Assembly (NCBI RefSeq): GCF_003918875.1
Contig: NW_025767725.1
Span: forward strand, 124,001-188,000
Source of the DNA: Haliotis rubra
Lineage: Eukaryota
Length of the DNA: 64,000 nucleotides
Direction: 5' to 3'
Shown here: one piece after another, positions 1 to 64,000 of the stretch
Numbering within the stretch: position 1 is the first letter of the stretch
Layout of the letters: the number at the start of each line of letters is the position of its first letter
Made by a program: the position numbers and the translations under genes
Notes under the pieces: model-generated
Databases searched by the model: none
Seen by the model: only the letters and a program-made list of their open reading frames with translations
What the model was told of the DNA's origin: nothing

Positions 1-2667
1 TGGCTCTTTTTCTAGTAGTAAATTTAAAAAAACAAAAGGCAAAACGTTTTATAAACCATACTGGTGCGATGAGTTACAGTGTCAGTGGGATCGTGTTTGT
101 GAATCGGAGAAGAACTGGTTGAAATGTAAATCTTCTGTTAGGAGAAGGGACCTTAAGCATATATTTACGGTTGAAAGGAAAGCCTTCGATAAATTACACC
201 GTAGTCACAAACGTTTGTATCAAGGTCGAGAAAAGCAGGACTTGTTAGATAAGTTCAATAATAAGATAGTCGTGATTTTTGGAAGGTTATTGGAAAGATA
301 GGTATTTCAAATGACCGGTGTAATTCTGTCCCTTGGGAGGTAATGTATGATAGTGAAATCATTATCAATAAGCCTGAATGTTTGGAAAAACACATATAGC
401 TCTTTATATAACACTGATCCTAGTGGTGTCTTTGATGAGTACCATTTTCAATCTGTGATGCGGGAGCTAGATAACGGTGTTAGACAACAACTATCTTATG
501 ACGTCACCACCTTGAATCAACCAATAACTCGCCAAGAGGTTCTATCTGCTATTACTCGTGCAAAACGTGGTAAAGCTACAGGTGTCGATTGCATTCCTGC
601 GCAGGCGCTAAAAAATAGGTCATGTGTGGATATGTTGTATAGAATATGTTCGTTTAGCTTTGACAAAGGTGTTTGCCCTAATATTTGGCGTAAGAGTATA
701 ATCACACCAATTCCAAAACCAGGTGGTAATCCCAGGTATCCTTCAGATTACCGAGGCATTTCCCTAATCAGTATTCCTTGTAAAATGTATTCGGACATAT
801 TGAATGCTAGGTTTTCTGCTTGGCTTGAATGTAATGAGGTTTTGGCTGAGGAGCAAAACGGCTTTCGTAAGCACAGGAGTACAGTTGACAGTATTTATAC
901 TTTGTTTTCTGTTATAAGCAATAGGAAAATCCAGAAATGTTCAACTTTTGTTTGCTATATTGATGCTATGAAGGCCTTCGATCGCGTGAACAGACATTAT
1001 CTTTGGTATAAGCTTGTTAAACTTGGTATTAGTGGCAGATTCTTTTCTGCAGTGAAATCTTTGTATGATAATACCCAATCCCTTTGTTAGTGTTAATGGA
1101 TATTTGTCACAAGATTTCTCCGTAAATAGTGGCGTTAAACAGGGCTGCGTTTTGTCGCCAACATTATTCTCGGTGTTCATAAATGATTTGGTGGATGAAA
1201 TCAATCAGCTGAATTGTGGTATTCAGATCAACGCCAATTTCATGATTAGTGTTCTTCTTTACGCCGATGATATTGCGCTCATTGCAGGAGACGAAGATTC
1301 TTTACAGTCTATGTTAGACTGTGTCAATCAATGGTGCAGAAGATGGCGTTTGCAGATTAATGCTTAGAAGACCAAAATAGTTCATTATAGACCTGTTTCT
1401 ATGGCAAGAACCGAGTTCAGATTTTCTTGTGGCAACGACGATATCGATGTATGTAACGCCTATAAATATCTAGGACTGTGGTTACAGGAACACCTTGATC
1501 TTAATTTCACTGCAAAGGAAATCGCTAAGTCTGCTGGAAGAGCACTGGGTATCTTAATTAGTAAATTCAAAGCAGTTGATGGGATGCATTATGATGTGTT
1601 TAACAAACTTTATGATAACTTAGTTCAACCAATACTGTCGTATGGATCTGCTGTTTGGGGGTCACGTGAATTCAGTTGTATAAATGCTATCCAAAATAGG
1701 GCATGTCGTTTCTTTTTGGGTGTAGGTCGTAATACCCCGAACTTAGCCGTAAGAGGCGAGATGGGTTGGTTTTCTAACCTCACAAAACATCGTATTGAAT
1801 CTGTCCGTTATTGGAAGCGCCTACAATCTTTTAAGCACAATAGTATTATAAGCAATATTCACAACTGGTCATTGTCCTTCCGTAAGTCATGGGATAACAA
1901 AGTTTTACAATTATTGATCTCTTTGGATTTATCTCTTGTTGACATGCTGCGTATTTCACCAATGGATTTCATTTTCATAAAAGAGAAGTTGTTTGATATT
2001 GATTATTCTAACTGGTATTCACAACTATGGGATGATACTGGCCGTTGTAACGGCAACAAACTACGAACGTTCCGGCTGTTTAAGACCTCTTTATCAGTAT
2101 CAACATATGCCCGCACTATTTTCAATAGATCTCAACGAAGTATCCTGGCCAAACTACGATGTGGAACTTTACCTCTGGAGATTGAACTAGGTCGTTTCTC
2201 ACGGCCTAAAACCCCTCTTGAACAACGACTATGTAAATATTGTAAGAATAGAGCAGTTGAAGACGAGGTCCATTTTTTATCGAAATGTAATATATATTCC
2301 GATATAAGGTCAATTTTATGGCAAAAGGCACGCTCTCTTAACCCTCTGTTTAGCTTGATGACTCCTGTCGACCAGACTATTTTTATTATGGAATGTGATA
2401 ACCTAGTTTATTCCTTAGCTGCTTCAGTGTTACATATGTTTAAAAGAAGAAAATTATTATAACATATGATATTACACCATCCATCTTATCTCTAAGTTTT
2501 ACTATGTGTGTATAGGGATATATTTTATCTATGCTTTGTTTTATGGATTTTATGTGTCTCGTAGGCCTGTAAAGGCCGGGCAGATGTTTCATATGACACA
2601 GAAGATTGTATATATTATGTAAACATCTGAGTGATAATAAAATAAAATAATTTCTCTCTCTCTCTCT
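1..2667 (+). mobile_element. Non-LTR retrotransposon (RTE-X/CR1-group) ORF2, RT plus C-terminal zinc-finger-like region, disrupted; 5' part runs off the window
   Basis: ORFs 347-1090, 1065-1367 and 1401-2462 join into one pol: YRGISL, QNGFRK, KAFD, GVKQGCVLSP, LLYADD, LEIELGRF..RLCKYC..EDEVHF. Frameshift near 1075 and TAG at 1365-1367. Ends in (AATAA)n then (CT)n. Clade assignment is from memory of motifs. Confidence 0.9.
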
Positions 2668-3242
2668 ATTACTGCTAAAAGCGGCGTAAAACAACACTCA
2701 CTTACTATCACTGTTGCGATGGCTAAGCTTTATGAAACCCACTTCAGTCAAACGAGGGAAGATGTCTCGAAGATCATCAGTGTTATCCTCGAGAAGCTTC
2801 GTGATAACAGAAGCAAAAAGATGACCTATGTCCAGTTTCCTCTTTCAACGTGAACGATATATTTCCGTTTTGTTTGCAAGTGAATAATTGACTTGACTTT
2901 GCATGTGTTTGTTGTGCAAAGGGCAGTTTAGTAAGATTTGCTTACCTTTCCGCATATGTTGACTGTTTGGGACTCTGCTGAGATGTACATAGACGTCCTA
3001 GGGTATACAGTAAATAACATGACGTCGGTACAAGGTCGAGACATGATCTGATATTGTCTGTGTGAAATGTTGACAGTTACTGATAAATGTATGGATACAG
3101 TTATTATTAAAATGTCTTCTAAGCAGTGCCGGGTAACAAATGTATGTGCGTTTATAGTAGTGCAGAGGCAAGGGGTGAAAATAGATACTTGGCGAACTAA
3201 AGCAGGAAACTTGCAAAGTGCTGGGGAATATCAACGAATACA

Positions 3243-4726
3243 TACATAAAGTAGGGGAACTTCATTTTTAAATTACGATTGAAAAGGTTGGCAGATATAT
3301 TGAAGTCATTCAATGATGATATGATAATAATGAATGTTTTGAGAGTGCATCACCACTTGTACTTCCTTATGACCATAGTTGTTTGTACGGTAATAACTCG
3401 TGAAAGATGACTGGTGTATGACGTGCAATTTGCATGTGTACGATTTTCATTTTCAAAAAAAAAAAACAGCTATAAACAAACACTTACAACTGTGTGATGC
3501 AGGATGAATGTCAAACATAATGGTCTACAGTGACTTGAAATACACAATGCCAGGTTAGAAAGTGGTCAAATGTAACATATGTTATATTTGGGATTACATT
3601 TTCTTAGTAAAATACAGATTCTAGTACTTTTGTTGGGTTGAGTCCCATACGGGATTCGAACCCCCTTTGTCAGGCACATAATGAGCAACATACAAACCCA
3701 GTCGCCAAACCGGCTCAGTCACAGCATCTTCCACTTCTGGACCAGACAATCCAGTAATTAACAGCATGGGCATTGCTATCCAGAATTCGGATACGATGAC
3801 ATGTGTCAACCAAGTCAATGAACCTGACCACCCTATCCTGTTAGTCACGTCTTATGACAAGCATGAGTTGCTGAAAACCAATTCTAACAGGGTTATTCAT
3901 GGGTGGAACTTCATGTTGTGCATGCATACTGACACATTGTAAACAAAATATGTAACAATCTATCAACAGAATTTAGTCTGTGGCTAAATACACGTGAAAT
4001 ATCTTAACCCAGAATAAGTATTATTCACATGAACCTAAGTTCATTTACTTTCCAAAATTCACAATTATTAACCCTCTTGGTCCCCAACCAACACCCATGA
4101 GGCATAAACAGGACTTGCTTCAGTGTTGTCTGATTGTGTCTGTCTGTACATACACAATGCCTGTCAGAAAATGGTCAAATGTAAGATGTTATTTGGGATT
4201 AGTAAACTCTGGGGTTGAGTCTCATCTGGGATTTGAACCCACCCTATCAGAGTGAGGCACCTAATAAGCAATCTAACCCACTCAGCTACCACAAAAATGG
4301 AAGTCTGACATCTGGTAGTCTGTATCACCTATTTTATGTACACCTCTGACAAGCATAAATTGGCATGGCTCCTGTGGCTGAAAGCTATGAATACAAAATG
4401 CCCTGAGGGCGCGGGTTCGAATTCCGAGTGGGACTCAATCCAAAAATTACTAGACTCTGTACTTTACTAAGAAAGTGCAATCCCAAATATAACATATCTT
4501 ACTACAGTGACTTATCAAAATTCTAGAAAACCGTCAAATTTAAGAACGACCCCCATGCGTGGGGCTACTGCGTTGTGCACGTCCATCACATGCCTTGAGT
4601 TTAGGGCTGGTGATAAAGAGAAATAGTGATGCGTTCATAAGATGTCTGTCTTTGAAAAGTTTGTTAACGCTTAAGCTTCCTATCTAAATTGAAACTTCAA
4701 GTTCCCTTCCTTTCTTAAAGAGTATA
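3243..4726. mobile_element. MITE with AAAGTAGGGGAAC-type TIRs, interrupted by a ~965-bp nested insertion
   Basis: Colinear with the uninterrupted copy at ~24805-25287. The nested block 3537-4501 is flanked by the 12-bp direct repeat CTACAGTGACTT (3525-3536, 4502-4513). Confidence 0.65.
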
Positions 4727-4731
4727 TATGT

Positions 4732-5088
4732 CAGGTGAGGTGAGGTGAAATTGGGTTTAACGTCGTGCTTGAGAATATTTCGCTCATATGACGACGTGCA
4801 TGCGTGTGTATGTGTATTTGCGGCTACTTGTACTAGTCCAGACTTAAGCTGGTTTTATAGTGCTAGCTCACTGAGATACCATGCCGCAGTGAAGCATGAA
4901 TACCCCACTCAGACACATTATACTGACTCCGAGCCGACCAGTCCTTGTTGTACCCATTAATGCCGAGCGCCAGGCAGGGACCAACAAGTACCATATTTTA
5001 ACGTGTTCTGGTATGACTCGGCCGGGAATCGAACCCGCGACCTTCCGCTCTCCGAGCGGACGCTCTAACCACTACACCACGGAGGCGG
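4732..5088 (-). mobile_element. tRNA-derived SINE (family M, Meta/MESC-like core, (CACCT)n tail)
   Basis: Minus-strand A box TGGTGTAGTGG and B box GGTTCGATTCC; TSD TCTTAAAGAGTATATATGT at 4713-4731 and 5089-5107; near-identical copy at 62108-62462. The core-domain name is from memory. Confidence 0.85.
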
Positions 5089-5300
5089 TCTTAAAGAGTA
5101 TATATGTGTACGTTTATGGAGGAGGAGCTAAGCCTATGATGGCCATGGCTAAAGTTTCTCATTTCTTAATGTAAATTTGACTGTCAATTTCCTCGGTGCA
5201 TTGAGGCCTGTGCGTCTTTAGTGCTATCTGTATTTATTTTCCAGGATAAAGGGTTCACGTGTGTACATACAATAACAATAAGTACACGTGATTGCCTGTA

Positions 5301-5459
5301 GGAGCAGTGTCGTAGCCTAGTGGTTAAAGCCTTCGCTCGTCCGCCCGGGTTCGATTCTCTACATATGTACAATGTGTGAGGCCAACTGATGGAGTCCCCC
5401 GTCGTGATATTGCTGGAAAATTGCAAACAGCGGCGTAAAACTAAACTCACTCACTCACT
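5301..5459 (+). mobile_element. tRNA-derived SINE family 1 (~165 bp, (CACT)n tail)
   Basis: A box TAGCCTAGTGG, B box GGTTCGATTC, tail GATATTGCTGGAA...GCGGCGTAAAACTAAACTCACT. Confidence 0.8.
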
Positions 5460-5563
5460 GATTGCCGATAAGCGTTGGGACGCAAGGAGAAAAGTCAGTT
5501 CATTGGGGTGTTTGTTGACGTAGTAGCGACACTATCACAGGTAGGTCATAAAGACCTGGAATA

Positions 5564-5730
5564 AGTGAGTGAGTGAGTTTAGTTTTATGCCGCTGATAGC
5601 AATATTCCAGCAATATAACGGGTGGAGGACACCAGAAATGGGCTTCACACATTGTACCAATGTGGGGAATCGAACCCGGGTCTTCGGCGTGACGAGCGAA
5701 TGCTTTAACCACTAGGCTACCCCACCGCCG
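5564..5730 (-). mobile_element. SINE family 1
   Basis: Full-length reverse copy with A/B boxes and tail. Confidence 0.85.
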
Positions 5731-5891
5731 CTGTAATAAGAACTTTACGGATCACCCCAGTGGAATCATACGACCTACGTTATTGCAGTATAACGGCGCT
5801 GAGTGTGCGAAAAAAAATTGTGTTAGTCGACAGTGCTCAAATGTCCTAATTCTTCCAAACACACGAATTTGCACCTCACATCAGTGACAAG

Positions 5892-6037
5892 GTTTTACGC
5901 CGCTTTTAGCACTTTTCCAGCAGTATCACGACGGGGACACCAAAAATGGGCTTCACACATTGTATCAATGTGAAGAATCGAACCCGGGTCTACGGTGTGA
6001 CGAGCGGACGCTTTAACCATAAGGCTACCCCATCGAC
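5892..6037 (-). mobile_element. SINE family 1
   Basis: Reverse copy with A/B boxes, tail shortened. Confidence 0.8.
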
Positions 6038-6196
6038 TCCTACCTACATCAAGGCAATCAGCTGATATCAGGTGTAATCTGCGTGATAAGTGTGTATGTA
6101 AACACACTAGAGTTATTTACTGTATTTCTTAGAAAGAAAGATGCAATTCACAAATTTAACTCACTCACTCCTCCTTGTTTCTTTCTTTCTTTCTTT

Positions 6197-6447
6197 ACCC
6201 GTGAAGATCCGGGTTAGAATATTGATCTTCAGTAACCCATGCTTGTCGTAAGACGGGACTAACGGGTTCGGGTGGTCAGGCTCGCTGACTTGGTTCGGGA
6301 GGTCATCGGTTCCCAATTGTGCAGATTGATCCACATGCTGTTGATCACTGGATTGTCTGGTCCAGACTCGATTATTTACAGACCGACGCCATATAGCTGG
6401 AATATTGTTGAGTGAGGCGTAAAACTAACCTCACTCACTCACCCACT
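6197..6447 (+). mobile_element. Retroposon family 2 (~250 bp, structured 5' head, no tRNA boxes, (CACT)n tail)
   Basis: Starts ACCCGTGAAGATCC; flanked by a duplicated TCTTTCTTTCTTT; the paralogous site at ~26620-26640 is empty. Confidence 0.85.
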
Positions 6448-7166
6448 CTTTCTTTCTTTAACTAGACACACCCTCCAGCAATCCATATTTCGACCATTAT
6501 AGTGGGACGAAAAGCATGAGGACCATTGTTATAGAAAATACAGTCAGTTCTCTAAAATTTGGTTTGTTTGTTGTTTAACGGCACACTTAGCAATATTCCA
6601 GCTATATGGCGGCAACCTGTAAATATCTCAAAGAATTTCTACAATTTTAATTTGGACATTATGATTTACGCGTGCTAGAACAACATATGATTGTTTTAAC
6701 ATCCCGTGAAGCATATTACTAGTAGTTCATTTGAAACATTTTGTTGAGGTCCTCACACAGACCTCACATTGTCTGCAGGCTATCATTCGTCTGAGGCGCA
6801 CATAAAATGTTTCAAGTTGAAAATGCTTTCGACGAAGCACCAGTAAACACATCGAAAATGAAACTTTTTAAAAAATGTAAAATTTTGTTTGAACGTTTAC
6901 TTTTATTTGTTTTCAGAAAAAAAACATGATGAGTTTTAAGGATCTTTACTAGTATTACTTATGCTTTGATATACAACAACTGCAATCTTTTATAGCCACC
7001 AATCCTACTGATGCGGAGTCATCGAGCAATCTATTCTGATCGTATGTGATGTGATCTGATGAAACACGATGTGCTAAGGTATTAGCTCATCATCTCCCCC
7101 CGAAACAAAACAGTTCGTCCATTGTATCTATCGTAATATGATGGATATGTAATCCAGTGTTAAGCA

Positions 7167-7335
7167 AGGTGGTATGGTAGCCGCGCGAGTGGCTAAGGCG
7201 TTCGCTCGTCACGCCGAAGACCAGGGTTCGACTCCCTACATGGGCAAATAGTGTGAAGCCCATTTCTGGTGTCCCCCGACGTGATATTGCTGAAATATTG
7301 CTAAAAGCGGCGTAAAAATAAGCTCACTCACTCAC
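7167..7335 (+). mobile_element. SINE family 1
   Basis: B box and tail; the same insertion is present in the duplicate block at 30950-31138. Confidence 0.8.
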
Positions 7336-7886
7336 CCTAGTGTAAATCTACTTTCCCCGACACAGATATTTGTCTGTTGGTGTCTGTTGGATTGTTTCAC
7401 ATATATACACTATTTAATATACATAAACTCAAACACACATATATGCGCACGGACACACACTAACGCACACACACACACATTTGTGGCTTCTTCTGAGGAA
7501 TGTCATCGAATGGTGAGAATGTAACTGGAACAGAATCATTTCTGAAAGATGGCTCAGGAACCAGCATTTGTAAAATATAAAGCCAGAATTCGTAGCTAAG
7601 TTCACACAATAATATCATTGTTATTGTTATGTGCCTTGATCAATGCTAGTCAATTCAAACAACGAGAGAAAGTATCCAGCTATTGTTTATGATGGCTACC
7701 ACTGAGACAAGAAATGGTTATTCGATGGTGATATGTTTGACACGGGTGCTGCAGTACAGCGTCTTTAACTTCAATTTGCTGTGTTGTGGTGACGTATTTC
7801 ATTGTACAAACGTTTTCTTTGTCCCTTTCAGTTTTCAAGTGTATATCTTCCAGCAGTATAGTAAGCTGGAGACGAGGAGCATTCAC

Positions 7887-8718
7887 TCAGAAATAGATCT
7901 TCTGAAGAGAGGGGTATCTGTAAGGGATAAGGTGGTGGTGGTAAGGCCGGTGTTCCGATGACACTCGTGTTCTGGCTGGTCCACTGAGGCGGCCTTCACA
8001 CCCATGAACTGAAAGGTGGAGCTCCAGTTTTGCCTGGACAGTGGGGACCGGCGGGAGGGAGGCGAGAGGGTTGAGTTGGTACTCACGAACTGCTGAAAAT
8101 CGTGATAATATAATCATACATACAATTATGTCTCAAGTTAGTAAGATTTATTGTCACATCAATCAATATTTCTGGATATGAATTCAAACTTGGCATATGA
8201 ATTCTTCGAAAATGCATTTGTAAATACACCTATCATCATTGATTGGAAGGTTTGGATTGAATCTTTTGTAAGTTTTGTTGTTGTCTTTTTGAGAACTGCA
8301 TCATTCCTCATAGAATGTTTACGATAAAACTAAACAATATTTTATTCATATATATTACATACATTCCATAAAACGCTGATATATTCTAGTTCTAAATACT
8401 GTTTCTTTCTTGATTCACTATTAACGCAAAGCCAAGAATGATCAAACACGCGGTTTATCTGTTGATTAGAAATATTCCCTGGTCAACAACAAGAAAAATA
8501 TTATTTGTAGGCTGGGTATATTTTTAATAATTGCGTGGTAACATCTATGACAAGACCTACCAGCAGGATCTTTTGCTGTCGGACCAGTGGGGCAAGGTTC
8601 AGCACTGCTCCGGAGTTTTGCAGGTAGTACAAATTTAATATACATGCCTGTACAAATGCCACCAATGATGGCAATCCCCGCGAGATAACCGATCATCACC
8701 GCAACAGCATTGACCTGT
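7887..8718 (-). pseudogene. G1: partial Shisa-like/CYYR1-like gene copy (TM exon 8561-8718, tail exon 7887-8092); no signal-peptide or Cys exon found
   Basis: TM exon has the same 158-nt length and phases as G3 exon 3 (QVNAVAVMIGYLAGIAIIGGICTGMYIKFVLP...), with canonical AG/GT. The tail exon has a net 10-nt deletion relative to G3 that shifts the frame past the ancestral stop (TGA 7996-7998). Confidence 0.7.
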
Positions 8719-8726
8719 CTGTGGAA

Positions 8727-8870
8727 AGTGAGTGAGTTTAGTTTTACGCCGCACTCAGCAATATTCAATCTAAATGGCCACGGTCTGTAAAAAATCGAGT
8801 CTGGACCAGACAATCCAGTGATCAACATCATGAGCATCGATCTACGCCATTGGGAACCGATGACATGTGG
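8727..8870 (-). mobile_element. Retroposon family 2, 5'-truncated, inserted in the G1 exon-3 acceptor tract
   Basis: Family-2 body and tail; absent at the equivalent G3 position (~33555). Confidence 0.85.
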
Positions 8871-8873
8871 CAA

Positions 8874-9069
8874 TAATAATTTTAAAAGCTTCTCAACCAA
8901 ATGGTTTCCTCTCATCGCGGTATTTAATCCTGAATAACTATTTAACCAAAACATATTACTGTCAATATTGATATTTAATGTATTACATCTCTACTGAGCC
9001 CACAAGCTGGTATGTACACATATTCTTCTGTATGCTTGTATTCAACTTATTGGGAACAATTAAAAAAAA
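8874..9069 (+). mobile_element. 3' end of an L1/Tx1-like LINE with A-tail
   Basis: Reverse-complement match to 44340-44500, which continues into zf-RVT-like coding sequence; another copy at ~25540-25838. Confidence 0.6.
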
Positions 9070-9779
9070 GTTACAGCAATCAACCCCTAAGTAAAACTTT
9101 CAACATGTTTTATGGTAAGCATGTGGAGTACATTTCGAAACGTGAGCATCTGTGACAAAAACTGCAAAATCCGATGCAATTCCCTATTTTGAATTGTACC
9201 ATACGTTCCCGAATTGTTTCAAGTGAACAATTGACTACACTTTGCACATGTCCATGAGGGGTGCCATCCGGCGGGGCAGGATATGCTCACCTTTTCGCGA
9301 ACACCTGGTATCATCACTATTTCATAGTGATTCATAAGCACATGCTCTGTCATCGTATTGAATGGTGACAATCACTGAATTGTCTGGTTCAGTCTCGATT
9401 TGTTTACAAACAACATGATACAGCTGTAAAACTCCTGAAGCAAATATATGTTCATGATACAGTCACAGTTGTACAATTTCTTATGTATGTGGAAACGGTT
9501 TTGTTGTTACCGTATGAAAACAAATGTCCGTTTGACTGGTTCATGTGCGATTCCTTAAAGCGAATTTACTGTGTCTTCTCGGATTTCAGTGAACCATTCA
9601 CAACAGACAGAAAGACAGTATTTATTCAGTAAAGAGGCCCTCGCCCATAATACAATCAGAATGACATTGTCTTTAGTGGGTGCGCAAAACAACTTTGCAG
9701 CTCTATGTCCTGGAGTTTATCATTTCTGTACATGGTATAAGTATATGCCAACATTGTATATAACAGCATCCTTTTTGCT

Positions 9780-10725
9780 TTGCAAAAGACTTACGAAAGA
9801 GTAATGAGTAAGTGGTTCGTTCGTGAACTTTGTTATATATTTCTTTCCAAGTATATCATAGGCATTACAAATAAATAGTACATGATATTCATTTTCTATA
9901 TAATGCTGGCGTCTGGTTTTACAAAAAGGGCATAGTCTTTCGTTACATTCAATTCCATTATACCTGCCACATTTAACCGAAGTATTAAAATTTCTGCAAC
10001 TAAATCTAAATCAACTAAATAGCAATTCTTAAGTGCATAGGGATATCACAACACAAATATCTTTCAACATTTGACACAGTTTTGAACTCCTTCTGAAAAA
10101 TACATTTAGGAGATTTACTAATTGATGAGAACCAAGACTGTTTTAAGTTAACATCTAGCCTTAGCTTGAATAGATACACAAAATATTCCACATTTCCAAT
10201 TTCTTGGCCCAGCCAAGAATAACCAAATCCATATTGAAACAGGATGTCCCTAACTTTTGTTACTCAGGTATTATAGCCTAAGCTATCTGGTGATCTTAAC
10301 ATTAAATAACATTGATGCGGGGGTCTATTTTGTGGCATATGTATAAGTCTACCCCCAGAATTTAATCCCCCTTGACATGTGCAAATGCTGTAATGGGAGT
10401 CTGCCACACTCCCCAAGAACCATACCATTTAATGTAGTTTTTTCACCCTGAAGTATTGTTTACAAAATCTAATATGCACAGCCTCTATTATTTTGGAATG
10501 ACATGTTCCCCAAATTCAGAGCCATGACAAAGAATAGGCACAACCATTGAATCAAAAAGTTGATCAGTGCAAACTATGTTTCAACCCGTTTCAACAGGGG
10601 AACCATTATAGAACCATTTTTCATAATGGCGAAGAGGCCCCCCATTAAGACAATAATCTTGGTTTTGTTTAAGTTGACTTTCATCCCTGTACTATTACAA
10701 AAGCTTTCTGAAATTTCTTTTGAAG
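9780..10725 (-). mobile_element. Degenerate LINE RT C-terminal fragments
   Basis: FCNSTGMKVNLNKTKIIV motif in ORF 10574-10768; block absent from the G3 duplicate; boundaries approximate. Confidence 0.5.
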
Positions 10726-11955
10726 CAAATTGCGTGTGCCAAACAGTGCCGATAGGGGGGTCACCCATTTTCTTCTGGGGTGCTTGGGGGTCAGCAATTT
10801 TCTACACACGTACTAGGAGGGGTCAGCAATTTGGTACATAAAAACATGTTCTGATTTATGCTTAGAAATTATGGGAAGGGGAAGGGGGTCACTGGTTCTG
10901 TACATGACATGCAGGGGGGTCACTTATTTTGTACATACATTGTATGGGGGCATTCACATTGTACATGTTTAGACATAAAAATCATCATCACCCCCTAGTC
11001 ATAAATTATGAACCGTCCCTTAGTTGTTTTGTTGTTGTTTTTTCTATGTTAGGTTAAATTATGAACTGTCCCTTAGTTGTTGTTTTTCTTTTTCTGTGTT
11101 AGGTTCATCAGGGATGTTGTGTGTATGATAGGATGTAGATACCTTGTCAGAGCTTTGTTTATGATTGTTGATGTCAAGTGAACAGTGTAGTGGAAGGTGA
11201 CAGGACATGTCAAGTGTACCGACTGCAAGATGAGGCAATCATATAGTCAACAACACTGCACCCGTTATGAGTAATACATGTAAATTCACCATTTGTATCC
11301 TTAAACATCCTGCCATTAAGGATGTGAACACCATATATGTGAGACATATTTCCACTTAACACCATAATTGTTATAAACTAAATTGTGTTTGGAATTTCAT
11401 GGCAAATCAAAATCATCACTAGGATAATCATCGGGTCCTGGACAAAGTCTAGGTTATCAGAAGGTATATAATCTATAAAGTCTTTGATTCTTGCATTAAG
11501 GTCACTAACATAATAAGACGTGTTTATTTGGGTGATCAGAAGTAATGACGAAGAGATAGTCCTCTAGTGATGATATGCCATCAGTGTCAGTCTGATTGTA
11601 TATGGGCAAGTGATAAATGTGTAAACACAAGAACAGTGTCCTGATCCCAACCGAATACAGATGTTCTCAACAACAGGACAACACAATTTTCAAAATATGC
11701 ATAGAGCTGTTTTACAATATTATCATTCACTAAGTAATGACACTCACAACATATTGACTGCTATTAAGCTATTTATGACCAAAGGAATCGATTTTGGCGG
11801 AAACTGAGGCTGGTGTTGATGTGTTATACTTATTGACAATACTCCTGGCTCTTGACCAAACAGTCAAATCCGCATAAACAGGAATGTATTTTCGCGTTGG
11901 GAATTGGATTTTCTGGTTAAAATCACTTGATTGTCTGGTTTCTTTGCAGGCCGGC

Positions 11956-14020
11956 ACCCGTGAAGGCATATTGGTCCACAGCACTCCATTCCTGGTCTTA
12001 AGACCAGGGGCAACCTGTTGGCCGTGGGTTGCGCCCCTGTGTCGGTGGAGGACGGGATTCTGGTGGCTGAGGGCACTGGGAGCCTGGAACCGTGTTCCTT
12101 TTTGCCCAACACACCACTTTGGCCCTGACTTCACCTAGACGGGTGGTAGAATTGGCCGGATTCTATCAATCGGCTGGTCACGCCAAGCCCTGTGCATGGT
12201 GAATATTTTTGCACATTTAAATTAAAATTGGGTCCTAGATATTTTGATCTAATGTGTATAAATTATTAATTACTTTAACTGCCTATATCAGAAGGCGAGT
12301 CCTATGCCAGAAGGCGGTGGCACGGGGCCAATCTGGCAATGTTGACCTCCAAATTCAGTATGTGTCCAATTACTTGTCATGGGCAGAACCACCTTGACAT
12401 TTGATTTGGTATACAAATATTGCTATTTGTGTCATACTTGCTGGAGTATAACATCCCTGTATCCCTGGTGTCGGCGGCCGGTGCTATTTGACATCGTCTT
12501 TGCTGACACTTCATGGTGGGTGGGGAGTAGGGATGCTGAATTTTCCTTTCATTATGGCATCCCCAGAAGCTGGTTCATCTCGCTATGAAAAAAGAGACGC
12601 CTGGACGAACTAGATCGTCCAACTGAAACAATTTCGTGAAACGTTGATTCCTGGCCTAAATTCTTAGTGATCGAAGCTTCTGATTTTCTACCCATTAAAC
12701 TAAATCCATTTGTTATTTCCAAAGCTATCCATGGGATATGTGGAGAAGTTAAAAATGTCTCCGTAGTGGTTCACTTCTGGTGGAGTGCGCACGGAGACAG
12801 CAATCTCTTAATGTTTTGTCTATCAAAACATTTGCTAATATTGAGGTTGCTGTGTCCGTGCACAGGACTCTCAATTCCTGCCGTGGTATCATAAGAGACA
12901 GGGCTCGTTGTCTCTCTGACATGTCAGATGAGGAGCTAGCTGCAAAGCTTGAAGACCAGGCCGTTACGACGGTGAAACATTTCACTATTAAAAAAGATGG
13001 CAAAATCACAAATACAAATACCTATCTCCTGTCCTTTGCTAGATCATCCCTTCCGCAAAGCAGGTTATTTTAACATCGGGATGGTTGGATGTGTATATCC
13101 CCAGTCCACTCCAGTGTTATAAATGTCAACGTTTCGGACATGGGTATCACTCTTGTCGTAATTCCGTGGTGTGTCAGCGTTGTGGTGACCACCATGAAAA
13201 TACAGATTGCGAAAATGACTATAAATGCGCTAATTGTGATGGCTCACATCAAGTCTCATCCAGGTCCTGCCCTGTGTTTCAACGGGAATAAAAAATAATG
13301 AAAATTAAATGTGAGAAAAATATTTCTTACCTTGAGGCCAAGAAACTTTTCACAAATCAGTCATCACTTCCGTCAAATATCACCTATTCCGCCGCAATCA
13401 CCCGCTCTGTTGCGGTGTCCTCCACTGCATGTCAGACTGACTGGACATTGGTCAAGTCAGATAAACCTATCTCTTCAACCTCCAAACCTACTTCCCCAGT
13501 CAGTAAATCTACATCAGGGTCTCAGACTGAAATTCAGCCTAAGACATCACAAGCTTCTGCATCAAAATCAGCTATTTCCCAACCAGCTACATATCAGTCC
13601 AATATGATAAAAGGAAAAACATTGAATAGAACCCAACCTACTCTCACTTCACCTTCGGAGATTCCTCTCCAAAATTCATTTGGACCTCCAGACATGGAGG
13701 TCACTCTGTCCTCACAAGACAGGCAGGGGAGCTTATTCTCCTCACATTAACGTGAACGGTCATCAATTGAGCCACCATGACTCAATTGTCGACTTTGATG
13801 CAATGGAATTGCAGAGGATTGCAGAATAACTTCATAGTGAAACTGTTTTAGATGTAATTACTAGTTTTAAATTCATATCTGTGATAATTGACAGGTGATC
13901 TGATTGACAGGTTTTTATAAATTACCATTAATTACTATGTATAACAATTAATTGTTATCGTCACGATATGACTGAAATATTGCCAATGTGACGATAAATT
14001 GTATACGTAACTCAATCACT
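11956..14020 (+). mobile_element. I/Nimb-clade LINE with 5'UTR, degenerate gag-like ORF1, the start of ORF2 and the 3' tail (ORF2 internally deleted)
   Basis: ORF1 pieces KLNPFVISKAI, VHRTLNSCRGII and three knuckles QCYKCQRFGH, CQRCGDHH, KCANCDGSH; endonuclease start MQWNCRGL at ~13798; then a tail matching 15030-15200 and 17331-17500. Confidence 0.8.
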
Positions 14021-15027
14021 CTTGTTTTTCTGTTTGAAAAATGAAACTCCTACATATGCAAACAACAAGAACTATGGTCATAAGGTGGTGCAAGATGTAC
14101 TCTCAAAATATTCATTATTATCATATCAACATTGATTGACTCCGATATATCTCCCAAATTTTTCAATTATAAATAAAAAGTCAAGTTTCCCTACTTTTTT
14201 AAGAGTATAATTAACACAAAAATGATCACGATATGAAATTAGTGATATCGTTTAGCGCAATGTTGCAACATAAGTAAAGACTAATGTCAATCTCATCGCC
14301 GCCAAACAGCCTTCGACGGTGTGCCATGCCTAATTTTCTTTAAGTGTATGCTTACACTAATAGCTAAAATGATTCTTTGTTAGCCTTTCAAATGCCATGG
14401 AATCAGTTGAATGATAAGAAATGGTATTGAAAAGTTTAGACATAGTTTGAACAGTATAAAATAGCTGGCGAATGAGCGAAAATCCACACATTCCACCAAA
14501 GGGTACTTGACAGTCAAAGGACTGTGACACATAATACATTGAGGGGGATCCTCTTCCAACAATGAAAATGAATGCTATAATGAGAGTGTCTAGCACGATA
14601 CCTTCGGATTGCCAGTGTGACCATATCACTTACAAAATATGTGTATGTGAATATATGTGTCCCAAGATATTTAATAATACTGAGAGACTCACACTTGTGT
14701 TTACTTCCGGTGAAGCAAGTTAATTAAATCTACTTTATCCAAATTTGCCTTACACATGATCTACATACCACAGCGATACTGTGTCTTAACATGAACGCAA
14801 AAAGAACGCATTTGAGAACATAAAACGTCGGTGCAAAAGAATACACAACCTTGAATCTCTTCGCGAACCTCGCAAACAGATTTCTTTTGGTGTTCAGGGC
14901 AAAATAGATCATTAAAAATCAATAACGACACCGGGTAAGTATGTTCTAGCCTGAGGGGAGCACCCACCATTTCTCACAATTTGCAGAAAAAAGCAAGTAC
15001 TCTTGTCATGCAACGTCGGCCTGCAAA

Positions 15028-15287
15028 GAGTGAGTGAGTGAGTTTATCGTCACATTGGCAATATTTCAGCCATATCGTGACGAGAACAATTAATTGTTAT
15101 ACATAGCAATTATTAAATAAAACTGCCAACGAAGGACAGCAAAATAACTAGGTTATCACAGATATGAATTTAAAACTAGTAATTAAATCTAAAACAGTTT
15201 AACTATAGATGACAATACAAAATAAAAACAGGCTATAGCTTGCCAACAACTAAAGGTAGATGACCATACTAGGGACCATGGGGACTT
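15028..15287 (-). mobile_element. 5'-truncated 3' end of the same I/Nimb-like LINE
   Basis: Matches 13840-14020 in reverse; (CACT)n tail. Confidence 0.65.
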
Positions 15288-15381
15288 GTGTTATTAGCTT
15301 CTAATATGCTGTTTATTCAGAGTCAATAAATTATCATTGAGCTCAAATTCAGTTGGGAGAAATGTATTAAATATTGACTTA

Positions 15382-15776
15382 CAGTCCGTTTGAGTCAGAA
15401 ACGGACCGATGAATTGCAAATATGGCTTACAACAGGCAACTGTGGCACCACTTGTCATCCCTTTAAGTCGTGACTATGACACTACGACGGACGAGGAACC
15501 GACAGGTCTCCCTGAATAGATTTTGAGATGTCCCCGCCATGACTGGCTGTTCCGTTTCTGCGGTTTCACCCCGCCGCGACAGATAACAACTTTTGCGTTT
15601 TCAATGATGATAGTTTCTTAAACAACTTTTTGGTGGAGTCCGGAAAATTTTCAAATATAAGAAAGCTGTTGGGTATTAGTAAATGATAAACATGTGTACT
15701 ATTTATATTTATGTGGCAATTTTGTACAATGATAAAATTTGCAATTCATCGGTCCGTTTCTAACTCAAACGGACTA
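15382..15776. mobile_element. Tc1/mariner-type MITE
   Basis: ~40-bp TIRs CAGTCCGTTTGAGTCAGAAACGGACCGATGAATTGCAAAT / ATTTGCAATTCATCGGTCCGTTTCTAACTCAAACGGACTA, flanked by TA. Confidence 0.85.
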
Positions 15777-15954
15777 TAGTTGAACTTGAAATGGGTCAGC
15801 GAGACCTTGTCGTTGTGCGTTATGGCAGTCATTTGATAGTTTGGACAGGAATGGTTTATTTACACGCTGTAATAATGTTGTGTACGGCGTTGAAGAACAA
15901 ACAGAAAGGTTTTTGATAAGTTTAAACAACCATGCTTTCAGTTTGTTTTGGGTT

Positions 15955-16115
15955 GGGTGGGGTAGCCTAATGGTTAAAGCGTTGGCTCGTCACGCCGAAG
16001 ACCCGGGTTCGAATCCCCACATGGGCACAATGTGTGAAGCCCATTTCTGGTGTCCCCCGCCGTGATGTTGCTGGAATATTGCAAAAGCGGCGTAAAACCA
16101 AACTCAGTCAGTCAG
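15955..16115 (+). mobile_element. SINE family 1
   Basis: A/B boxes and tail. Confidence 0.85.
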
Positions 16116-16129
16116 TTTGCTTTGTTCTT

Positions 16130-16350
16130 GTTTGTTGTTTAACGCCGCACTCAGCAATGTTCCAGCTACATAGTGGTGGTCTGTGAATAATCGAGTCTGG
16201 ACCAGACAATCCAGTGATCAACAGCATGAGCAATATTCTACGTCATTTGGATACGATGACATGTGTCAACCAAGTCATCGAGCCTGACCACCCGACCCCG
16301 TTAGTCGCCTTTTACGACGAACATGGGTTACTGAAGAACAATTCTAACCT
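16130..16350 (-). mobile_element. Retroposon family 2
   Basis: Reverse copy, (CAAA)-type tail. Confidence 0.75.
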
Positions 16351-16984
16351 CATCGTCACTGGTCAAGTATCTATTCTGTCCTTGCATCCTTATAAGGAGT
16401 ATGAATTTAGGAAACAGACACACCTACGGCTCTGATAAACCTGGGGCTGTAATTAAAGAGAAACCAAAATTTGAACCGAGAGCGCCACTAACACGCCCCA
16501 CTCAGCAATGTCTGTTTGACCAACCATGTCTCGAGACAAAAACACACCAAGATATTAATAAAAATACATTTTATTGTGAAAAGTTCTCCACTAAAACAAC
16601 CAAACCCTGTGTTTAGACATTGTTAGATCCAACGAAATAACGTTAAGAATAAATTCGTAATTAGAAGATTACACGTATGGAAATCATTACAGTGTGCAGT
16701 TACACGATGATTACGACTCCATCAATTCTTTCAACAAAATATTTATCTGTAGCGTATTACATTGTATGCGTTATGTACTTGTGAATCAGATAGACCCGAA
16801 ATCCATCAATTTATAAACATGTTGTGTGATGAATATAAATCCGACCTTTTTTAAAATATATAATGCGTATGTGCATATTGTACCTGTCAATCAAATATAT
16901 CTGAGATCTGCAACCTCCCTCCCCAATTAAAAAGACACGCTATGTGATGATCATATCCAATGCCCGTGTGCTTCACGTCCGGTG

Positions 16985-18891
16985 TCAGTACTTTGGGGGA
17001 TAGGCTGCAGGGGCAACCGGGTAGGGTGGGGCTGTTGGGGGTCCCGGGTAGGCGAGGGGAGGGTATTGTGGCATCTGTTGGTTACCGTAGGCGCCCTGAT
17101 CTGCAAATAATCAATTTTATACAGGTTTCAGATCAGACTATTTTTAAATTATATTAATGTTATTGCTTCGTTCATCTTCATTTCAGTCAGGGGATATAAC
17201 CTTAATTTCTGAAACATTTGAATCAAGCTTAATTTGGATTTCTTTATGTGACAGATACAAGTTTGAAGTTCCATGTTCATTATACTTTAATGTTGGTATT
17301 ATGCGGGAGCATTGGATGCCCAGTCGTCTAAGTGAGTGAGAAAGTTAATATTTAACGTCACATCTGCAATATCTCAGCCATATCCTGACGAGAACAATTT
17401 ATACAATAAAAAATGAAAACATTTTGAAGAGTAAAACCTGTCGACGATGGACAGTAAAATACTAGAGTATCCCAGATATGAATATAAAGCTAGCAAGTAA
17501 AACTAAATATTTTAATTAAAGAAACAATACCTTATAAAACACGAGCTATAGATCGCCAACAACTGAAGGCAGATCACCATACTAGGAAACATGGGGACTC
17601 ACATTACTTTTGCTACCTGCATGCACCCTAGTTGGATTTACACCATCCCTTCAGCCGCTGGCAATGGTAGGAATATTAAGCCGAAATTTAAAATAACAAA
17701 AATGCTGCGATTAAAAAGAATGGTTGAGCAAAATTGAATTTGAAGGATTCTGGGACTTACGTACCCTCTCAGGAGGACAATAATTTTACGATACTTTAAC
17801 CCCCTTTGAGGATACAGCCACTAACAATCGCAGGTGCTAATTTATCTTACCATTTATAAAATAGCATTTATCTATTTACAAAACATATAGTTATCCAATA
17901 GTCTTTGATCGTGGAGTCGAATCCCAGTTCGCCTTGCTATGGTTTCCATGTTCCAACACCAAACCTTGCTTGTTGGTCTCACCAAAGAGGTAAAAATTCT
18001 GAAATGGGTATCACTTCATGATTTTCTCACTCACTCACTCACTCATTCACTCACTGGCCCACCCACACACTCACCGACTCACCCACTCACTCAACCCACT
18101 CACTCACTCACTCACTCACCCCACCCACACACACACACTCACTCACTCACTCACTCGCTCACCCACACACCCACTCACCGACTCACCCACTCACTCACTC
18201 ACTCACCCACCCACTCACCGACTCACTCACTCAATCAATCACTCATCCACCCACCCACTCACCGACTCACTCACTCACTTTTAGTTATATGACTGCGTGA
18301 CAACTACACGGGAAAGCAAAGTGGTGTAAAGGTTGGCGACGTTACACGATGTAGATGACACAATGAGTATGGTGCCAGCAAACCAACAAACATTAGCATA
18401 GCAAATCTGGGATTCGAACCCATGGTTTTCTGACGCCAATTTCTACACAACAAATTCCCAGCCTCCATGGAATGTTTAACAAAGGAACATAGATACGTTG
18501 AAAGTATCCATACTTGCGGTGTTCGCAACCACTGCAACGTTAGGTGGTTGAGCCGTATGCATCACATCAGTCCGTCTCTGGATATTTCCTCTGTGAGCTT
18601 GTCGACAGCATGCTCCTATGCAACTCAGGACAACTGCCAGGCATGCGCAGATGATACCAATGCCGGCTCTGAAATGGCAATAATAACGAATAATAAAAAG
18701 TGAGTGAGTGAGTATGGTTTTGCGACGCTTTTAGCAATATTCCAGCAATATCACGTCGAGGGACACCAAACAATGAAAATGACCTTTACACATTGTACCC
18801 ATGCAGGACATCGAACCCAGGTATTCGGTGGGAGTAGAGAACACTTTAACTACTAGGCTACTCAACCGCTGATAGTAAAAATGATGATGAC

Positions 18892-18926
<35 letters not shown>

Positions 18927-21900
18927 GCATAAAAACACGACACGTTCAAAGGGTGTCACATTTACCCCGGGACCGATCAAAGGATGTGTAACCTATCTAA
19001 ATGGAACTTTTTCTCCCCGGGAAGTATAGACAATATGCATATTTAACCCCCTGTCTAATTTAGTCGCTTGACATTAATTTCAAGTGATCTCAGTGGATGT
19101 TTGGAGTGAGTGAGTGAGTTGGGATTTACGTCGCTTTTAGCAATATTCCAGCAATATCACGGCGGGGGACACCAGAAATGGGCTTCACACATTGTACCAA
19201 TGTTGGGAATCGAACCCAGATCTTCGGCGTGACGAGCGAAGGGTTTAACCACTAGGCTACCCCACCACCCCGGATGTTTGCTGTGAGGTGTGACAGCATT
19301 GCATGCATAATCTTCACTGTACACATAAAGTAAATCAAACCTGATATGTTTAGATATAAATGACATCATATATCCTGTTTCACAAGAAACAGTGTGTCAC
19401 TGTCGCATGATGCGTTTCTGTTTTATTGCGATGACCTGTCCGGTCAAGCTTGTTTACACTAGCTACTGATATTGAGGTAGGGCACATTATGCACTAAGTC
19501 TTTAAAGTTAAAGCTTTGTCGCCCAGGAAGTACTTTTCATGTAAAAGAGGCATTTTGGCCACCAAATACCCGTTCTTGCCGATTCGATCCGTGATATACC
19601 AAAAGACGTTTAACGATCATACTGACTGGCTGAAAACTAGTAAACTGTGTAAGAAGTCATCCATGTTAAATTGCAGCACTGTAACCCCAGCATTGAATCC
19701 CTAGCATTGAATTCCCAGCATTGTATCCCCAGCATTGTATCCCCAGCATTGTATTCCCAGCATTGTATCCCCATTGTATTCCAGCATTGTATTCCAAGCA
19801 TTGTATCCCCAGCATTGAATAGACTAGGGCCGATTGTGGATAAAAGTAATGCAAGAGGCATATTTTAGTAGGATTTGGTATCCAGGCTTTTTTATCTATT
19901 TAAAGGGTCTGATCACGAAAACATAGGATACCAAGCTGAAAAAAGTGTTTTTGACCCTCAAAATAGAAAAACAAAATGGCCGCCAAAATCGCTCAAAATA
20001 GTGGTAGGTGTGCATAGTATTTTCGCCTAAGACTGCATCTCTATTTTTTTAATTTTGGAAACTTGACCTTTTATGACATTTAAAGAATGCTGATCATGAA
20101 GAAAAAGGATTCCAAGCTGAAAGTAGTGGTAGGTGTGCACGGTATGTCATCACCTGTGACTGTACATCTATTTTTTAAATATTTTTATACTGACCTTTTT
20201 AGATATTTTAAAGGGTGCTTATCACGAAAAAATAGAATACCAACTGAAATACAAAATTCATTAATTATGAACCTCAAAATTGAAAAAAAACAATATGGCC
20301 GCAAAAATAGCTGATTTTGTGCTGATTATTTCATTGTTACCTTGACGGTATTGAGGCAGTGAGGAAACAAATAGTATTAAAAGTTATACCAATACACAAC
20401 TACATATTTTTTAATCATTTCGGATGAAAACAATAATAATCAATGAAACTTTAACAAACTATTCTCAATCAACCTGAACCATACCAAAGTCATAACAATA
20501 ATGTCACTCACACTTGATTCTCATATACATTAGAATTCCAATTTCCCATGTTATACACAACCATAATATTCAAAGATTCATTGAATAAGCATCTTTGTGA
20601 CTTGCCGCACGTGGCAATACAAGGCAGATTTGATCTCTTGCATTTGCAGCGCATTGTCTGACATGAGCATCTAATAAGTGCAAGACAGGCTTCAGGAATC
20701 GGATCCAAAGACATCAACTGGGGTTGTTGACCTTTGTTTGCTCGTGTCCAACCCATCTCTGTGAATCTGAGAAGTGATGGAATAGCTTCCCAGGCTTTCC
20801 TCAAGATCATGATTTGGTAATGGACACGCTGGAAGTGGTGGCATAGGGCATCACTTGTTTGTGGCATCAACTCAGGGTTAATAATAATTATAATCCCCAG
20901 CACTGAATCCCCAGAATTATATCCCCAGTAATGTACCCCCAGCACTGCATCCCCATCTTTGTATCCCCAGTATAGTATCCCCAGCATCGTATCCCCGATA
21001 TTGTATCCGCAGCATTGTATCCCCGGCATTGAATCCTCAGGATTCTTTACCCAATTGGCGAGTCAATACTGAAGCATACGACACTGACAGATCGTAATAC
21101 AACTGAAATACCCTTTCAAAGGATTGTTAAACACACACGCACGCACATACATACTCACACGCACACACATAAATGTTGATCATTACTTACCCATTACTCA
21201 AACAACAGTAAACAAAATACGCGTCCTCACAACATCCGAAAATACAGGTGATTGACTCGTCCGCCCCGTAGCAAGTTTCAGACAGTGCACCTGAAGAACA
21301 AAGTATAATGAAGTCCATATGTCCTGAAAATCTCCCTCGTTAGTATGTCATGGTGGATCTCTCACTGAATCAAAGTGTACTTTATTACAGGTAAAATCGG
21401 AATATTGACATCCTCATGACTTGTAATCTCTTGCCTTAGTATGTCATGTTGGTTCTCATCACTGAATCAAAGTGTACTTATTACAGGTAAATTCAGAATA
21501 ATGACATCATTATGTCCTGAAATCTCCCTCGTTAATCTCTCTAGTAAGTATTTTATGCTGGATCTTTCACTGAATCAAAGTGTACTTTATCACAGGTCAA
21601 ATCAGAATAATGACATCCTTATGACTTGTAATCTCTCTCGTTAGTATGTCATATTGATTCTCTCACTGAATCAAAGTGTACTTATTACAGGTAAAATCAG
21701 AATATTGACATCCTCATGACTTCTAATCCCTCTAGTAAGTATGTTATGCTGGATCTTTCACTGAATCAAAGAGTACTTTATTACAGGTAAAATCAAAATA
21801 ATGACATCCTCATGACTTGTAATCTCTCTAGTTACAATTCTATGCTGGATCTTTAACTGAATCAAAGTGTACTTTATTACAGATGAAATCAGAATAATGA

Positions 21901-23372
21901 CATCCTAATGACTTGTAATCTCTCTAGATGCAATTTGAAGCTGGATCTTTTGCTGATTCAAAGTGTACTTTATTACAGGTACAATCAGAATAATGACATC
22001 CTAATGACTTGTAATCTCTCTAGTTACAATTCTATGCTGGATCTTTCACTGTTTCAAAGTGTACTTTATTACAGGTGAAATCAGAATAATGACATCCTAA
22101 TGACTTCTAATCTCTCTAGTTACAATTTTAAGCTGGATCTTTCACAGAATCAAAGTGTACTTTACTACAGGTAAAATCAGAATATTGACATCCTTATGTC
22201 CTGAAATCTCTCTCGTTACTATGTTATGTTGGATCTTTCACTGAATCAGGGTATACTTTATTACAGGTAAAATCAGAATAATGACATCCTTATGACTTGT
22301 AATCTCTCTCGTTAGTATGTTATGCTGGATCTATCACAGAATCAAAGTGTACTTTATTACAGGTAAAATCAGAATAATGACATCCTTATGACTTGTAATC
22401 TCTCTCGTTACTATGTTATGCTGGACCTTTCACTGAATCAAAGTGTACTTTATTACAGGAAAATTCCAAAATAATAACATCCTCATGACTTGTAATCTCT
22501 CTAGTTACAATTCTATGCTGGATCTTTCACTGAATCAAAGTGTACTTATTACAGGTAAAAGTCAGAATATTGACATCCTTATGTCCTGAAAACTCTCTCG
22601 TTAGTATGTCATGTTGGATCTTTCACTGAATCAAAGTGTACTTTATTACAGGTGAAATCAGAATAATGACATCCTCATGACTTCTAATCTCTCTAGTTAC
22701 AATTTTATGCTGGATCTTTCACTGAATCAAAGTGTACTTTAGTACAGGTAAAATCAGAATAATGACATCCTCATGACTTGTAATCTCTCTTGTTTGTATG
22801 TCATGCTTGATCTCTCACTGAATCAAAGAGTATCTTACTGCAGGTAAAAGTCAGAATATTGACATCCTTATGTTCTGCAATCTCCCTCGTTATTATGTCA
22901 CGTTGGATCTTTCACTGAATCAAAGTGTTCTTCAATACAGGTAAAATCAGAATTATGTTATGTCCTGCAATCTCCCTCGTTAGTATTCCATGCTTGATCC
23001 CTCAATGAATCAAAGTTTATTTTATTACAGGTAAAATCAGACATATTTTCATCAAATCGGCAAAGTTTCAATTAAACCAGACGATGTAATGATACTTTGA
23101 TATAACGGTAAATTGTAAATGAGAGCTATCTTGTGTCAGTAAATACCCGAAATGTCATAGTCTGGATTAGGTCTTGCTTGTCAAACATGTACATGGCAAA
23201 TTACACGCAAACCCAGTAATACACCTTCATGAAAGTATACAATTACAATTATGAAGTTGTTAAACATTTCATTTACCGTTTATACCGTGAAATGAGCAGA
23301 TAAATAGCGTTTTGACATACCTGTAACGCAGCTAAGTAAAATCCATGAGGGCAACAGAATATTCGCGGCCAT
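16985..23372 (-). CDS. G2: Shisa-like/CYYR1-like single-pass membrane protein, 140 aa; join(23372-23321, 21290-21191, 18668-18514, 17100-16985)
   Basis: Hand-spliced with canonical GT-AG and phases 1-2-1: MAANILLPSWILLSCVTG|ALSETCYGADESITCIFGCCEDAYFVYCCLSNG|AGIGIICACLAVVLSCIGACCRQAHRG...ANTA|NQGAYGNQQMPQYPPLAYPGPPTAPPYPVAPAAYPPKY*. Minus-strand AATAAA at 16570-16575. Confidence 0.9.
17331..17850 (-). mobile_element. 3' end of an I/Nimb-like LINE in G2 intron 3
   Basis: Homologous to 15028-15287 and 13840-14020. Confidence 0.6.
18027..18278. repeat. Degenerate (CACT/CACC)n microsatellite
   Basis: Directly visible. Confidence 0.9.
18699..18869 (-). mobile_element. SINE family 1, tail ~30 nt upstream of the G2 exon-3 acceptor
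   Basis: B box and tail on the minus strand; (GAT)n follows at ~18880-18925. Confidence 0.8.
19104..19270 (-). mobile_element. SINE family 1
   Basis: A/B boxes and tail. Confidence 0.85.
19675..19820. repeat. ~15-bp minisatellite (CCCAGCATTGTATCC), left part
   Basis: Directly visible; continues at 20895-21035. Confidence 0.85.
19825..20880 (-). mobile_element. DNA transposon fragment, Academ-like C-terminus (Cys-rich CXC)
   Basis: PQTSDALCHHFQRVHYQ...GW...IPEACLALIRCSC..RCKCKRSNLPCIATC in ORF 20508-21029; superfamily assignment from memory. Confidence 0.55.
20895..21035. repeat. ~15-bp minisatellite, right part
   Basis: Same unit as 19675-19820. Confidence 0.8.
21293..23040. repeat. ~96-bp tandem repeat, ~18 copies, filling most of G2 intron 1
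   Basis: CTGAATCAAAG recurs at 21365, 21462, 21570, 21666, 21761, 21857 and onward. Confidence 0.95.
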
Positions 23373-23936
23373 TTTGAACACCGACGGTAGACCAAGTGAG
23401 TCAGTTTGCTGATAACACGGCCCTTATATGTTCTGATTGTTTGTCGTATCAGTGTTACCATGGAGGGAAAGATACCGCAAGGAAAGACGGGACTGCATAT
23501 TTCGAATCTTTGACAAAATGCAATTCGGAAAATATTGCGTAATGTTGACCTTTCAAGCTTTCTATTTTAGTGTTCAGTTCATAGCTGTGTTTTGTTAAAG
23601 CAGTTTTTTACAAGATAATTTGACAAAACTAGGACAAAAGAAAAACCCATATGTATAACAGTAAATATTGCGTAACACAGGCTTAGTTAATCGTCACATA
23701 CGACCTACGCAGTATACTGTCAGGGGGAAATGTAAGCCTACGTGCCGTTAATCTTTATCGATAAGATAAAGCGCACCCACAACCAATCACCCACCTACCA
23801 TACAATGAAAAACGTTTATATCCGACATTATTTAGTGACGATTTCAAATAAACGACAAGTTACATTCACGTTCTTCTATCCTAATAATATATTGCACTTG
23901 TAAATTTTCAGCAAAGAGCATTGTTTTAAGGACGAC

Positions 23937-24120
23937 AGGGGCGGTGGAGTAGTGTTATGGTTAAAGCGTTCGCTTGTCACGCTGAAGACCCTAGTTCGAT
24001 TCCCCACATGGGTGCACTGTATGAAGCCCATTTCTGGTGTCCACCGCCGTGATGTTGCTAGAATATTGCTAAAACGGCGTAAAACCTCACTCACTCATTC
24101 AATCACTCACTCACTCACTC
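23937..24120 (+). mobile_element. SINE family 1
   Basis: B box and long (CACT)n tail. Confidence 0.8.
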
Positions 24121-24804
24121 AATGATAATAGATTTATTTACATGTGTTTGTTTGTTTAACTTGGTGCTCCGTAATATTCCAGCTATATGACGGGGACCAA
24201 GCAATCCATTGATAGAGTGAGTGAGTATTGCTTTATGCCGCTTTTAACAATATTATGATTATTAACTTATATCGAATAGCGATGATACCAGCTTGTCGCC
24301 TTCTCCGTTTACACAATGATGACATAGGTAAGATCCACCTACAATATCCATGAAAGTGTGTAAACTGTGCAGCACTGGTTGGGCGACATTCAACCAGCCA
24401 GACAGGGTTCGTGTTTTCCTGCATTGCTTATCACCGTGTCTAAGCTTTTTTAAATCCACTTCAATCAAACGGGGGAAGATTGTCTCGAAGATCATAAGTG
24501 TTATCCTCGAGAAGCTTCGTGATAACCGAAGCAAAAGACGATTTATGTCCACTTACATAGACTAGGGTAAACAGTAAATAATATGACGTCGGTACAAGGC
24601 CGATACATGATCTGATATTGTCTGTATGAAATGTATGCAGTTACTGATAAATGTATGGACAGTTATTATTAAAATGTCTTCTAAGCAGTGCCGGTTAACA
24701 AATGTATGTGCGTTTATAGTAGTGCAGTGGCAAGGGGTGAAAATAGATACTTGGGGGACTAAAGCATGAAACGTTGCAAAGTGCTGGGGAATATCAACAA
24801 ATAT

Positions 24805-25287
24805 ACTCTTTAAAAAAGTAGGGGAACTTCATTTTTAATTTACGATTGAAAAATTGGGAGATATATCGGAGTTATTCAATGTTGATATGATAATAATGAA
24901 TGTTTTGAGAGTACATCACCACTTGCACTTCCTTATGACCATAGTTGTTTGTACAGTAATCGCTCGTGAAAGATGATTGGTGTATGACGTGAAATTTGCA
25001 TGTGTACGATTTTAGAAACAAACACTTACAACTTTGTGATGCAAGATAATTTTCAAAATTAATGGTCTTCAGTGATTTATCGAAATTCTTGAAAACCGTC
25101 AAAATCAAGAATGGCCCCCATGCGTGGGTCTGCTGCGTTGTGCACGTGCATCACATCCGTTGTGTTTAAGGGTGGTGATAAAGAGAAATGGTGGTGTGTT
25201 CATAAGATGTCTGTCTTGGAAAAGTTTCTTAACGCTTATACTTCCTATCTCAATTGAAATTTTAGGTCCCCCTACTTTTTAAAGATA
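24805..25287. mobile_element. ~480-bp MITE with TIRs (CTTTAAAAA(A)GTAGGGG / CCCCTACTTTTTAAAG)
   Basis: Inverted ends; further partial copies at 3243-4726, 14020-14207 and 35640-35817. Confidence 0.7.
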
Positions 25288-25888
25288 TATGTGAAGTATA
25301 TGTGTACGTTTATGGAGGAGGACTTAAGCGTATGATTACCAAGGCTAATGTTTCTCATTTCTTTATATAAATTTGACTGTCAATTTCTTCGGTGCATTGA
25401 GGCCTGTGCGTCCTTACTGTCCCAAGCTAAACTCTTCCTATTCAGTTACCACCATATCTGATACTGATGCGCTTGTTCAGTCCCTTCTATCTGTATTATT
25501 TTTCCAGGATAAAGTGTTCATGTGTGTAAAAGGTTCAAGATTATTCTATAATAAATTCTCTCTGAAAATTTTAAACCTCATACTTGCCAAAAATGGGAAA
25601 CATTATTTGATTGTATAGATTTTGATTGGCATATGATGTTTGATATTTGCAGAAAGAATTTAAGAGATGCATTTCAAATAAGAACCCATTACTGAATCTC
25701 ATAATCTTTATTTAACCGAAACATATTGATGTTGATCACGATATTGATATTTAATGTATTATACCTCTTTTCAGCCCACAAAGTGTACATATATTCTTCT
25801 GTATGCTTGTATTCAACGTTTTGGGAACAATAAAAAAAGCGTGCACGTGTGTGGATACAATGACAGTAGGTACACATTATTGCCGATA

Positions 25889-26465
25889 GGGGCGGTGTGG
25901 TAGCCAAGTGGTTATTAAAGCGTCCGCTCGTCGGCCCGGGCTCAGCCTATATGCTTATATGTGGGTACAATGTGTGAGGCCCAGTGATGGAGTCCCCTAC
26001 CGTGATATTGCTGGAATTTTGCAAAAAGAGGCGTAAAACTAAAACTCACTCACTGACTGCCGATAAGCATTGGGACGCAAGGAGAACAATCAGTTCGTTG
26101 GGGTGTTTGTTAACGTAGTAGCGACATTATCACAGGTAGGTCATGAAGTCCTGGAATAAGTGAGTGAGTTTAGTTGTATGCCGCTTTTAGCACTATTCCA
26201 GCAATTTCACGGCGGAGGGACACCAGAAATGGGCTTCACACATCGTACCCATGTGAGGAATCGAACCCGGGTCTTCGGCGTGACGAGCGAACGCTTTAAC
26301 CACTAGGCTACCCTACCGCCCCTGGAATAAGTACTTTACCGATCACCCCAGTGGAATCATGGACACCAGAAATGGGTTTTACACATTGTATCAATGTGAA
26401 GAATCGAACCCGGGTCTACGGTGTGACGAGCGGACGCTTTAACCATTAGGCTACCCCATCGACCC
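25889..26465. mobile_element. Three SINE family 1 copies (25889-26055 +, 26159-26322 -, 26361-26465 - partial)
   Basis: Positionally equivalent to the 5301/5564/5892 copies. Confidence 0.8.
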
Positions 26466-27184
26466 CTACCTACATCAAGCAATCAGCTGATATCACGTGT
26501 GCTCTGCGTGATGAGTGTGTATGTAACCCCTAGAGTTACGTACTGTATTTATTTGAACGAAAGATGCAATGTACAAATTTAACTCACTCACTCCTTGTAT
26601 GTTTTTGTTTGTTTGTTTCTTTCTTTCTTTCTTTAACTAGACATATCCTCCAGCAATCCAGATTTCGATCGTAGGAGTGCGACGAAAAGCATGAGGAACA
26701 TTGTTATAGAAAATAAAGTCAATTCTATAAAGTTTGGTTTGTTTGTTGTTTAACGCCGCACTTAGCAATATTCCATCTATATGGTGGCGGCCTGTAAAAA
26801 TCTGAAAGAATATCTCCAATCTTGAGTTGGACATTATGATTAAGGCGAGGTTGAACAACATATGACTGTTTTCAAAATGTATTCGGCGAAGCCTTCCACA
26901 ACAGCTCCAGTGAACACATTGAAAATATAATTAAAAATTTATAATTTAAAAAAATGTAAAATTGTGTTTGAAGTTTTACTATCGCTTGTTTTCAGAAAAT
27001 ATAACAAAAAACATATTTAGGGGTTATCCTGAACTCAAGATCAACCCCACACAAGGAAAACCATTCCAGGGATCAAAGGTCAGATGTGTGATGCTTGAAG
27101 TACATGGTTAGATTCAGCTGTACTACAATATTGATCATTTGGGACTGTGCTGTGAAAATGTACACGATTCTCAAATTGTCTAGG

Positions 27185-27410
27185 ACCCGTGAAGATCCGG
27201 GTTGGAATTGGTTTTCAGTAACCCATGCTTGTCGTAAGAGGCGACTAATGGGATCGGGTAGTCAGGCTCGATGACTTGGTTGACACGTCAACAGTTCCCA
27301 ATTGCTTACATCGAAGCTCACGCTGTTGAACACTGGATTGTCTGGTCGAGACACGGTTATTTACAGACCGCCGCCATATAGCTGTAAGTTTGCTGAGTGT
27401 GGCGTAAATC
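27185..27410 (+). mobile_element. Retroposon family 2
   Basis: Starts ACCCGTGAAGATCC. Confidence 0.8.
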
Positions 27411-28076
27411 TAAAGTCAAATTGCCTGTACATAGGGGTATCCGACGTTAAACCCAATTTCACCTCACCTCACCTCACCTCGCCTCACATAGGGGTATCAG
27501 TTGTCTGAAACGCATGTAAAATATATTATCAGTAGCAAAAACCGGATGCAAGCCGCTTCCAGGTTTATTCAAAGAGCATCCGCCTCAATTAACACACGGA
27601 AATTGGTTAGTGAGTGAGTGAGTATGGTTTTACGACGCTTTCAGCAATGTTCCAGCAATTTCACGGTGGGGGAAATTAGAAAAATTTACATCATCGTCAG
27701 TGTGTCTACATTATATGAGCGATGTTTGTTTGGGGGTTGCGGACACTGTTTTAATTCAAACATTCATTCAATGCAAGCCTTCTCTAGTTTCATTCAAACA
27801 AGGAAAAGCAGCCTCCATACACACACATTTTCCAAAATCAAGACATGCTTTGTTCATTTTTTCTAAAAAACGCAAATAACATCAAGATTTATCAACAACA
27901 TTCTGGTGTCACCCGCCTTGATAATGCTGGAATATTGACAAAAAGGCGTACAATAATAGTGACTGACACCTGTGGTGAGGAGAGCGTTGACGTTGCGCCT
28001 TCTGTCGAGTAGTTTCAGGAACATCTTGATCTAAGTTGTACAGTATGTTTAATAACTTTTTCAACCACTTTTCACT

Positions 28077-28945
28077 AAAATACTATCTACCCAAAATTTG
28101 AAATCGTTCATTGAATGAGTCTAGGCAACATAATGTTTAAAGAAAGCCATTAAATACTATCTACCCAAAATTTGAAATCGTTCATTGAATGATTCTAGGC
28201 AACATATTGTTTAAAGAAACCCATTAAATAATATCTACCCAAAATTTGAAATCGGTTATTGAATGATTCTAGACAACATAATGTTTAAAGAAAGCCACAA
28301 AATACTATCTACCCAAAATTTGAAATCGTTCATTGAATGAGTCTAGGCAACATAATGTTTAAAGAAAGCCATTAAATACTATCTACCCAAAATTTGAAAT
28401 CGTTCATTGAATGACTCTAGGCAACATAATGTTTAAAGACAGACACTAAATACTATCTACCCAACATTTGAAATCGTTCATTGAATGAGTATATGTAATA
28501 TAATGTTTAAAGAAAGACACAAAATACTATCTACCCAGAATTTGAAATCGTCCTATGAATGATTCTAGGCAACATAATGTTTAAAGAAAGAAACAAAATA
28601 TACTACCCAAAATTTGAAATCCCATTGAATGATTTGAAATCGTTCATTGAATGATTCTAGGCAACATAATGTTTAAAGAAAGCCACAAAATACTATCTAC
28701 CCAAAATTTGAAATCGTTCATTGAATGATTCTAGGCAACATAATGTTTAAAGAAAGCCACAAAATACTATCTACCCAAAATTTGAAATCGTCCAAAATTT
28801 GAAATCGTTCATTGAATGATTCTAGGCATGATATAGGCAACATAATGTTTAAAGAAAGCCACAAAATACTATCTACCCAAAATTTGAAATCGTTCATTGA
28901 ATGATTCTAGGCATCATAATGTTTAAAGACAGACACTAAATACTA
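28077..28945. repeat. 74-bp AT-rich tandem repeat, ~11-12 copies
   Basis: TACTATCTACCCAAAATTTGAAATCG at 28081, 28155 and onward. Confidence 0.95.
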
Positions 28946-30149
28946 TTTTGCCAATATTTGGAATATGCCATGTCCCTTTTAAAGTTGGGGAACCTCCTTT
29001 TGATCCTGTCTGTAAATTCTATTCCAATATAATACTATTCCAATATAAGAACGGAAACAAGCTGTTCAGTTTAATCCAATGTTTGTTAAAATAATTCGGG
29101 TCATCTCTTAATCACGCATACAATGTTACTGTAAGAATATTAGGTACAACGTAGGAAATGTTAGACCAAAATCTAGTCTCTGAAATGAACATTGTACAGA
29201 CAAAAACTGTTCATAAAATGTAAGCATAAAATATAATGTGAAGGGACCCAGAGACTTTCTTCATTTTCAGACACAGAGCGTTTGCATCACTCAAAGCCGG
29301 GAGTTTTTCACTTTTTACCAGATGAGAGATGCGTTATTCTAGACTTTCAAGGGCTTTCTTGGATATAGTTGTTTCAGGGTCTTTATGACAGACTAAGGGA
29401 ATGTTATATTTTAATACACTCACATTCATACCTTTGATACTTAAATCAATAAGATGATATAAATATTAACATGGCTGTATCTACATATTTTAACCTTTAG
29501 CTTTATTATATTGAGTGCTTTCATTGTATGATATTTTAGTGTCACATAGACCTTCATATCCGAACAGTGTATCTCTAATAAATTATAGATAGTTTAGTAT
29601 AAGTTCAGTATCAGAAGACACTAGTAAAACAATGTGTCTTTCTTCTCTGGATGATACTAAACAATAATCCAGTGCACCCATTCAAGCATTCCATTAATTG
29701 TCCCCAGCAGACCTAGTATGATAAAAGAGCCAAACTGCAATTCCACTACAAGGTATTCAATAACATATTAAGATGCAAAACTACATACATAAGATAATAG
29801 AGCTTGTAAGAGATCTGAAGGGGCAAATGAGCCAATGGAGCTTGATGTTAATGTAGAATAAAGTAAAGCTTGTATTAATTCATTATCGAGTAGATTCAGC
29901 AATCGTTTCTAGATATGCAGGACTAATATACGAGTTCTACCAACATAGAAAACACCTATGAATAATATATATAATATATGACGTGAGATGCAGCCGTTAC
30001 ACGTTTTGCCAGTTGATCATTATGATTTACTTAAGCCGTGCATTATTGAAGGTGTTTTTGTCCTTTATTCTGCTGGAAGCCAATAAACAACCGTTAGATC
30101 TCTGTTTCAGTGGAAAATTTTAGAATGTCATGACATTGTCGTTTGTTGG

Positions 30150-30350
30150 CTTCCAATGGCTGAGTGGGTTAGATCGCTGACATCGTGTGTTAGCGACTAG
30201 GTCCCTCATTCTGACAGTGAAATCTGAAAGTTCGAATCCCGGATGAGACTCAACCCCAAAGACTTCTAGATTTTGTAATTTACTGAGAAAATGTAATTCC
30301 AAATGTAACAAATGTTACATTTACCACTTCTTAAAAGGCATTGCGCATTC
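30150..30350 (+). mobile_element. tRNA-derived SINE family 3
   Basis: B box GTTCGAATCC then GACTCAACCC...TTACTRAGAAAATGTAAT; other copies at ~3545-3725 (-), 4155-4290 (-) and 4362-4500 (+). Confidence 0.6.
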
Positions 30351-30949
30351 ATGTGACTTGGAAATACGTGATTTGTGGAGGAAAAACTGGACTCAAAATG
30401 CTTCATGCCTTTCAAACCCTTGATTGGATGGCATGACCTTACTGAAGATGCAATACGAATATACCGGACATTACATTTATTATACTCATTCTGTCATATA
30501 TATGGAAGAGGACCACCCTCATCGCACACCTTGTTTTTGTCCTATCGCTCTCAGACGTCTTACGTCTTTTGTTTGTGTGTGTGGAATCTTCAAACACGCT
30601 CTAACATTTATGTTATGTTTCTACAGACATAGGAATGAAGCTAACATGCATCGTAAAATGTAGCTGTTACATTTTATGACCAACTTATATTCTTTCCAAT
30701 CATATGAGTTCACGTTTAAATTATCTTTACTCGTATTGCTTATGCTTATATATACAACAACAGTAATCCTCCACAGCCTCTAACCTTACTGATGTGGTAT
30801 CATCGATCAAACTATTCTGATCGGATGTGATGTGATGTGATGTGATGTGGAAAGATGTGCTAAGGGTTGTCACATCTCCCCCTGAAACAAAACAAAATAG
30901 GTCCATTGTATCTATCGTCATATGATGGATATATAATCCAGTATAAAGC

Positions 30950-31138
30950 AGGGCGGTGGGGTAGCCTAGTGGTTAAGGCGTTCGCTCGTCACGCCGAAGA
31001 ACCGGGTTCGATTCCCCACATGTGCACAATCAATATGTGAAGCCCATTTCTGGTGTTCCCCGACGTGATATTGCTGAAATATTGCTAAAAGCGGCGTAAA
31101 ACTAAACTCACTCACTCACTCACTCACACACACTCACC
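30950..31138 (+). mobile_element. SINE family 1
   Basis: A/B boxes and tail. Confidence 0.85.
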
Positions 31139-32071
31139 CCAGTGTAAATCTATTTTCGCCGAGTCAGATATTTGTCTGTTGGTGCGATTAATGTCTCTTT
31201 TAAGATTATTTCACATATATACACCATTTAATATACACAAACACAAGCACACATAAATGAGCACGGACACACACACACGCACGCACACACACACGTATAG
31301 CTTCTTCTGAGGAATGTCATTGAATGGTGAGAATGTTAATAGAACAAAATAGTTTTCACTAGCCCACTGAAAGATGGCTCCAGATCAGGGGCTAGCATTT
31401 GTGAAATGTAAAGCCAGATTTCGTAACTAAGTTCATATAATAATTTGGATTAATTTCATTGTTATTATTATGTGCCATGATGAATGCTAGTCAATGCAAA
31501 CTGCCGACAAAAGAAAGTACATAACTACAGTCGAGCACCGTTGTGTCGAACTCTGATAACTCGATATCTCGGTTGTCTCCATATAACATTTCGGTCCCGG
31601 CAAAATCCTTCATAATGTATCATTATTCAAGCTCTTTTAACTCGATACGGATGTCTCGATATTTCGGATATCTCGATATAATTTCATGGCCCCAACAAGC
31701 AAATTTACCCTGTTAACTCGATATTTTCACAAGAAACTCGATATTCACCTACCTTTCATGGTATTTGTTATGATCGCTACCTTTGAGACAGCAAGTAGTT
31801 ATTCGATTGTGATACAGTTTATACAGGTGCCACAGTTTAGCGTTTTTAACTTCAATTTTCTGCTTTTTGGTGAAGTATTTCATTGTACAAACGTTTTCTT
31901 GGTCTCATTCAGTTTTCTAGTGTATATTTTCCAGCAGTTTAGTAAGCTGCATTCAATCAGGAATACATCTTCTGCTGAATAAAGTATGAACAGGATAAAG
32001 TCCTATGTATATTTATTGGTTTCAAGCTTAAAGAAGCACCCTCAGTACAGTATTGTTGTATTTGTTATGAT

Positions 32072-32315
32072 GAGTGAGTGAGTGAGTGAGTTTAGTTTTA
32101 CGCCGCACTCAGCAATATTCCAGCTATATGGCGGCGGTCTGTAAATAATCGAGTCTGGACCAGACAATCCAGTGATCAACAGCATGAGCATCGATCTGCG
32201 CAATTGGGAACCGATGGCATGTGTCAACCACGTCAGCGAGCCCGATCCCGTTAGTCGCCTCTTACTACAAGCATGGGTTACTGAAGGTTCATTCTAACCC
32301 TGACCTTCACGGGTT
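32072..32315 (-). mobile_element. Retroposon family 2, near full length
   Basis: Approximate TSD TTTGT(T/A)ATGATGA. Confidence 0.85.
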
Positions 32316-32803
32316 TGTAATGATGAAATATAAAGTTGGGAAAACCTACGTGAGATAATAACATCACTAGTGCTCCCCCTAGGCACATTCAGGAGGGCGG
32401 TGTCCTTAAATTTTTGTGCCCTGCCCTTTGACTTGAAATACTTTTTCAAATTATAATCATAAATTAAAATGAGAGAAGAATACAAATGAACTCCAGAATT
32501 AAAATTGTAAGACTGTCTTTGACAAAATATATATTTTATCATTATTTCAATAATCCTCACCTACATGCCCTTTTAAATTATGAAGCGCCTTTTTCTACGA
32601 AGTTACCCTGCCCTTTCTGAATCCTAGGAGGAACGCTAATCACAATAAACATAACCAAGGACCTGTTTTTGAATTTCGCCATCCTCTCATTTGCTGGATG
32701 GAGAGAGGAGTCAGTAAGTGGTTAGGAGATGGTATTCAAAGGAGATGGTGGTAAGGCCGGTGGTCCAATGACACGTATACTGGCTGGTCCAATGAAGCGG
32801 CCT

Positions 32804-35800
32804 TTACACCCAGGAACTGAAGGTTGGAGCTCCAGTTTTGCTAGGAGTGTACGCCGGACGGGGAGCCGGCGGGGTGGAGACGAGAGGGCTGAGTTGGTGC
32901 AAACGAACTGCTGAAAATTGTGATAATGTAATCATAAATTCGAAAAATTACGTCTTAATTGAGTAAGAGTTATTGTCATACCAATCAATATTTCAGGATA
33001 TGAATACAAACTTGGCATATTTATATTTCTCAAATGCTGTGTACATGCACCTGCCAACTTTGATTGGAAGGTTTAGATTGGGTTTCTCGTAAGTAACTTA
33101 TGCATGAGGTTTTTTTGTTTTCTTTTCGAGAGTTGCATCATTCCTCATAGAATGTTTACGATATAACTAAACAATATTTTATTCATATTTATTACATACA
33201 TTCCATAAAACGCTGATACATTTTAGTTTCAAATATTGCGTTTCTTGATTCATTATGAACGCAAAGCCAAGAACGATGAAACATATGCCTATTGCTTATT
33301 GATATTCACTTGTCATCAACAAGAAAATGTTATTTGTATGTGTGGTATATTTTTTATAATTGCGTGGTAACATCTATGACACGACCTACCAGCAGGTTGT
33401 TTTGCTGTCGAACCAGCGGGGCAAGGTTCTGCACGACGCCGGAGTTTTCCAGGCAGCACGCACTTAATATACACTGCTGTACAAACACTCCCAATGAAGG
33501 CAAGTACCATGACACAACCGATCATCACGGCAACACTATTGAACGGTCTGTGGGAAGTAAAATGAATTCATAGTTTTGATCTGGTTTATCAAGGTTACAA
33601 CATTCAAGGCCTCAGTAAAGCCTTCAAAAAGGTTTAAGGTATGCATGTGGAGACCATTTCGAAATCTGGCGCATCAGTAACAAATGTGATGCCCGATTGA
33701 ATTCGTTATTTGACTTGTACCATACGGTCCCGAATTATTTCAGGTGAGCAAATGAACGACTGCACATGTCTATGGCGGCACCACCGGTGAGGCAGGATAC
33801 CCTCACCTTTTCGCGAACACATGGTATCATCACTATTTCATACTGATTCATAAACACATGCTCTGTCGTCGTATAGAATGGTGACGATCACTAGATTGTC
33901 TGGTTCAGACTCGATTTGTTTACAAACAACATCATACAGCTGTAATACTGCTGAAGCAAATATATACTCATGATATAGTCACAAGTGTACAAGATCGTTT
34001 TGTTGCTTCTATTACCGTATGCAAACAAATGTACGTTTGACTGGTTTATGTGCGATTCCTTAAGGCGAATCTATTGTCTCTTCTTGGATTTTCAGTGAAC
34101 CATTCACAAGATATTCACTGCTATGCAGCCTTTTACGGCCAAAGGAATCAATTTTGGCGGAAAATGAGGCTGGTGTTGATACATTACACTTAATGACAAT
34201 ACTTCTGTCCCTTGACCAAACAATCAAATCCGCATAAACAGGAAATTTTCGCGTTTCTGAATTTGGCTTTCTGGTTAAAAATCATTTGATTGTCTCGTTT
34301 GTTTGCATGCCGACGTTGCATTACAAGAGTACTGGCTTTTCGGCAAATTGTGAGAAAGCAGAACAAGCGGTACACCTACAGAATTCCGGATACCTATCAG
34401 CCATATTGTTTAGTGTCACATCACCCTAACCCTCCTAACCCTAAACCTCAACCTAACCCTAAACCTTACCATAACCCTAACCCTAACCGTAAATCTTAAC
34501 CTTACCCTAACCCTGACTAAACTCGCGTGTATAAGATGACTATATGGATGACAACTTCTTCTTTATTGTATAACACGACGTTTCATATCACCTGAAGAAG
34601 GGACAAGAAGTAGCGCAGAAACGTCGTGTTATACAATAAAGAAGAAGTTGTCGTCGTGATATGACCTGAAGAAGTGGCAAGAAGTAGCCCAGAAACGTCG
34701 TGTTATACAATAAAGAAGAAGTTGTCATCGTGATATGACCTGAAGAAGGGGCAAGAAGTAGCGCAGAAACGTCGTGTTATACAATAAAGAAGAAGTTGTC
34801 ATCCATATACTCGTCTTATATATTCATCAACTTCTAAATGCCTCTCAAGAATCTCATTACACTCGCGTGCTTTCAAAGATGGCGGAAGGTGTCCGGTATT
34901 CTGTAGTCTTACCGAACATGCTTACGTTTACGCAAACACCCGATGTCATTGATTTTTAGTGATCGATTTTGCCCTTAACACCAAAAGGTGGAGAAGTGGC
35001 AAGGTTGTGTATTCTTTTGCACTGACGTTTTATGATCTAAAATGCGTTCTTTTTGCACGACATGTTAAGGCTCAGCATCGCTGTGGCATGTAGATCATGT
35101 GTAAAGTCAATTTGGACAAAGTAGATTTAATTAACTTGCTTCACCGGAAGTAAACACAAGTGAATCTCTCAGTATTATTAAATATCCTGCGACACATATA
35201 TTCACATACACATACACATATTTTGTAAGTGATATGGTCACATTGGCAATCCGAAGGTATTGTGTTGGACACTCTCATTGTACGCATTCATTTTTATTGT
35301 CGGAAGAGGGTCGCCCTCAATGTATTACTTGTCACAGTCAAATGACAAGCATCTTTTGTTTGAATGTGTGGATTTTTCGTTCATTCATTTGAGATTTTGT
35401 ACTGTTCAGGTTATGTCTGAACTTTTCAATACCATTTCTTATCATTCAACTGATTCCATGGCATTTGATTGGCTAACAAAGAATCCTTTTGCTATTAGTG
35501 TAACCATACACTTAAAACAAAATAGGCATGGCACACCGTCGAAGGCTGTTTGGCGGAGAGGAGATTGACATTAGTCTTTACTTATGTTTCGGTAAACGAT
35601 ATCACTGATTTCATATCGCGATCATTTTTGAGTTAATTATACTCTTTAAAAACAATCAGGATTGACACCCCACTACTGCCTTGTGCACGTGCATGCCATG
35701 CGTTGTGTTTAAGGGTGGTGATAAAGAGAAATGGTGGTCCGTCTTTGAAAAGTTTGTTAATGCTTACACTTCCGATTCAAATTGAACGTTCAGGTTCTCC

Positions 35801-38077
35801 AACTGTCTTAAGAGTATATTTTATGCGCATTTTGCTTGTTGTTATCTTATTCATAACAACTTCAATATTTTATTGACTTCAAACAGTATTGGATGTAACT
35901 TTTTAAGTCAGATTGACGGAACTGAACTGCCTGGAGGACCAACAGTTATCTCAGTTAGCAAATCTCAAAGCAAATAAGTGAGCGAGTGAGATTAGTTTTA
36001 CGCCGCTTTTAGCAATATTCCAGTAATATCACGTCGAGGGACGCCAGAAATGGACTTCTCCACGTGGGGAATAGAACCCGGAGAGGAGAGATCGGTTTAA
36101 CCACTAGGAACCCCACCGCCCTTCACAGCAGATGAGGTTAATCTTCAGAAAACCCATAGGAACCTGAATCGTTTTACACTTTGAAACCCCATCGGTTCCC
36201 AATTGCTCAGATCGATGCTTATGCTGTTGATCACTGGATTGTCTGGTCCAGACTCAATTATTTACAGACCGCCGCCTTATAGCTGGAATATTGCTGAGTG
36301 CAGCGTAAAACTTAACTCACTCACTCACTTTGAAACCCACAACCATGGGCATAATCCTGACTGGAATTGTTAAGTATCAGGTGTTCAAACCAGCACATCC
36401 TGGCACAAATAAGGGGAACAAACCAGCGTTAATACATTAAGGAATGGATAGGAGTCCGTTGCTTAGAAACAGATAACAAGCCAACCTTGTAAGAGTACAC
36501 GTTTCTACCTTTGCTTTATGTCGCTGCAACATATTCTATTCCTGCCGTAGCGGCAACAGTCGTCGCAAACGCGGGAGATGTAGTTCCCGTCAGCGTACAC
36601 CACACACTCTTTCGCCAGGCTGCCTACAACAATCACGACCCAGAAATATTAACCAGAACATACGTTGAATGCAACAAGGGCGCCATTACCCAGTCTGGTC
36701 CACGGGGTCTGCTGCGCTAACGCTTTGACACTCGAAGCGTTTGCGCAGCAGACCCCGGGAACTAGGCTGGCCGTGAGCTAGCGCGTACCCATCTGAAATA
36801 GAATACACTAAACTACTGTAATGATGAATGAGTCAGTGAGTTTGGTTTACGCCGCTTTTAGCAATGTCCTAGCAATATCATTGCGGGGGGCACCAGAAAT
36901 GAGCTTCACACATCGTATCCATGTCGGGAATCGCGTGATCGAACCTGGGCCTTCGGCGTCGCAAGCAAGCGCATAAACCACTAGGCTACCCCGCAGCCCC
37001 GGTTATATATAAATCAAAGGGAACACAAAGTTCGGTTCGTTATAAACGTAGTTCGGTATGTGCATTTCGAGCAACGAATGCAGCATGTTGTCGGCACAAT
37101 GTGTCTCTATGAATATGTGTGTGTATCTCAGAGTGTGTGTGTCAGTGTGTGTATGTATGTCAGAGTGTGTTTCAGTGTGTCTCTGTGAATATTTGTGTAT
37201 CTCAGATTTTGTGTTTCAGTGTGTCTCTATGAATATGTGTGTATGTCAGAGTGTTTCAGTGTGTCTCTGTGAATATGTGTGTATCTCAGATTTTGTGTTT
37301 CAGTGTGTCTCTATGAATGATTGTGTGTGTGTCAGAGTGTGTTTCAGTGTGTCTCTGTGAATATGTGTGTATCTCAGAGTTTGTGTTACAGTGTGTCTCT
37401 ATGAATGGCTGTGTGCATGGTATGTCAGAGTGTGTGTATCGGTGTGTGTGTGGCAGTGTGTATGATTATCTGTGTGTATGTCAGAGTTTCTGTTTCAGTC
37501 TGTCTCTATGAATGTATGTGTGTATGGTCAGAGTGTGTGTATCAGTGTGTGTGTGTGTGTGTGTGTGTGGCAGTGTGTATGAATATCTGTGTGCATGTCA
37601 GAGTTTGTGTTTCAGTCTGTCTTTATGAATGTCTGTATGTATGTCAGAGTGTGTGTTTCTGTGTCTCTATTAAGATGTGTGTGTATCTCAGAGTGTGTGT
37701 GTTTCAGTCTGTCTCTATGAATGGCTGTGTGTATGGTATGTCAGATTGTGTATCGGTGTGTGTGGCAGTGTGTTTGAATATATGTGTGTATGTCAAAGTT
37801 TGTGTTTCAGTCTGTCTCTATGAATGTCTGTGTGTCAGAGTGTGTGTTTCTGTGTCTCTATTAAGATGTGTGTGTATCTCAGAGTGTGTGTGTTTCAGTC
37901 TGTCTCTATGAATGGCTGTGTGTATGGTATGTCAGAGTGTGTGTATCAGTGTGTGTGGCAGTGTGAATGAATATCTGTGTGTATGTCAGAGTTTGTGTTT
38001 CAGTCTGTCTCTATGAATTTCATTGTGTTTGTCAGAGTCTATATTTCGGTGTGCGTGTGTGTGTGTATGTCAGAGAG

Positions 38078-38120
<43 letters not shown>

Positions 38121-38663
38121 GTTTGTGTGTTTGTCCGAGTGTGTGTTTCAGTGTATCTCTATGAATATGAGTGTGTATGTCAGAGTGTCTCTATCATTGA
38201 GCCTCAATGAATGTATGTAAATGTGTATATTTGTGTCATCTTGTGTCTCTGTGCGTATGTCAGTGTGTCAGTTTATGTATTAGCGTGTGTGTGAAATGCG
38301 TCTGCTCATGATGTCAGTCACTGGATTATTGAGAAACATTTGTCATAGCGCGGAAAGAGTGTTTTTGCCGATAATAAACAAACAAACACGCCATGCAAAT
38401 GAGTTACTTGCGCAATAAAACCACATAATTTCTCGAATAATCTGGATATCATCATTTACCCCAATGTCATGTTATTTCAAACACAGATCAGTCTGTCATA
38501 TTGGTACAGTGAACATCTACACTTTGATCGTTCAAAGGCATGTTTTTTCAGACACGTAATATATACCTAATACGTAATGCTATAGACAGTAGTTCTTACC
38601 CGTAATGTGCAGCAAAACGTAGATGATCACAACAGAGGTTCGACCCACATCTAACAAGCCCAT
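32804..38663 (-). CDS. G3: Shisa-like/CYYR1-like single-pass membrane protein, 147 aa, no PPxY; join(38663-38600, 36623-36509, 33547-33390, 32910-32804)
   Basis: [22 protein letters not shown]|[38 protein letters not shown]|[38 protein letters not shown]...QPA|[35 protein letters not shown]; all GT-AG, phases 1-2-1. Confidence 0.88.
34423..34515. repeat. Degenerate interstitial (CCCTAA)n telomere-like repeat
   Basis: Directly visible. Confidence 0.75.
34530..34860 (+). mobile_element. Penelope-like terminal-repeat insertion: three 74-bp units with minimal hammerhead motifs plus an inverted head
   Basis: CCTGAAGAAG...GAAACGTC at 34591, 34665 and 34739; inverted copy 34530-34584; TSD ACTCGCGTG at 34521-34529 and 34861-34869. 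Confidence 0.7.
35978..36328. mobile_element. SINE family 1 (35978-36122 -) and 5'-truncated family 2 (36190-36328 +)
   Basis: Family sequence; the family-2 copy has TSD CACTTTGAAACCC. Confidence 0.75.
36829..37000 (-). mobile_element. SINE family 1
   Basis: A/B boxes and tail. Confidence 0.75.
37100..38290. repeat. Complex TG-rich satellite in G3 intron 1
   Basis: Recurring TCAGAGTGTGTG / GTCTCTATGAAT with (TG)n. Confidence 0.9.
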
Positions 38664-40914
38664 AGTAATAGAGGTTTGTTGACTATGATGAGCCAATGTT
38701 GAATAAGGTATTTGTAATATCAGTTATGGGTATGATGTCTTTGATAACGAGGCGGTGACTATAGCAACATGTCAAACATGCCTGGGCAAGCATTACAAGT
38801 ATCTTTGCTTGCCATACCGTCTCTGGCAAACACTAAATTAAATTAATTTTGTCAGCTGGTGATGGTTTGGTTTTGCATTACTTGTTTATAGACAAAGGCC
38901 GTGAACAATCTGTTATGCTTTAGCAGATTTGGTTGCTCTTGTCACGCTCTTGTTTTACGAAGTTATGAATAGATTACTATAAATTATACATGGTTTATGA
39001 GAAACTTCATGGTAATTTATTAGCTTAACAGTCCTCTATAAAAAGTGACATGCGTTGCGATAGTCATACACAAATCGATTGCTTGTTAACGCCAGACAGG
39101 AAATCTCCTAGAGCGCACAGTAACTGTTGAATATTTGAATATAGAGCACTCGTGACTCTTTAAGCCGGAACTTTGAGCAGTTCAGGTGAACAATACTATT
39201 TTGATTAATCTGGCTTTGGTGCATTGTCAGATATGTATCATATTTCATTAATAAAACATTTCATGCATCTACCCAGGGACAACCTATAATATCCCCTTCA
39301 GGATTCTTGCACGCTGCTACCGAAGTCATGTTTGCATAATTTACAGTAAATTGAATATTTCATCTTTGGCATCAATGCCTTTGTTAGACAACGTCATTGT
39401 CTTTCTGGACTGATTTCAATGGTATTAAGAAATATCTGTGGGGGGATTAGGATAAGGTTTGATGTCAACTGGTCTTGGAACAGGGAGGTTTAATTTTTTG
39501 TTTCTATTTTTGCTTAACTATTATATTGTGTTTCTTCGTTTTATAGGAACGGGCGTTTTTGTATGTTTTTTTGGTTTCGTTCGCCGTGGGGTACTGTTCG
39601 TGTTCCTTGTGTATTGTTTACATCTATTATCTATTGTATGTTCTTTTGGCATTTTGAAATGGACTGGTCAACCAATCTCTTTTTTCAGATTTTCGGACAA
39701 GGAAAGGGGTGGTATTTAGAACATATCAGTAGTTGTTTTGTTTGATTGTTCTTGCAAAGCCTCATTCACATCACGCTGCAGGTCGAATCTGGACCATGCA
39801 AACCAGTGGAGAAACGATAATACTATTCTCCAGGCAACACAGTGTACCTCCATCCTTATCTACAGGAGACATCACTGCACTTTTTGCACTGAAATCCCCA
39901 GGTGACATGTCAGGCGATTTTGTAGGCCTACAGCCTGGCAACTATGAAGGCCCACAGATACGCAGTGCTGCCTTCCATCGAAACCAATTTTCCTTTTATG
40001 TCGAGCAATATTCGAGCCACTTAAAGCTTTAGTGCGTAAGTTTCACAACCTTTTCGACGGTCGAGCAAAATTCCTTTTAGAAGATTTCAAAGCTCCAGTT
40101 ATTTGATAAGAGTTTCAGCATGCACGGCCTGGGTAAAGCTTTAAAAATATTTTATGGTAGACGTGCGGAAGACAATTACAAATTTAAATAAATTTTTAAA
40201 ATATGTCTGATGCAATTCCCAAATTTGACTAGTATTGCACTAGGTGTACTTACTTGAGAATACATGTTTTGTTTATGATGAACAGGATGAGCAGGAGCCG
40301 CTCAATTTTCGGCGAACCTCTTGTATCATAACTATTTGATAGTCATTCATTCATGCTGTATTCTCAATCGTAATATTGACTCTGATGGTACATATGTTTC
40401 TCATGAATGTGAAAAAGATTTTGCTAGTTATACTTACTAAGCATTTGACCTCCAGGCGTTTAATCATATATTTTAGCAAGACTTGGCATCAAATATAGTC
40501 AGATATTACAGTTATTGGCACACATATCAGGGTCTTCATCTCCAACAAATAACGCTGCATATTCACGAGAATTTTAATTGTAGATACAAACAGACACAAA
40601 TACAAAACTGCATTATGTAATTTATACCAGTTGAAAAGTTAGCCAACAGTATATGAGTGCACTACCTTCATACATGCAAACATTCTAAAGAATATTCTTG
40701 GGGAAAAATTCAAAAAGCTACCGCAAGTAAGACACCCTTTCATTTGTATGTTTCACTTCTTGAGAGCCCGTTTTCTTGCTAGTTGTCATTAATGTGTATT
40801 CTCTACACAATGTAAATGCAGCTTAAGATATTACGATATTAGTACAAGATAGATTTTCTACATAGCAGGTAGATAAAGGTTCTTGTGACTGTAAATGGTC
40901 ACAGCATCTAGATA

Positions 40915-42198
40915 CAGTACAACCAGAAATTATTGAGAATTTAAAGATTGTACATTTTTATATTTTTTTCACTCATTACTCACGTATTAATGTGAATATT
41001 AGCAAAACATAACTCCAGATTCAAGGACAGGTGAACAGTTAGTATTTTGTCAAGTCAGCAAGGTAGGCTTCAATGCGGCGGGGCATACTACTGATCAAAG
41101 AAGTTAGAAAGTCGTGGTCCATGCTGTCCCAATATCGGACCACCTCTTCTTTCATTTCAGCAATATTTGTCAGATTTTTCTTATTGACACTTTCCTTCAT
41201 AAGTCCCCAAACATTTTCTATTGGATTTAGGTCAGGGCTATAGCTTGGCCAATTTAAAAATGTCATATTTTGGGTCCGAAACCAGGCCTGTGAATGCTTT
41301 GAACGATGCTTTGGGTCGTTGTCCTGTTAGAAAAACATTTCCATAGAACACGTGAGCAGATGGAAGTAAATGTCCCTCGAGAATATCTGTGTACCGCTCA
41401 CTGTTCATATGCCCTTCAAATACACAGAGGGGTGTTGCCCCTAACACAGATATGCCACCCCACACGTTAAATTTCAGACTGTACTTTGGGCGCTGATACA
41501 AAGGTTTTTCAGTTTGTTGGGTCCAGAATTTCAGTGTATTAGGAAACAGCCACACAGAACTTTCATCTGAGAAAATCACATTGTCCCAGTTAAAATTTCT
41601 ATGTTGTAAGCACAAGTTCAACCTTCGCTTCTTTTGTTCAGGTTTCATGATCGGTGATGGAATTCCTCGACTTTTCTGCCAACCCATTGCATGCAGCTCA
41701 GTTCTAATTGTCTCCTAACAGACAGCCACAGTTTCTCTATCAATCATATCCAGCCTTAAGTTTTCTAAACTCCTTCGTTTGTTTTTAGAAACAAGAATAC
41801 CAAGCCGCCTCCTTTCACCGACTGTCAATTTTCGTGGCCTACCTGCGCCTCCCTGGTGCTCAATGCCACAACCATTTGCAATATTTTTCAAAACACGATA
41901 AACAGTGGACAAAAGGATGCCTGTTCTACTTGAAATCACTTTAGCTGATCTGATGTCCTTGTTATAATACTCTAACATCAACTTCCTCTTCTCTAAATCA
42001 TCCATACTGAGATCACTGAAAATGTCGTCTGCTAGCAAGTAAACAAAGGGGGATAACTCTTCACAAACTAATGAGAAAAGATTAACGAAGTTGTCTCTCT
42101 TGAATGAAACCAAGCACTTGATCGCTGGTCAAGGTTGTTTATATTAGAAATCTAATTAAACATATTCCTAAAATTCTCAATAATTTCTGTTCATACTA
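40915..42198 (-). mobile_element. Tc1-family DNA transposon, full length, transposase disrupted (~42005-41039)
   Basis: TIRs with CAGAAATTATTGAGAATTT, TA on both sides; HTH/GRPRK, FSDE, VWGGI and WPSYSPDLNPIENVW split over three ORFs by a stop at 41715 and a frameshift near 41325. Confidence 0.92.
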
Positions 42199-42414
42199 TA
42201 AGTGTTTAGAAGAGTGTCAGGGTTCAACTTTATGACAGTGGAATGTAAAATGTTGAGCGGGTCTTGTGAATGACGTATTAAAAGTCAATAAAACTAGGAT
42301 GAATGGTAGGCATCAATCAATTCACTTCACTTCTGGCGAAAAGCATAGGTTGCTGAAGACCCCGGTTCTTCACGCGGTCAGGTGTACACGATTCAGATAA
42401 ATACTAGATACATT

Positions 42415-42935
42415 TTGGTGGGGCGTGGTGGAGCGAGCAGTGAAAGGCGCCAGGCTAGTGATCCAGTGAGCTTGAGGTGCCGGGATCGAGCCCACCTGTG
42501 ACCGGGTGTAAAAAAGTTGGAGTCAACTTTGTGTGCAGGCTCTTTCAGTGTTGTCACAACCCCTAGTGTACAGTACACAACCCTGTGCACTTAAAAGAAC
42601 CCACAAATCCGTTGGTAAATGACCAGATGGTGGCCACATGAATACGTGCAAACACCTAGTTGCGGGTACAGCAACGTGCAGTAAACTTGGACAAAGTACT
42701 GTGACTATGTGTCCCAGTCCACTCAGCTGTGAATGGGTACCTCGTAAGGATGGAGAAAGCCACACTATCTTGGTGCACCTCGTGACTACGAGTTGTATGA
42801 TCCCCAGGGAGTTGAGACTGAAGATACTATGTGCCGTTGAGATTGACATCCAATGATCAAATGTTCAAAGAGTCTTTGAGCAGCTGAGCTGGATATGTGC
42901 GCTATAAAAAAGTTAGTGATGATGATGATGATGAT
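42415..42935 (+). mobile_element. Composite SINE family 4 (tRNA-like head, Deu/Nin-like and CORE-like segments, L2-like tail with (GAT)n)
   Basis: Copies at 53255-53665 (-) and 43885-44025 (3' part); motifs GCACTTAAAAGAACCC, CAGCTGTGAATGGGTACC, CTTTGAG...GCGCTATA; domain names from memory. Confidence 0.65.
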
Positions 42936-43101
42936 GTACATTGTTCAGAAGGATGAGCATTCTTTAGATGTGGAGTTCAGATGGTGTTGAGACCGGTGTA
43001 TATTATGAGCAGATAGAACTGAGATGAAGGCTCTGTTAAAAAACAAAACATTGAGCTCATACAAAATACAAACGCTGAGGTGCTCTGTGAGGAGGATGTG
43101 T

Positions 43102-46100
43102 TTAAGTAAGCGTCGATACCGTCCCAAGAGATGCATCGGCTAGATGCTGGTAGAACGATGGTGGTCCTTGTCCGGGTGGTGGTTGGTGGGTAGGCGGTGG
43201 CCCTTGCAGTCCTGGAGGAGGTGGATGGTAGCCAGGTGGTGGTCCTTGAGATTCAGGGGACGGTGGATAAGCCAGTAGTGGGGTTGGTTGGGCGTGATAA
43301 GCTGGTGGTGTTTCAGGCTGACCTGAAGTAGATTTGTAGCTTGGTGGAGCTAGAGGTCCAGCAGGTGGATACGCTAGGGATGGATAAGCAGGATGAGGAG
43401 CGTGGGCCAGGGAGTACGGAGGCGGAGAACCTGTTGAGAAATAGAAGTAATATGGTACTGTTCTTGGCACGATGCAACATTATACAGAAAATTACGTTTC
43501 TTGAAAACATCTATTCAGTCATCTCCGTTTTCACTGTATGTAAGTTGTCAGTTGAGCAGCAATATTGACTGGGTTGGATTTAACGCCTCTTTGAACAGTA
43601 TTCCAGTCATATTACGGCGTGTCAGGTTAACCTGTCAAGAAAACACAAAATGCATGTCTCCGTCGTTTACCCCAAGGACGGCGCTGACAAACCTAGAAAC
43701 ATAATTAGGGCGAACCGGAATTCGAACCCATAATAACAGCTTCCTGTTGTGCCCAAGGGACGCAACTCTACGAAGCGAATTCGCTGCCTTTGACGACTGA
43801 TCCCCGCCCCTGATCCACTACCTCATCTAATAGATGTGAAAACAAATGTGCATTGGGTTTTTTCGGTGCGGCTCGTGGCTGTTGAGAGTTGAGGGAGTTG
43901 AGACTGAAAAAGCGATGTGCCGTTGAGAGTGACATCCCATGATCGAGGGGAAAATAAGGCGCCTTTGAGCAGCTGAGCACTGGATATTGGCGCTATACAA
44001 ATATGGATGATGATGATAATGATGTTTCTGGCGATTAAAAATGGACATTGTTCGTGATGCATACCGCTTGTGTGGGTGACCACCATTGTCTGAGGTTGAG
44101 GCCGGATGACTCGCCCTGGGACCCCATTCTTCTTTATGAGTACACATACAAGGGTAGCAATGAAACCGACCACGATGAGGACACTGACAACGACAACGGC
44201 AATGAAGTAGTTCGGTGCAAGCGATCCAACTGTGTAGGGCGGGCTGATGGCGCTGAAACAAAACGAGAGATTAATATATTCTGGAATTGACACCGATGAA
44301 ATGATGCTAATTATATTTTCCATAAGTCATTATTATTGTTCATGTAGAGGAACATGTGTACATACCAGCTTGTGGGCTCAATAGAGACAACGTACATTAA
44401 ATATCAATATCAGTAATATGTTTTGGTTAAAAGGTCATTCAGGATATAATACCGGGATGAGAGGAAACCATTTGGTTGAGAAGCTTTTAAAATTATTATT
44501 TCTTCTGGAAATGAATTTTCAGTGGTGAATATGTCTTCCAATGTCCTTAAGAATTATCAACTTTGGAAGAAAAATTTTTCAAAGAGCAAGTGCAAATATA
44601 CCTCTTAGCAGATAAGATTATTTGATTCAATAATGTGTTCTTACCTAAAGAGCCAAACCAGATCAAATTAAGTGCTTGGATACATTTTGTAATCCACTGT
44701 TCAAGTTTCTTCCAGAAAGTTTTGGTTTCATCACATTCCCAATATACATGGCATACGGTCTCACTAGAAACATTACAAAAAGAACATATTGTATTGTCAA
44801 CAAGATTCATTGTTTTTGGTATAATCAATTCCGTGTAGAAATTTATATTAAAAATCTAAACAGATTCACATCTCTTAAATTCTTTCTGCAAATATCAAAA
44901 ATCATATACCAATGAAAATCAATACAATCAAATAATGTTTCCCATATTTGGCACATGGTTTAACATTTTCAGATAACAATTTATCATAGAATAATCTTGA
45001 ACCTTTTGGAGAGAATTTATATCGAGATCATTGATGTTATATATCCATATTCCATTATAGTCTTTTTCCAAGGTTTAGGTAATATATATATATAACATAT
45101 CCAAGGTCTAACTGTGTACCTCTTATATCAAATTTAAGCTTCCAATGATTAAAGGATATGAACCCATGTTCATCACAAAGATCTTTGATTGTCAAGATTC
45201 CTCTTTTAGCCCAGTGGCTAATAATTTTTGAAATTATTATTCAGCCATAAAGGTTCGTATAAGATTTCATTAACGTTCTCTGGTTCTATAGTATTTTTGA
45301 TGCAATATAATTTCCATACCTTTAAAACATCTTTCCAGAAAAGTTTATCAACTGCAACTATTTCCTGAAAATTTGCTCTATATTTTAGCATATCCTTAAT
45401 AGGATTGATGCATGGGTTTGGTTTTTTTACATATAGTTTGAGTGTAGATAATTTCATGACGTTAACAAAGCATGTTGACGCATAACATCATAGACCAGCA
45501 TACGTTACCTAGGGCAACACTCTCTGTAGCAAGTGGACTCCTAACAGGATCAACCAACATACGTTACCTAGGGCAACACTCTCTGTAGCAAGTGGACTCC
45601 TAACAGGATAAACCAACATACGTTACCTAGGGCAACACTCTCTGTAGCAAGTGGACTCCTAACAGGATAAACCAACATACGTTACCTAGGGCAACACTCT
45701 CTGTAGCAAGTGGACTCCTAACAGGATAAACCAACATACGTTACCTAGGGCAACACTCTCTGTAGCAAGTGGACTCCTAACAGGATAAACCAACATACGT
45801 TACCTAGGGCAACACTCTCTGTAGCAAGTGGACTCCTAACAGGATCAACCAACATACCTAACAGGATCAACCAACATACGTTACCTAGGGCAACACTCTC
45901 TGTAGCAAGTGGACTCCTAACAGGATCAACCAACATACGTTACCTAGGGCAACACTCTCTGTAGCAAGTGGACTCCTAACAGGATAAACCAACATACGTT
46001 ACCTAGGGCAACACTCTCTGTAGCAAGTGGACTCCTAACAGGATAAACCAACATACGTTACCTAGGGCAACACTCTCTGTAGCAAGTGGACTCCTAACAG

Positions 46101-49100
46101 GATAAACCAACATACGTTACCTAGGGCAACACTCTCTGTAGCAAGTGGACTCCTAACAGGATAAACCAACATACGTTACCTAGGGCAACACTCTCTGTAG
46201 CAAGTGGACTCCTAACAGGATAAACCAACATACGTTACCTAGGGCAACACTCTCTGTAGCAAGTGGACTCCTAACAGGATAAACCAACATACGTTACCTA
46301 GGGCAACACTCTCTGTAGCAAGTGGACTCTAACAGGATAAACCAACATACGTTACCTGGCAACACTCTGTAGCAAGTGGAACAGGATAAACCAACATACG
46401 TTACCTAGGGCAACACTCTCTGTAGCAAGTGGACTCCTAACAGGATAAACCAACATACGTTACCTAGGGCAACACTCTCTGTAGCAAGTGGACTCCTAAC
46501 AGGATAAACCAACATACGTTACCTAGGGCAACACTCTCTGTAGCAAGTGGACTCCTAACAGGATAAACCAACATACGTTACCTAGGGCAACACTCTCTGT
46601 AGCAAGTGGACTCCTAACAGGATAAACCAACATACGTTACCTAGGGCAACACTCTCTGTAGCAAGTGGACTCCTAACAGGATAAACCAACATATGTTACC
46701 TAGAGCAACACTCTCTGTAGCAAGTGGACTCCTAACAGGATAAACCAACATACGTTACCTAGGGCAACACTCTCTGTAGCAAGTGGACTCCTAACAGGAT
46801 TAACCAACATACGTTACCTAGGGCAACACTCTCTGTAGCAAGTGGACTCCTAACAGGATAAACCAACATACGTTACCTAGAGCAACACTCTCTGTAGCAA
46901 GTGGACTCCTAACAGGATAAACCAACATACGTTACCTAGGGCAACACTCTCTGTAGCAAGTGGACTCCTAACAGGATAAACCAACATACGTTACCTAGGG
47001 CAACACTCTCTGTAGCAAGTGGACTCCTAACAGGATAAACCAACATATGTTACCTAGTGCAACACTCCCTGTAGCAAGTGGACTCCTAACAGGATAAACC
47101 AACATACGTTACCTAGAGCAACACTCTCTGTAGCAAGTGGACTCCTAACAGGATACACCAACATATTTTACCTAGAGCAACACTCTCTGTAGCAAGATCA
47201 CCGGCAACAGGATAGAACAGCATATGTTACCTGAGCCACTCCGTAGTAAATAGACGCTCAACAGGATAGAACGTCATATCTTAACAAGGCCAACACTTAA
47301 TTTAATGGACCCAAAACAAAAAGGGAAGCCAAATTTTCTCTTGAGCAGAGCTCTCTGTAGTTACTGGAACCCGCAAGAGGAAGCATTTGACTTACCCGCA
47401 AGAGGAAGCATTTGACCTTACCTTGAGCAACACTGTAATTAATTAACAGGACAGAGCATTCAGGTTACCTGTAGCTCAAATAACACTTCCCCAGTAAAAA
47501 AAACAAACAAAAAAGCAACATTAGAAATATGTGTTCCCTTGAGCAAATATCTCTCTTGTAAATGTACCCGCAGCAGGATGTAAACGTCTTACCTTACGTG
47601 GATCATAATACAATTAATAGACCTGAGACAGCACAAAGCGTTATACTTAATACCTTACCAGAAACTACAACGCAATTGATGGATCCGTGACGTAAAAAAC
47701 CCCGTGAAGATCTGGGCCTATATTTTCGAAGCTCTCTTAGCGCTAAGATAGTTGTCAGTTAATGTTAATATTTGGTACTTACGACTATCTTAGGGCTAAG
47801 AGAGCTTCGAAAATATAGGCCCAGGTTTAGATTGATTTCCAGCAACCCATGATTGTCGTAAGAGGCGACAAACGGATCAGGCTCGCTAACTTTACATGTC
47901 ACCTTTATCCCAATTGCGTAGATCGATGCGCATGATGTTGATCGTTGGATTGTCTGGTCTAGACTGGATTATTTACAGACCGCCACCATGTAGCCGGCAT
48001 ATTGCCGAGGGCATTGTTATATTAATCAACAAACAATCCATAACTTCAAAATGATTACCTGGAGGAACACAGAAATACCTACAGCTGCAGCTGTCTAGAA
48101 CATCATACATTACCTGGAACAACACTCTCTGCTGAAAATGGACCCACAGCACGAGGTGGTGCAATAGTATGATGTCCACCCATTGGTAGAGAAGCTCACT
48201 CTGTATCTACAGTGTGCTCCATGGATCTCTGAAACAACAAACATGATGACAAGGGAGAGAGTTTCTTTATGGATGTCAACTTCTTTAGTATTAGGAACAC
48301 AACGTATCGGAGTATATCCTTACTCCTTCATCAGGTGAATGAATGGTATGAGACAGAGAGCACTGTCCACTGTTCATCAACTATCAACACTACTTAACTG
48401 TTAATTGTTGGCTTCTATTCAACACTAATCAACTGTTAAGTGTTGGCGTCCATTCAGCGCTAATTCACTGTTAAGTGCTGGCTTCCATTTGTTCCATTGT
48501 TTTGCCTGCATCTTTGCTGTCTTAGTACTTTTGTTGCTCTTACATGTACATATAAATGCTCTCTGCCTCATACCATAGCTGGGATGAGAGGGAAGGACAT
48601 CTACGATAGGACCAGAACCAGCTCGTAGCGCAAACATAGTAGGGACAATATTTGGTTAATATTTGCGAAAACATCTCCTACATCTAGCGAATTTAATACG
48701 CTACTACCACCTTGTCTGTTTCAATACGAACACTGTCAAACCCGATACTGACATTGTTAATTGAGTTTTAATGGCCCCCTGTGTTAGAGCATGTCCATCT
48801 GGTCACGTTACAAAGTATGAGTAGTCATTAAAGATTAGCTATTGCAATTAATCCTCTGGCGGTGCTAACACTTAATTACAATCAGAACAGAATAACGGTT
48901 CCACTTCTTTATTCTGAGGGTAAAGCTACGAGGGGAAATGCAGAAGCATAATTACGATAAATTACAATGTACGTCTCTTCGTTCACATTTATTTTTCCTG
49001 AGTCGATTGTACAATTGTGACTATATCATGAGCAGATATTTGTTTCAGCAGTATTACAGCCGTATGATGTTGTTTGTAAACAAATCGATTCTGAGCCAGT

Positions 49101-50982
49101 CAATCCAGTGATTGTCACCATGTGACACGATAACAGAGCATGTGTTTATGAATCACTAAGAAATAGTGATGATACCAGGTTTTCGCGAAAAGGTGAGCGT
49201 ATCCTGCCACACCGGTGGCACCCGTCATAAACATGTGCTACGTTTAGTCATTTGTTCACCTGAAATAATTCGGGAACGTGTGGTATAAGTCAAAATAGGG
49301 AATCAGAGAGTTTTAGATGATACGGTCAGTTAAGAAAACACATATGTTCTCCATGTATATATTTTGGGCGTCTTGCTCATTCGTCTAAAAGTTATAAACC
49401 ACTTACGTAACGGAAAACACTTTGCCTCGGTTTGGTCGTTCATAAAGAAACACTACGTAAATCTTCTCCGCAATCAATGAAAAGTCAGCTAACAAAAACG
49501 TTTGTTAGCTGAGCTCGACAAGAATACATAAACACTGCCCTGTACAATAGCCAGCCAACGCACACAATGAACACCCACTGTTACACTCATTCTTGTATGT
49601 GGTATCATACTTGGTATTGTACTGTGTGAATATTTCAATCGTACCGACTTGTCAGAGTCATACTAGCCACAAAAAGAAACTGTCCACTTAGGAAATCAGA
49701 ATATATATTTGTGTGAACTGCATATATACGCAAACACGGATGTAATTAGTGAACTGACCTGAACACTTGCGTATGTGCTACATTCCGTTACATCAATGAT
49801 GCTTTTCCACAAATTTTGTTGCTAAGATTTATCCTTTTCAGGCGCAGTAGAAGAAATATTCGCGCTATTGTTGGCATTGTAATACAACCACGACAACTTG
49901 TCGTTTTCTGAGGCGTTGGGGTAGCCTAGTGGTTGAAGCGTTTACTCGTCACGCCGAAGGTCCGGGTTAGATTCCCCACATGGATACAATGTGTGAAGCC
50001 CATTTCCGCAGTGATATTGCTGGAATATTACTGAAAGGGCGTAAAACCCAACTCACTCACTCTGACGCTTTTAAAGCACGTCTTCGTATGTTATCCATGC
50101 GTATATATGTAGTATTCATATAGAGTAGTACAGAACATACAGGCTGATTACACCCGCACCGCACCGCACCGCACCGCACCGCACCGCACCGCACCGCACC
50201 GCACCCACCGCACCGCCACGCCACGCCACGCCACGCCACGCCACGCCACGACACACCAACACCGCAGCACACCAAACCACAACAAATTTTTTACCATTAG
50301 TGTTTGATGAGATCTGTATACTGGTATATCATTATGCTGTTCTGTTATAAACATATAAATGCAACTAATATCCCTCCGCCTTTACCCCGTTGAAGATTTC
50401 AGGTTCGAACCTTCAACCCCGCAGGTTACCGGGGTCAAATGGTAATGCTCGTTAGACGTTTGATGCATATCATCATCGATGCTCATGATGTCACTCACTG
50501 GTTTGACAGGTTCAAACTCAATATCATACAGACTGATGTCATACAGCTGGAACAGTGCTCAGTGTGGCGTAACGACCATGAAGAAAAATACCCCGAGCAA
50601 TTTGAGAATGTTCTGCTGTAGAAAATCAAAGGATGAAGGAATTGAACCATCCCTCGAGAACAACATGCTCGTCAGCCTCGCATATTTGTTACTTTATCAA
50701 CTCGTGATGACATATTTGATATCAAAAGACACTCAGGTGAGATTCTCTATATACCAGCATAAGACGAAAACCACCACACGGATTTCCCAACTACAGACAC
50801 AGGTGTGGTAGACGAGGTACAGAAAGCAAGGTTGGGGTTGCAAAGTCTTAATCATCAGCACTAAATATTAACTGTGTGATAAAACATCACATAGTAAACG
50901 AATATTACGACAGAAGCTTACCTGTAAAAAAGAAAAGTATAAACACAAGTAGAACCAGCCACATCTTTGTAAGCTGTGCCAT
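43102..50982 (-). CDS. G4: Shisa-like/CYYR1-like single-pass membrane protein, 230 aa, four PPxY; join(50982-50922, 48228-48114, 44252-44065, 43430-43102)
   Basis: MAQLTKMWLVLLVFILFFFTE|IHGAHCRYRVSFSTNGWTSYYCTTSCCGSIFSRECCSS|AISPPYTVGSLAPNYFIAVVVVSVLIVVGFIATLVCVLIKKNGVPGRVIRPQ...TS|GSPPPYS...PPSY...PPAY...PPGY...TLT*; GT-AG, phases 1-2-1. Confidence 0.9.
44340..45470 (-). mobile_element. L1/Tx1-like LINE 3' fragment in G4 intron 2
   Basis: zf-RVT-like CSFCNVSSETVCHVYWEC..FWKKL and EPLWLNNNF in ORFs 44547-44828 and 45218-45457. Confidence 0.75.
45499..47195. repeat. 59-bp minisatellite, ~29 near-identical copies, related to the G4 exon-2 end and donor
   Basis: Unit CATACGTTACCTAGGGCAACACTCTCTGTAGCAAGTGGACTCCTAACAGGATAAACCAA; degenerate units continue to ~48110. 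Confidence 0.97.
47699..48035 (+). mobile_element. Retroposon family 2 with a nested palindromic MITE (47715-47821, CWG flanks, PIF/Harbinger-like)
   Basis: GGCCTATATTTTCGAAGCTCTCTTAGC ... GCTAAGAGAGCTTCGAAAATATAGGCC interrupts the family-2 head. Confidence 0.75.
48294..48339 (-). ncRNA. Degenerate Penelope-type minimal hammerhead ribozyme motif
   Basis: Minus strand TTCAC-CTGATGA-A-GGAGTA-aggata-TACTCC-GATA-CGTT-GTG; the GAAA core reads GATA; downstream AAAGAAGTTGACATCCATA resembles the 34.6-kb repeat tail. Confidence 0.55.
49912..50061 (+). mobile_element. SINE family 1
   Basis: A box and tail. Confidence 0.75.
50151..50265. repeat. (CACCG)n/(CACGC)n microsatellite
   Basis: Directly visible. 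Confidence 0.9.
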
Positions 50983-51242
50983 GATTACGTGAGAATATTA
51001 TTTACACAGTTTGATTCCTTTGTTGTGGCAATTATATTGATCGCCGTTGTGAAACTAGGCTCCCACAAGCTGTATTGTTACATTTCTGTAGTAGCCTCTA
51101 TTTGCAGGAGTTAGGTTACACTTCCCGCATTCAGCATGTTATTCAAATGCTTCTCAAAAGCACTGTTTGTTCTCATATCAGTTGCTATACATTTGTTCTG
51201 TGTGGCAAAACGTTTCATGACGTTTTTGTTTGCTTTGATTGG

Positions 51243-51468
51243 TTGGTTGGTTGGTTGTTTAACGCCGCACGCAGCAATATTTCCAACTATATGGCGGCGG
51301 TCTGTAAATAATCGAGTCTGGACCAGACAATACAGTGATCAACAGCATGAGCATCGATCTACGCAATTGTCTACCAGGTCAGCGAGCCTGACCACCTGAT
51401 CCAGTTGGTCGCCTCTTACTACAGGCATGGGTTACTGAAGACCAATTCTAACCCGAATCTACAAGGGT
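51243..51468 (-). mobile_element. Retroposon family 2
   Basis: Reverse copy with an internal deletion. Confidence 0.75.
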
Positions 51469-52279
51469 TGTTTGTTTTGAGTATAATTTTAAAAATTACT
51501 GGTTAAGAAATGTCCTGCTCTGCACAAAATCCAAGCCAAACATGGCACAACCCCAACTGGAGTTGAGTGGGTGAATGAATACTGTCGCTGTTCAACATAG
51601 GACACCCTAATGAATGTGGTCTGTACATACCTGACTCTCAAAAAGGCAAACTAGCTTGAGCAGCGATCAACGCCTTCCTCTTTTCTTCGTTTGTTTGACG
51701 GGCACTCAACAATAATATATTGATCGGAGTAATCGACAACAAGTGAATATCTATCCAATCGATATAAAATTACACAAATAAACTAATTAAGGCTGATCAC
51801 GCTATCCATCGTACGAAAGGCATGGGCTTGTGGGGTCCTATGTCTCAACTGGTCTTGAGGTAGACTAATACGCAATCTCCCAGACTCGTGTCAGTCAACG
51901 GTGACGACAAGCATACGTACTGGGGGACCCGCCATGAGCTGACACGAACCTAGCTGCAATCTAATTCTGTGGTTCTTCTGTCGTATTATTAGGCAAAGAG
52001 GTCTTCTTCTTGTCGAATTTAACTTCATAACCTTCATTGCGCATGGTTTAAATCAAACGACATTTAAAATGGTTGTGAGAATATGTTTAATTGTATGGTT
52101 TGCCTGGCTATAAATTCTCAAACAAAAAAATGCATTGTGTCACTCGCTGTATGCTTATTGAAATATATTATCATGTTATTTTACTTACATCTGTAATTCA
52201 TTTTTGAATCAAATGTGCGAAATATTTACTCATATGTATTAAGCTTTCTCTGGGTGGAAATGATTTGTTAAAGACTTGG

Positions 52280-55200
52280 TCAAGCTTTAGGTGTCGTGTC
52301 TGCGGGTGGAACGCTTGGCACACTTGGAACACTTTCTGATGGAAACATGTCACTCGTGGGAAGTGATGTAGCGGCTGATGATGCTGGAGAACCACCAGAT
52401 GCTGGTTCACCAGTCCTGGCGGCTGCTGGCGCTGGAGATGCACCGGAAGTTGGTCCAGAAGGAGAAGACACATCAGTCGTAGCTGTCGATGAAGCTGGTG
52501 GTACACCAGATGTTGTCCCCACAGGCGGAAACGCTACTATGGGGGGTAACTGGGGAGTGTTAGAACTGTAGACTCCTTGAGTACTCATCGTCCGATGTCC
52601 TGATTCTTGAATTGACATCGTGGTATCTCTGGATTGTCCTGTGGCATTCCCTGAGAGTGGTGATACAGTGTAGGCTGGAGGCATAGCATTGTAAGAGGAA
52701 TATGCTGGCGGTGCGGGCACTGAAATACAGATTGCGACAAATCGTTAGATCATCTTTGGGTATGTGTGAACAAATATAATATAGTCCAGTCGTCAAGTGA
52801 GGATGATTGGTTGAATCGTGCATATTGCGTCAAGGGGTGAATCAGTAATTGAGAAATATATGACGTCAATCATTAGTTTTCCAAGATGGCAGCCAACAGG
52901 ACAAAACATATGTTCTGAAATGTACATACCACCACTCTGTTATTGTGTTAGAAATTAAACTTGGTAACGTATATATAACTTCAAAGTCTATGTCTATAGT
53001 GTATTGAAAAAGGAGGCGGGGGTGCAGTCAGTTGTTTTCCAAGATGGCTACAGAAAAACTGAAACAAAGCCAAAGAGAGTGAGTGAGTGAGTGAGTATGG
53101 TTTTAAGCCGCTGTTAGCAATATTCCAGCAATATCTCGGCAGGGGGACACCGAAATGGGTTTCAGATATTGTACCCATGTGGGGAATCGAACCCGGGTCT
53201 TCGGCGTGACGAGCGAACGCTTTAATCACTTGACTACCCCGGCTACATCTCGGCTGCTCAAAAGGCGCTTTGTTTATCCCTCGATCATTACATGTCAATC
53301 TCAACGGCACATCGTATTTTAGTCTCTACTCCCTGGGGATCATACAACTCGTGCAACCACTAGGCACACCAAGTTAGTGTTGCTTTTCCATCCTTACGAG
53401 GTACCCATTCACAGCCGGCTGGACTGCGACACATAGTAACGCAGTCCCAATTTACTGCACGTTGCTGTACCCGTGACTAGGTGTTGCACTATTCATTTGG
53501 ATTCGTGGGTTCCTTTAAGTGCACAGGGTTGTGTACTGTACACTAGGGGTTGTGACAACACTGAAAGAGTCTGCACACAAAGTTGACTCCAAGGTTTTTA
53601 CACCCGGGCACAGGCGGGCTCGATCCCGGCACCTCAAGATCGTTGGATCAATAGCCTGGCGCTTAAAACCCCAGCATTATATGATACTACAGCCACTGAG
53701 ATACTCATTTCTGATTAATTATTGAATGGCTTTATTTCCTCGTGTTCCTCGCCGACAGATAAGATAAAATTATGTATTTCCCAGCGGGAAATGCCACACT
53801 TACACAACGATCGGGTGACTTTGAGAATGAACACCTATCACATGCAGTCAAGCGACCATCACTGAGCATAATCGATTGTAATGCAAGGGTGATAACTATT
53901 GATATGTTTACTTCGTCTGCACAGTGGCAAGGTGTCGGTGAAAGAATTTGGTACCCATACTGTTGAAGAGTGAGTGAGTATGGTTTTACGCCGCTTCTAG
54001 CAATATTCCAGCAATATCACGGCGGGGGACAGTAGGAATGGGCTTCACACATTGTACCCTTGTGGGGAATCGATTCGGGACATCGGCGTGACGAGCGAAC
54101 GCTTTACCCACTAGGCTACCCAACCGCCCTACTGTTGAAAAGGACATTGTAGATCAACAGACGACGATTGTTCAGGAATGATAAAGTCTTTGCCAAAGTG
54201 TCTCTCGGAGTGTATGGCGGGATGTAACCCACAAGCCCGGAGTACGTAATGTCCCGGTACATACTCATATAGGTTACACAAAACCAAATGTTTTCCCATA
54301 GACTTCAATAGCAACGTCATATGTTCTTAAAAGATAACCAGGGCGTTTTAAGTCATTGCATGTACACATATGCACAGCATGGCCTTATGGCTGCAATAAA
54401 AACACAAATTGTGACTAGGTTACCCAATTCCTTTTCTGAGTACAGGTAGCTGAAGACAAAAAAACAGTACCGCACCAAATCTCGCCTACTAGTCCAGTCA
54501 TCCTGGTAAGATTCTGACCTAACCCACCACAAATTGCAACAGAAATGATTTCAACTGTTTTAAGACCCTGAACCATTCCCTTATAACATATAAAAAGTCT
54601 GGGAAAATCTCAGTGGTGGAACAAGGTCAAATTCGACCCTCAAGGTCATAGGGGTCATCTTCGCTTTCGAAATCTTAGATGTTGCAATTTGTGGTGGGTA
54701 TTCACATAAACTGACTGGACTATACTTGAAAATATCTATGCACACATTCAGCGTAAGTCACCGTGTTATATAAGGCAGCATAATATATTTAAAAATGTGG
54801 TCAGTTTTATTTACTGGAGAGATGAAAAACATAATCATCTTACACAATTTCATCCAATCACAGCTGTCATATGCCTCCATCAGAACTGAAGTTTACTTAC
54901 GATACTTGCTTAGGGAGCAAATTTATTTTATTTAGTGTAGTAGATCCTGGCCAGTCTGTGACTATGTGTGTCGATCATGTGATATGGACCATTCATAAAA
55001 CACTAATTTAACTATGCTTGTAATTTTGGAACACGCAGCACAGATCCCTCACAGATCCTATTCTCTCCATTGTAACATCAGGCTCTTGCGTACATATCCG
55101 TTATACTTACTGGTGTAAGGCGGTATAGGGGAGATAACTCTGCCTTTGTATCCTGACTTTGTACATGACTTGATGATGATGATGACGATGCCGCAGCAGC

Positions 55201-56922
55201 ATCCCAGTACCAGCAAGGAAATGATGACGGCTATAGCTATAATCCAGCCATCTACGGTGTCTCTGTAGACGGAAGATGTGTAAGCGTAATCACGATTGGT
55301 TGTGAGTGAGTATGGTTTTACGCCGCGTTTAACGGTATTCCAGATATACCACGGCGGTGGACACCTAAAATGGGCTTCACACATTGCACCTTACCCAAAT
55401 GGGATTCGAACCCGGGTATTTGGCGTGACGAGCGAACACTTTAACCACTAGGCTACCCTGTCGAGCAAACAGCTATTTGTATCATGGACTGTTTGATATG
55501 GGAGAGACGGCCGAAGTGATGTTGATCGTTAAGCAAACTAAACTACACGGTAAAAGAAAGTATACATTTCAAAATTAGATTCGGAAAAATAGCAAACGTT
55601 CTGGAAACGTCATTATAAGCAGTAGCAAAAATATAATGAATTGTTGAGGTCCAAAACACAACGTTGATGTTAGTATCAGACATCACCATCGATTTCCTAT
55701 TTCTTGTTTGGTTCTCACTTAGTCATTAAACATAGGTGTGGTCATTGAGGGGGAATCTGATATCCTAACACGCATAAGGGAGGTTACTCTTCAGACAGCA
55801 CTGTAGCGCCTCAGATAACCTGAATACGAACAGTAAATATTATGTCCCTGCAAATTAACACTATCGACTTCGTTGTTGATTTCACTTCAGAAAACATAGA
55901 TATTGATATCACACTACTTGCGTTCTATATAGGAAATATAATGTCAACCTGTCGAGTATTCATAAGCCTGAAACAACGCCCAATGTTAAAACGACTTTTA
56001 ACGTCAAAGATAGTACGTACATGTAGCAACATTGCTGGCTGTATGAAGATGAGCAGCATTTCTCGGGGCAGGTGAAGGTGACGGTGTTGCTGCTGAAGGT
56101 GCTCTCAAACGCCGTACACTGCACACACAACACGCCTGCAACAGAATACCTTAATCACAAAAGGCATTTAGAACATATAAGTATTTTTTTCAAAAGAGGG
56201 TCAACCAAAGACGATACCTCTATGTCATGTAGTGCACCAACCCTATTGATGGTATCCTCTGGGAGTAATGCTTCATCTACTTTCATGGCGTCTATTGCGG
56301 CGGCGTCCCAACAATAACTTGTTTAAGATCGTCTGCACGTGAGATTCGTAAATCTACATTTTATTCCTTTTCCCCAGCAACCAAAAACATAGAAACTAAC
56401 CTAACGCAGCTCCAAATGTCGGATTATGTGTCCCTCGTGAAACAATGGCATCATTTACAGTTGTTACCTAGTTCTGCAGCACATTCATCATGTAAAAAAG
56501 GCAACAAAAAACTGTTTCTATAGTTTAAGAAATCTCCACATATATATTTATATTCTGTACATATCCTAAGCATGTGTTTATGAATCGCTATCAAATGGTG
56601 AAGGCGATAGCATATATTCCGTATATATCATAAGCTCTTGTTTATGAATCGCTATCAAATGGTGGGGCGATAGCATATATTCCGTATATATCATAAGCAT
56701 TTGTTTATGAAGCACTATTAAATAGATGTAAAGTGTACGGGTATTTCTGTGGCGATATTAAAGTGAACCACGACGAACCCCACATCATGGTAAGGTCAAT
56801 CGGTCAATTACAAACCATCTACACAAATGAAACCATGGCAACGAGATCAGAACCAGATTATACTTACCGTTAACACAGAAAACGCCCCAAATGAAAAAGA
56901 GTAGCAGCACACCCATGGTCAT
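52280..56922 (-). CDS. G5: Shisa-like/CYYR1-like single-pass membrane protein, ~253 aa, two PPxY; join(56922-56868, 56135-56021, 55262-55111, 52719-52280)
   Basis: MTMGVLLLFFIWGVFCVNG|VLCVQCTAFESTFSSNTVTFTCPEKCCSSSYSQQCCYI|DTVDGWIIAIAVIISLLVLGCCCGIVIIIIKSCTKSGYKGRVISPIPPYT|MPAPPAYSSYNAMPPAYT...PKA*; GT-AG, phases 1-2-1; the start may be the second ATG (56916, ACCATGG). Confidence 0.9.
53078..53665 (-). mobile_element. SINE family 1 (53078-53243) adjoining SINE family 4 (53255-53665)
   Basis: Family sequence matches. Confidence 0.75.
53968..54129 (-). mobile_element. SINE family 1
   Basis: TSD TACTGTTGAA on both sides. Confidence 0.85.
55301..55458 (-). mobile_element. SINE family 1, tail ~40 nt upstream of the G5 exon-3 acceptor
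   Basis: A/B boxes and tail. Confidence 0.8.
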
Positions 56923-57261
56923 CTCATTTCTCGAAGTTGTACAGACTAATCTACACCTACCTTGTATTAACGAAGTAATCTTCGTCGTTCACGACACTGT
57001 CTGTCGTGTATGCCGTTATTATGTTTGCAAACATATGCACGTGCCATATCGAAGCACATGTTGAATATGTCTCAGCGGGGTGTACTGTACTTCACGAACA
57101 CCGACATGTTTGCTGAGTAAAGAAGTTACTGTGTGGGCCAAATAAACATACATCTACATGTAAAGGTGGGTTCAATGCTGTGGAACACGATTAAAGTTTA
57201 CTGAGCGACCACCAAGACGGGCTAGACCGTCTACTTGCTGAGCGGTAAGTTGATCTAAAAT

Positions 57262-57509
57262 NNNNNNNNNNNNNNNNNNNNNNNNNNNNNNNNNNNNNNN
57301 NNNNNNNNNNNNNNNNNNNNNNNNNNNNNNNNNNNNNNNNNNNNNNNNNNNNNNNNNNNNNNNNNNNNNNNNNNNNNNNNNNNNNNNNNNNNNNNNNNNN
57401 NNNNNNNNNNNNNNNNNNNNNNNNNNNNNNNNNNNNNNNNNNNNNNNNNNNNNNNNNNNNNNNNNNNNNNNNNNNNNNNNNNNNNNNNNNNNNNNNNNNN
57501 NNNNNNNNN
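57262..57509. other. Assembly gap (248 N)
   Basis: N run. Confidence 1.
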
Positions 57510-58354
57510 ATGCACGTCGCATTTCACATCATCAGCGGTAATTACTAAACAGGGTATTTATGTATATGATTCTCCATATAGACGAATTTTGAATAAATTG
57601 TGCATCACCTGCTTTCTTGCTTCTAAACATTCCTTCATGTCTCCCCGGTCTAATGGACCCTAAACAATAACACGAATAAACGTCATTTTTCTGATTTACT
57701 TGCTGTTGTTAAAATGGTGCCGTCAATTTCTTCAGGTACATTTGTGGTTAGGAAATTGGTCATTATTGACCAGGTAGAAATCAGGAAGTCTGCATGACAA
57801 AACCAATATAAATAAGGGCGTGTCTTGGTGTTTATCGACTGATATATAATGAACTGGACAATGACATTAGACGAATGCTCTAAATCAATAACAAGATGCG
57901 AACACTTCATAGTATTCTTTATTACTTCCTGTCATTTACCGGTCATGTTTTGATAATGATGAATTCAGTGTCTAGAATCAGACATTATATAGTCATGAAC
58001 GAGATGAAAAATCTATACTGGAGATCATTACAAATGCTGGGTCTTTTTGCACCCTTACAACGATGTTTTCACACCCGATGGTATTCAGATGGAATTGTTA
58101 GTCCTGACAGGTTTACTTCAAACATTCAAATAACATTTGTATTACTTTGTTTTTCTGATAATTCAAATTGCATGATGAATACCAAAACCGGATACACATG
58201 AAGATGTTCCGACCCGCTGACTGGGCTGATGGAGGTCTTTGTATCTCAATTGCGTAGATCATGAAGCCAGTCAATGGAAGGCTGTCTTGTATTTCTGAAA
58301 GTGACGTTAAAAACAAGAAACAAATCAAATGAAACTGGTATTCAGGAACGTCCA

Positions 58355-58670
58355 ATAGCCAAGTTTTGTATAGAATATGGTCTCAAGGTCAGTTTGGATA
58401 AGACAAAAGTTGTCTTTTTTCAGAAAGGTGGTAGCTTATCAAAACGAGAAAGTTGGTTGTATAATGGTAGGAAATTGGAAGATGTAACTTCATATATGTA
58501 CCTAGGTATAACATATACAAGGGGCTTAACTTGGTCTAGTCATTGTTCTAATGCAGCTTTGCAAGGTGAAAAGGCTTTATTTGGTGTTCTTAAAAAATTA
58601 AGTAACCTAGGTAATATATCTCATGAATAATTCCTTAAGCTATTTGATATGAAAATAGCTCCTATTCTAA
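58355..58670 (+). mobile_element. LINE RT C-terminal fragment
   Basis: FCIEYGLKVSLDKTKVVFF...VTSYMYLGITY...WSSH in ORF 58274-58630. Confidence 0.75.
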
Positions 58671-59061
58671 TCCTAATAACATATCTAGCTTTATCTATCA
58701 TGCAATGCATCTAAGATGTTAAAATTATCAATTTATAATGTACACACAATGTTTTGCCATGCACAATGCAACTTATGTAATTATGGGCCGCTGGCCTACA
58801 CTTCTATAATAAAAGAATTGGACAGCCAAGTTTCGCACATTGCATTGAGAACCAGATAATACAGTTTTGTTCCCTTTAAACTTTTGAGGGTCTGTTGTCC
58901 CTGAAGAGATTGCTATTGTTATACAAGAGACCAAATGCAAGGATACAATATTTCGTTGTGCTCATCGTCATGATTAAAGCATTAACAGTTACATCACACC
59001 AGGGAGAGACAACCCCGCCCTATTCCGCATAACCAAACATATCTTCTTATCGGTTCGGGAG

Positions 59062-59300
59062 ACCAGCGAAGGTCCGAGTTAAAATTGGTCTTCAGCAACC
59101 CATGCTTGTCGTAAGAGGCGACTAACGGGATCAGGTGGTCAGGCTCACTGACTTGGTTGACACATGTCATCGTGAGTCAATTGCGCAGATCGATGCTCAT
59201 GCTGTTGATCACTGGGTTATTTGGAATAGACGCGATTATTTACAGACCGCCGCCATATATATGTAGCTGGCATATTGCTGAGTGCGGCATTAAACAACAA
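59062..59300 (+). mobile_element. Retroposon family 2
   Basis: Family head and tail. Confidence 0.8.
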
Positions 59301-60339
59301 ATGGGGACTTTGGATTGATGATGCTGGTGGTTTAAAGAGCTGTTTAAACAGCAGTACGATTACTGAGTCCAATGGGGTACGACTACTGCTGTCAGTCGCT
59401 CTTCAATGTGCTTCGACGGATGGCCATCGAGGACTGTTCTGTACTCAAGCTTGTCCATGCCTCAATAGAGGTACATGTGATTAGATTTCACGTGACCGGA
59501 AACTAGCGACATGTGCATGTCAATACGTGCATGTGAATGATATAAACCAGTCTTCAATATCATACAGTTATTTTCATCATGCACATATCAGAAGTATTTT
59601 AGGCTCAAGCTTTTTTATAGTAAATTCTGTATGCATGTATTACAGTCATTTTTAAAAAATGCTAACAAAAATCTTTCTGCAGAATCTTTTAGCACTGTCT
59701 CTTAAGAAACGGACGACATTAGAATAAGAATAAGTGTTTCGTATTGACTCAAGTGTCACGTGTCTTAGGACTGGTCAATATAGAGCAATATTGAGTCAGG
59801 AGTTTTATAAGAGTAAATCAGTTTGTTTCATCTTGATCGGGATCAGGATTTGCCATGTAAACTCCATAATTCCTCGAAGCTTCAATGTGCTCTAATAATT
59901 AACGACAAAAGGTAAATTCCAAAACGGATATATTTTAATGCATTTGTAAAGTAAACTATGCAGTATATTACATATCATATATATGCAAAGGTTGAGGTAA
60001 AAGATACTTCACTTTAGGTGTCTCGGGGTACAATGCTTCAGCTATTTCAACATCAGATTCAAATAGTTGATATGATGTTATTCAATGTAGATTCAATGAT
60101 TCAATTATGTTAATAAGACACAAAACAAGAGTAAAATTATATGCCAATCTGCTTCACTACAGTTCAAAGTGGCGTTGAACTCAGCTGTATCATATATGTG
60201 GGCAGAATCGGTCACTTGATACCATGGCCAGCTCAATTTGAGTTCAGAACATATAAAGCATGGGTTTGATGCAGAACTGGCGCCGGTTGTATGACAAACG
60301 CTCATGTCGTGTTAAAGGTTTAATGAACAATATCAGAAT

Positions 60340-60717
60340 GGAATAGATAGAGGATATTAAATGAGTGCCATGTCATACTATGTTTACGACACTAGTGCCT
60401 AAATGTTGGTATTTCCCGAGCGAGAGCGAGGGATATACCGTTATTTAGGCACGAGTGTCGTAAACATAGTGTGATATGGGCACGAATATAATATTCTGTT
60501 TATTACCGAAGTCGTCAAATTGAGAAAAATAAACCCAAATCTACTTTCAAACACAGGCTGGCTACCCGCCGTCGCCGCTTGTAGAACGCAACGTCACAGA
60601 AAAACGTGATGTCACAGCCTTGTTCATGACGTCACGTCACCACGACAAAGTGATATTTTGCCCTAGGGCATCGTATGAAAAATATGAACCCCGATATGTT
60701 TCGCCCTCGTAGGTAAT
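60340..60717. mobile_element. Non-autonomous element with a long internal palindrome (possibly Crypton-like)
   Basis: ACTATGTTTACGACACTAGTGCCTAAAT...ATTTAGGCACGAGTGTCGTAAACATAGT hairpin; class is a guess. Confidence 0.45.
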
Positions 60718-60811
60718 ACACACAAATAGTATCTATAAGGTTCATCGAGAGATAAAGTTGTATTTAATACAACTATGCACCGCTGATATTACATCTTCTC
60801 TCAAAACTAGG

Positions 60812-61523
60812 TTATTTACGGAAAGTAGTGGCACTAGGTGCGACAGGAGCAGGAACAGAATCAGGGAGAGGAGATTGAAACGGTCCAAACGGATCAGGAT
60901 CCGAAGTGTCTTCCTGGGGTGGATCAGGAGGCTTCTCAGATGATGTTTGATCAGGATTTGAATCCCCAGCATTATCATCTTGGAGATTTTTCGCTGCATC
61001 CTCTTCCTCTGATATGATTGCCTTTGTTGTGGATGTATCTTCAGGCGCATCCTGTCCACCAGTTGTAGCTTGACTTTCAGATGGATCTTGTCCAAGAGGA
61101 AGGGGTTGACCTTGTCCTGGAGGTGGGGCTTGACCGTCAGGTGGAGCTTGTTCTGAAGGCGGGCCTGGGGCTGTCGGAGCTTGTACTGGAGGCGGGACAG
61201 GACCAGGAGGTGGGGCTTGACTACCATAAGGAGGCTGATATCCAGGGCTCTGTGATGGATACGGACCTATCCTCGCAGTATTTGGGTATGGTGTTGGCCC
61301 CATGTTGTAACCAGGGGCTCCGGAAGTGGGTCCGTAATACTGAGCTGTATTTGGATACGGTGTGGGGCCAAACTTGTAAGGAGCTGGGCCGGGGGCTGAA
61401 TAAGGAGCAGGGCCAGGGGCTGAATAAGGAGCCATGCCGGGATAAGGAGATGCGTTTGGGTATGCGGAATACGAAGGGGGTGTCTCCCCTTGGTGTGGAG
61501 GTCGTCCGCTCATCTGATCAGAT
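60812..61523 (-). CDS. G6: terminal proline/tyrosine-rich tail exon of a further cluster member (upstream exons not found in the window)
   Basis: Open frame of ~236 codons with PPSY, repeated APY/GPAPY/GPTPY and an acidic C-terminus; acceptor TTGCTTCCAG at 61524-61525; same strand and style as the G2-G5 last exons, but apparent phase 2 rather than 1. Confidence 0.75.
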
Positions 61524-61701
61524 CTGGAAGCAATCACAAGCGTATATTAGTTATTTTAAAAGGAAATACTTATGCATAGTCGGAATAATTAGTGATTGTT
61601 AAATATATGTATGCGCTGAACTGATTTTAGGGATATATTATTCACAGATAACCCAGTCGTCAAAAAAGCTGCAATTCGCGAGTTGGGTTCCTTGAGGGTG
61701 C

Positions 61702-61952
61702 ACCCGTGAAGGTCCGGGTTAGAATATTGATCTTCAGTATCCCATGCTTGTCGTAAGAGGCGACTAACGGGGTTGGATGGTCAAGCTCGCTGACTTGGTT
61801 GACACATGTCATCGGTTCCCAATTGCGCAGATCGATGCTCATGCTGTTGATCACTGGATTGTCTGGTCCAGACTCGATTATTTACAGACCGCCGCCATAT
61901 AGCTGGGATATTGCTGAGTGCGGCGCAAAACAAAACTCACTCACTCACTCAG
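61702..61952 (+). mobile_element. Retroposon family 2, full length (251 bp)
   Basis: 13-bp TSD TCCTTGAGGGTGC at 61689-61701 and 61953-61965. Confidence 0.92.
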
Positions 61953-62107
61953 TCCTTGAGGGTGCTGAAAAAAGTCGTGGTTTCGAATTTTGACGATCCA
62001 TCAAGATTATATGTCAATATTTGTCAGCGCCACAATTTTGCCCGTGAGTTTTACCTAAGTTGATACATGTAGACCCTGCACTACCAGTGGTTTTCCCCAA
62101 CATGAAG

Positions 62108-62462
62108 GTGAGGTGAGGTGAGGTGAAATTTACGTCGTGCTTTAGAATATTTCGCTCATATGACGACGTGCATGTGTGTGTATGTGTTTGTGCGGCTGCT
62201 TGTACTAGCCCAGACTGAAGCTTGTTTTATAGTGCTAGCCCACTGAGATACCATACCGCAGTGAAGCATGAATACCCCACTCAGACACATTATACTGACT
62301 CTGAGCCGACCAGTCCTTGTTATACCCATTAATGCCGAGCGCCAGGCAGGGACCAACAGGTACCACATTTTAACGTCTTTTGGTATGACGCGGTCGGGGA
62401 TCGAACCCGCGACCTTCCGCTCTCCGGGCGGACGCTCTTACCACTACACCACGGAGGCGGTC
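62108..62462 (-). mobile_element. tRNA-derived SINE family M
   Basis: 13-bp TSD CCCCAACATGAAG at 62095-62107 and 62464-62476; matches 4732-5088. Confidence 0.9.
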
Positions 62463-62808
62463 CCCCCAACATGAAGCTGACACGTGGTGAAATGACCAAG
62501 ATAGCCATTAAACAAGGCGTCAATTCTTACGCACTTTCAGTTTCTGATTGTGTTAGCATAACAGAATCAAGTTATATGCATGTACGAGGTGGGCGAGTGA
62601 GATTTGACGCCACTTTTTGAAATATTTATCCATATCGCAGCGAAAAAAAGACAATGAACCAGTGGTGTCTTGGGTTTTCTACGTTCGAGACAAAATCGGC
62701 CATGATCTCCCTTCATAGATTTCATGGACTCTTGTTTTGAATTTTTTTTATCTGGTCGTCAGTGGTGAAACTTTCACAAACGTTTTATGGCAGGCATGTG
62801 GAGGACAT

Positions 62809-63861
62809 TTCTCAGATCTCACACAGCCAGTTTTCATTTCAATCCATGTGATTCCATAATGGGTGTAGGATATAACTGCTCTAAGATCTTACACAGCCAG
62901 TTTTCATTTGGCTGTGTAATGAAAACTGGCTGGGTAACATCTTAGAGCAGTTATATCCTACACCCATTATGGAATCACATGGATTGAAATGAAAACTGGC
63001 TGTGTGAGATCTTAGATCAGTTATATCCTACACCCATTATGGAATCACATGGATTTAAGTAAAAACTGGCTGTGTGAGATCTTAGAGCAGTTATATCCTA
63101 CACCCATATTGGAACCACATTGATTGAATTGAAAACTGGCTGTGTGAGATCTTAGAGCAGTTATATCCTACACTCATTATGGAATCACATGGATTGAAAT
63201 GAAAACTGGCTGTGCAAGATCTTATAGCAGTTATATCCTACACCCATTATAGAATCACATGGATTGAAATGAAAACTGGCTGTGTAAGATCTTAGAGCAG
63301 TTATATCCTACACCCATTATGGAATCACATGGATTGAAATGAAAACTGGCTGTGTGAGATCTTAGAGCAGTTATATCCTACACTCATTATGGAATCACAT
63401 GGATTGAAATGAAAACTGGCTGTGTAAGATCTAAGAGCAGTTATATCCTACACCCATTATGGAATCACATGGATTGAAATGAAAACTGGCTGTGTAAGAT
63501 CTTAGAGCAGTTATATCCTACACCCATTATGGAATCACATGGATTGAAATGAAAACTGGCTGTGTAAGATCTTAGAGCAGTTATATCCTACACCCATTAT
63601 GGAATCACATGGATTGAAATGAAAAACTGGCTGTGTGAGATCTGTGAGATATATCCTACATCCATTATGGAATCACATGGATTGAAATGAAAACTGGCTG
63701 TGTGAGATCTTAGAGCAGTTATATCCTACACCCATTATGGAATCACATGGATTGAAATGAAAACTGGCTGTGTGAGATCTTAGAGCAGTTATATCCTACA
63801 TCCATTATGGAACCACATGGATTGAAATGAAAACTGGCTGGGTAAAATCTTAGAGCAGTTA
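62809..63861. repeat. 70-bp tandem repeat (~13 copies, 62921-63861) preceded by ~1.4 inverted units
   Basis: (G/A)AAAACTGGC at 62921, 62991, 63061 and onward; inverted copy 62813-62909. Confidence 0.95.
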
Positions 63862-64000
63862 TGGAGGACATCGTAACAAATTGAATCACTGGTAATATGG
63901 ACAGGGTCAAGGCTGGAGTCAGGAACAAATACGACGTGAAGCGCTCGTAACATATTGAACAGTCAGCCAGTGAGGCACGTCTTGGTTTCCGATGTGTGAA

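What the first reader, a model, noticed from the sequence alone, without database searches (positions are those of the whole stretch)
7887..61523. Hidden tandem cluster of highly diversified Shisa-like/CYYR1-like six-cysteine membrane adaptors
Seen: four complete genes plus two partial ones, all on the minus strand, with one exon per module and intron phases 1-2-1. The ectodomain exon is 115 nt in G3, G4 and G5 and 100 nt in G2. It keeps the C-x(n)-C-x(2-3)-CC-x(7)-CC scaffold while nearly all other residues differ. Known: this architecture with juxtamembrane Cys and PPxY motifs defines Shisa-like proteins (CYYR1, WBP1, VOPP1, TMEM92), proposed adaptors for NEDD4-family WW-HECT ligases. Inference: a lineage-expanded repertoire of small variable ectodomains coupled to ubiquitin-ligase-recruiting tails, which may act in recognition, immunity or receptor turnover.
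Basis: partly seen in the sequence, partly recalled or inferred. Interest (0 to 1): 0.85.

Follow-up and report, generated by a model that had tools for sequence, protein, structure and literature searches.

The report
Abalone cluster of Shisa-like membrane genes
This stretch of abalone DNA carries four intact neighbouring genes, plus one truncated copy, for small single-pass membrane proteins with the six-cysteine head and proline/tyrosine tail typical of Shisa-like adaptors; they are real and conserved between abalone species, but are an ordinary lineage-specific branch of a known protein kind, not a fast-diversifying recognition repertoire.

Summary
The core observation holds. Four minus-strand genes (G5, G4, G3, G2) each have four exons: signal peptide, six-Cys ectodomain (115/115/115/100 nt), TM, tail. 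All introns are GT-AG with phases 1-2-1. The motif C-x(8-15)-C-x(2-3)-CC-x7-CC occurs 4 times against 0.015 expected.

G1 is a truncated copy of the 3' half of G3, about 80% identical, with a 10-nt deletion and no ecto exon. G6 is not shown to belong. It is a stand-alone Pro/Tyr-rich ORF, annotated as a single-exon gene in H. cracherodii, and its splice phase does not fit. The N gap (57262-57509) is intergenic, 340 nt upstream of the G5 ATG.

G6-G5-G4 have collinear one-to-one orthologues in H. cracherodii. Cross-species conservation there coincides with the predicted exons. dN/dS of the ecto exon is 0.11 (G5) and 0.37 (G4).

Shisa_N is the only Pfam family hit by the Cys domain of abalone relatives, always below threshold (12-21.6 bits against 22). 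No relative outside Haliotis was detected and no RNA data were available.

Verdict: new members of a known kind (Shisa-like/STMC6). Ligase recruitment through PPxY is inferred, and the diversifying or immune reading is not supported.

The parts
52280..56922 (-). G5, complete gene, 253 aa. Exons 56922-56868 (signal peptide), 56135-56021 (six-Cys ecto, 115 nt), 55262-55111 (TM + juxtamembrane), 52719-52280 (Pro/Ser/Thr-rich tail, 2 PPAY).
   Evidence: Model. Orthologue P0001 (H. cracherodii, 245 aa) reproduces all three junctions. Cross-species conserved blocks coincide with the exons. Ecto exon omega 0.11.
43102..50982 (-). G4, complete gene, 230 aa. Exons 50982-50922, 48228-48114 (115 nt ecto), 44252-44065 (TM), 43430-43102 (tail, 4 PPxY).
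   Evidence: Model. Orthologous exons in L001 at 19623-19683, 23658-23772, 25300-25487 and 25993 onwards, with the same lengths and phases. Conserved blocks. Omega 0.24-0.37.
32804..38663 (-). G3, complete gene model, 147 aa. Exons 38663-38600, 36623-36509 (115 nt ecto), 33547-33390 (TM), 32910-32804 (short tail, no canonical PPxY).
   Evidence: GT-AG sites, phases 1-2-1, open frame. There is no orthologue or RNA evidence; support comes only from the parallel structure with G4/G5 and from the duplicated 3' half in G1.
16985..23372 (-). G2, complete gene model, 140 aa. Exons 23372-23321, 21290-21191 (100 nt ecto), 18668-18514 (TM with 5 Cys), 17100-16985 (tail ending PPKY).
   Evidence: Exon 1 is the least certain exon: it is the best signal-peptide-like ORF with a phase-1 donor. 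There is no orthologue or RNA evidence.
7887..8718 (-). G1, truncated paralogue of G3. TM exon 8718-8561 and tail exon 8092-7887 only. A 10-nt deletion shifts the tail frame relative to G3. No signal-peptide or ecto exon. Probably a pseudogene.
   Evidence: Collinear ~80% identity between 31004-34312 and 7224-9603 plus 11741-11953. The TM exon (78.5% identical) is not better conserved than the intron (85%). Coordinates. No Cys-motif ORF in 8.7-17 kb.
60812..61523 (-). G6, a neighbouring Pro/Tyr-rich ORF (ATG at 61513, 233 aa, one PPSY). It is conserved, but not shown to belong to the family.
   Evidence: Orthologue L001:1308-2000 is annotated as a single-exon 230-aa gene. Omega 0.36. No hit in 5.8 billion proteins, no Pfam hit, and no significant similarity to the family tails.
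57262..57509 (.). Assembly gap (N), intergenic between G6 and G5, 340 nt upstream of the G5 start codon.
   Evidence: Not filled and not looked up.
45469..47196 (-). 59-bp minisatellite (~29 copies) in G4 intron 2, derived from the 3' end of the ecto exon plus its splice donor. This is context, and is the subject of another note.
   Evidence: Also present in H. cracherodii.

Best explanation
The window holds part of a tandem cluster of abalone (Haliotis) genes for small type-I single-pass membrane proteins of the Shisa-like (STMC6) kind. There are four intact paralogues (G5, G4, G3, G2) and one truncated recent duplicate (G1). Each module sits in its own exon: a signal peptide, a ~35-aa ectodomain held by six Cys (C*C*CC*CC, presumably three disulfides), a TM helix followed by a basic juxtamembrane patch, and a disordered Pro/Tyr-rich cytoplasmic tail. 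The paralogues are old and individually conserved, since G5 and G4 have collinear orthologues under purifying selection in a second abalone species. The likely mechanism is inferred, not shown. The ecto/TM part would bind a partner membrane protein in the secretory or endosomal pathway, and the PPxY motifs of G5, G4 and G2 would dock the WW domains of NEDD4-family HECT ligases, steering ubiquitination, sorting or turnover of the partner or of the ligase, as shown for CYYR1 and WBP1L. G3, which has no PPxY, would act without ligase recruitment or as a modulator.
For: Shown here:
- The motif occurs four times against 0.015 expected, all on one strand.
- Exon architecture, GT-AG sites and phases 1-2-1 are identical in the four genes.
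- Each model has a hydrophobic N-terminus and a single TM segment followed by K/R-rich residues. A low-confidence AlphaFold2 model of the orthologue shows a signal helix, a beta hairpin and a TM helix.
- The NCBI protein P0001 from H. cracherodii matches the G5 model across all three exon junctions at 218 bits.
- The order G6-G5-G4 is collinear in L001, and cross-species conserved blocks coincide with the predicted exons while the one intron aligned (G5 intron 2) hardly aligns.
- Omega is 0.11 (G5 ecto), 0.37 (G4 ecto), 0.24 (G4 TM) and 0.37 (G4 tail), all significantly below 1.
- Both PPxY motifs of G5 and three of the four in G4 are kept in the orthologue although the flanks change.
- Link to Shisa: Shisa_N PF13908 is the only Pfam hit for the Cys domain of P0001 (E 0.081), P0002 (E 0.0014; 0.00024 for residues 1-75), P0004 (E 0.00033) and the ecto exon of the G4 orthologue (E 0.19). 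P0002 is itself the only true relative of the G5 orthologue found among 1.84 billion representatives (E 4.4e-4).

From the literature: C*C*CC*CC is the Shisa-like hallmark and CYYR1 carries Cys in its TM helix (PMC5578492). CYYR1 and WBP1L recruit WWP1/2, ITCH and NEDD4L through PPxY (PMC11399591).
Against: - No Pfam hit reaches the gathering score (best 21.6 bits against 22). The window's own ecto exons give no hit when scanned alone.
- No hit to CYYR1, WBP-1 or other STMC6 Pfam models appeared at E<=10.
- No relative outside Haliotis was found, so homology to vertebrate Shisa-like proteins rests on a short Cys pattern that could be convergent.
- No RNA run holds the locus. The two runs that do are genomic DNA, so expression and splice junctions of G2 and G3 are unverified.
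- G3 has no PPxY motif.
- Tails rich in Pro and Tyr will produce some PPxY by composition alone.
- The ectodomain of the structural model has pLDDT of only about 60.
Confidence: 0.72

Rival explanations
1. A Haliotis-specific family of small Cys-rich membrane proteins that only converges on the Shisa-like pattern. It would work in another way, for example as cell-surface ligands, co-receptors or adhesion tags, with the Pro-rich tail binding SH3, WW or EVH1 proteins unrelated to HECT ligases.
For: All Pfam matches are below threshold. phmmer over 1.84 billion representatives found relatives only in Haliotis. There is no PDB relative. G3 and the P0002 type lack PPxY.
Against: Shisa_N is the sole family hit, four independent times out of 24,736 models, and always over the six-Cys segment. 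The whole architecture (signal peptide, C*C*CC*CC, TM with Cys, PY tail) matches the published definition. PPxY motifs are conserved between species.
Confidence: 0.15
2. One reading: a lineage-expanded, rapidly diversifying repertoire of variable ectodomains used for recognition or immunity.
For: Paralogous ectodomains share only the six Cys (24-34% identity). The genes are tandemly arrayed. At least one more member lies upstream (G7). An earlier unchecked note (s1-349433) reports another array of five elsewhere in the genome. A recent partial duplication (G1) shows that the cluster is still turning over.
Against: The two genes that could be tested have one-to-one orthologues in conserved order. 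The ecto exon is the best conserved part of G5 (79% aa identity, omega 0.11) and is under purifying selection in G4 (omega 0.37). No exon shows omega significantly above 1. Only the signal-peptide exons reach about 1-1.8, on 18-20 codons, and this is not significant.
Confidence: 0.1
3. The models are chance ORFs or decayed pseudogenes without function.
For: There is no RNA evidence. G1 is truncated and frameshifted. G2 and G3 have no orthologue evidence.
Against: Motif enrichment. Conserved open frames, splice sites and omega below 1 across two species for G5 and G4. An NCBI gene model exists for the G5 orthologue.
Confidence: 0.03

Closest known systems
Shisa family / Pfam Shisa_N (PF13908), within the Shisa-like STMC6 superfamily of Pei & Grishin 2012
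   Same: Signal peptide, six-Cys C*C*CC*CC ectodomain, single TM helix and Pro-rich cytoplasmic tail with PY motifs. Shisa_N is the only Pfam model that the Cys domain of the abalone relatives touches (12.3-21.6 bits).
   Different: All scores are below the gathering score of 22. The proteins are short (140-253 aa) and no relative was detected outside Haliotis. Vertebrate Shisa proteins act on Frizzled, FGFR or AMPA receptors, and nothing is known about partners here.
[quoted passage not shown]
   Same: Small size (CYYR1's PPxY motifs lie at residues 113-148). Cys-rich head, Cys residues inside the TM helix (GCCCG in G5; several in G2 and G3) and multiple PPxY in the tail. CYYR1 binds WWP1/WWP2/ITCH through PPxY at late endosomes (PMC11399591).
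   Different: No match to the Pfam CYYR1 model at E<=10. The tails are unrelated in sequence. G3 has no PPxY.
WBP1 / WBP1L (OPAL1) / VOPP1 / TMEM92
   Same: Listed in PMC11399591 as STMC6 family members with a TM domain and multiple PPxY motifs. WBP1L is an adaptor of NEDD4-family ligases for CXCR4 (PMC6991692; PMC11399591).
   Different: No Pfam match here. The resemblance is of architecture only.

Membership tests
Shisa-like / STMC6 superfamily | N-terminal signal peptide (type-I topology) | tested here: met
   Hydrophobic exon-1 ORFs with phase-1 donors in all four genes, and K/R-rich residues after the TM segment. This is a heuristic only; no SignalP was available. The G2 exon 1 is the least certain.
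Shisa-like / STMC6 superfamily | Six ectodomain Cys in the C*C*CC*CC arrangement | tested here: met
   4 of 4 genes, plus P0001, P0002, P0004 and the G4 orthologue. The six Cys are the only invariant columns. Chance expectation is 0.015 per window. The pattern definition is from PMC5578492.
Shisa-like / STMC6 superfamily | Single TM helix directly after the Cys domain | tested here: met
   Kyte-Doolittle maxima of 2.5-3.2 in exon 3 of each gene. Helix 60-92 in the AlphaFold2 model of P0001.
Shisa-like / STMC6 superfamily | Pro-rich cytoplasmic region with PY (PPxY) motifs | tested here: inconclusive
   G5 has 2, G4 has 4, G2 has 1 and G3 has 0. Both G5 motifs and 3 of 4 G4 motifs are conserved in H. 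cracherodii. The paralogue P0002 has a short tail without PY.
Shisa family (Pfam PF13908 Shisa_N) | Profile match at or above the curated gathering score (22 bits) | tested here: inconclusive
Scores: P0004 21.1 bits; P0002 19.1 bits (21.6 for residues 1-75); P0001:1-110 13.5 bits; G4-orthologue ecto exon 12.3 bits. In each case it is the only family hit for the Cys domain. The window's ecto exons alone give no hit at E<=10.
CYYR1 (Pfam PF10873) | Profile match to the CYYR1 model | tested here: not met
   No hit at E<=10 for P0001, full length or residues 1-110, or for P0002/P0004.
NEDD4-family ligase adaptors (functional class) | PPxY-dependent binding of WW domains of NEDD4/WWP/ITCH-type ligases | not testable with these tools
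   Analogy with CYYR1 and WBP1L only (PMC11399591).

The most novel reading that the evidence does not exclude
Abalones carry a genus-specific, clustered radiation of Shisa-like adaptors, with this array, G7 upstream, P0002 40 Mb away and a reported second array. Each old paralogue would have a private ectodomain dedicated to a different membrane partner. The neighbouring TM-less PY-rich gene G6 would be a soluble competitor or regulator for the same WW-domain ligases. Together they would form a modular receptor-turnover toolkit not described in molluscs.
Probability: 0.15. Interest if true: 0.5.

Novelty: new member of a known kind. Interest (0 to 1): 0.3.

Why it matters
The work supplies gene models for small multi-exon membrane proteins. 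G5 and G6 had no protein from this genome in the searched collection, and the G5 orthologue is listed only as an 'uncharacterized protein' in H. cracherodii. It places these proteins with the Shisa-like PY-motif adaptors, a class that controls receptor trafficking and NEDD4-ligase activity in vertebrates. For mollusc biology this gives candidate regulators of receptor turnover and a clean example of one-module-per-exon architecture. It does not open a new kind of system, and the more exciting immune-diversification idea is not borne out.

Tried and rejected
- Exon-wise Pfam scans of the window's ecto and TM exons gave no Shisa-like hit, only weak TM-type noise.
- The search for homologous proteins with the G6 ORF gave nothing. 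With the G5 tail it returned only P0001. With P0001 residues 1-110 it returned only itself.
- An exhaustive phmmer search of P0001:1-126 over 1.84 billion representatives returned only P0002 and one spurious archaeal repeat protein, P0003. No link outside Haliotis was found.
- A PDB profile search gave only chance-level hits.
- RNA evidence: no RNA run holds the locus. The two holders are genomic DNA 3-7% different from the window, so no junction test was possible.
- The AlphaFold2 ectodomain had pLDDT of about 60, too low for a fold search, so none was run.
- G6 as a family tail was rejected on phase, on the orthologue's annotation and on lack of similarity.
- G1 as a complete gene was rejected because the duplication breakpoint lies in intron 2.
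- PPPY hits inside the SINE-like repeat, found on both strands, were discarded as unrelated.
- The joined models were used only inside local scripts for translation, alignment, a local tblastn against L001 and dN/dS.
- The Pei & Grishin 2012 paper itself is not held. Its definition is cited through PMC5578492.
Full report
**What is in the sequence**

The window has about 40% GC and one N run at 57262-57509. A six-frame scan for C-x(2-15)-C-x(2-3)-CC-x(5-9)-CC finds exactly four matches, all on the minus strand, at 56026-56118, 48119-48211, 36526-36606 and 21202-21273. Two hundred dinucleotide-preserving shuffles give a mean of 0.015 matches and never more than one.

Each match sits in an exon bounded by a pyrimidine-rich AG acceptor and a GT donor.

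**Gene models**

Downstream of each ecto exon lies an exon with a single strongly hydrophobic segment followed by K/R-rich residues. A further exon encodes a Pro/Tyr-rich tail. Upstream lies a short ATG exon with a hydrophobic core and a phase-1 donor.

Joining these locally gives four complete open models with canonical GT-AG introns and phases 1-2-1:

| Gene | Exon 1 | Exon 2 (ecto) | Exon 3 (TM) | Exon 4 (tail) | Length |
|---|---|---|---|---|---|
| G5 | 56922-56868 | 56135-56021 | 55262-55111 | 52719-52280 | 253 aa |
| G4 | 50982-50922 | 48228-48114 | 44252-44065 | 43430-43102 | 230 aa |
| G3 | 38663-38600 | 36623-36509 | 33547-33390 | 32910-32804 | 147 aa |
| G2 | 23372-23321 | 21290-21191 | 18668-18514 | 17100-16985 | 140 aa |

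Canonical PPxY motifs number 2 in G5, 4 in G4, 0 in G3 and 1 in G2. Among the ectodomains only the six Cys are invariant, and pairwise identity is 24-34%.

**The two 'partial' genes**

G1 is real but truncated.
- The region 31004-34312 (G3 downstream sequence, tail exon, TM exon and part of intron 2) is collinear at about 80% identity with 7224-9603 plus 11741-11953.
- G1 therefore has only a TM exon (8718-8561) and a tail exon (8092-7887).
- A 10-nt deletion shifts the tail frame relative to G3.
- The TM exon (78.5% identical) is no better conserved than the intron (85%).
- No Cys-motif exon lies upstream. I read G1 as a recent partial duplicate, probably a pseudogene.

G6 (61523-60812) is a different matter.
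- Its ORF starts at a conserved ATG (61513), 10 nt after a conserved acceptor.
- Read in phase 1, as the family's tail exons are, it hits a stop in both species.
- The H. cracherodii orthologue is annotated as a single-exon 230-aa gene.
- The 7.5 kb upstream of that orthologue contains no ecto or TM exon.
- After composition correction it has no significant similarity to any family tail.
- It is conserved (omega 0.36), so it is a real neighbouring gene for a PY-containing Pro-rich protein. It is not shown to be a family member.

**Assembly gap**

The gap at 57262-57509 lies between the G6 stop (60812) and the G5 ATG (56922), so no coding model crosses it. Conserved blocks on both sides (58096-57703 and 57181-56800) keep the order and orientation of H. 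cracherodii. The spacing differs, however: 522 nt here including the Ns, against 2.6 kb there. Continuity is plausible but the true length is unknown.

**Evidence from other genomes**

Earlier notes of this scan call the genome Haliotis rubra. I did not verify the species, but my only database relatives are Haliotis proteins.

The G5 tail retrieved one protein, P0001, an 'uncharacterized protein' of H. cracherodii of 245 aa. Its sequence matches my G5 model across all three exon junctions at 218 bits. This independently supports the splice model.

Its locus (L001, L002) shows the same gene order: the G6 orthologue, then the G5 orthologue, then a 229-aa G4 orthologue. A further member, G7, lies upstream. 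G7 has the TM exon motif 'GRVIHPQPQT' and a tail with PPPY.

BLASTN between the two species finds conserved blocks that coincide with the predicted exons, for example 56141-56008, 55282-55103, 48236-48097 and 44314-44057. By contrast, G5 intron 2 is essentially unalignable.

Nei-Gojobori estimates, with overall dS of about 0.48, are as follows (Fisher tests):

| Gene | Ecto exon | TM exon | Tail exon |
|---|---|---|---|
| G5 | 0.11 (p=2e-5) | 0.68 | 0.65 |
| G4 | 0.37 (p=0.03) | 0.24 | 0.37 |

Both PPxY motifs of G5 and three of the four in G4 are retained in the orthologues. So G5 and G4 are functional genes with one-to-one orthologues, and their ectodomains are constrained, not diversifying.

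G2 and G3 could not be checked this way. The downstream H. cracherodii DNA could only be reached through an exact spliced protein, which has no reference.

**Expression**

No RNA run holds the locus. The two runs that do are genomic DNA that differs from the window by 3-7%, with contigs running through introns and no splice joints. Expression is therefore untested.

**What family**

The literature gives C*C*CC*CC after a signal peptide, followed by a TM helix and PY motifs, as the hallmark of Shisa-like (STMC6) proteins. It also notes Cys residues inside the TM helix of CYYR1 (PMC5578492). All of these are present here: G5 has GCCCG in its TM helix, and G2 and G3 have several Cys there.

At the sequence level the picture is weaker.
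- The window's exons alone give no Pfam hit.
- P0001:1-110 hits only Shisa_N, at E 0.081 and 13.5 bits.
- The ecto exon of the G4 orthologue hits only Shisa_N, at 12.3 bits.
- P0002 and P0004 are 112-aa proteins of H. cracherodii and H. rufescens. P0002 is encoded 40 Mb away on the same H. cracherodii chromosome. It is the only true relative of P0001 among 1.84 billion representatives (E 4.4e-4).
- P0002 and P0004 hit only Shisa_N, at 19.1-21.6 bits against a gathering score of 22.

This is a consistent but sub-threshold link. No CYYR1 or WBP-1 model is hit, there is no PDB relative, and nothing was found outside Haliotis. The AlphaFold2 model of P0001:1-110 shows a signal helix, a beta hairpin and a TM helix, but the ectodomain pLDDT is only about 60. 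I did not run a fold search on it.

**Mechanism**

Shown here: the architecture, the conservation, and the retention of PY motifs between species.

Inferred: type-I insertion, three disulfides in the ectodomain, and PPxY-dependent docking of NEDD4-family WW-HECT ligases. That docking would steer ubiquitination and sorting of a bound membrane partner or of the ligase. It has been demonstrated for CYYR1 (WWP1/2, ITCH; late endosomes) and reported for WBP1L (CXCR4) (PMC11399591; PMC6991692). G3 lacks PPxY and would have to work differently.

**Novelty and score**

These are lineage-specific new members of a known kind. G5 and G6 gave no protein from this genome in the collection, and the G5 orthologue is listed as 'uncharacterized' in a sister species.

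The inference of a diversifying recognition repertoire is not supported for the two genes that could be tested. An earlier unchecked note (s1-349433) reports a similar array of five elsewhere in the genome, so the family is larger than this window.

Interest: 0.3.

They were used only in local scripts. The N gap was not filled.

Noticed in passing
window 45469-47196 (G4 intron 2); L001 ~23743-25174: A 59-bp minisatellite of about 29 copies whose unit is a copy of the 3' end of the G4 ecto exon plus its GT donor. The array is also present in H. cracherodii, so it predates the species split.
   Followed up: partly
window ~55325-55297, ~18725-18700, ~8765-8727 (minus strand); many other copies, e.g. 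27284-27505, 36185-36370, 32045-32293: A SINE-like repeat (translates as ..[18 protein letters not shown]..) ends 20-70 nt upstream of the TM-exon acceptor in G5, G2 and G1, in the same orientation but not in G3. It may be chance given its abundance. Its PPPY is a translation artefact and can mislead motif scans.
   Followed up: no
window 60812-61523 (-); L001:1308-2000: G6 is a conserved (omega 0.36) stand-alone Pro/Tyr-rich protein of about 233 aa, with one PPSY here and two PPPY in H. cracherodii. It has no TM segment, no Pfam hit and no database relative outside the H. cracherodii orthologue. A conserved splice acceptor lies 10 nt before the ATG.
   Followed up: partly
L001 16850-17235: The H. 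cracherodii G5 orthologue carries 87-nt (29-aa) tandem repeats in its tail that are absent from the window. The NCBI model (P0001) omits parts of this tail exon (residues around PPPYT/NTQGVY and within the repeats), so it is 245 aa against 301 aa when read straight through.
   Followed up: partly
L002 1470-2510; L003 10001-13600: Further family members lie outside the window. G7 (222 aa) is upstream of G6 in H. cracherodii. P0002 and P0004 (112 aa, three exons, short tail without PY) belong to H. cracherodii and H. rufescens, and P0002 is encoded 40 Mb away on the same H. cracherodii chromosome.
   Followed up: partly
window 347-2462 (+), 41238-42113 (-): LINE reverse-transcriptase-like ORF fragments and a Tc1/mariner-like transposase fragment lie in the intergenic DNA of the cluster. 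This reading is from the translations and was not searched.
   Followed up: no
window 52000-57200: The only public runs holding this stretch are genomic and differ from the window by 3% (tail-exon region) to 7% (55422-56597). This could be a divergent haplotype, a different population or a sister taxon.
   Followed up: no
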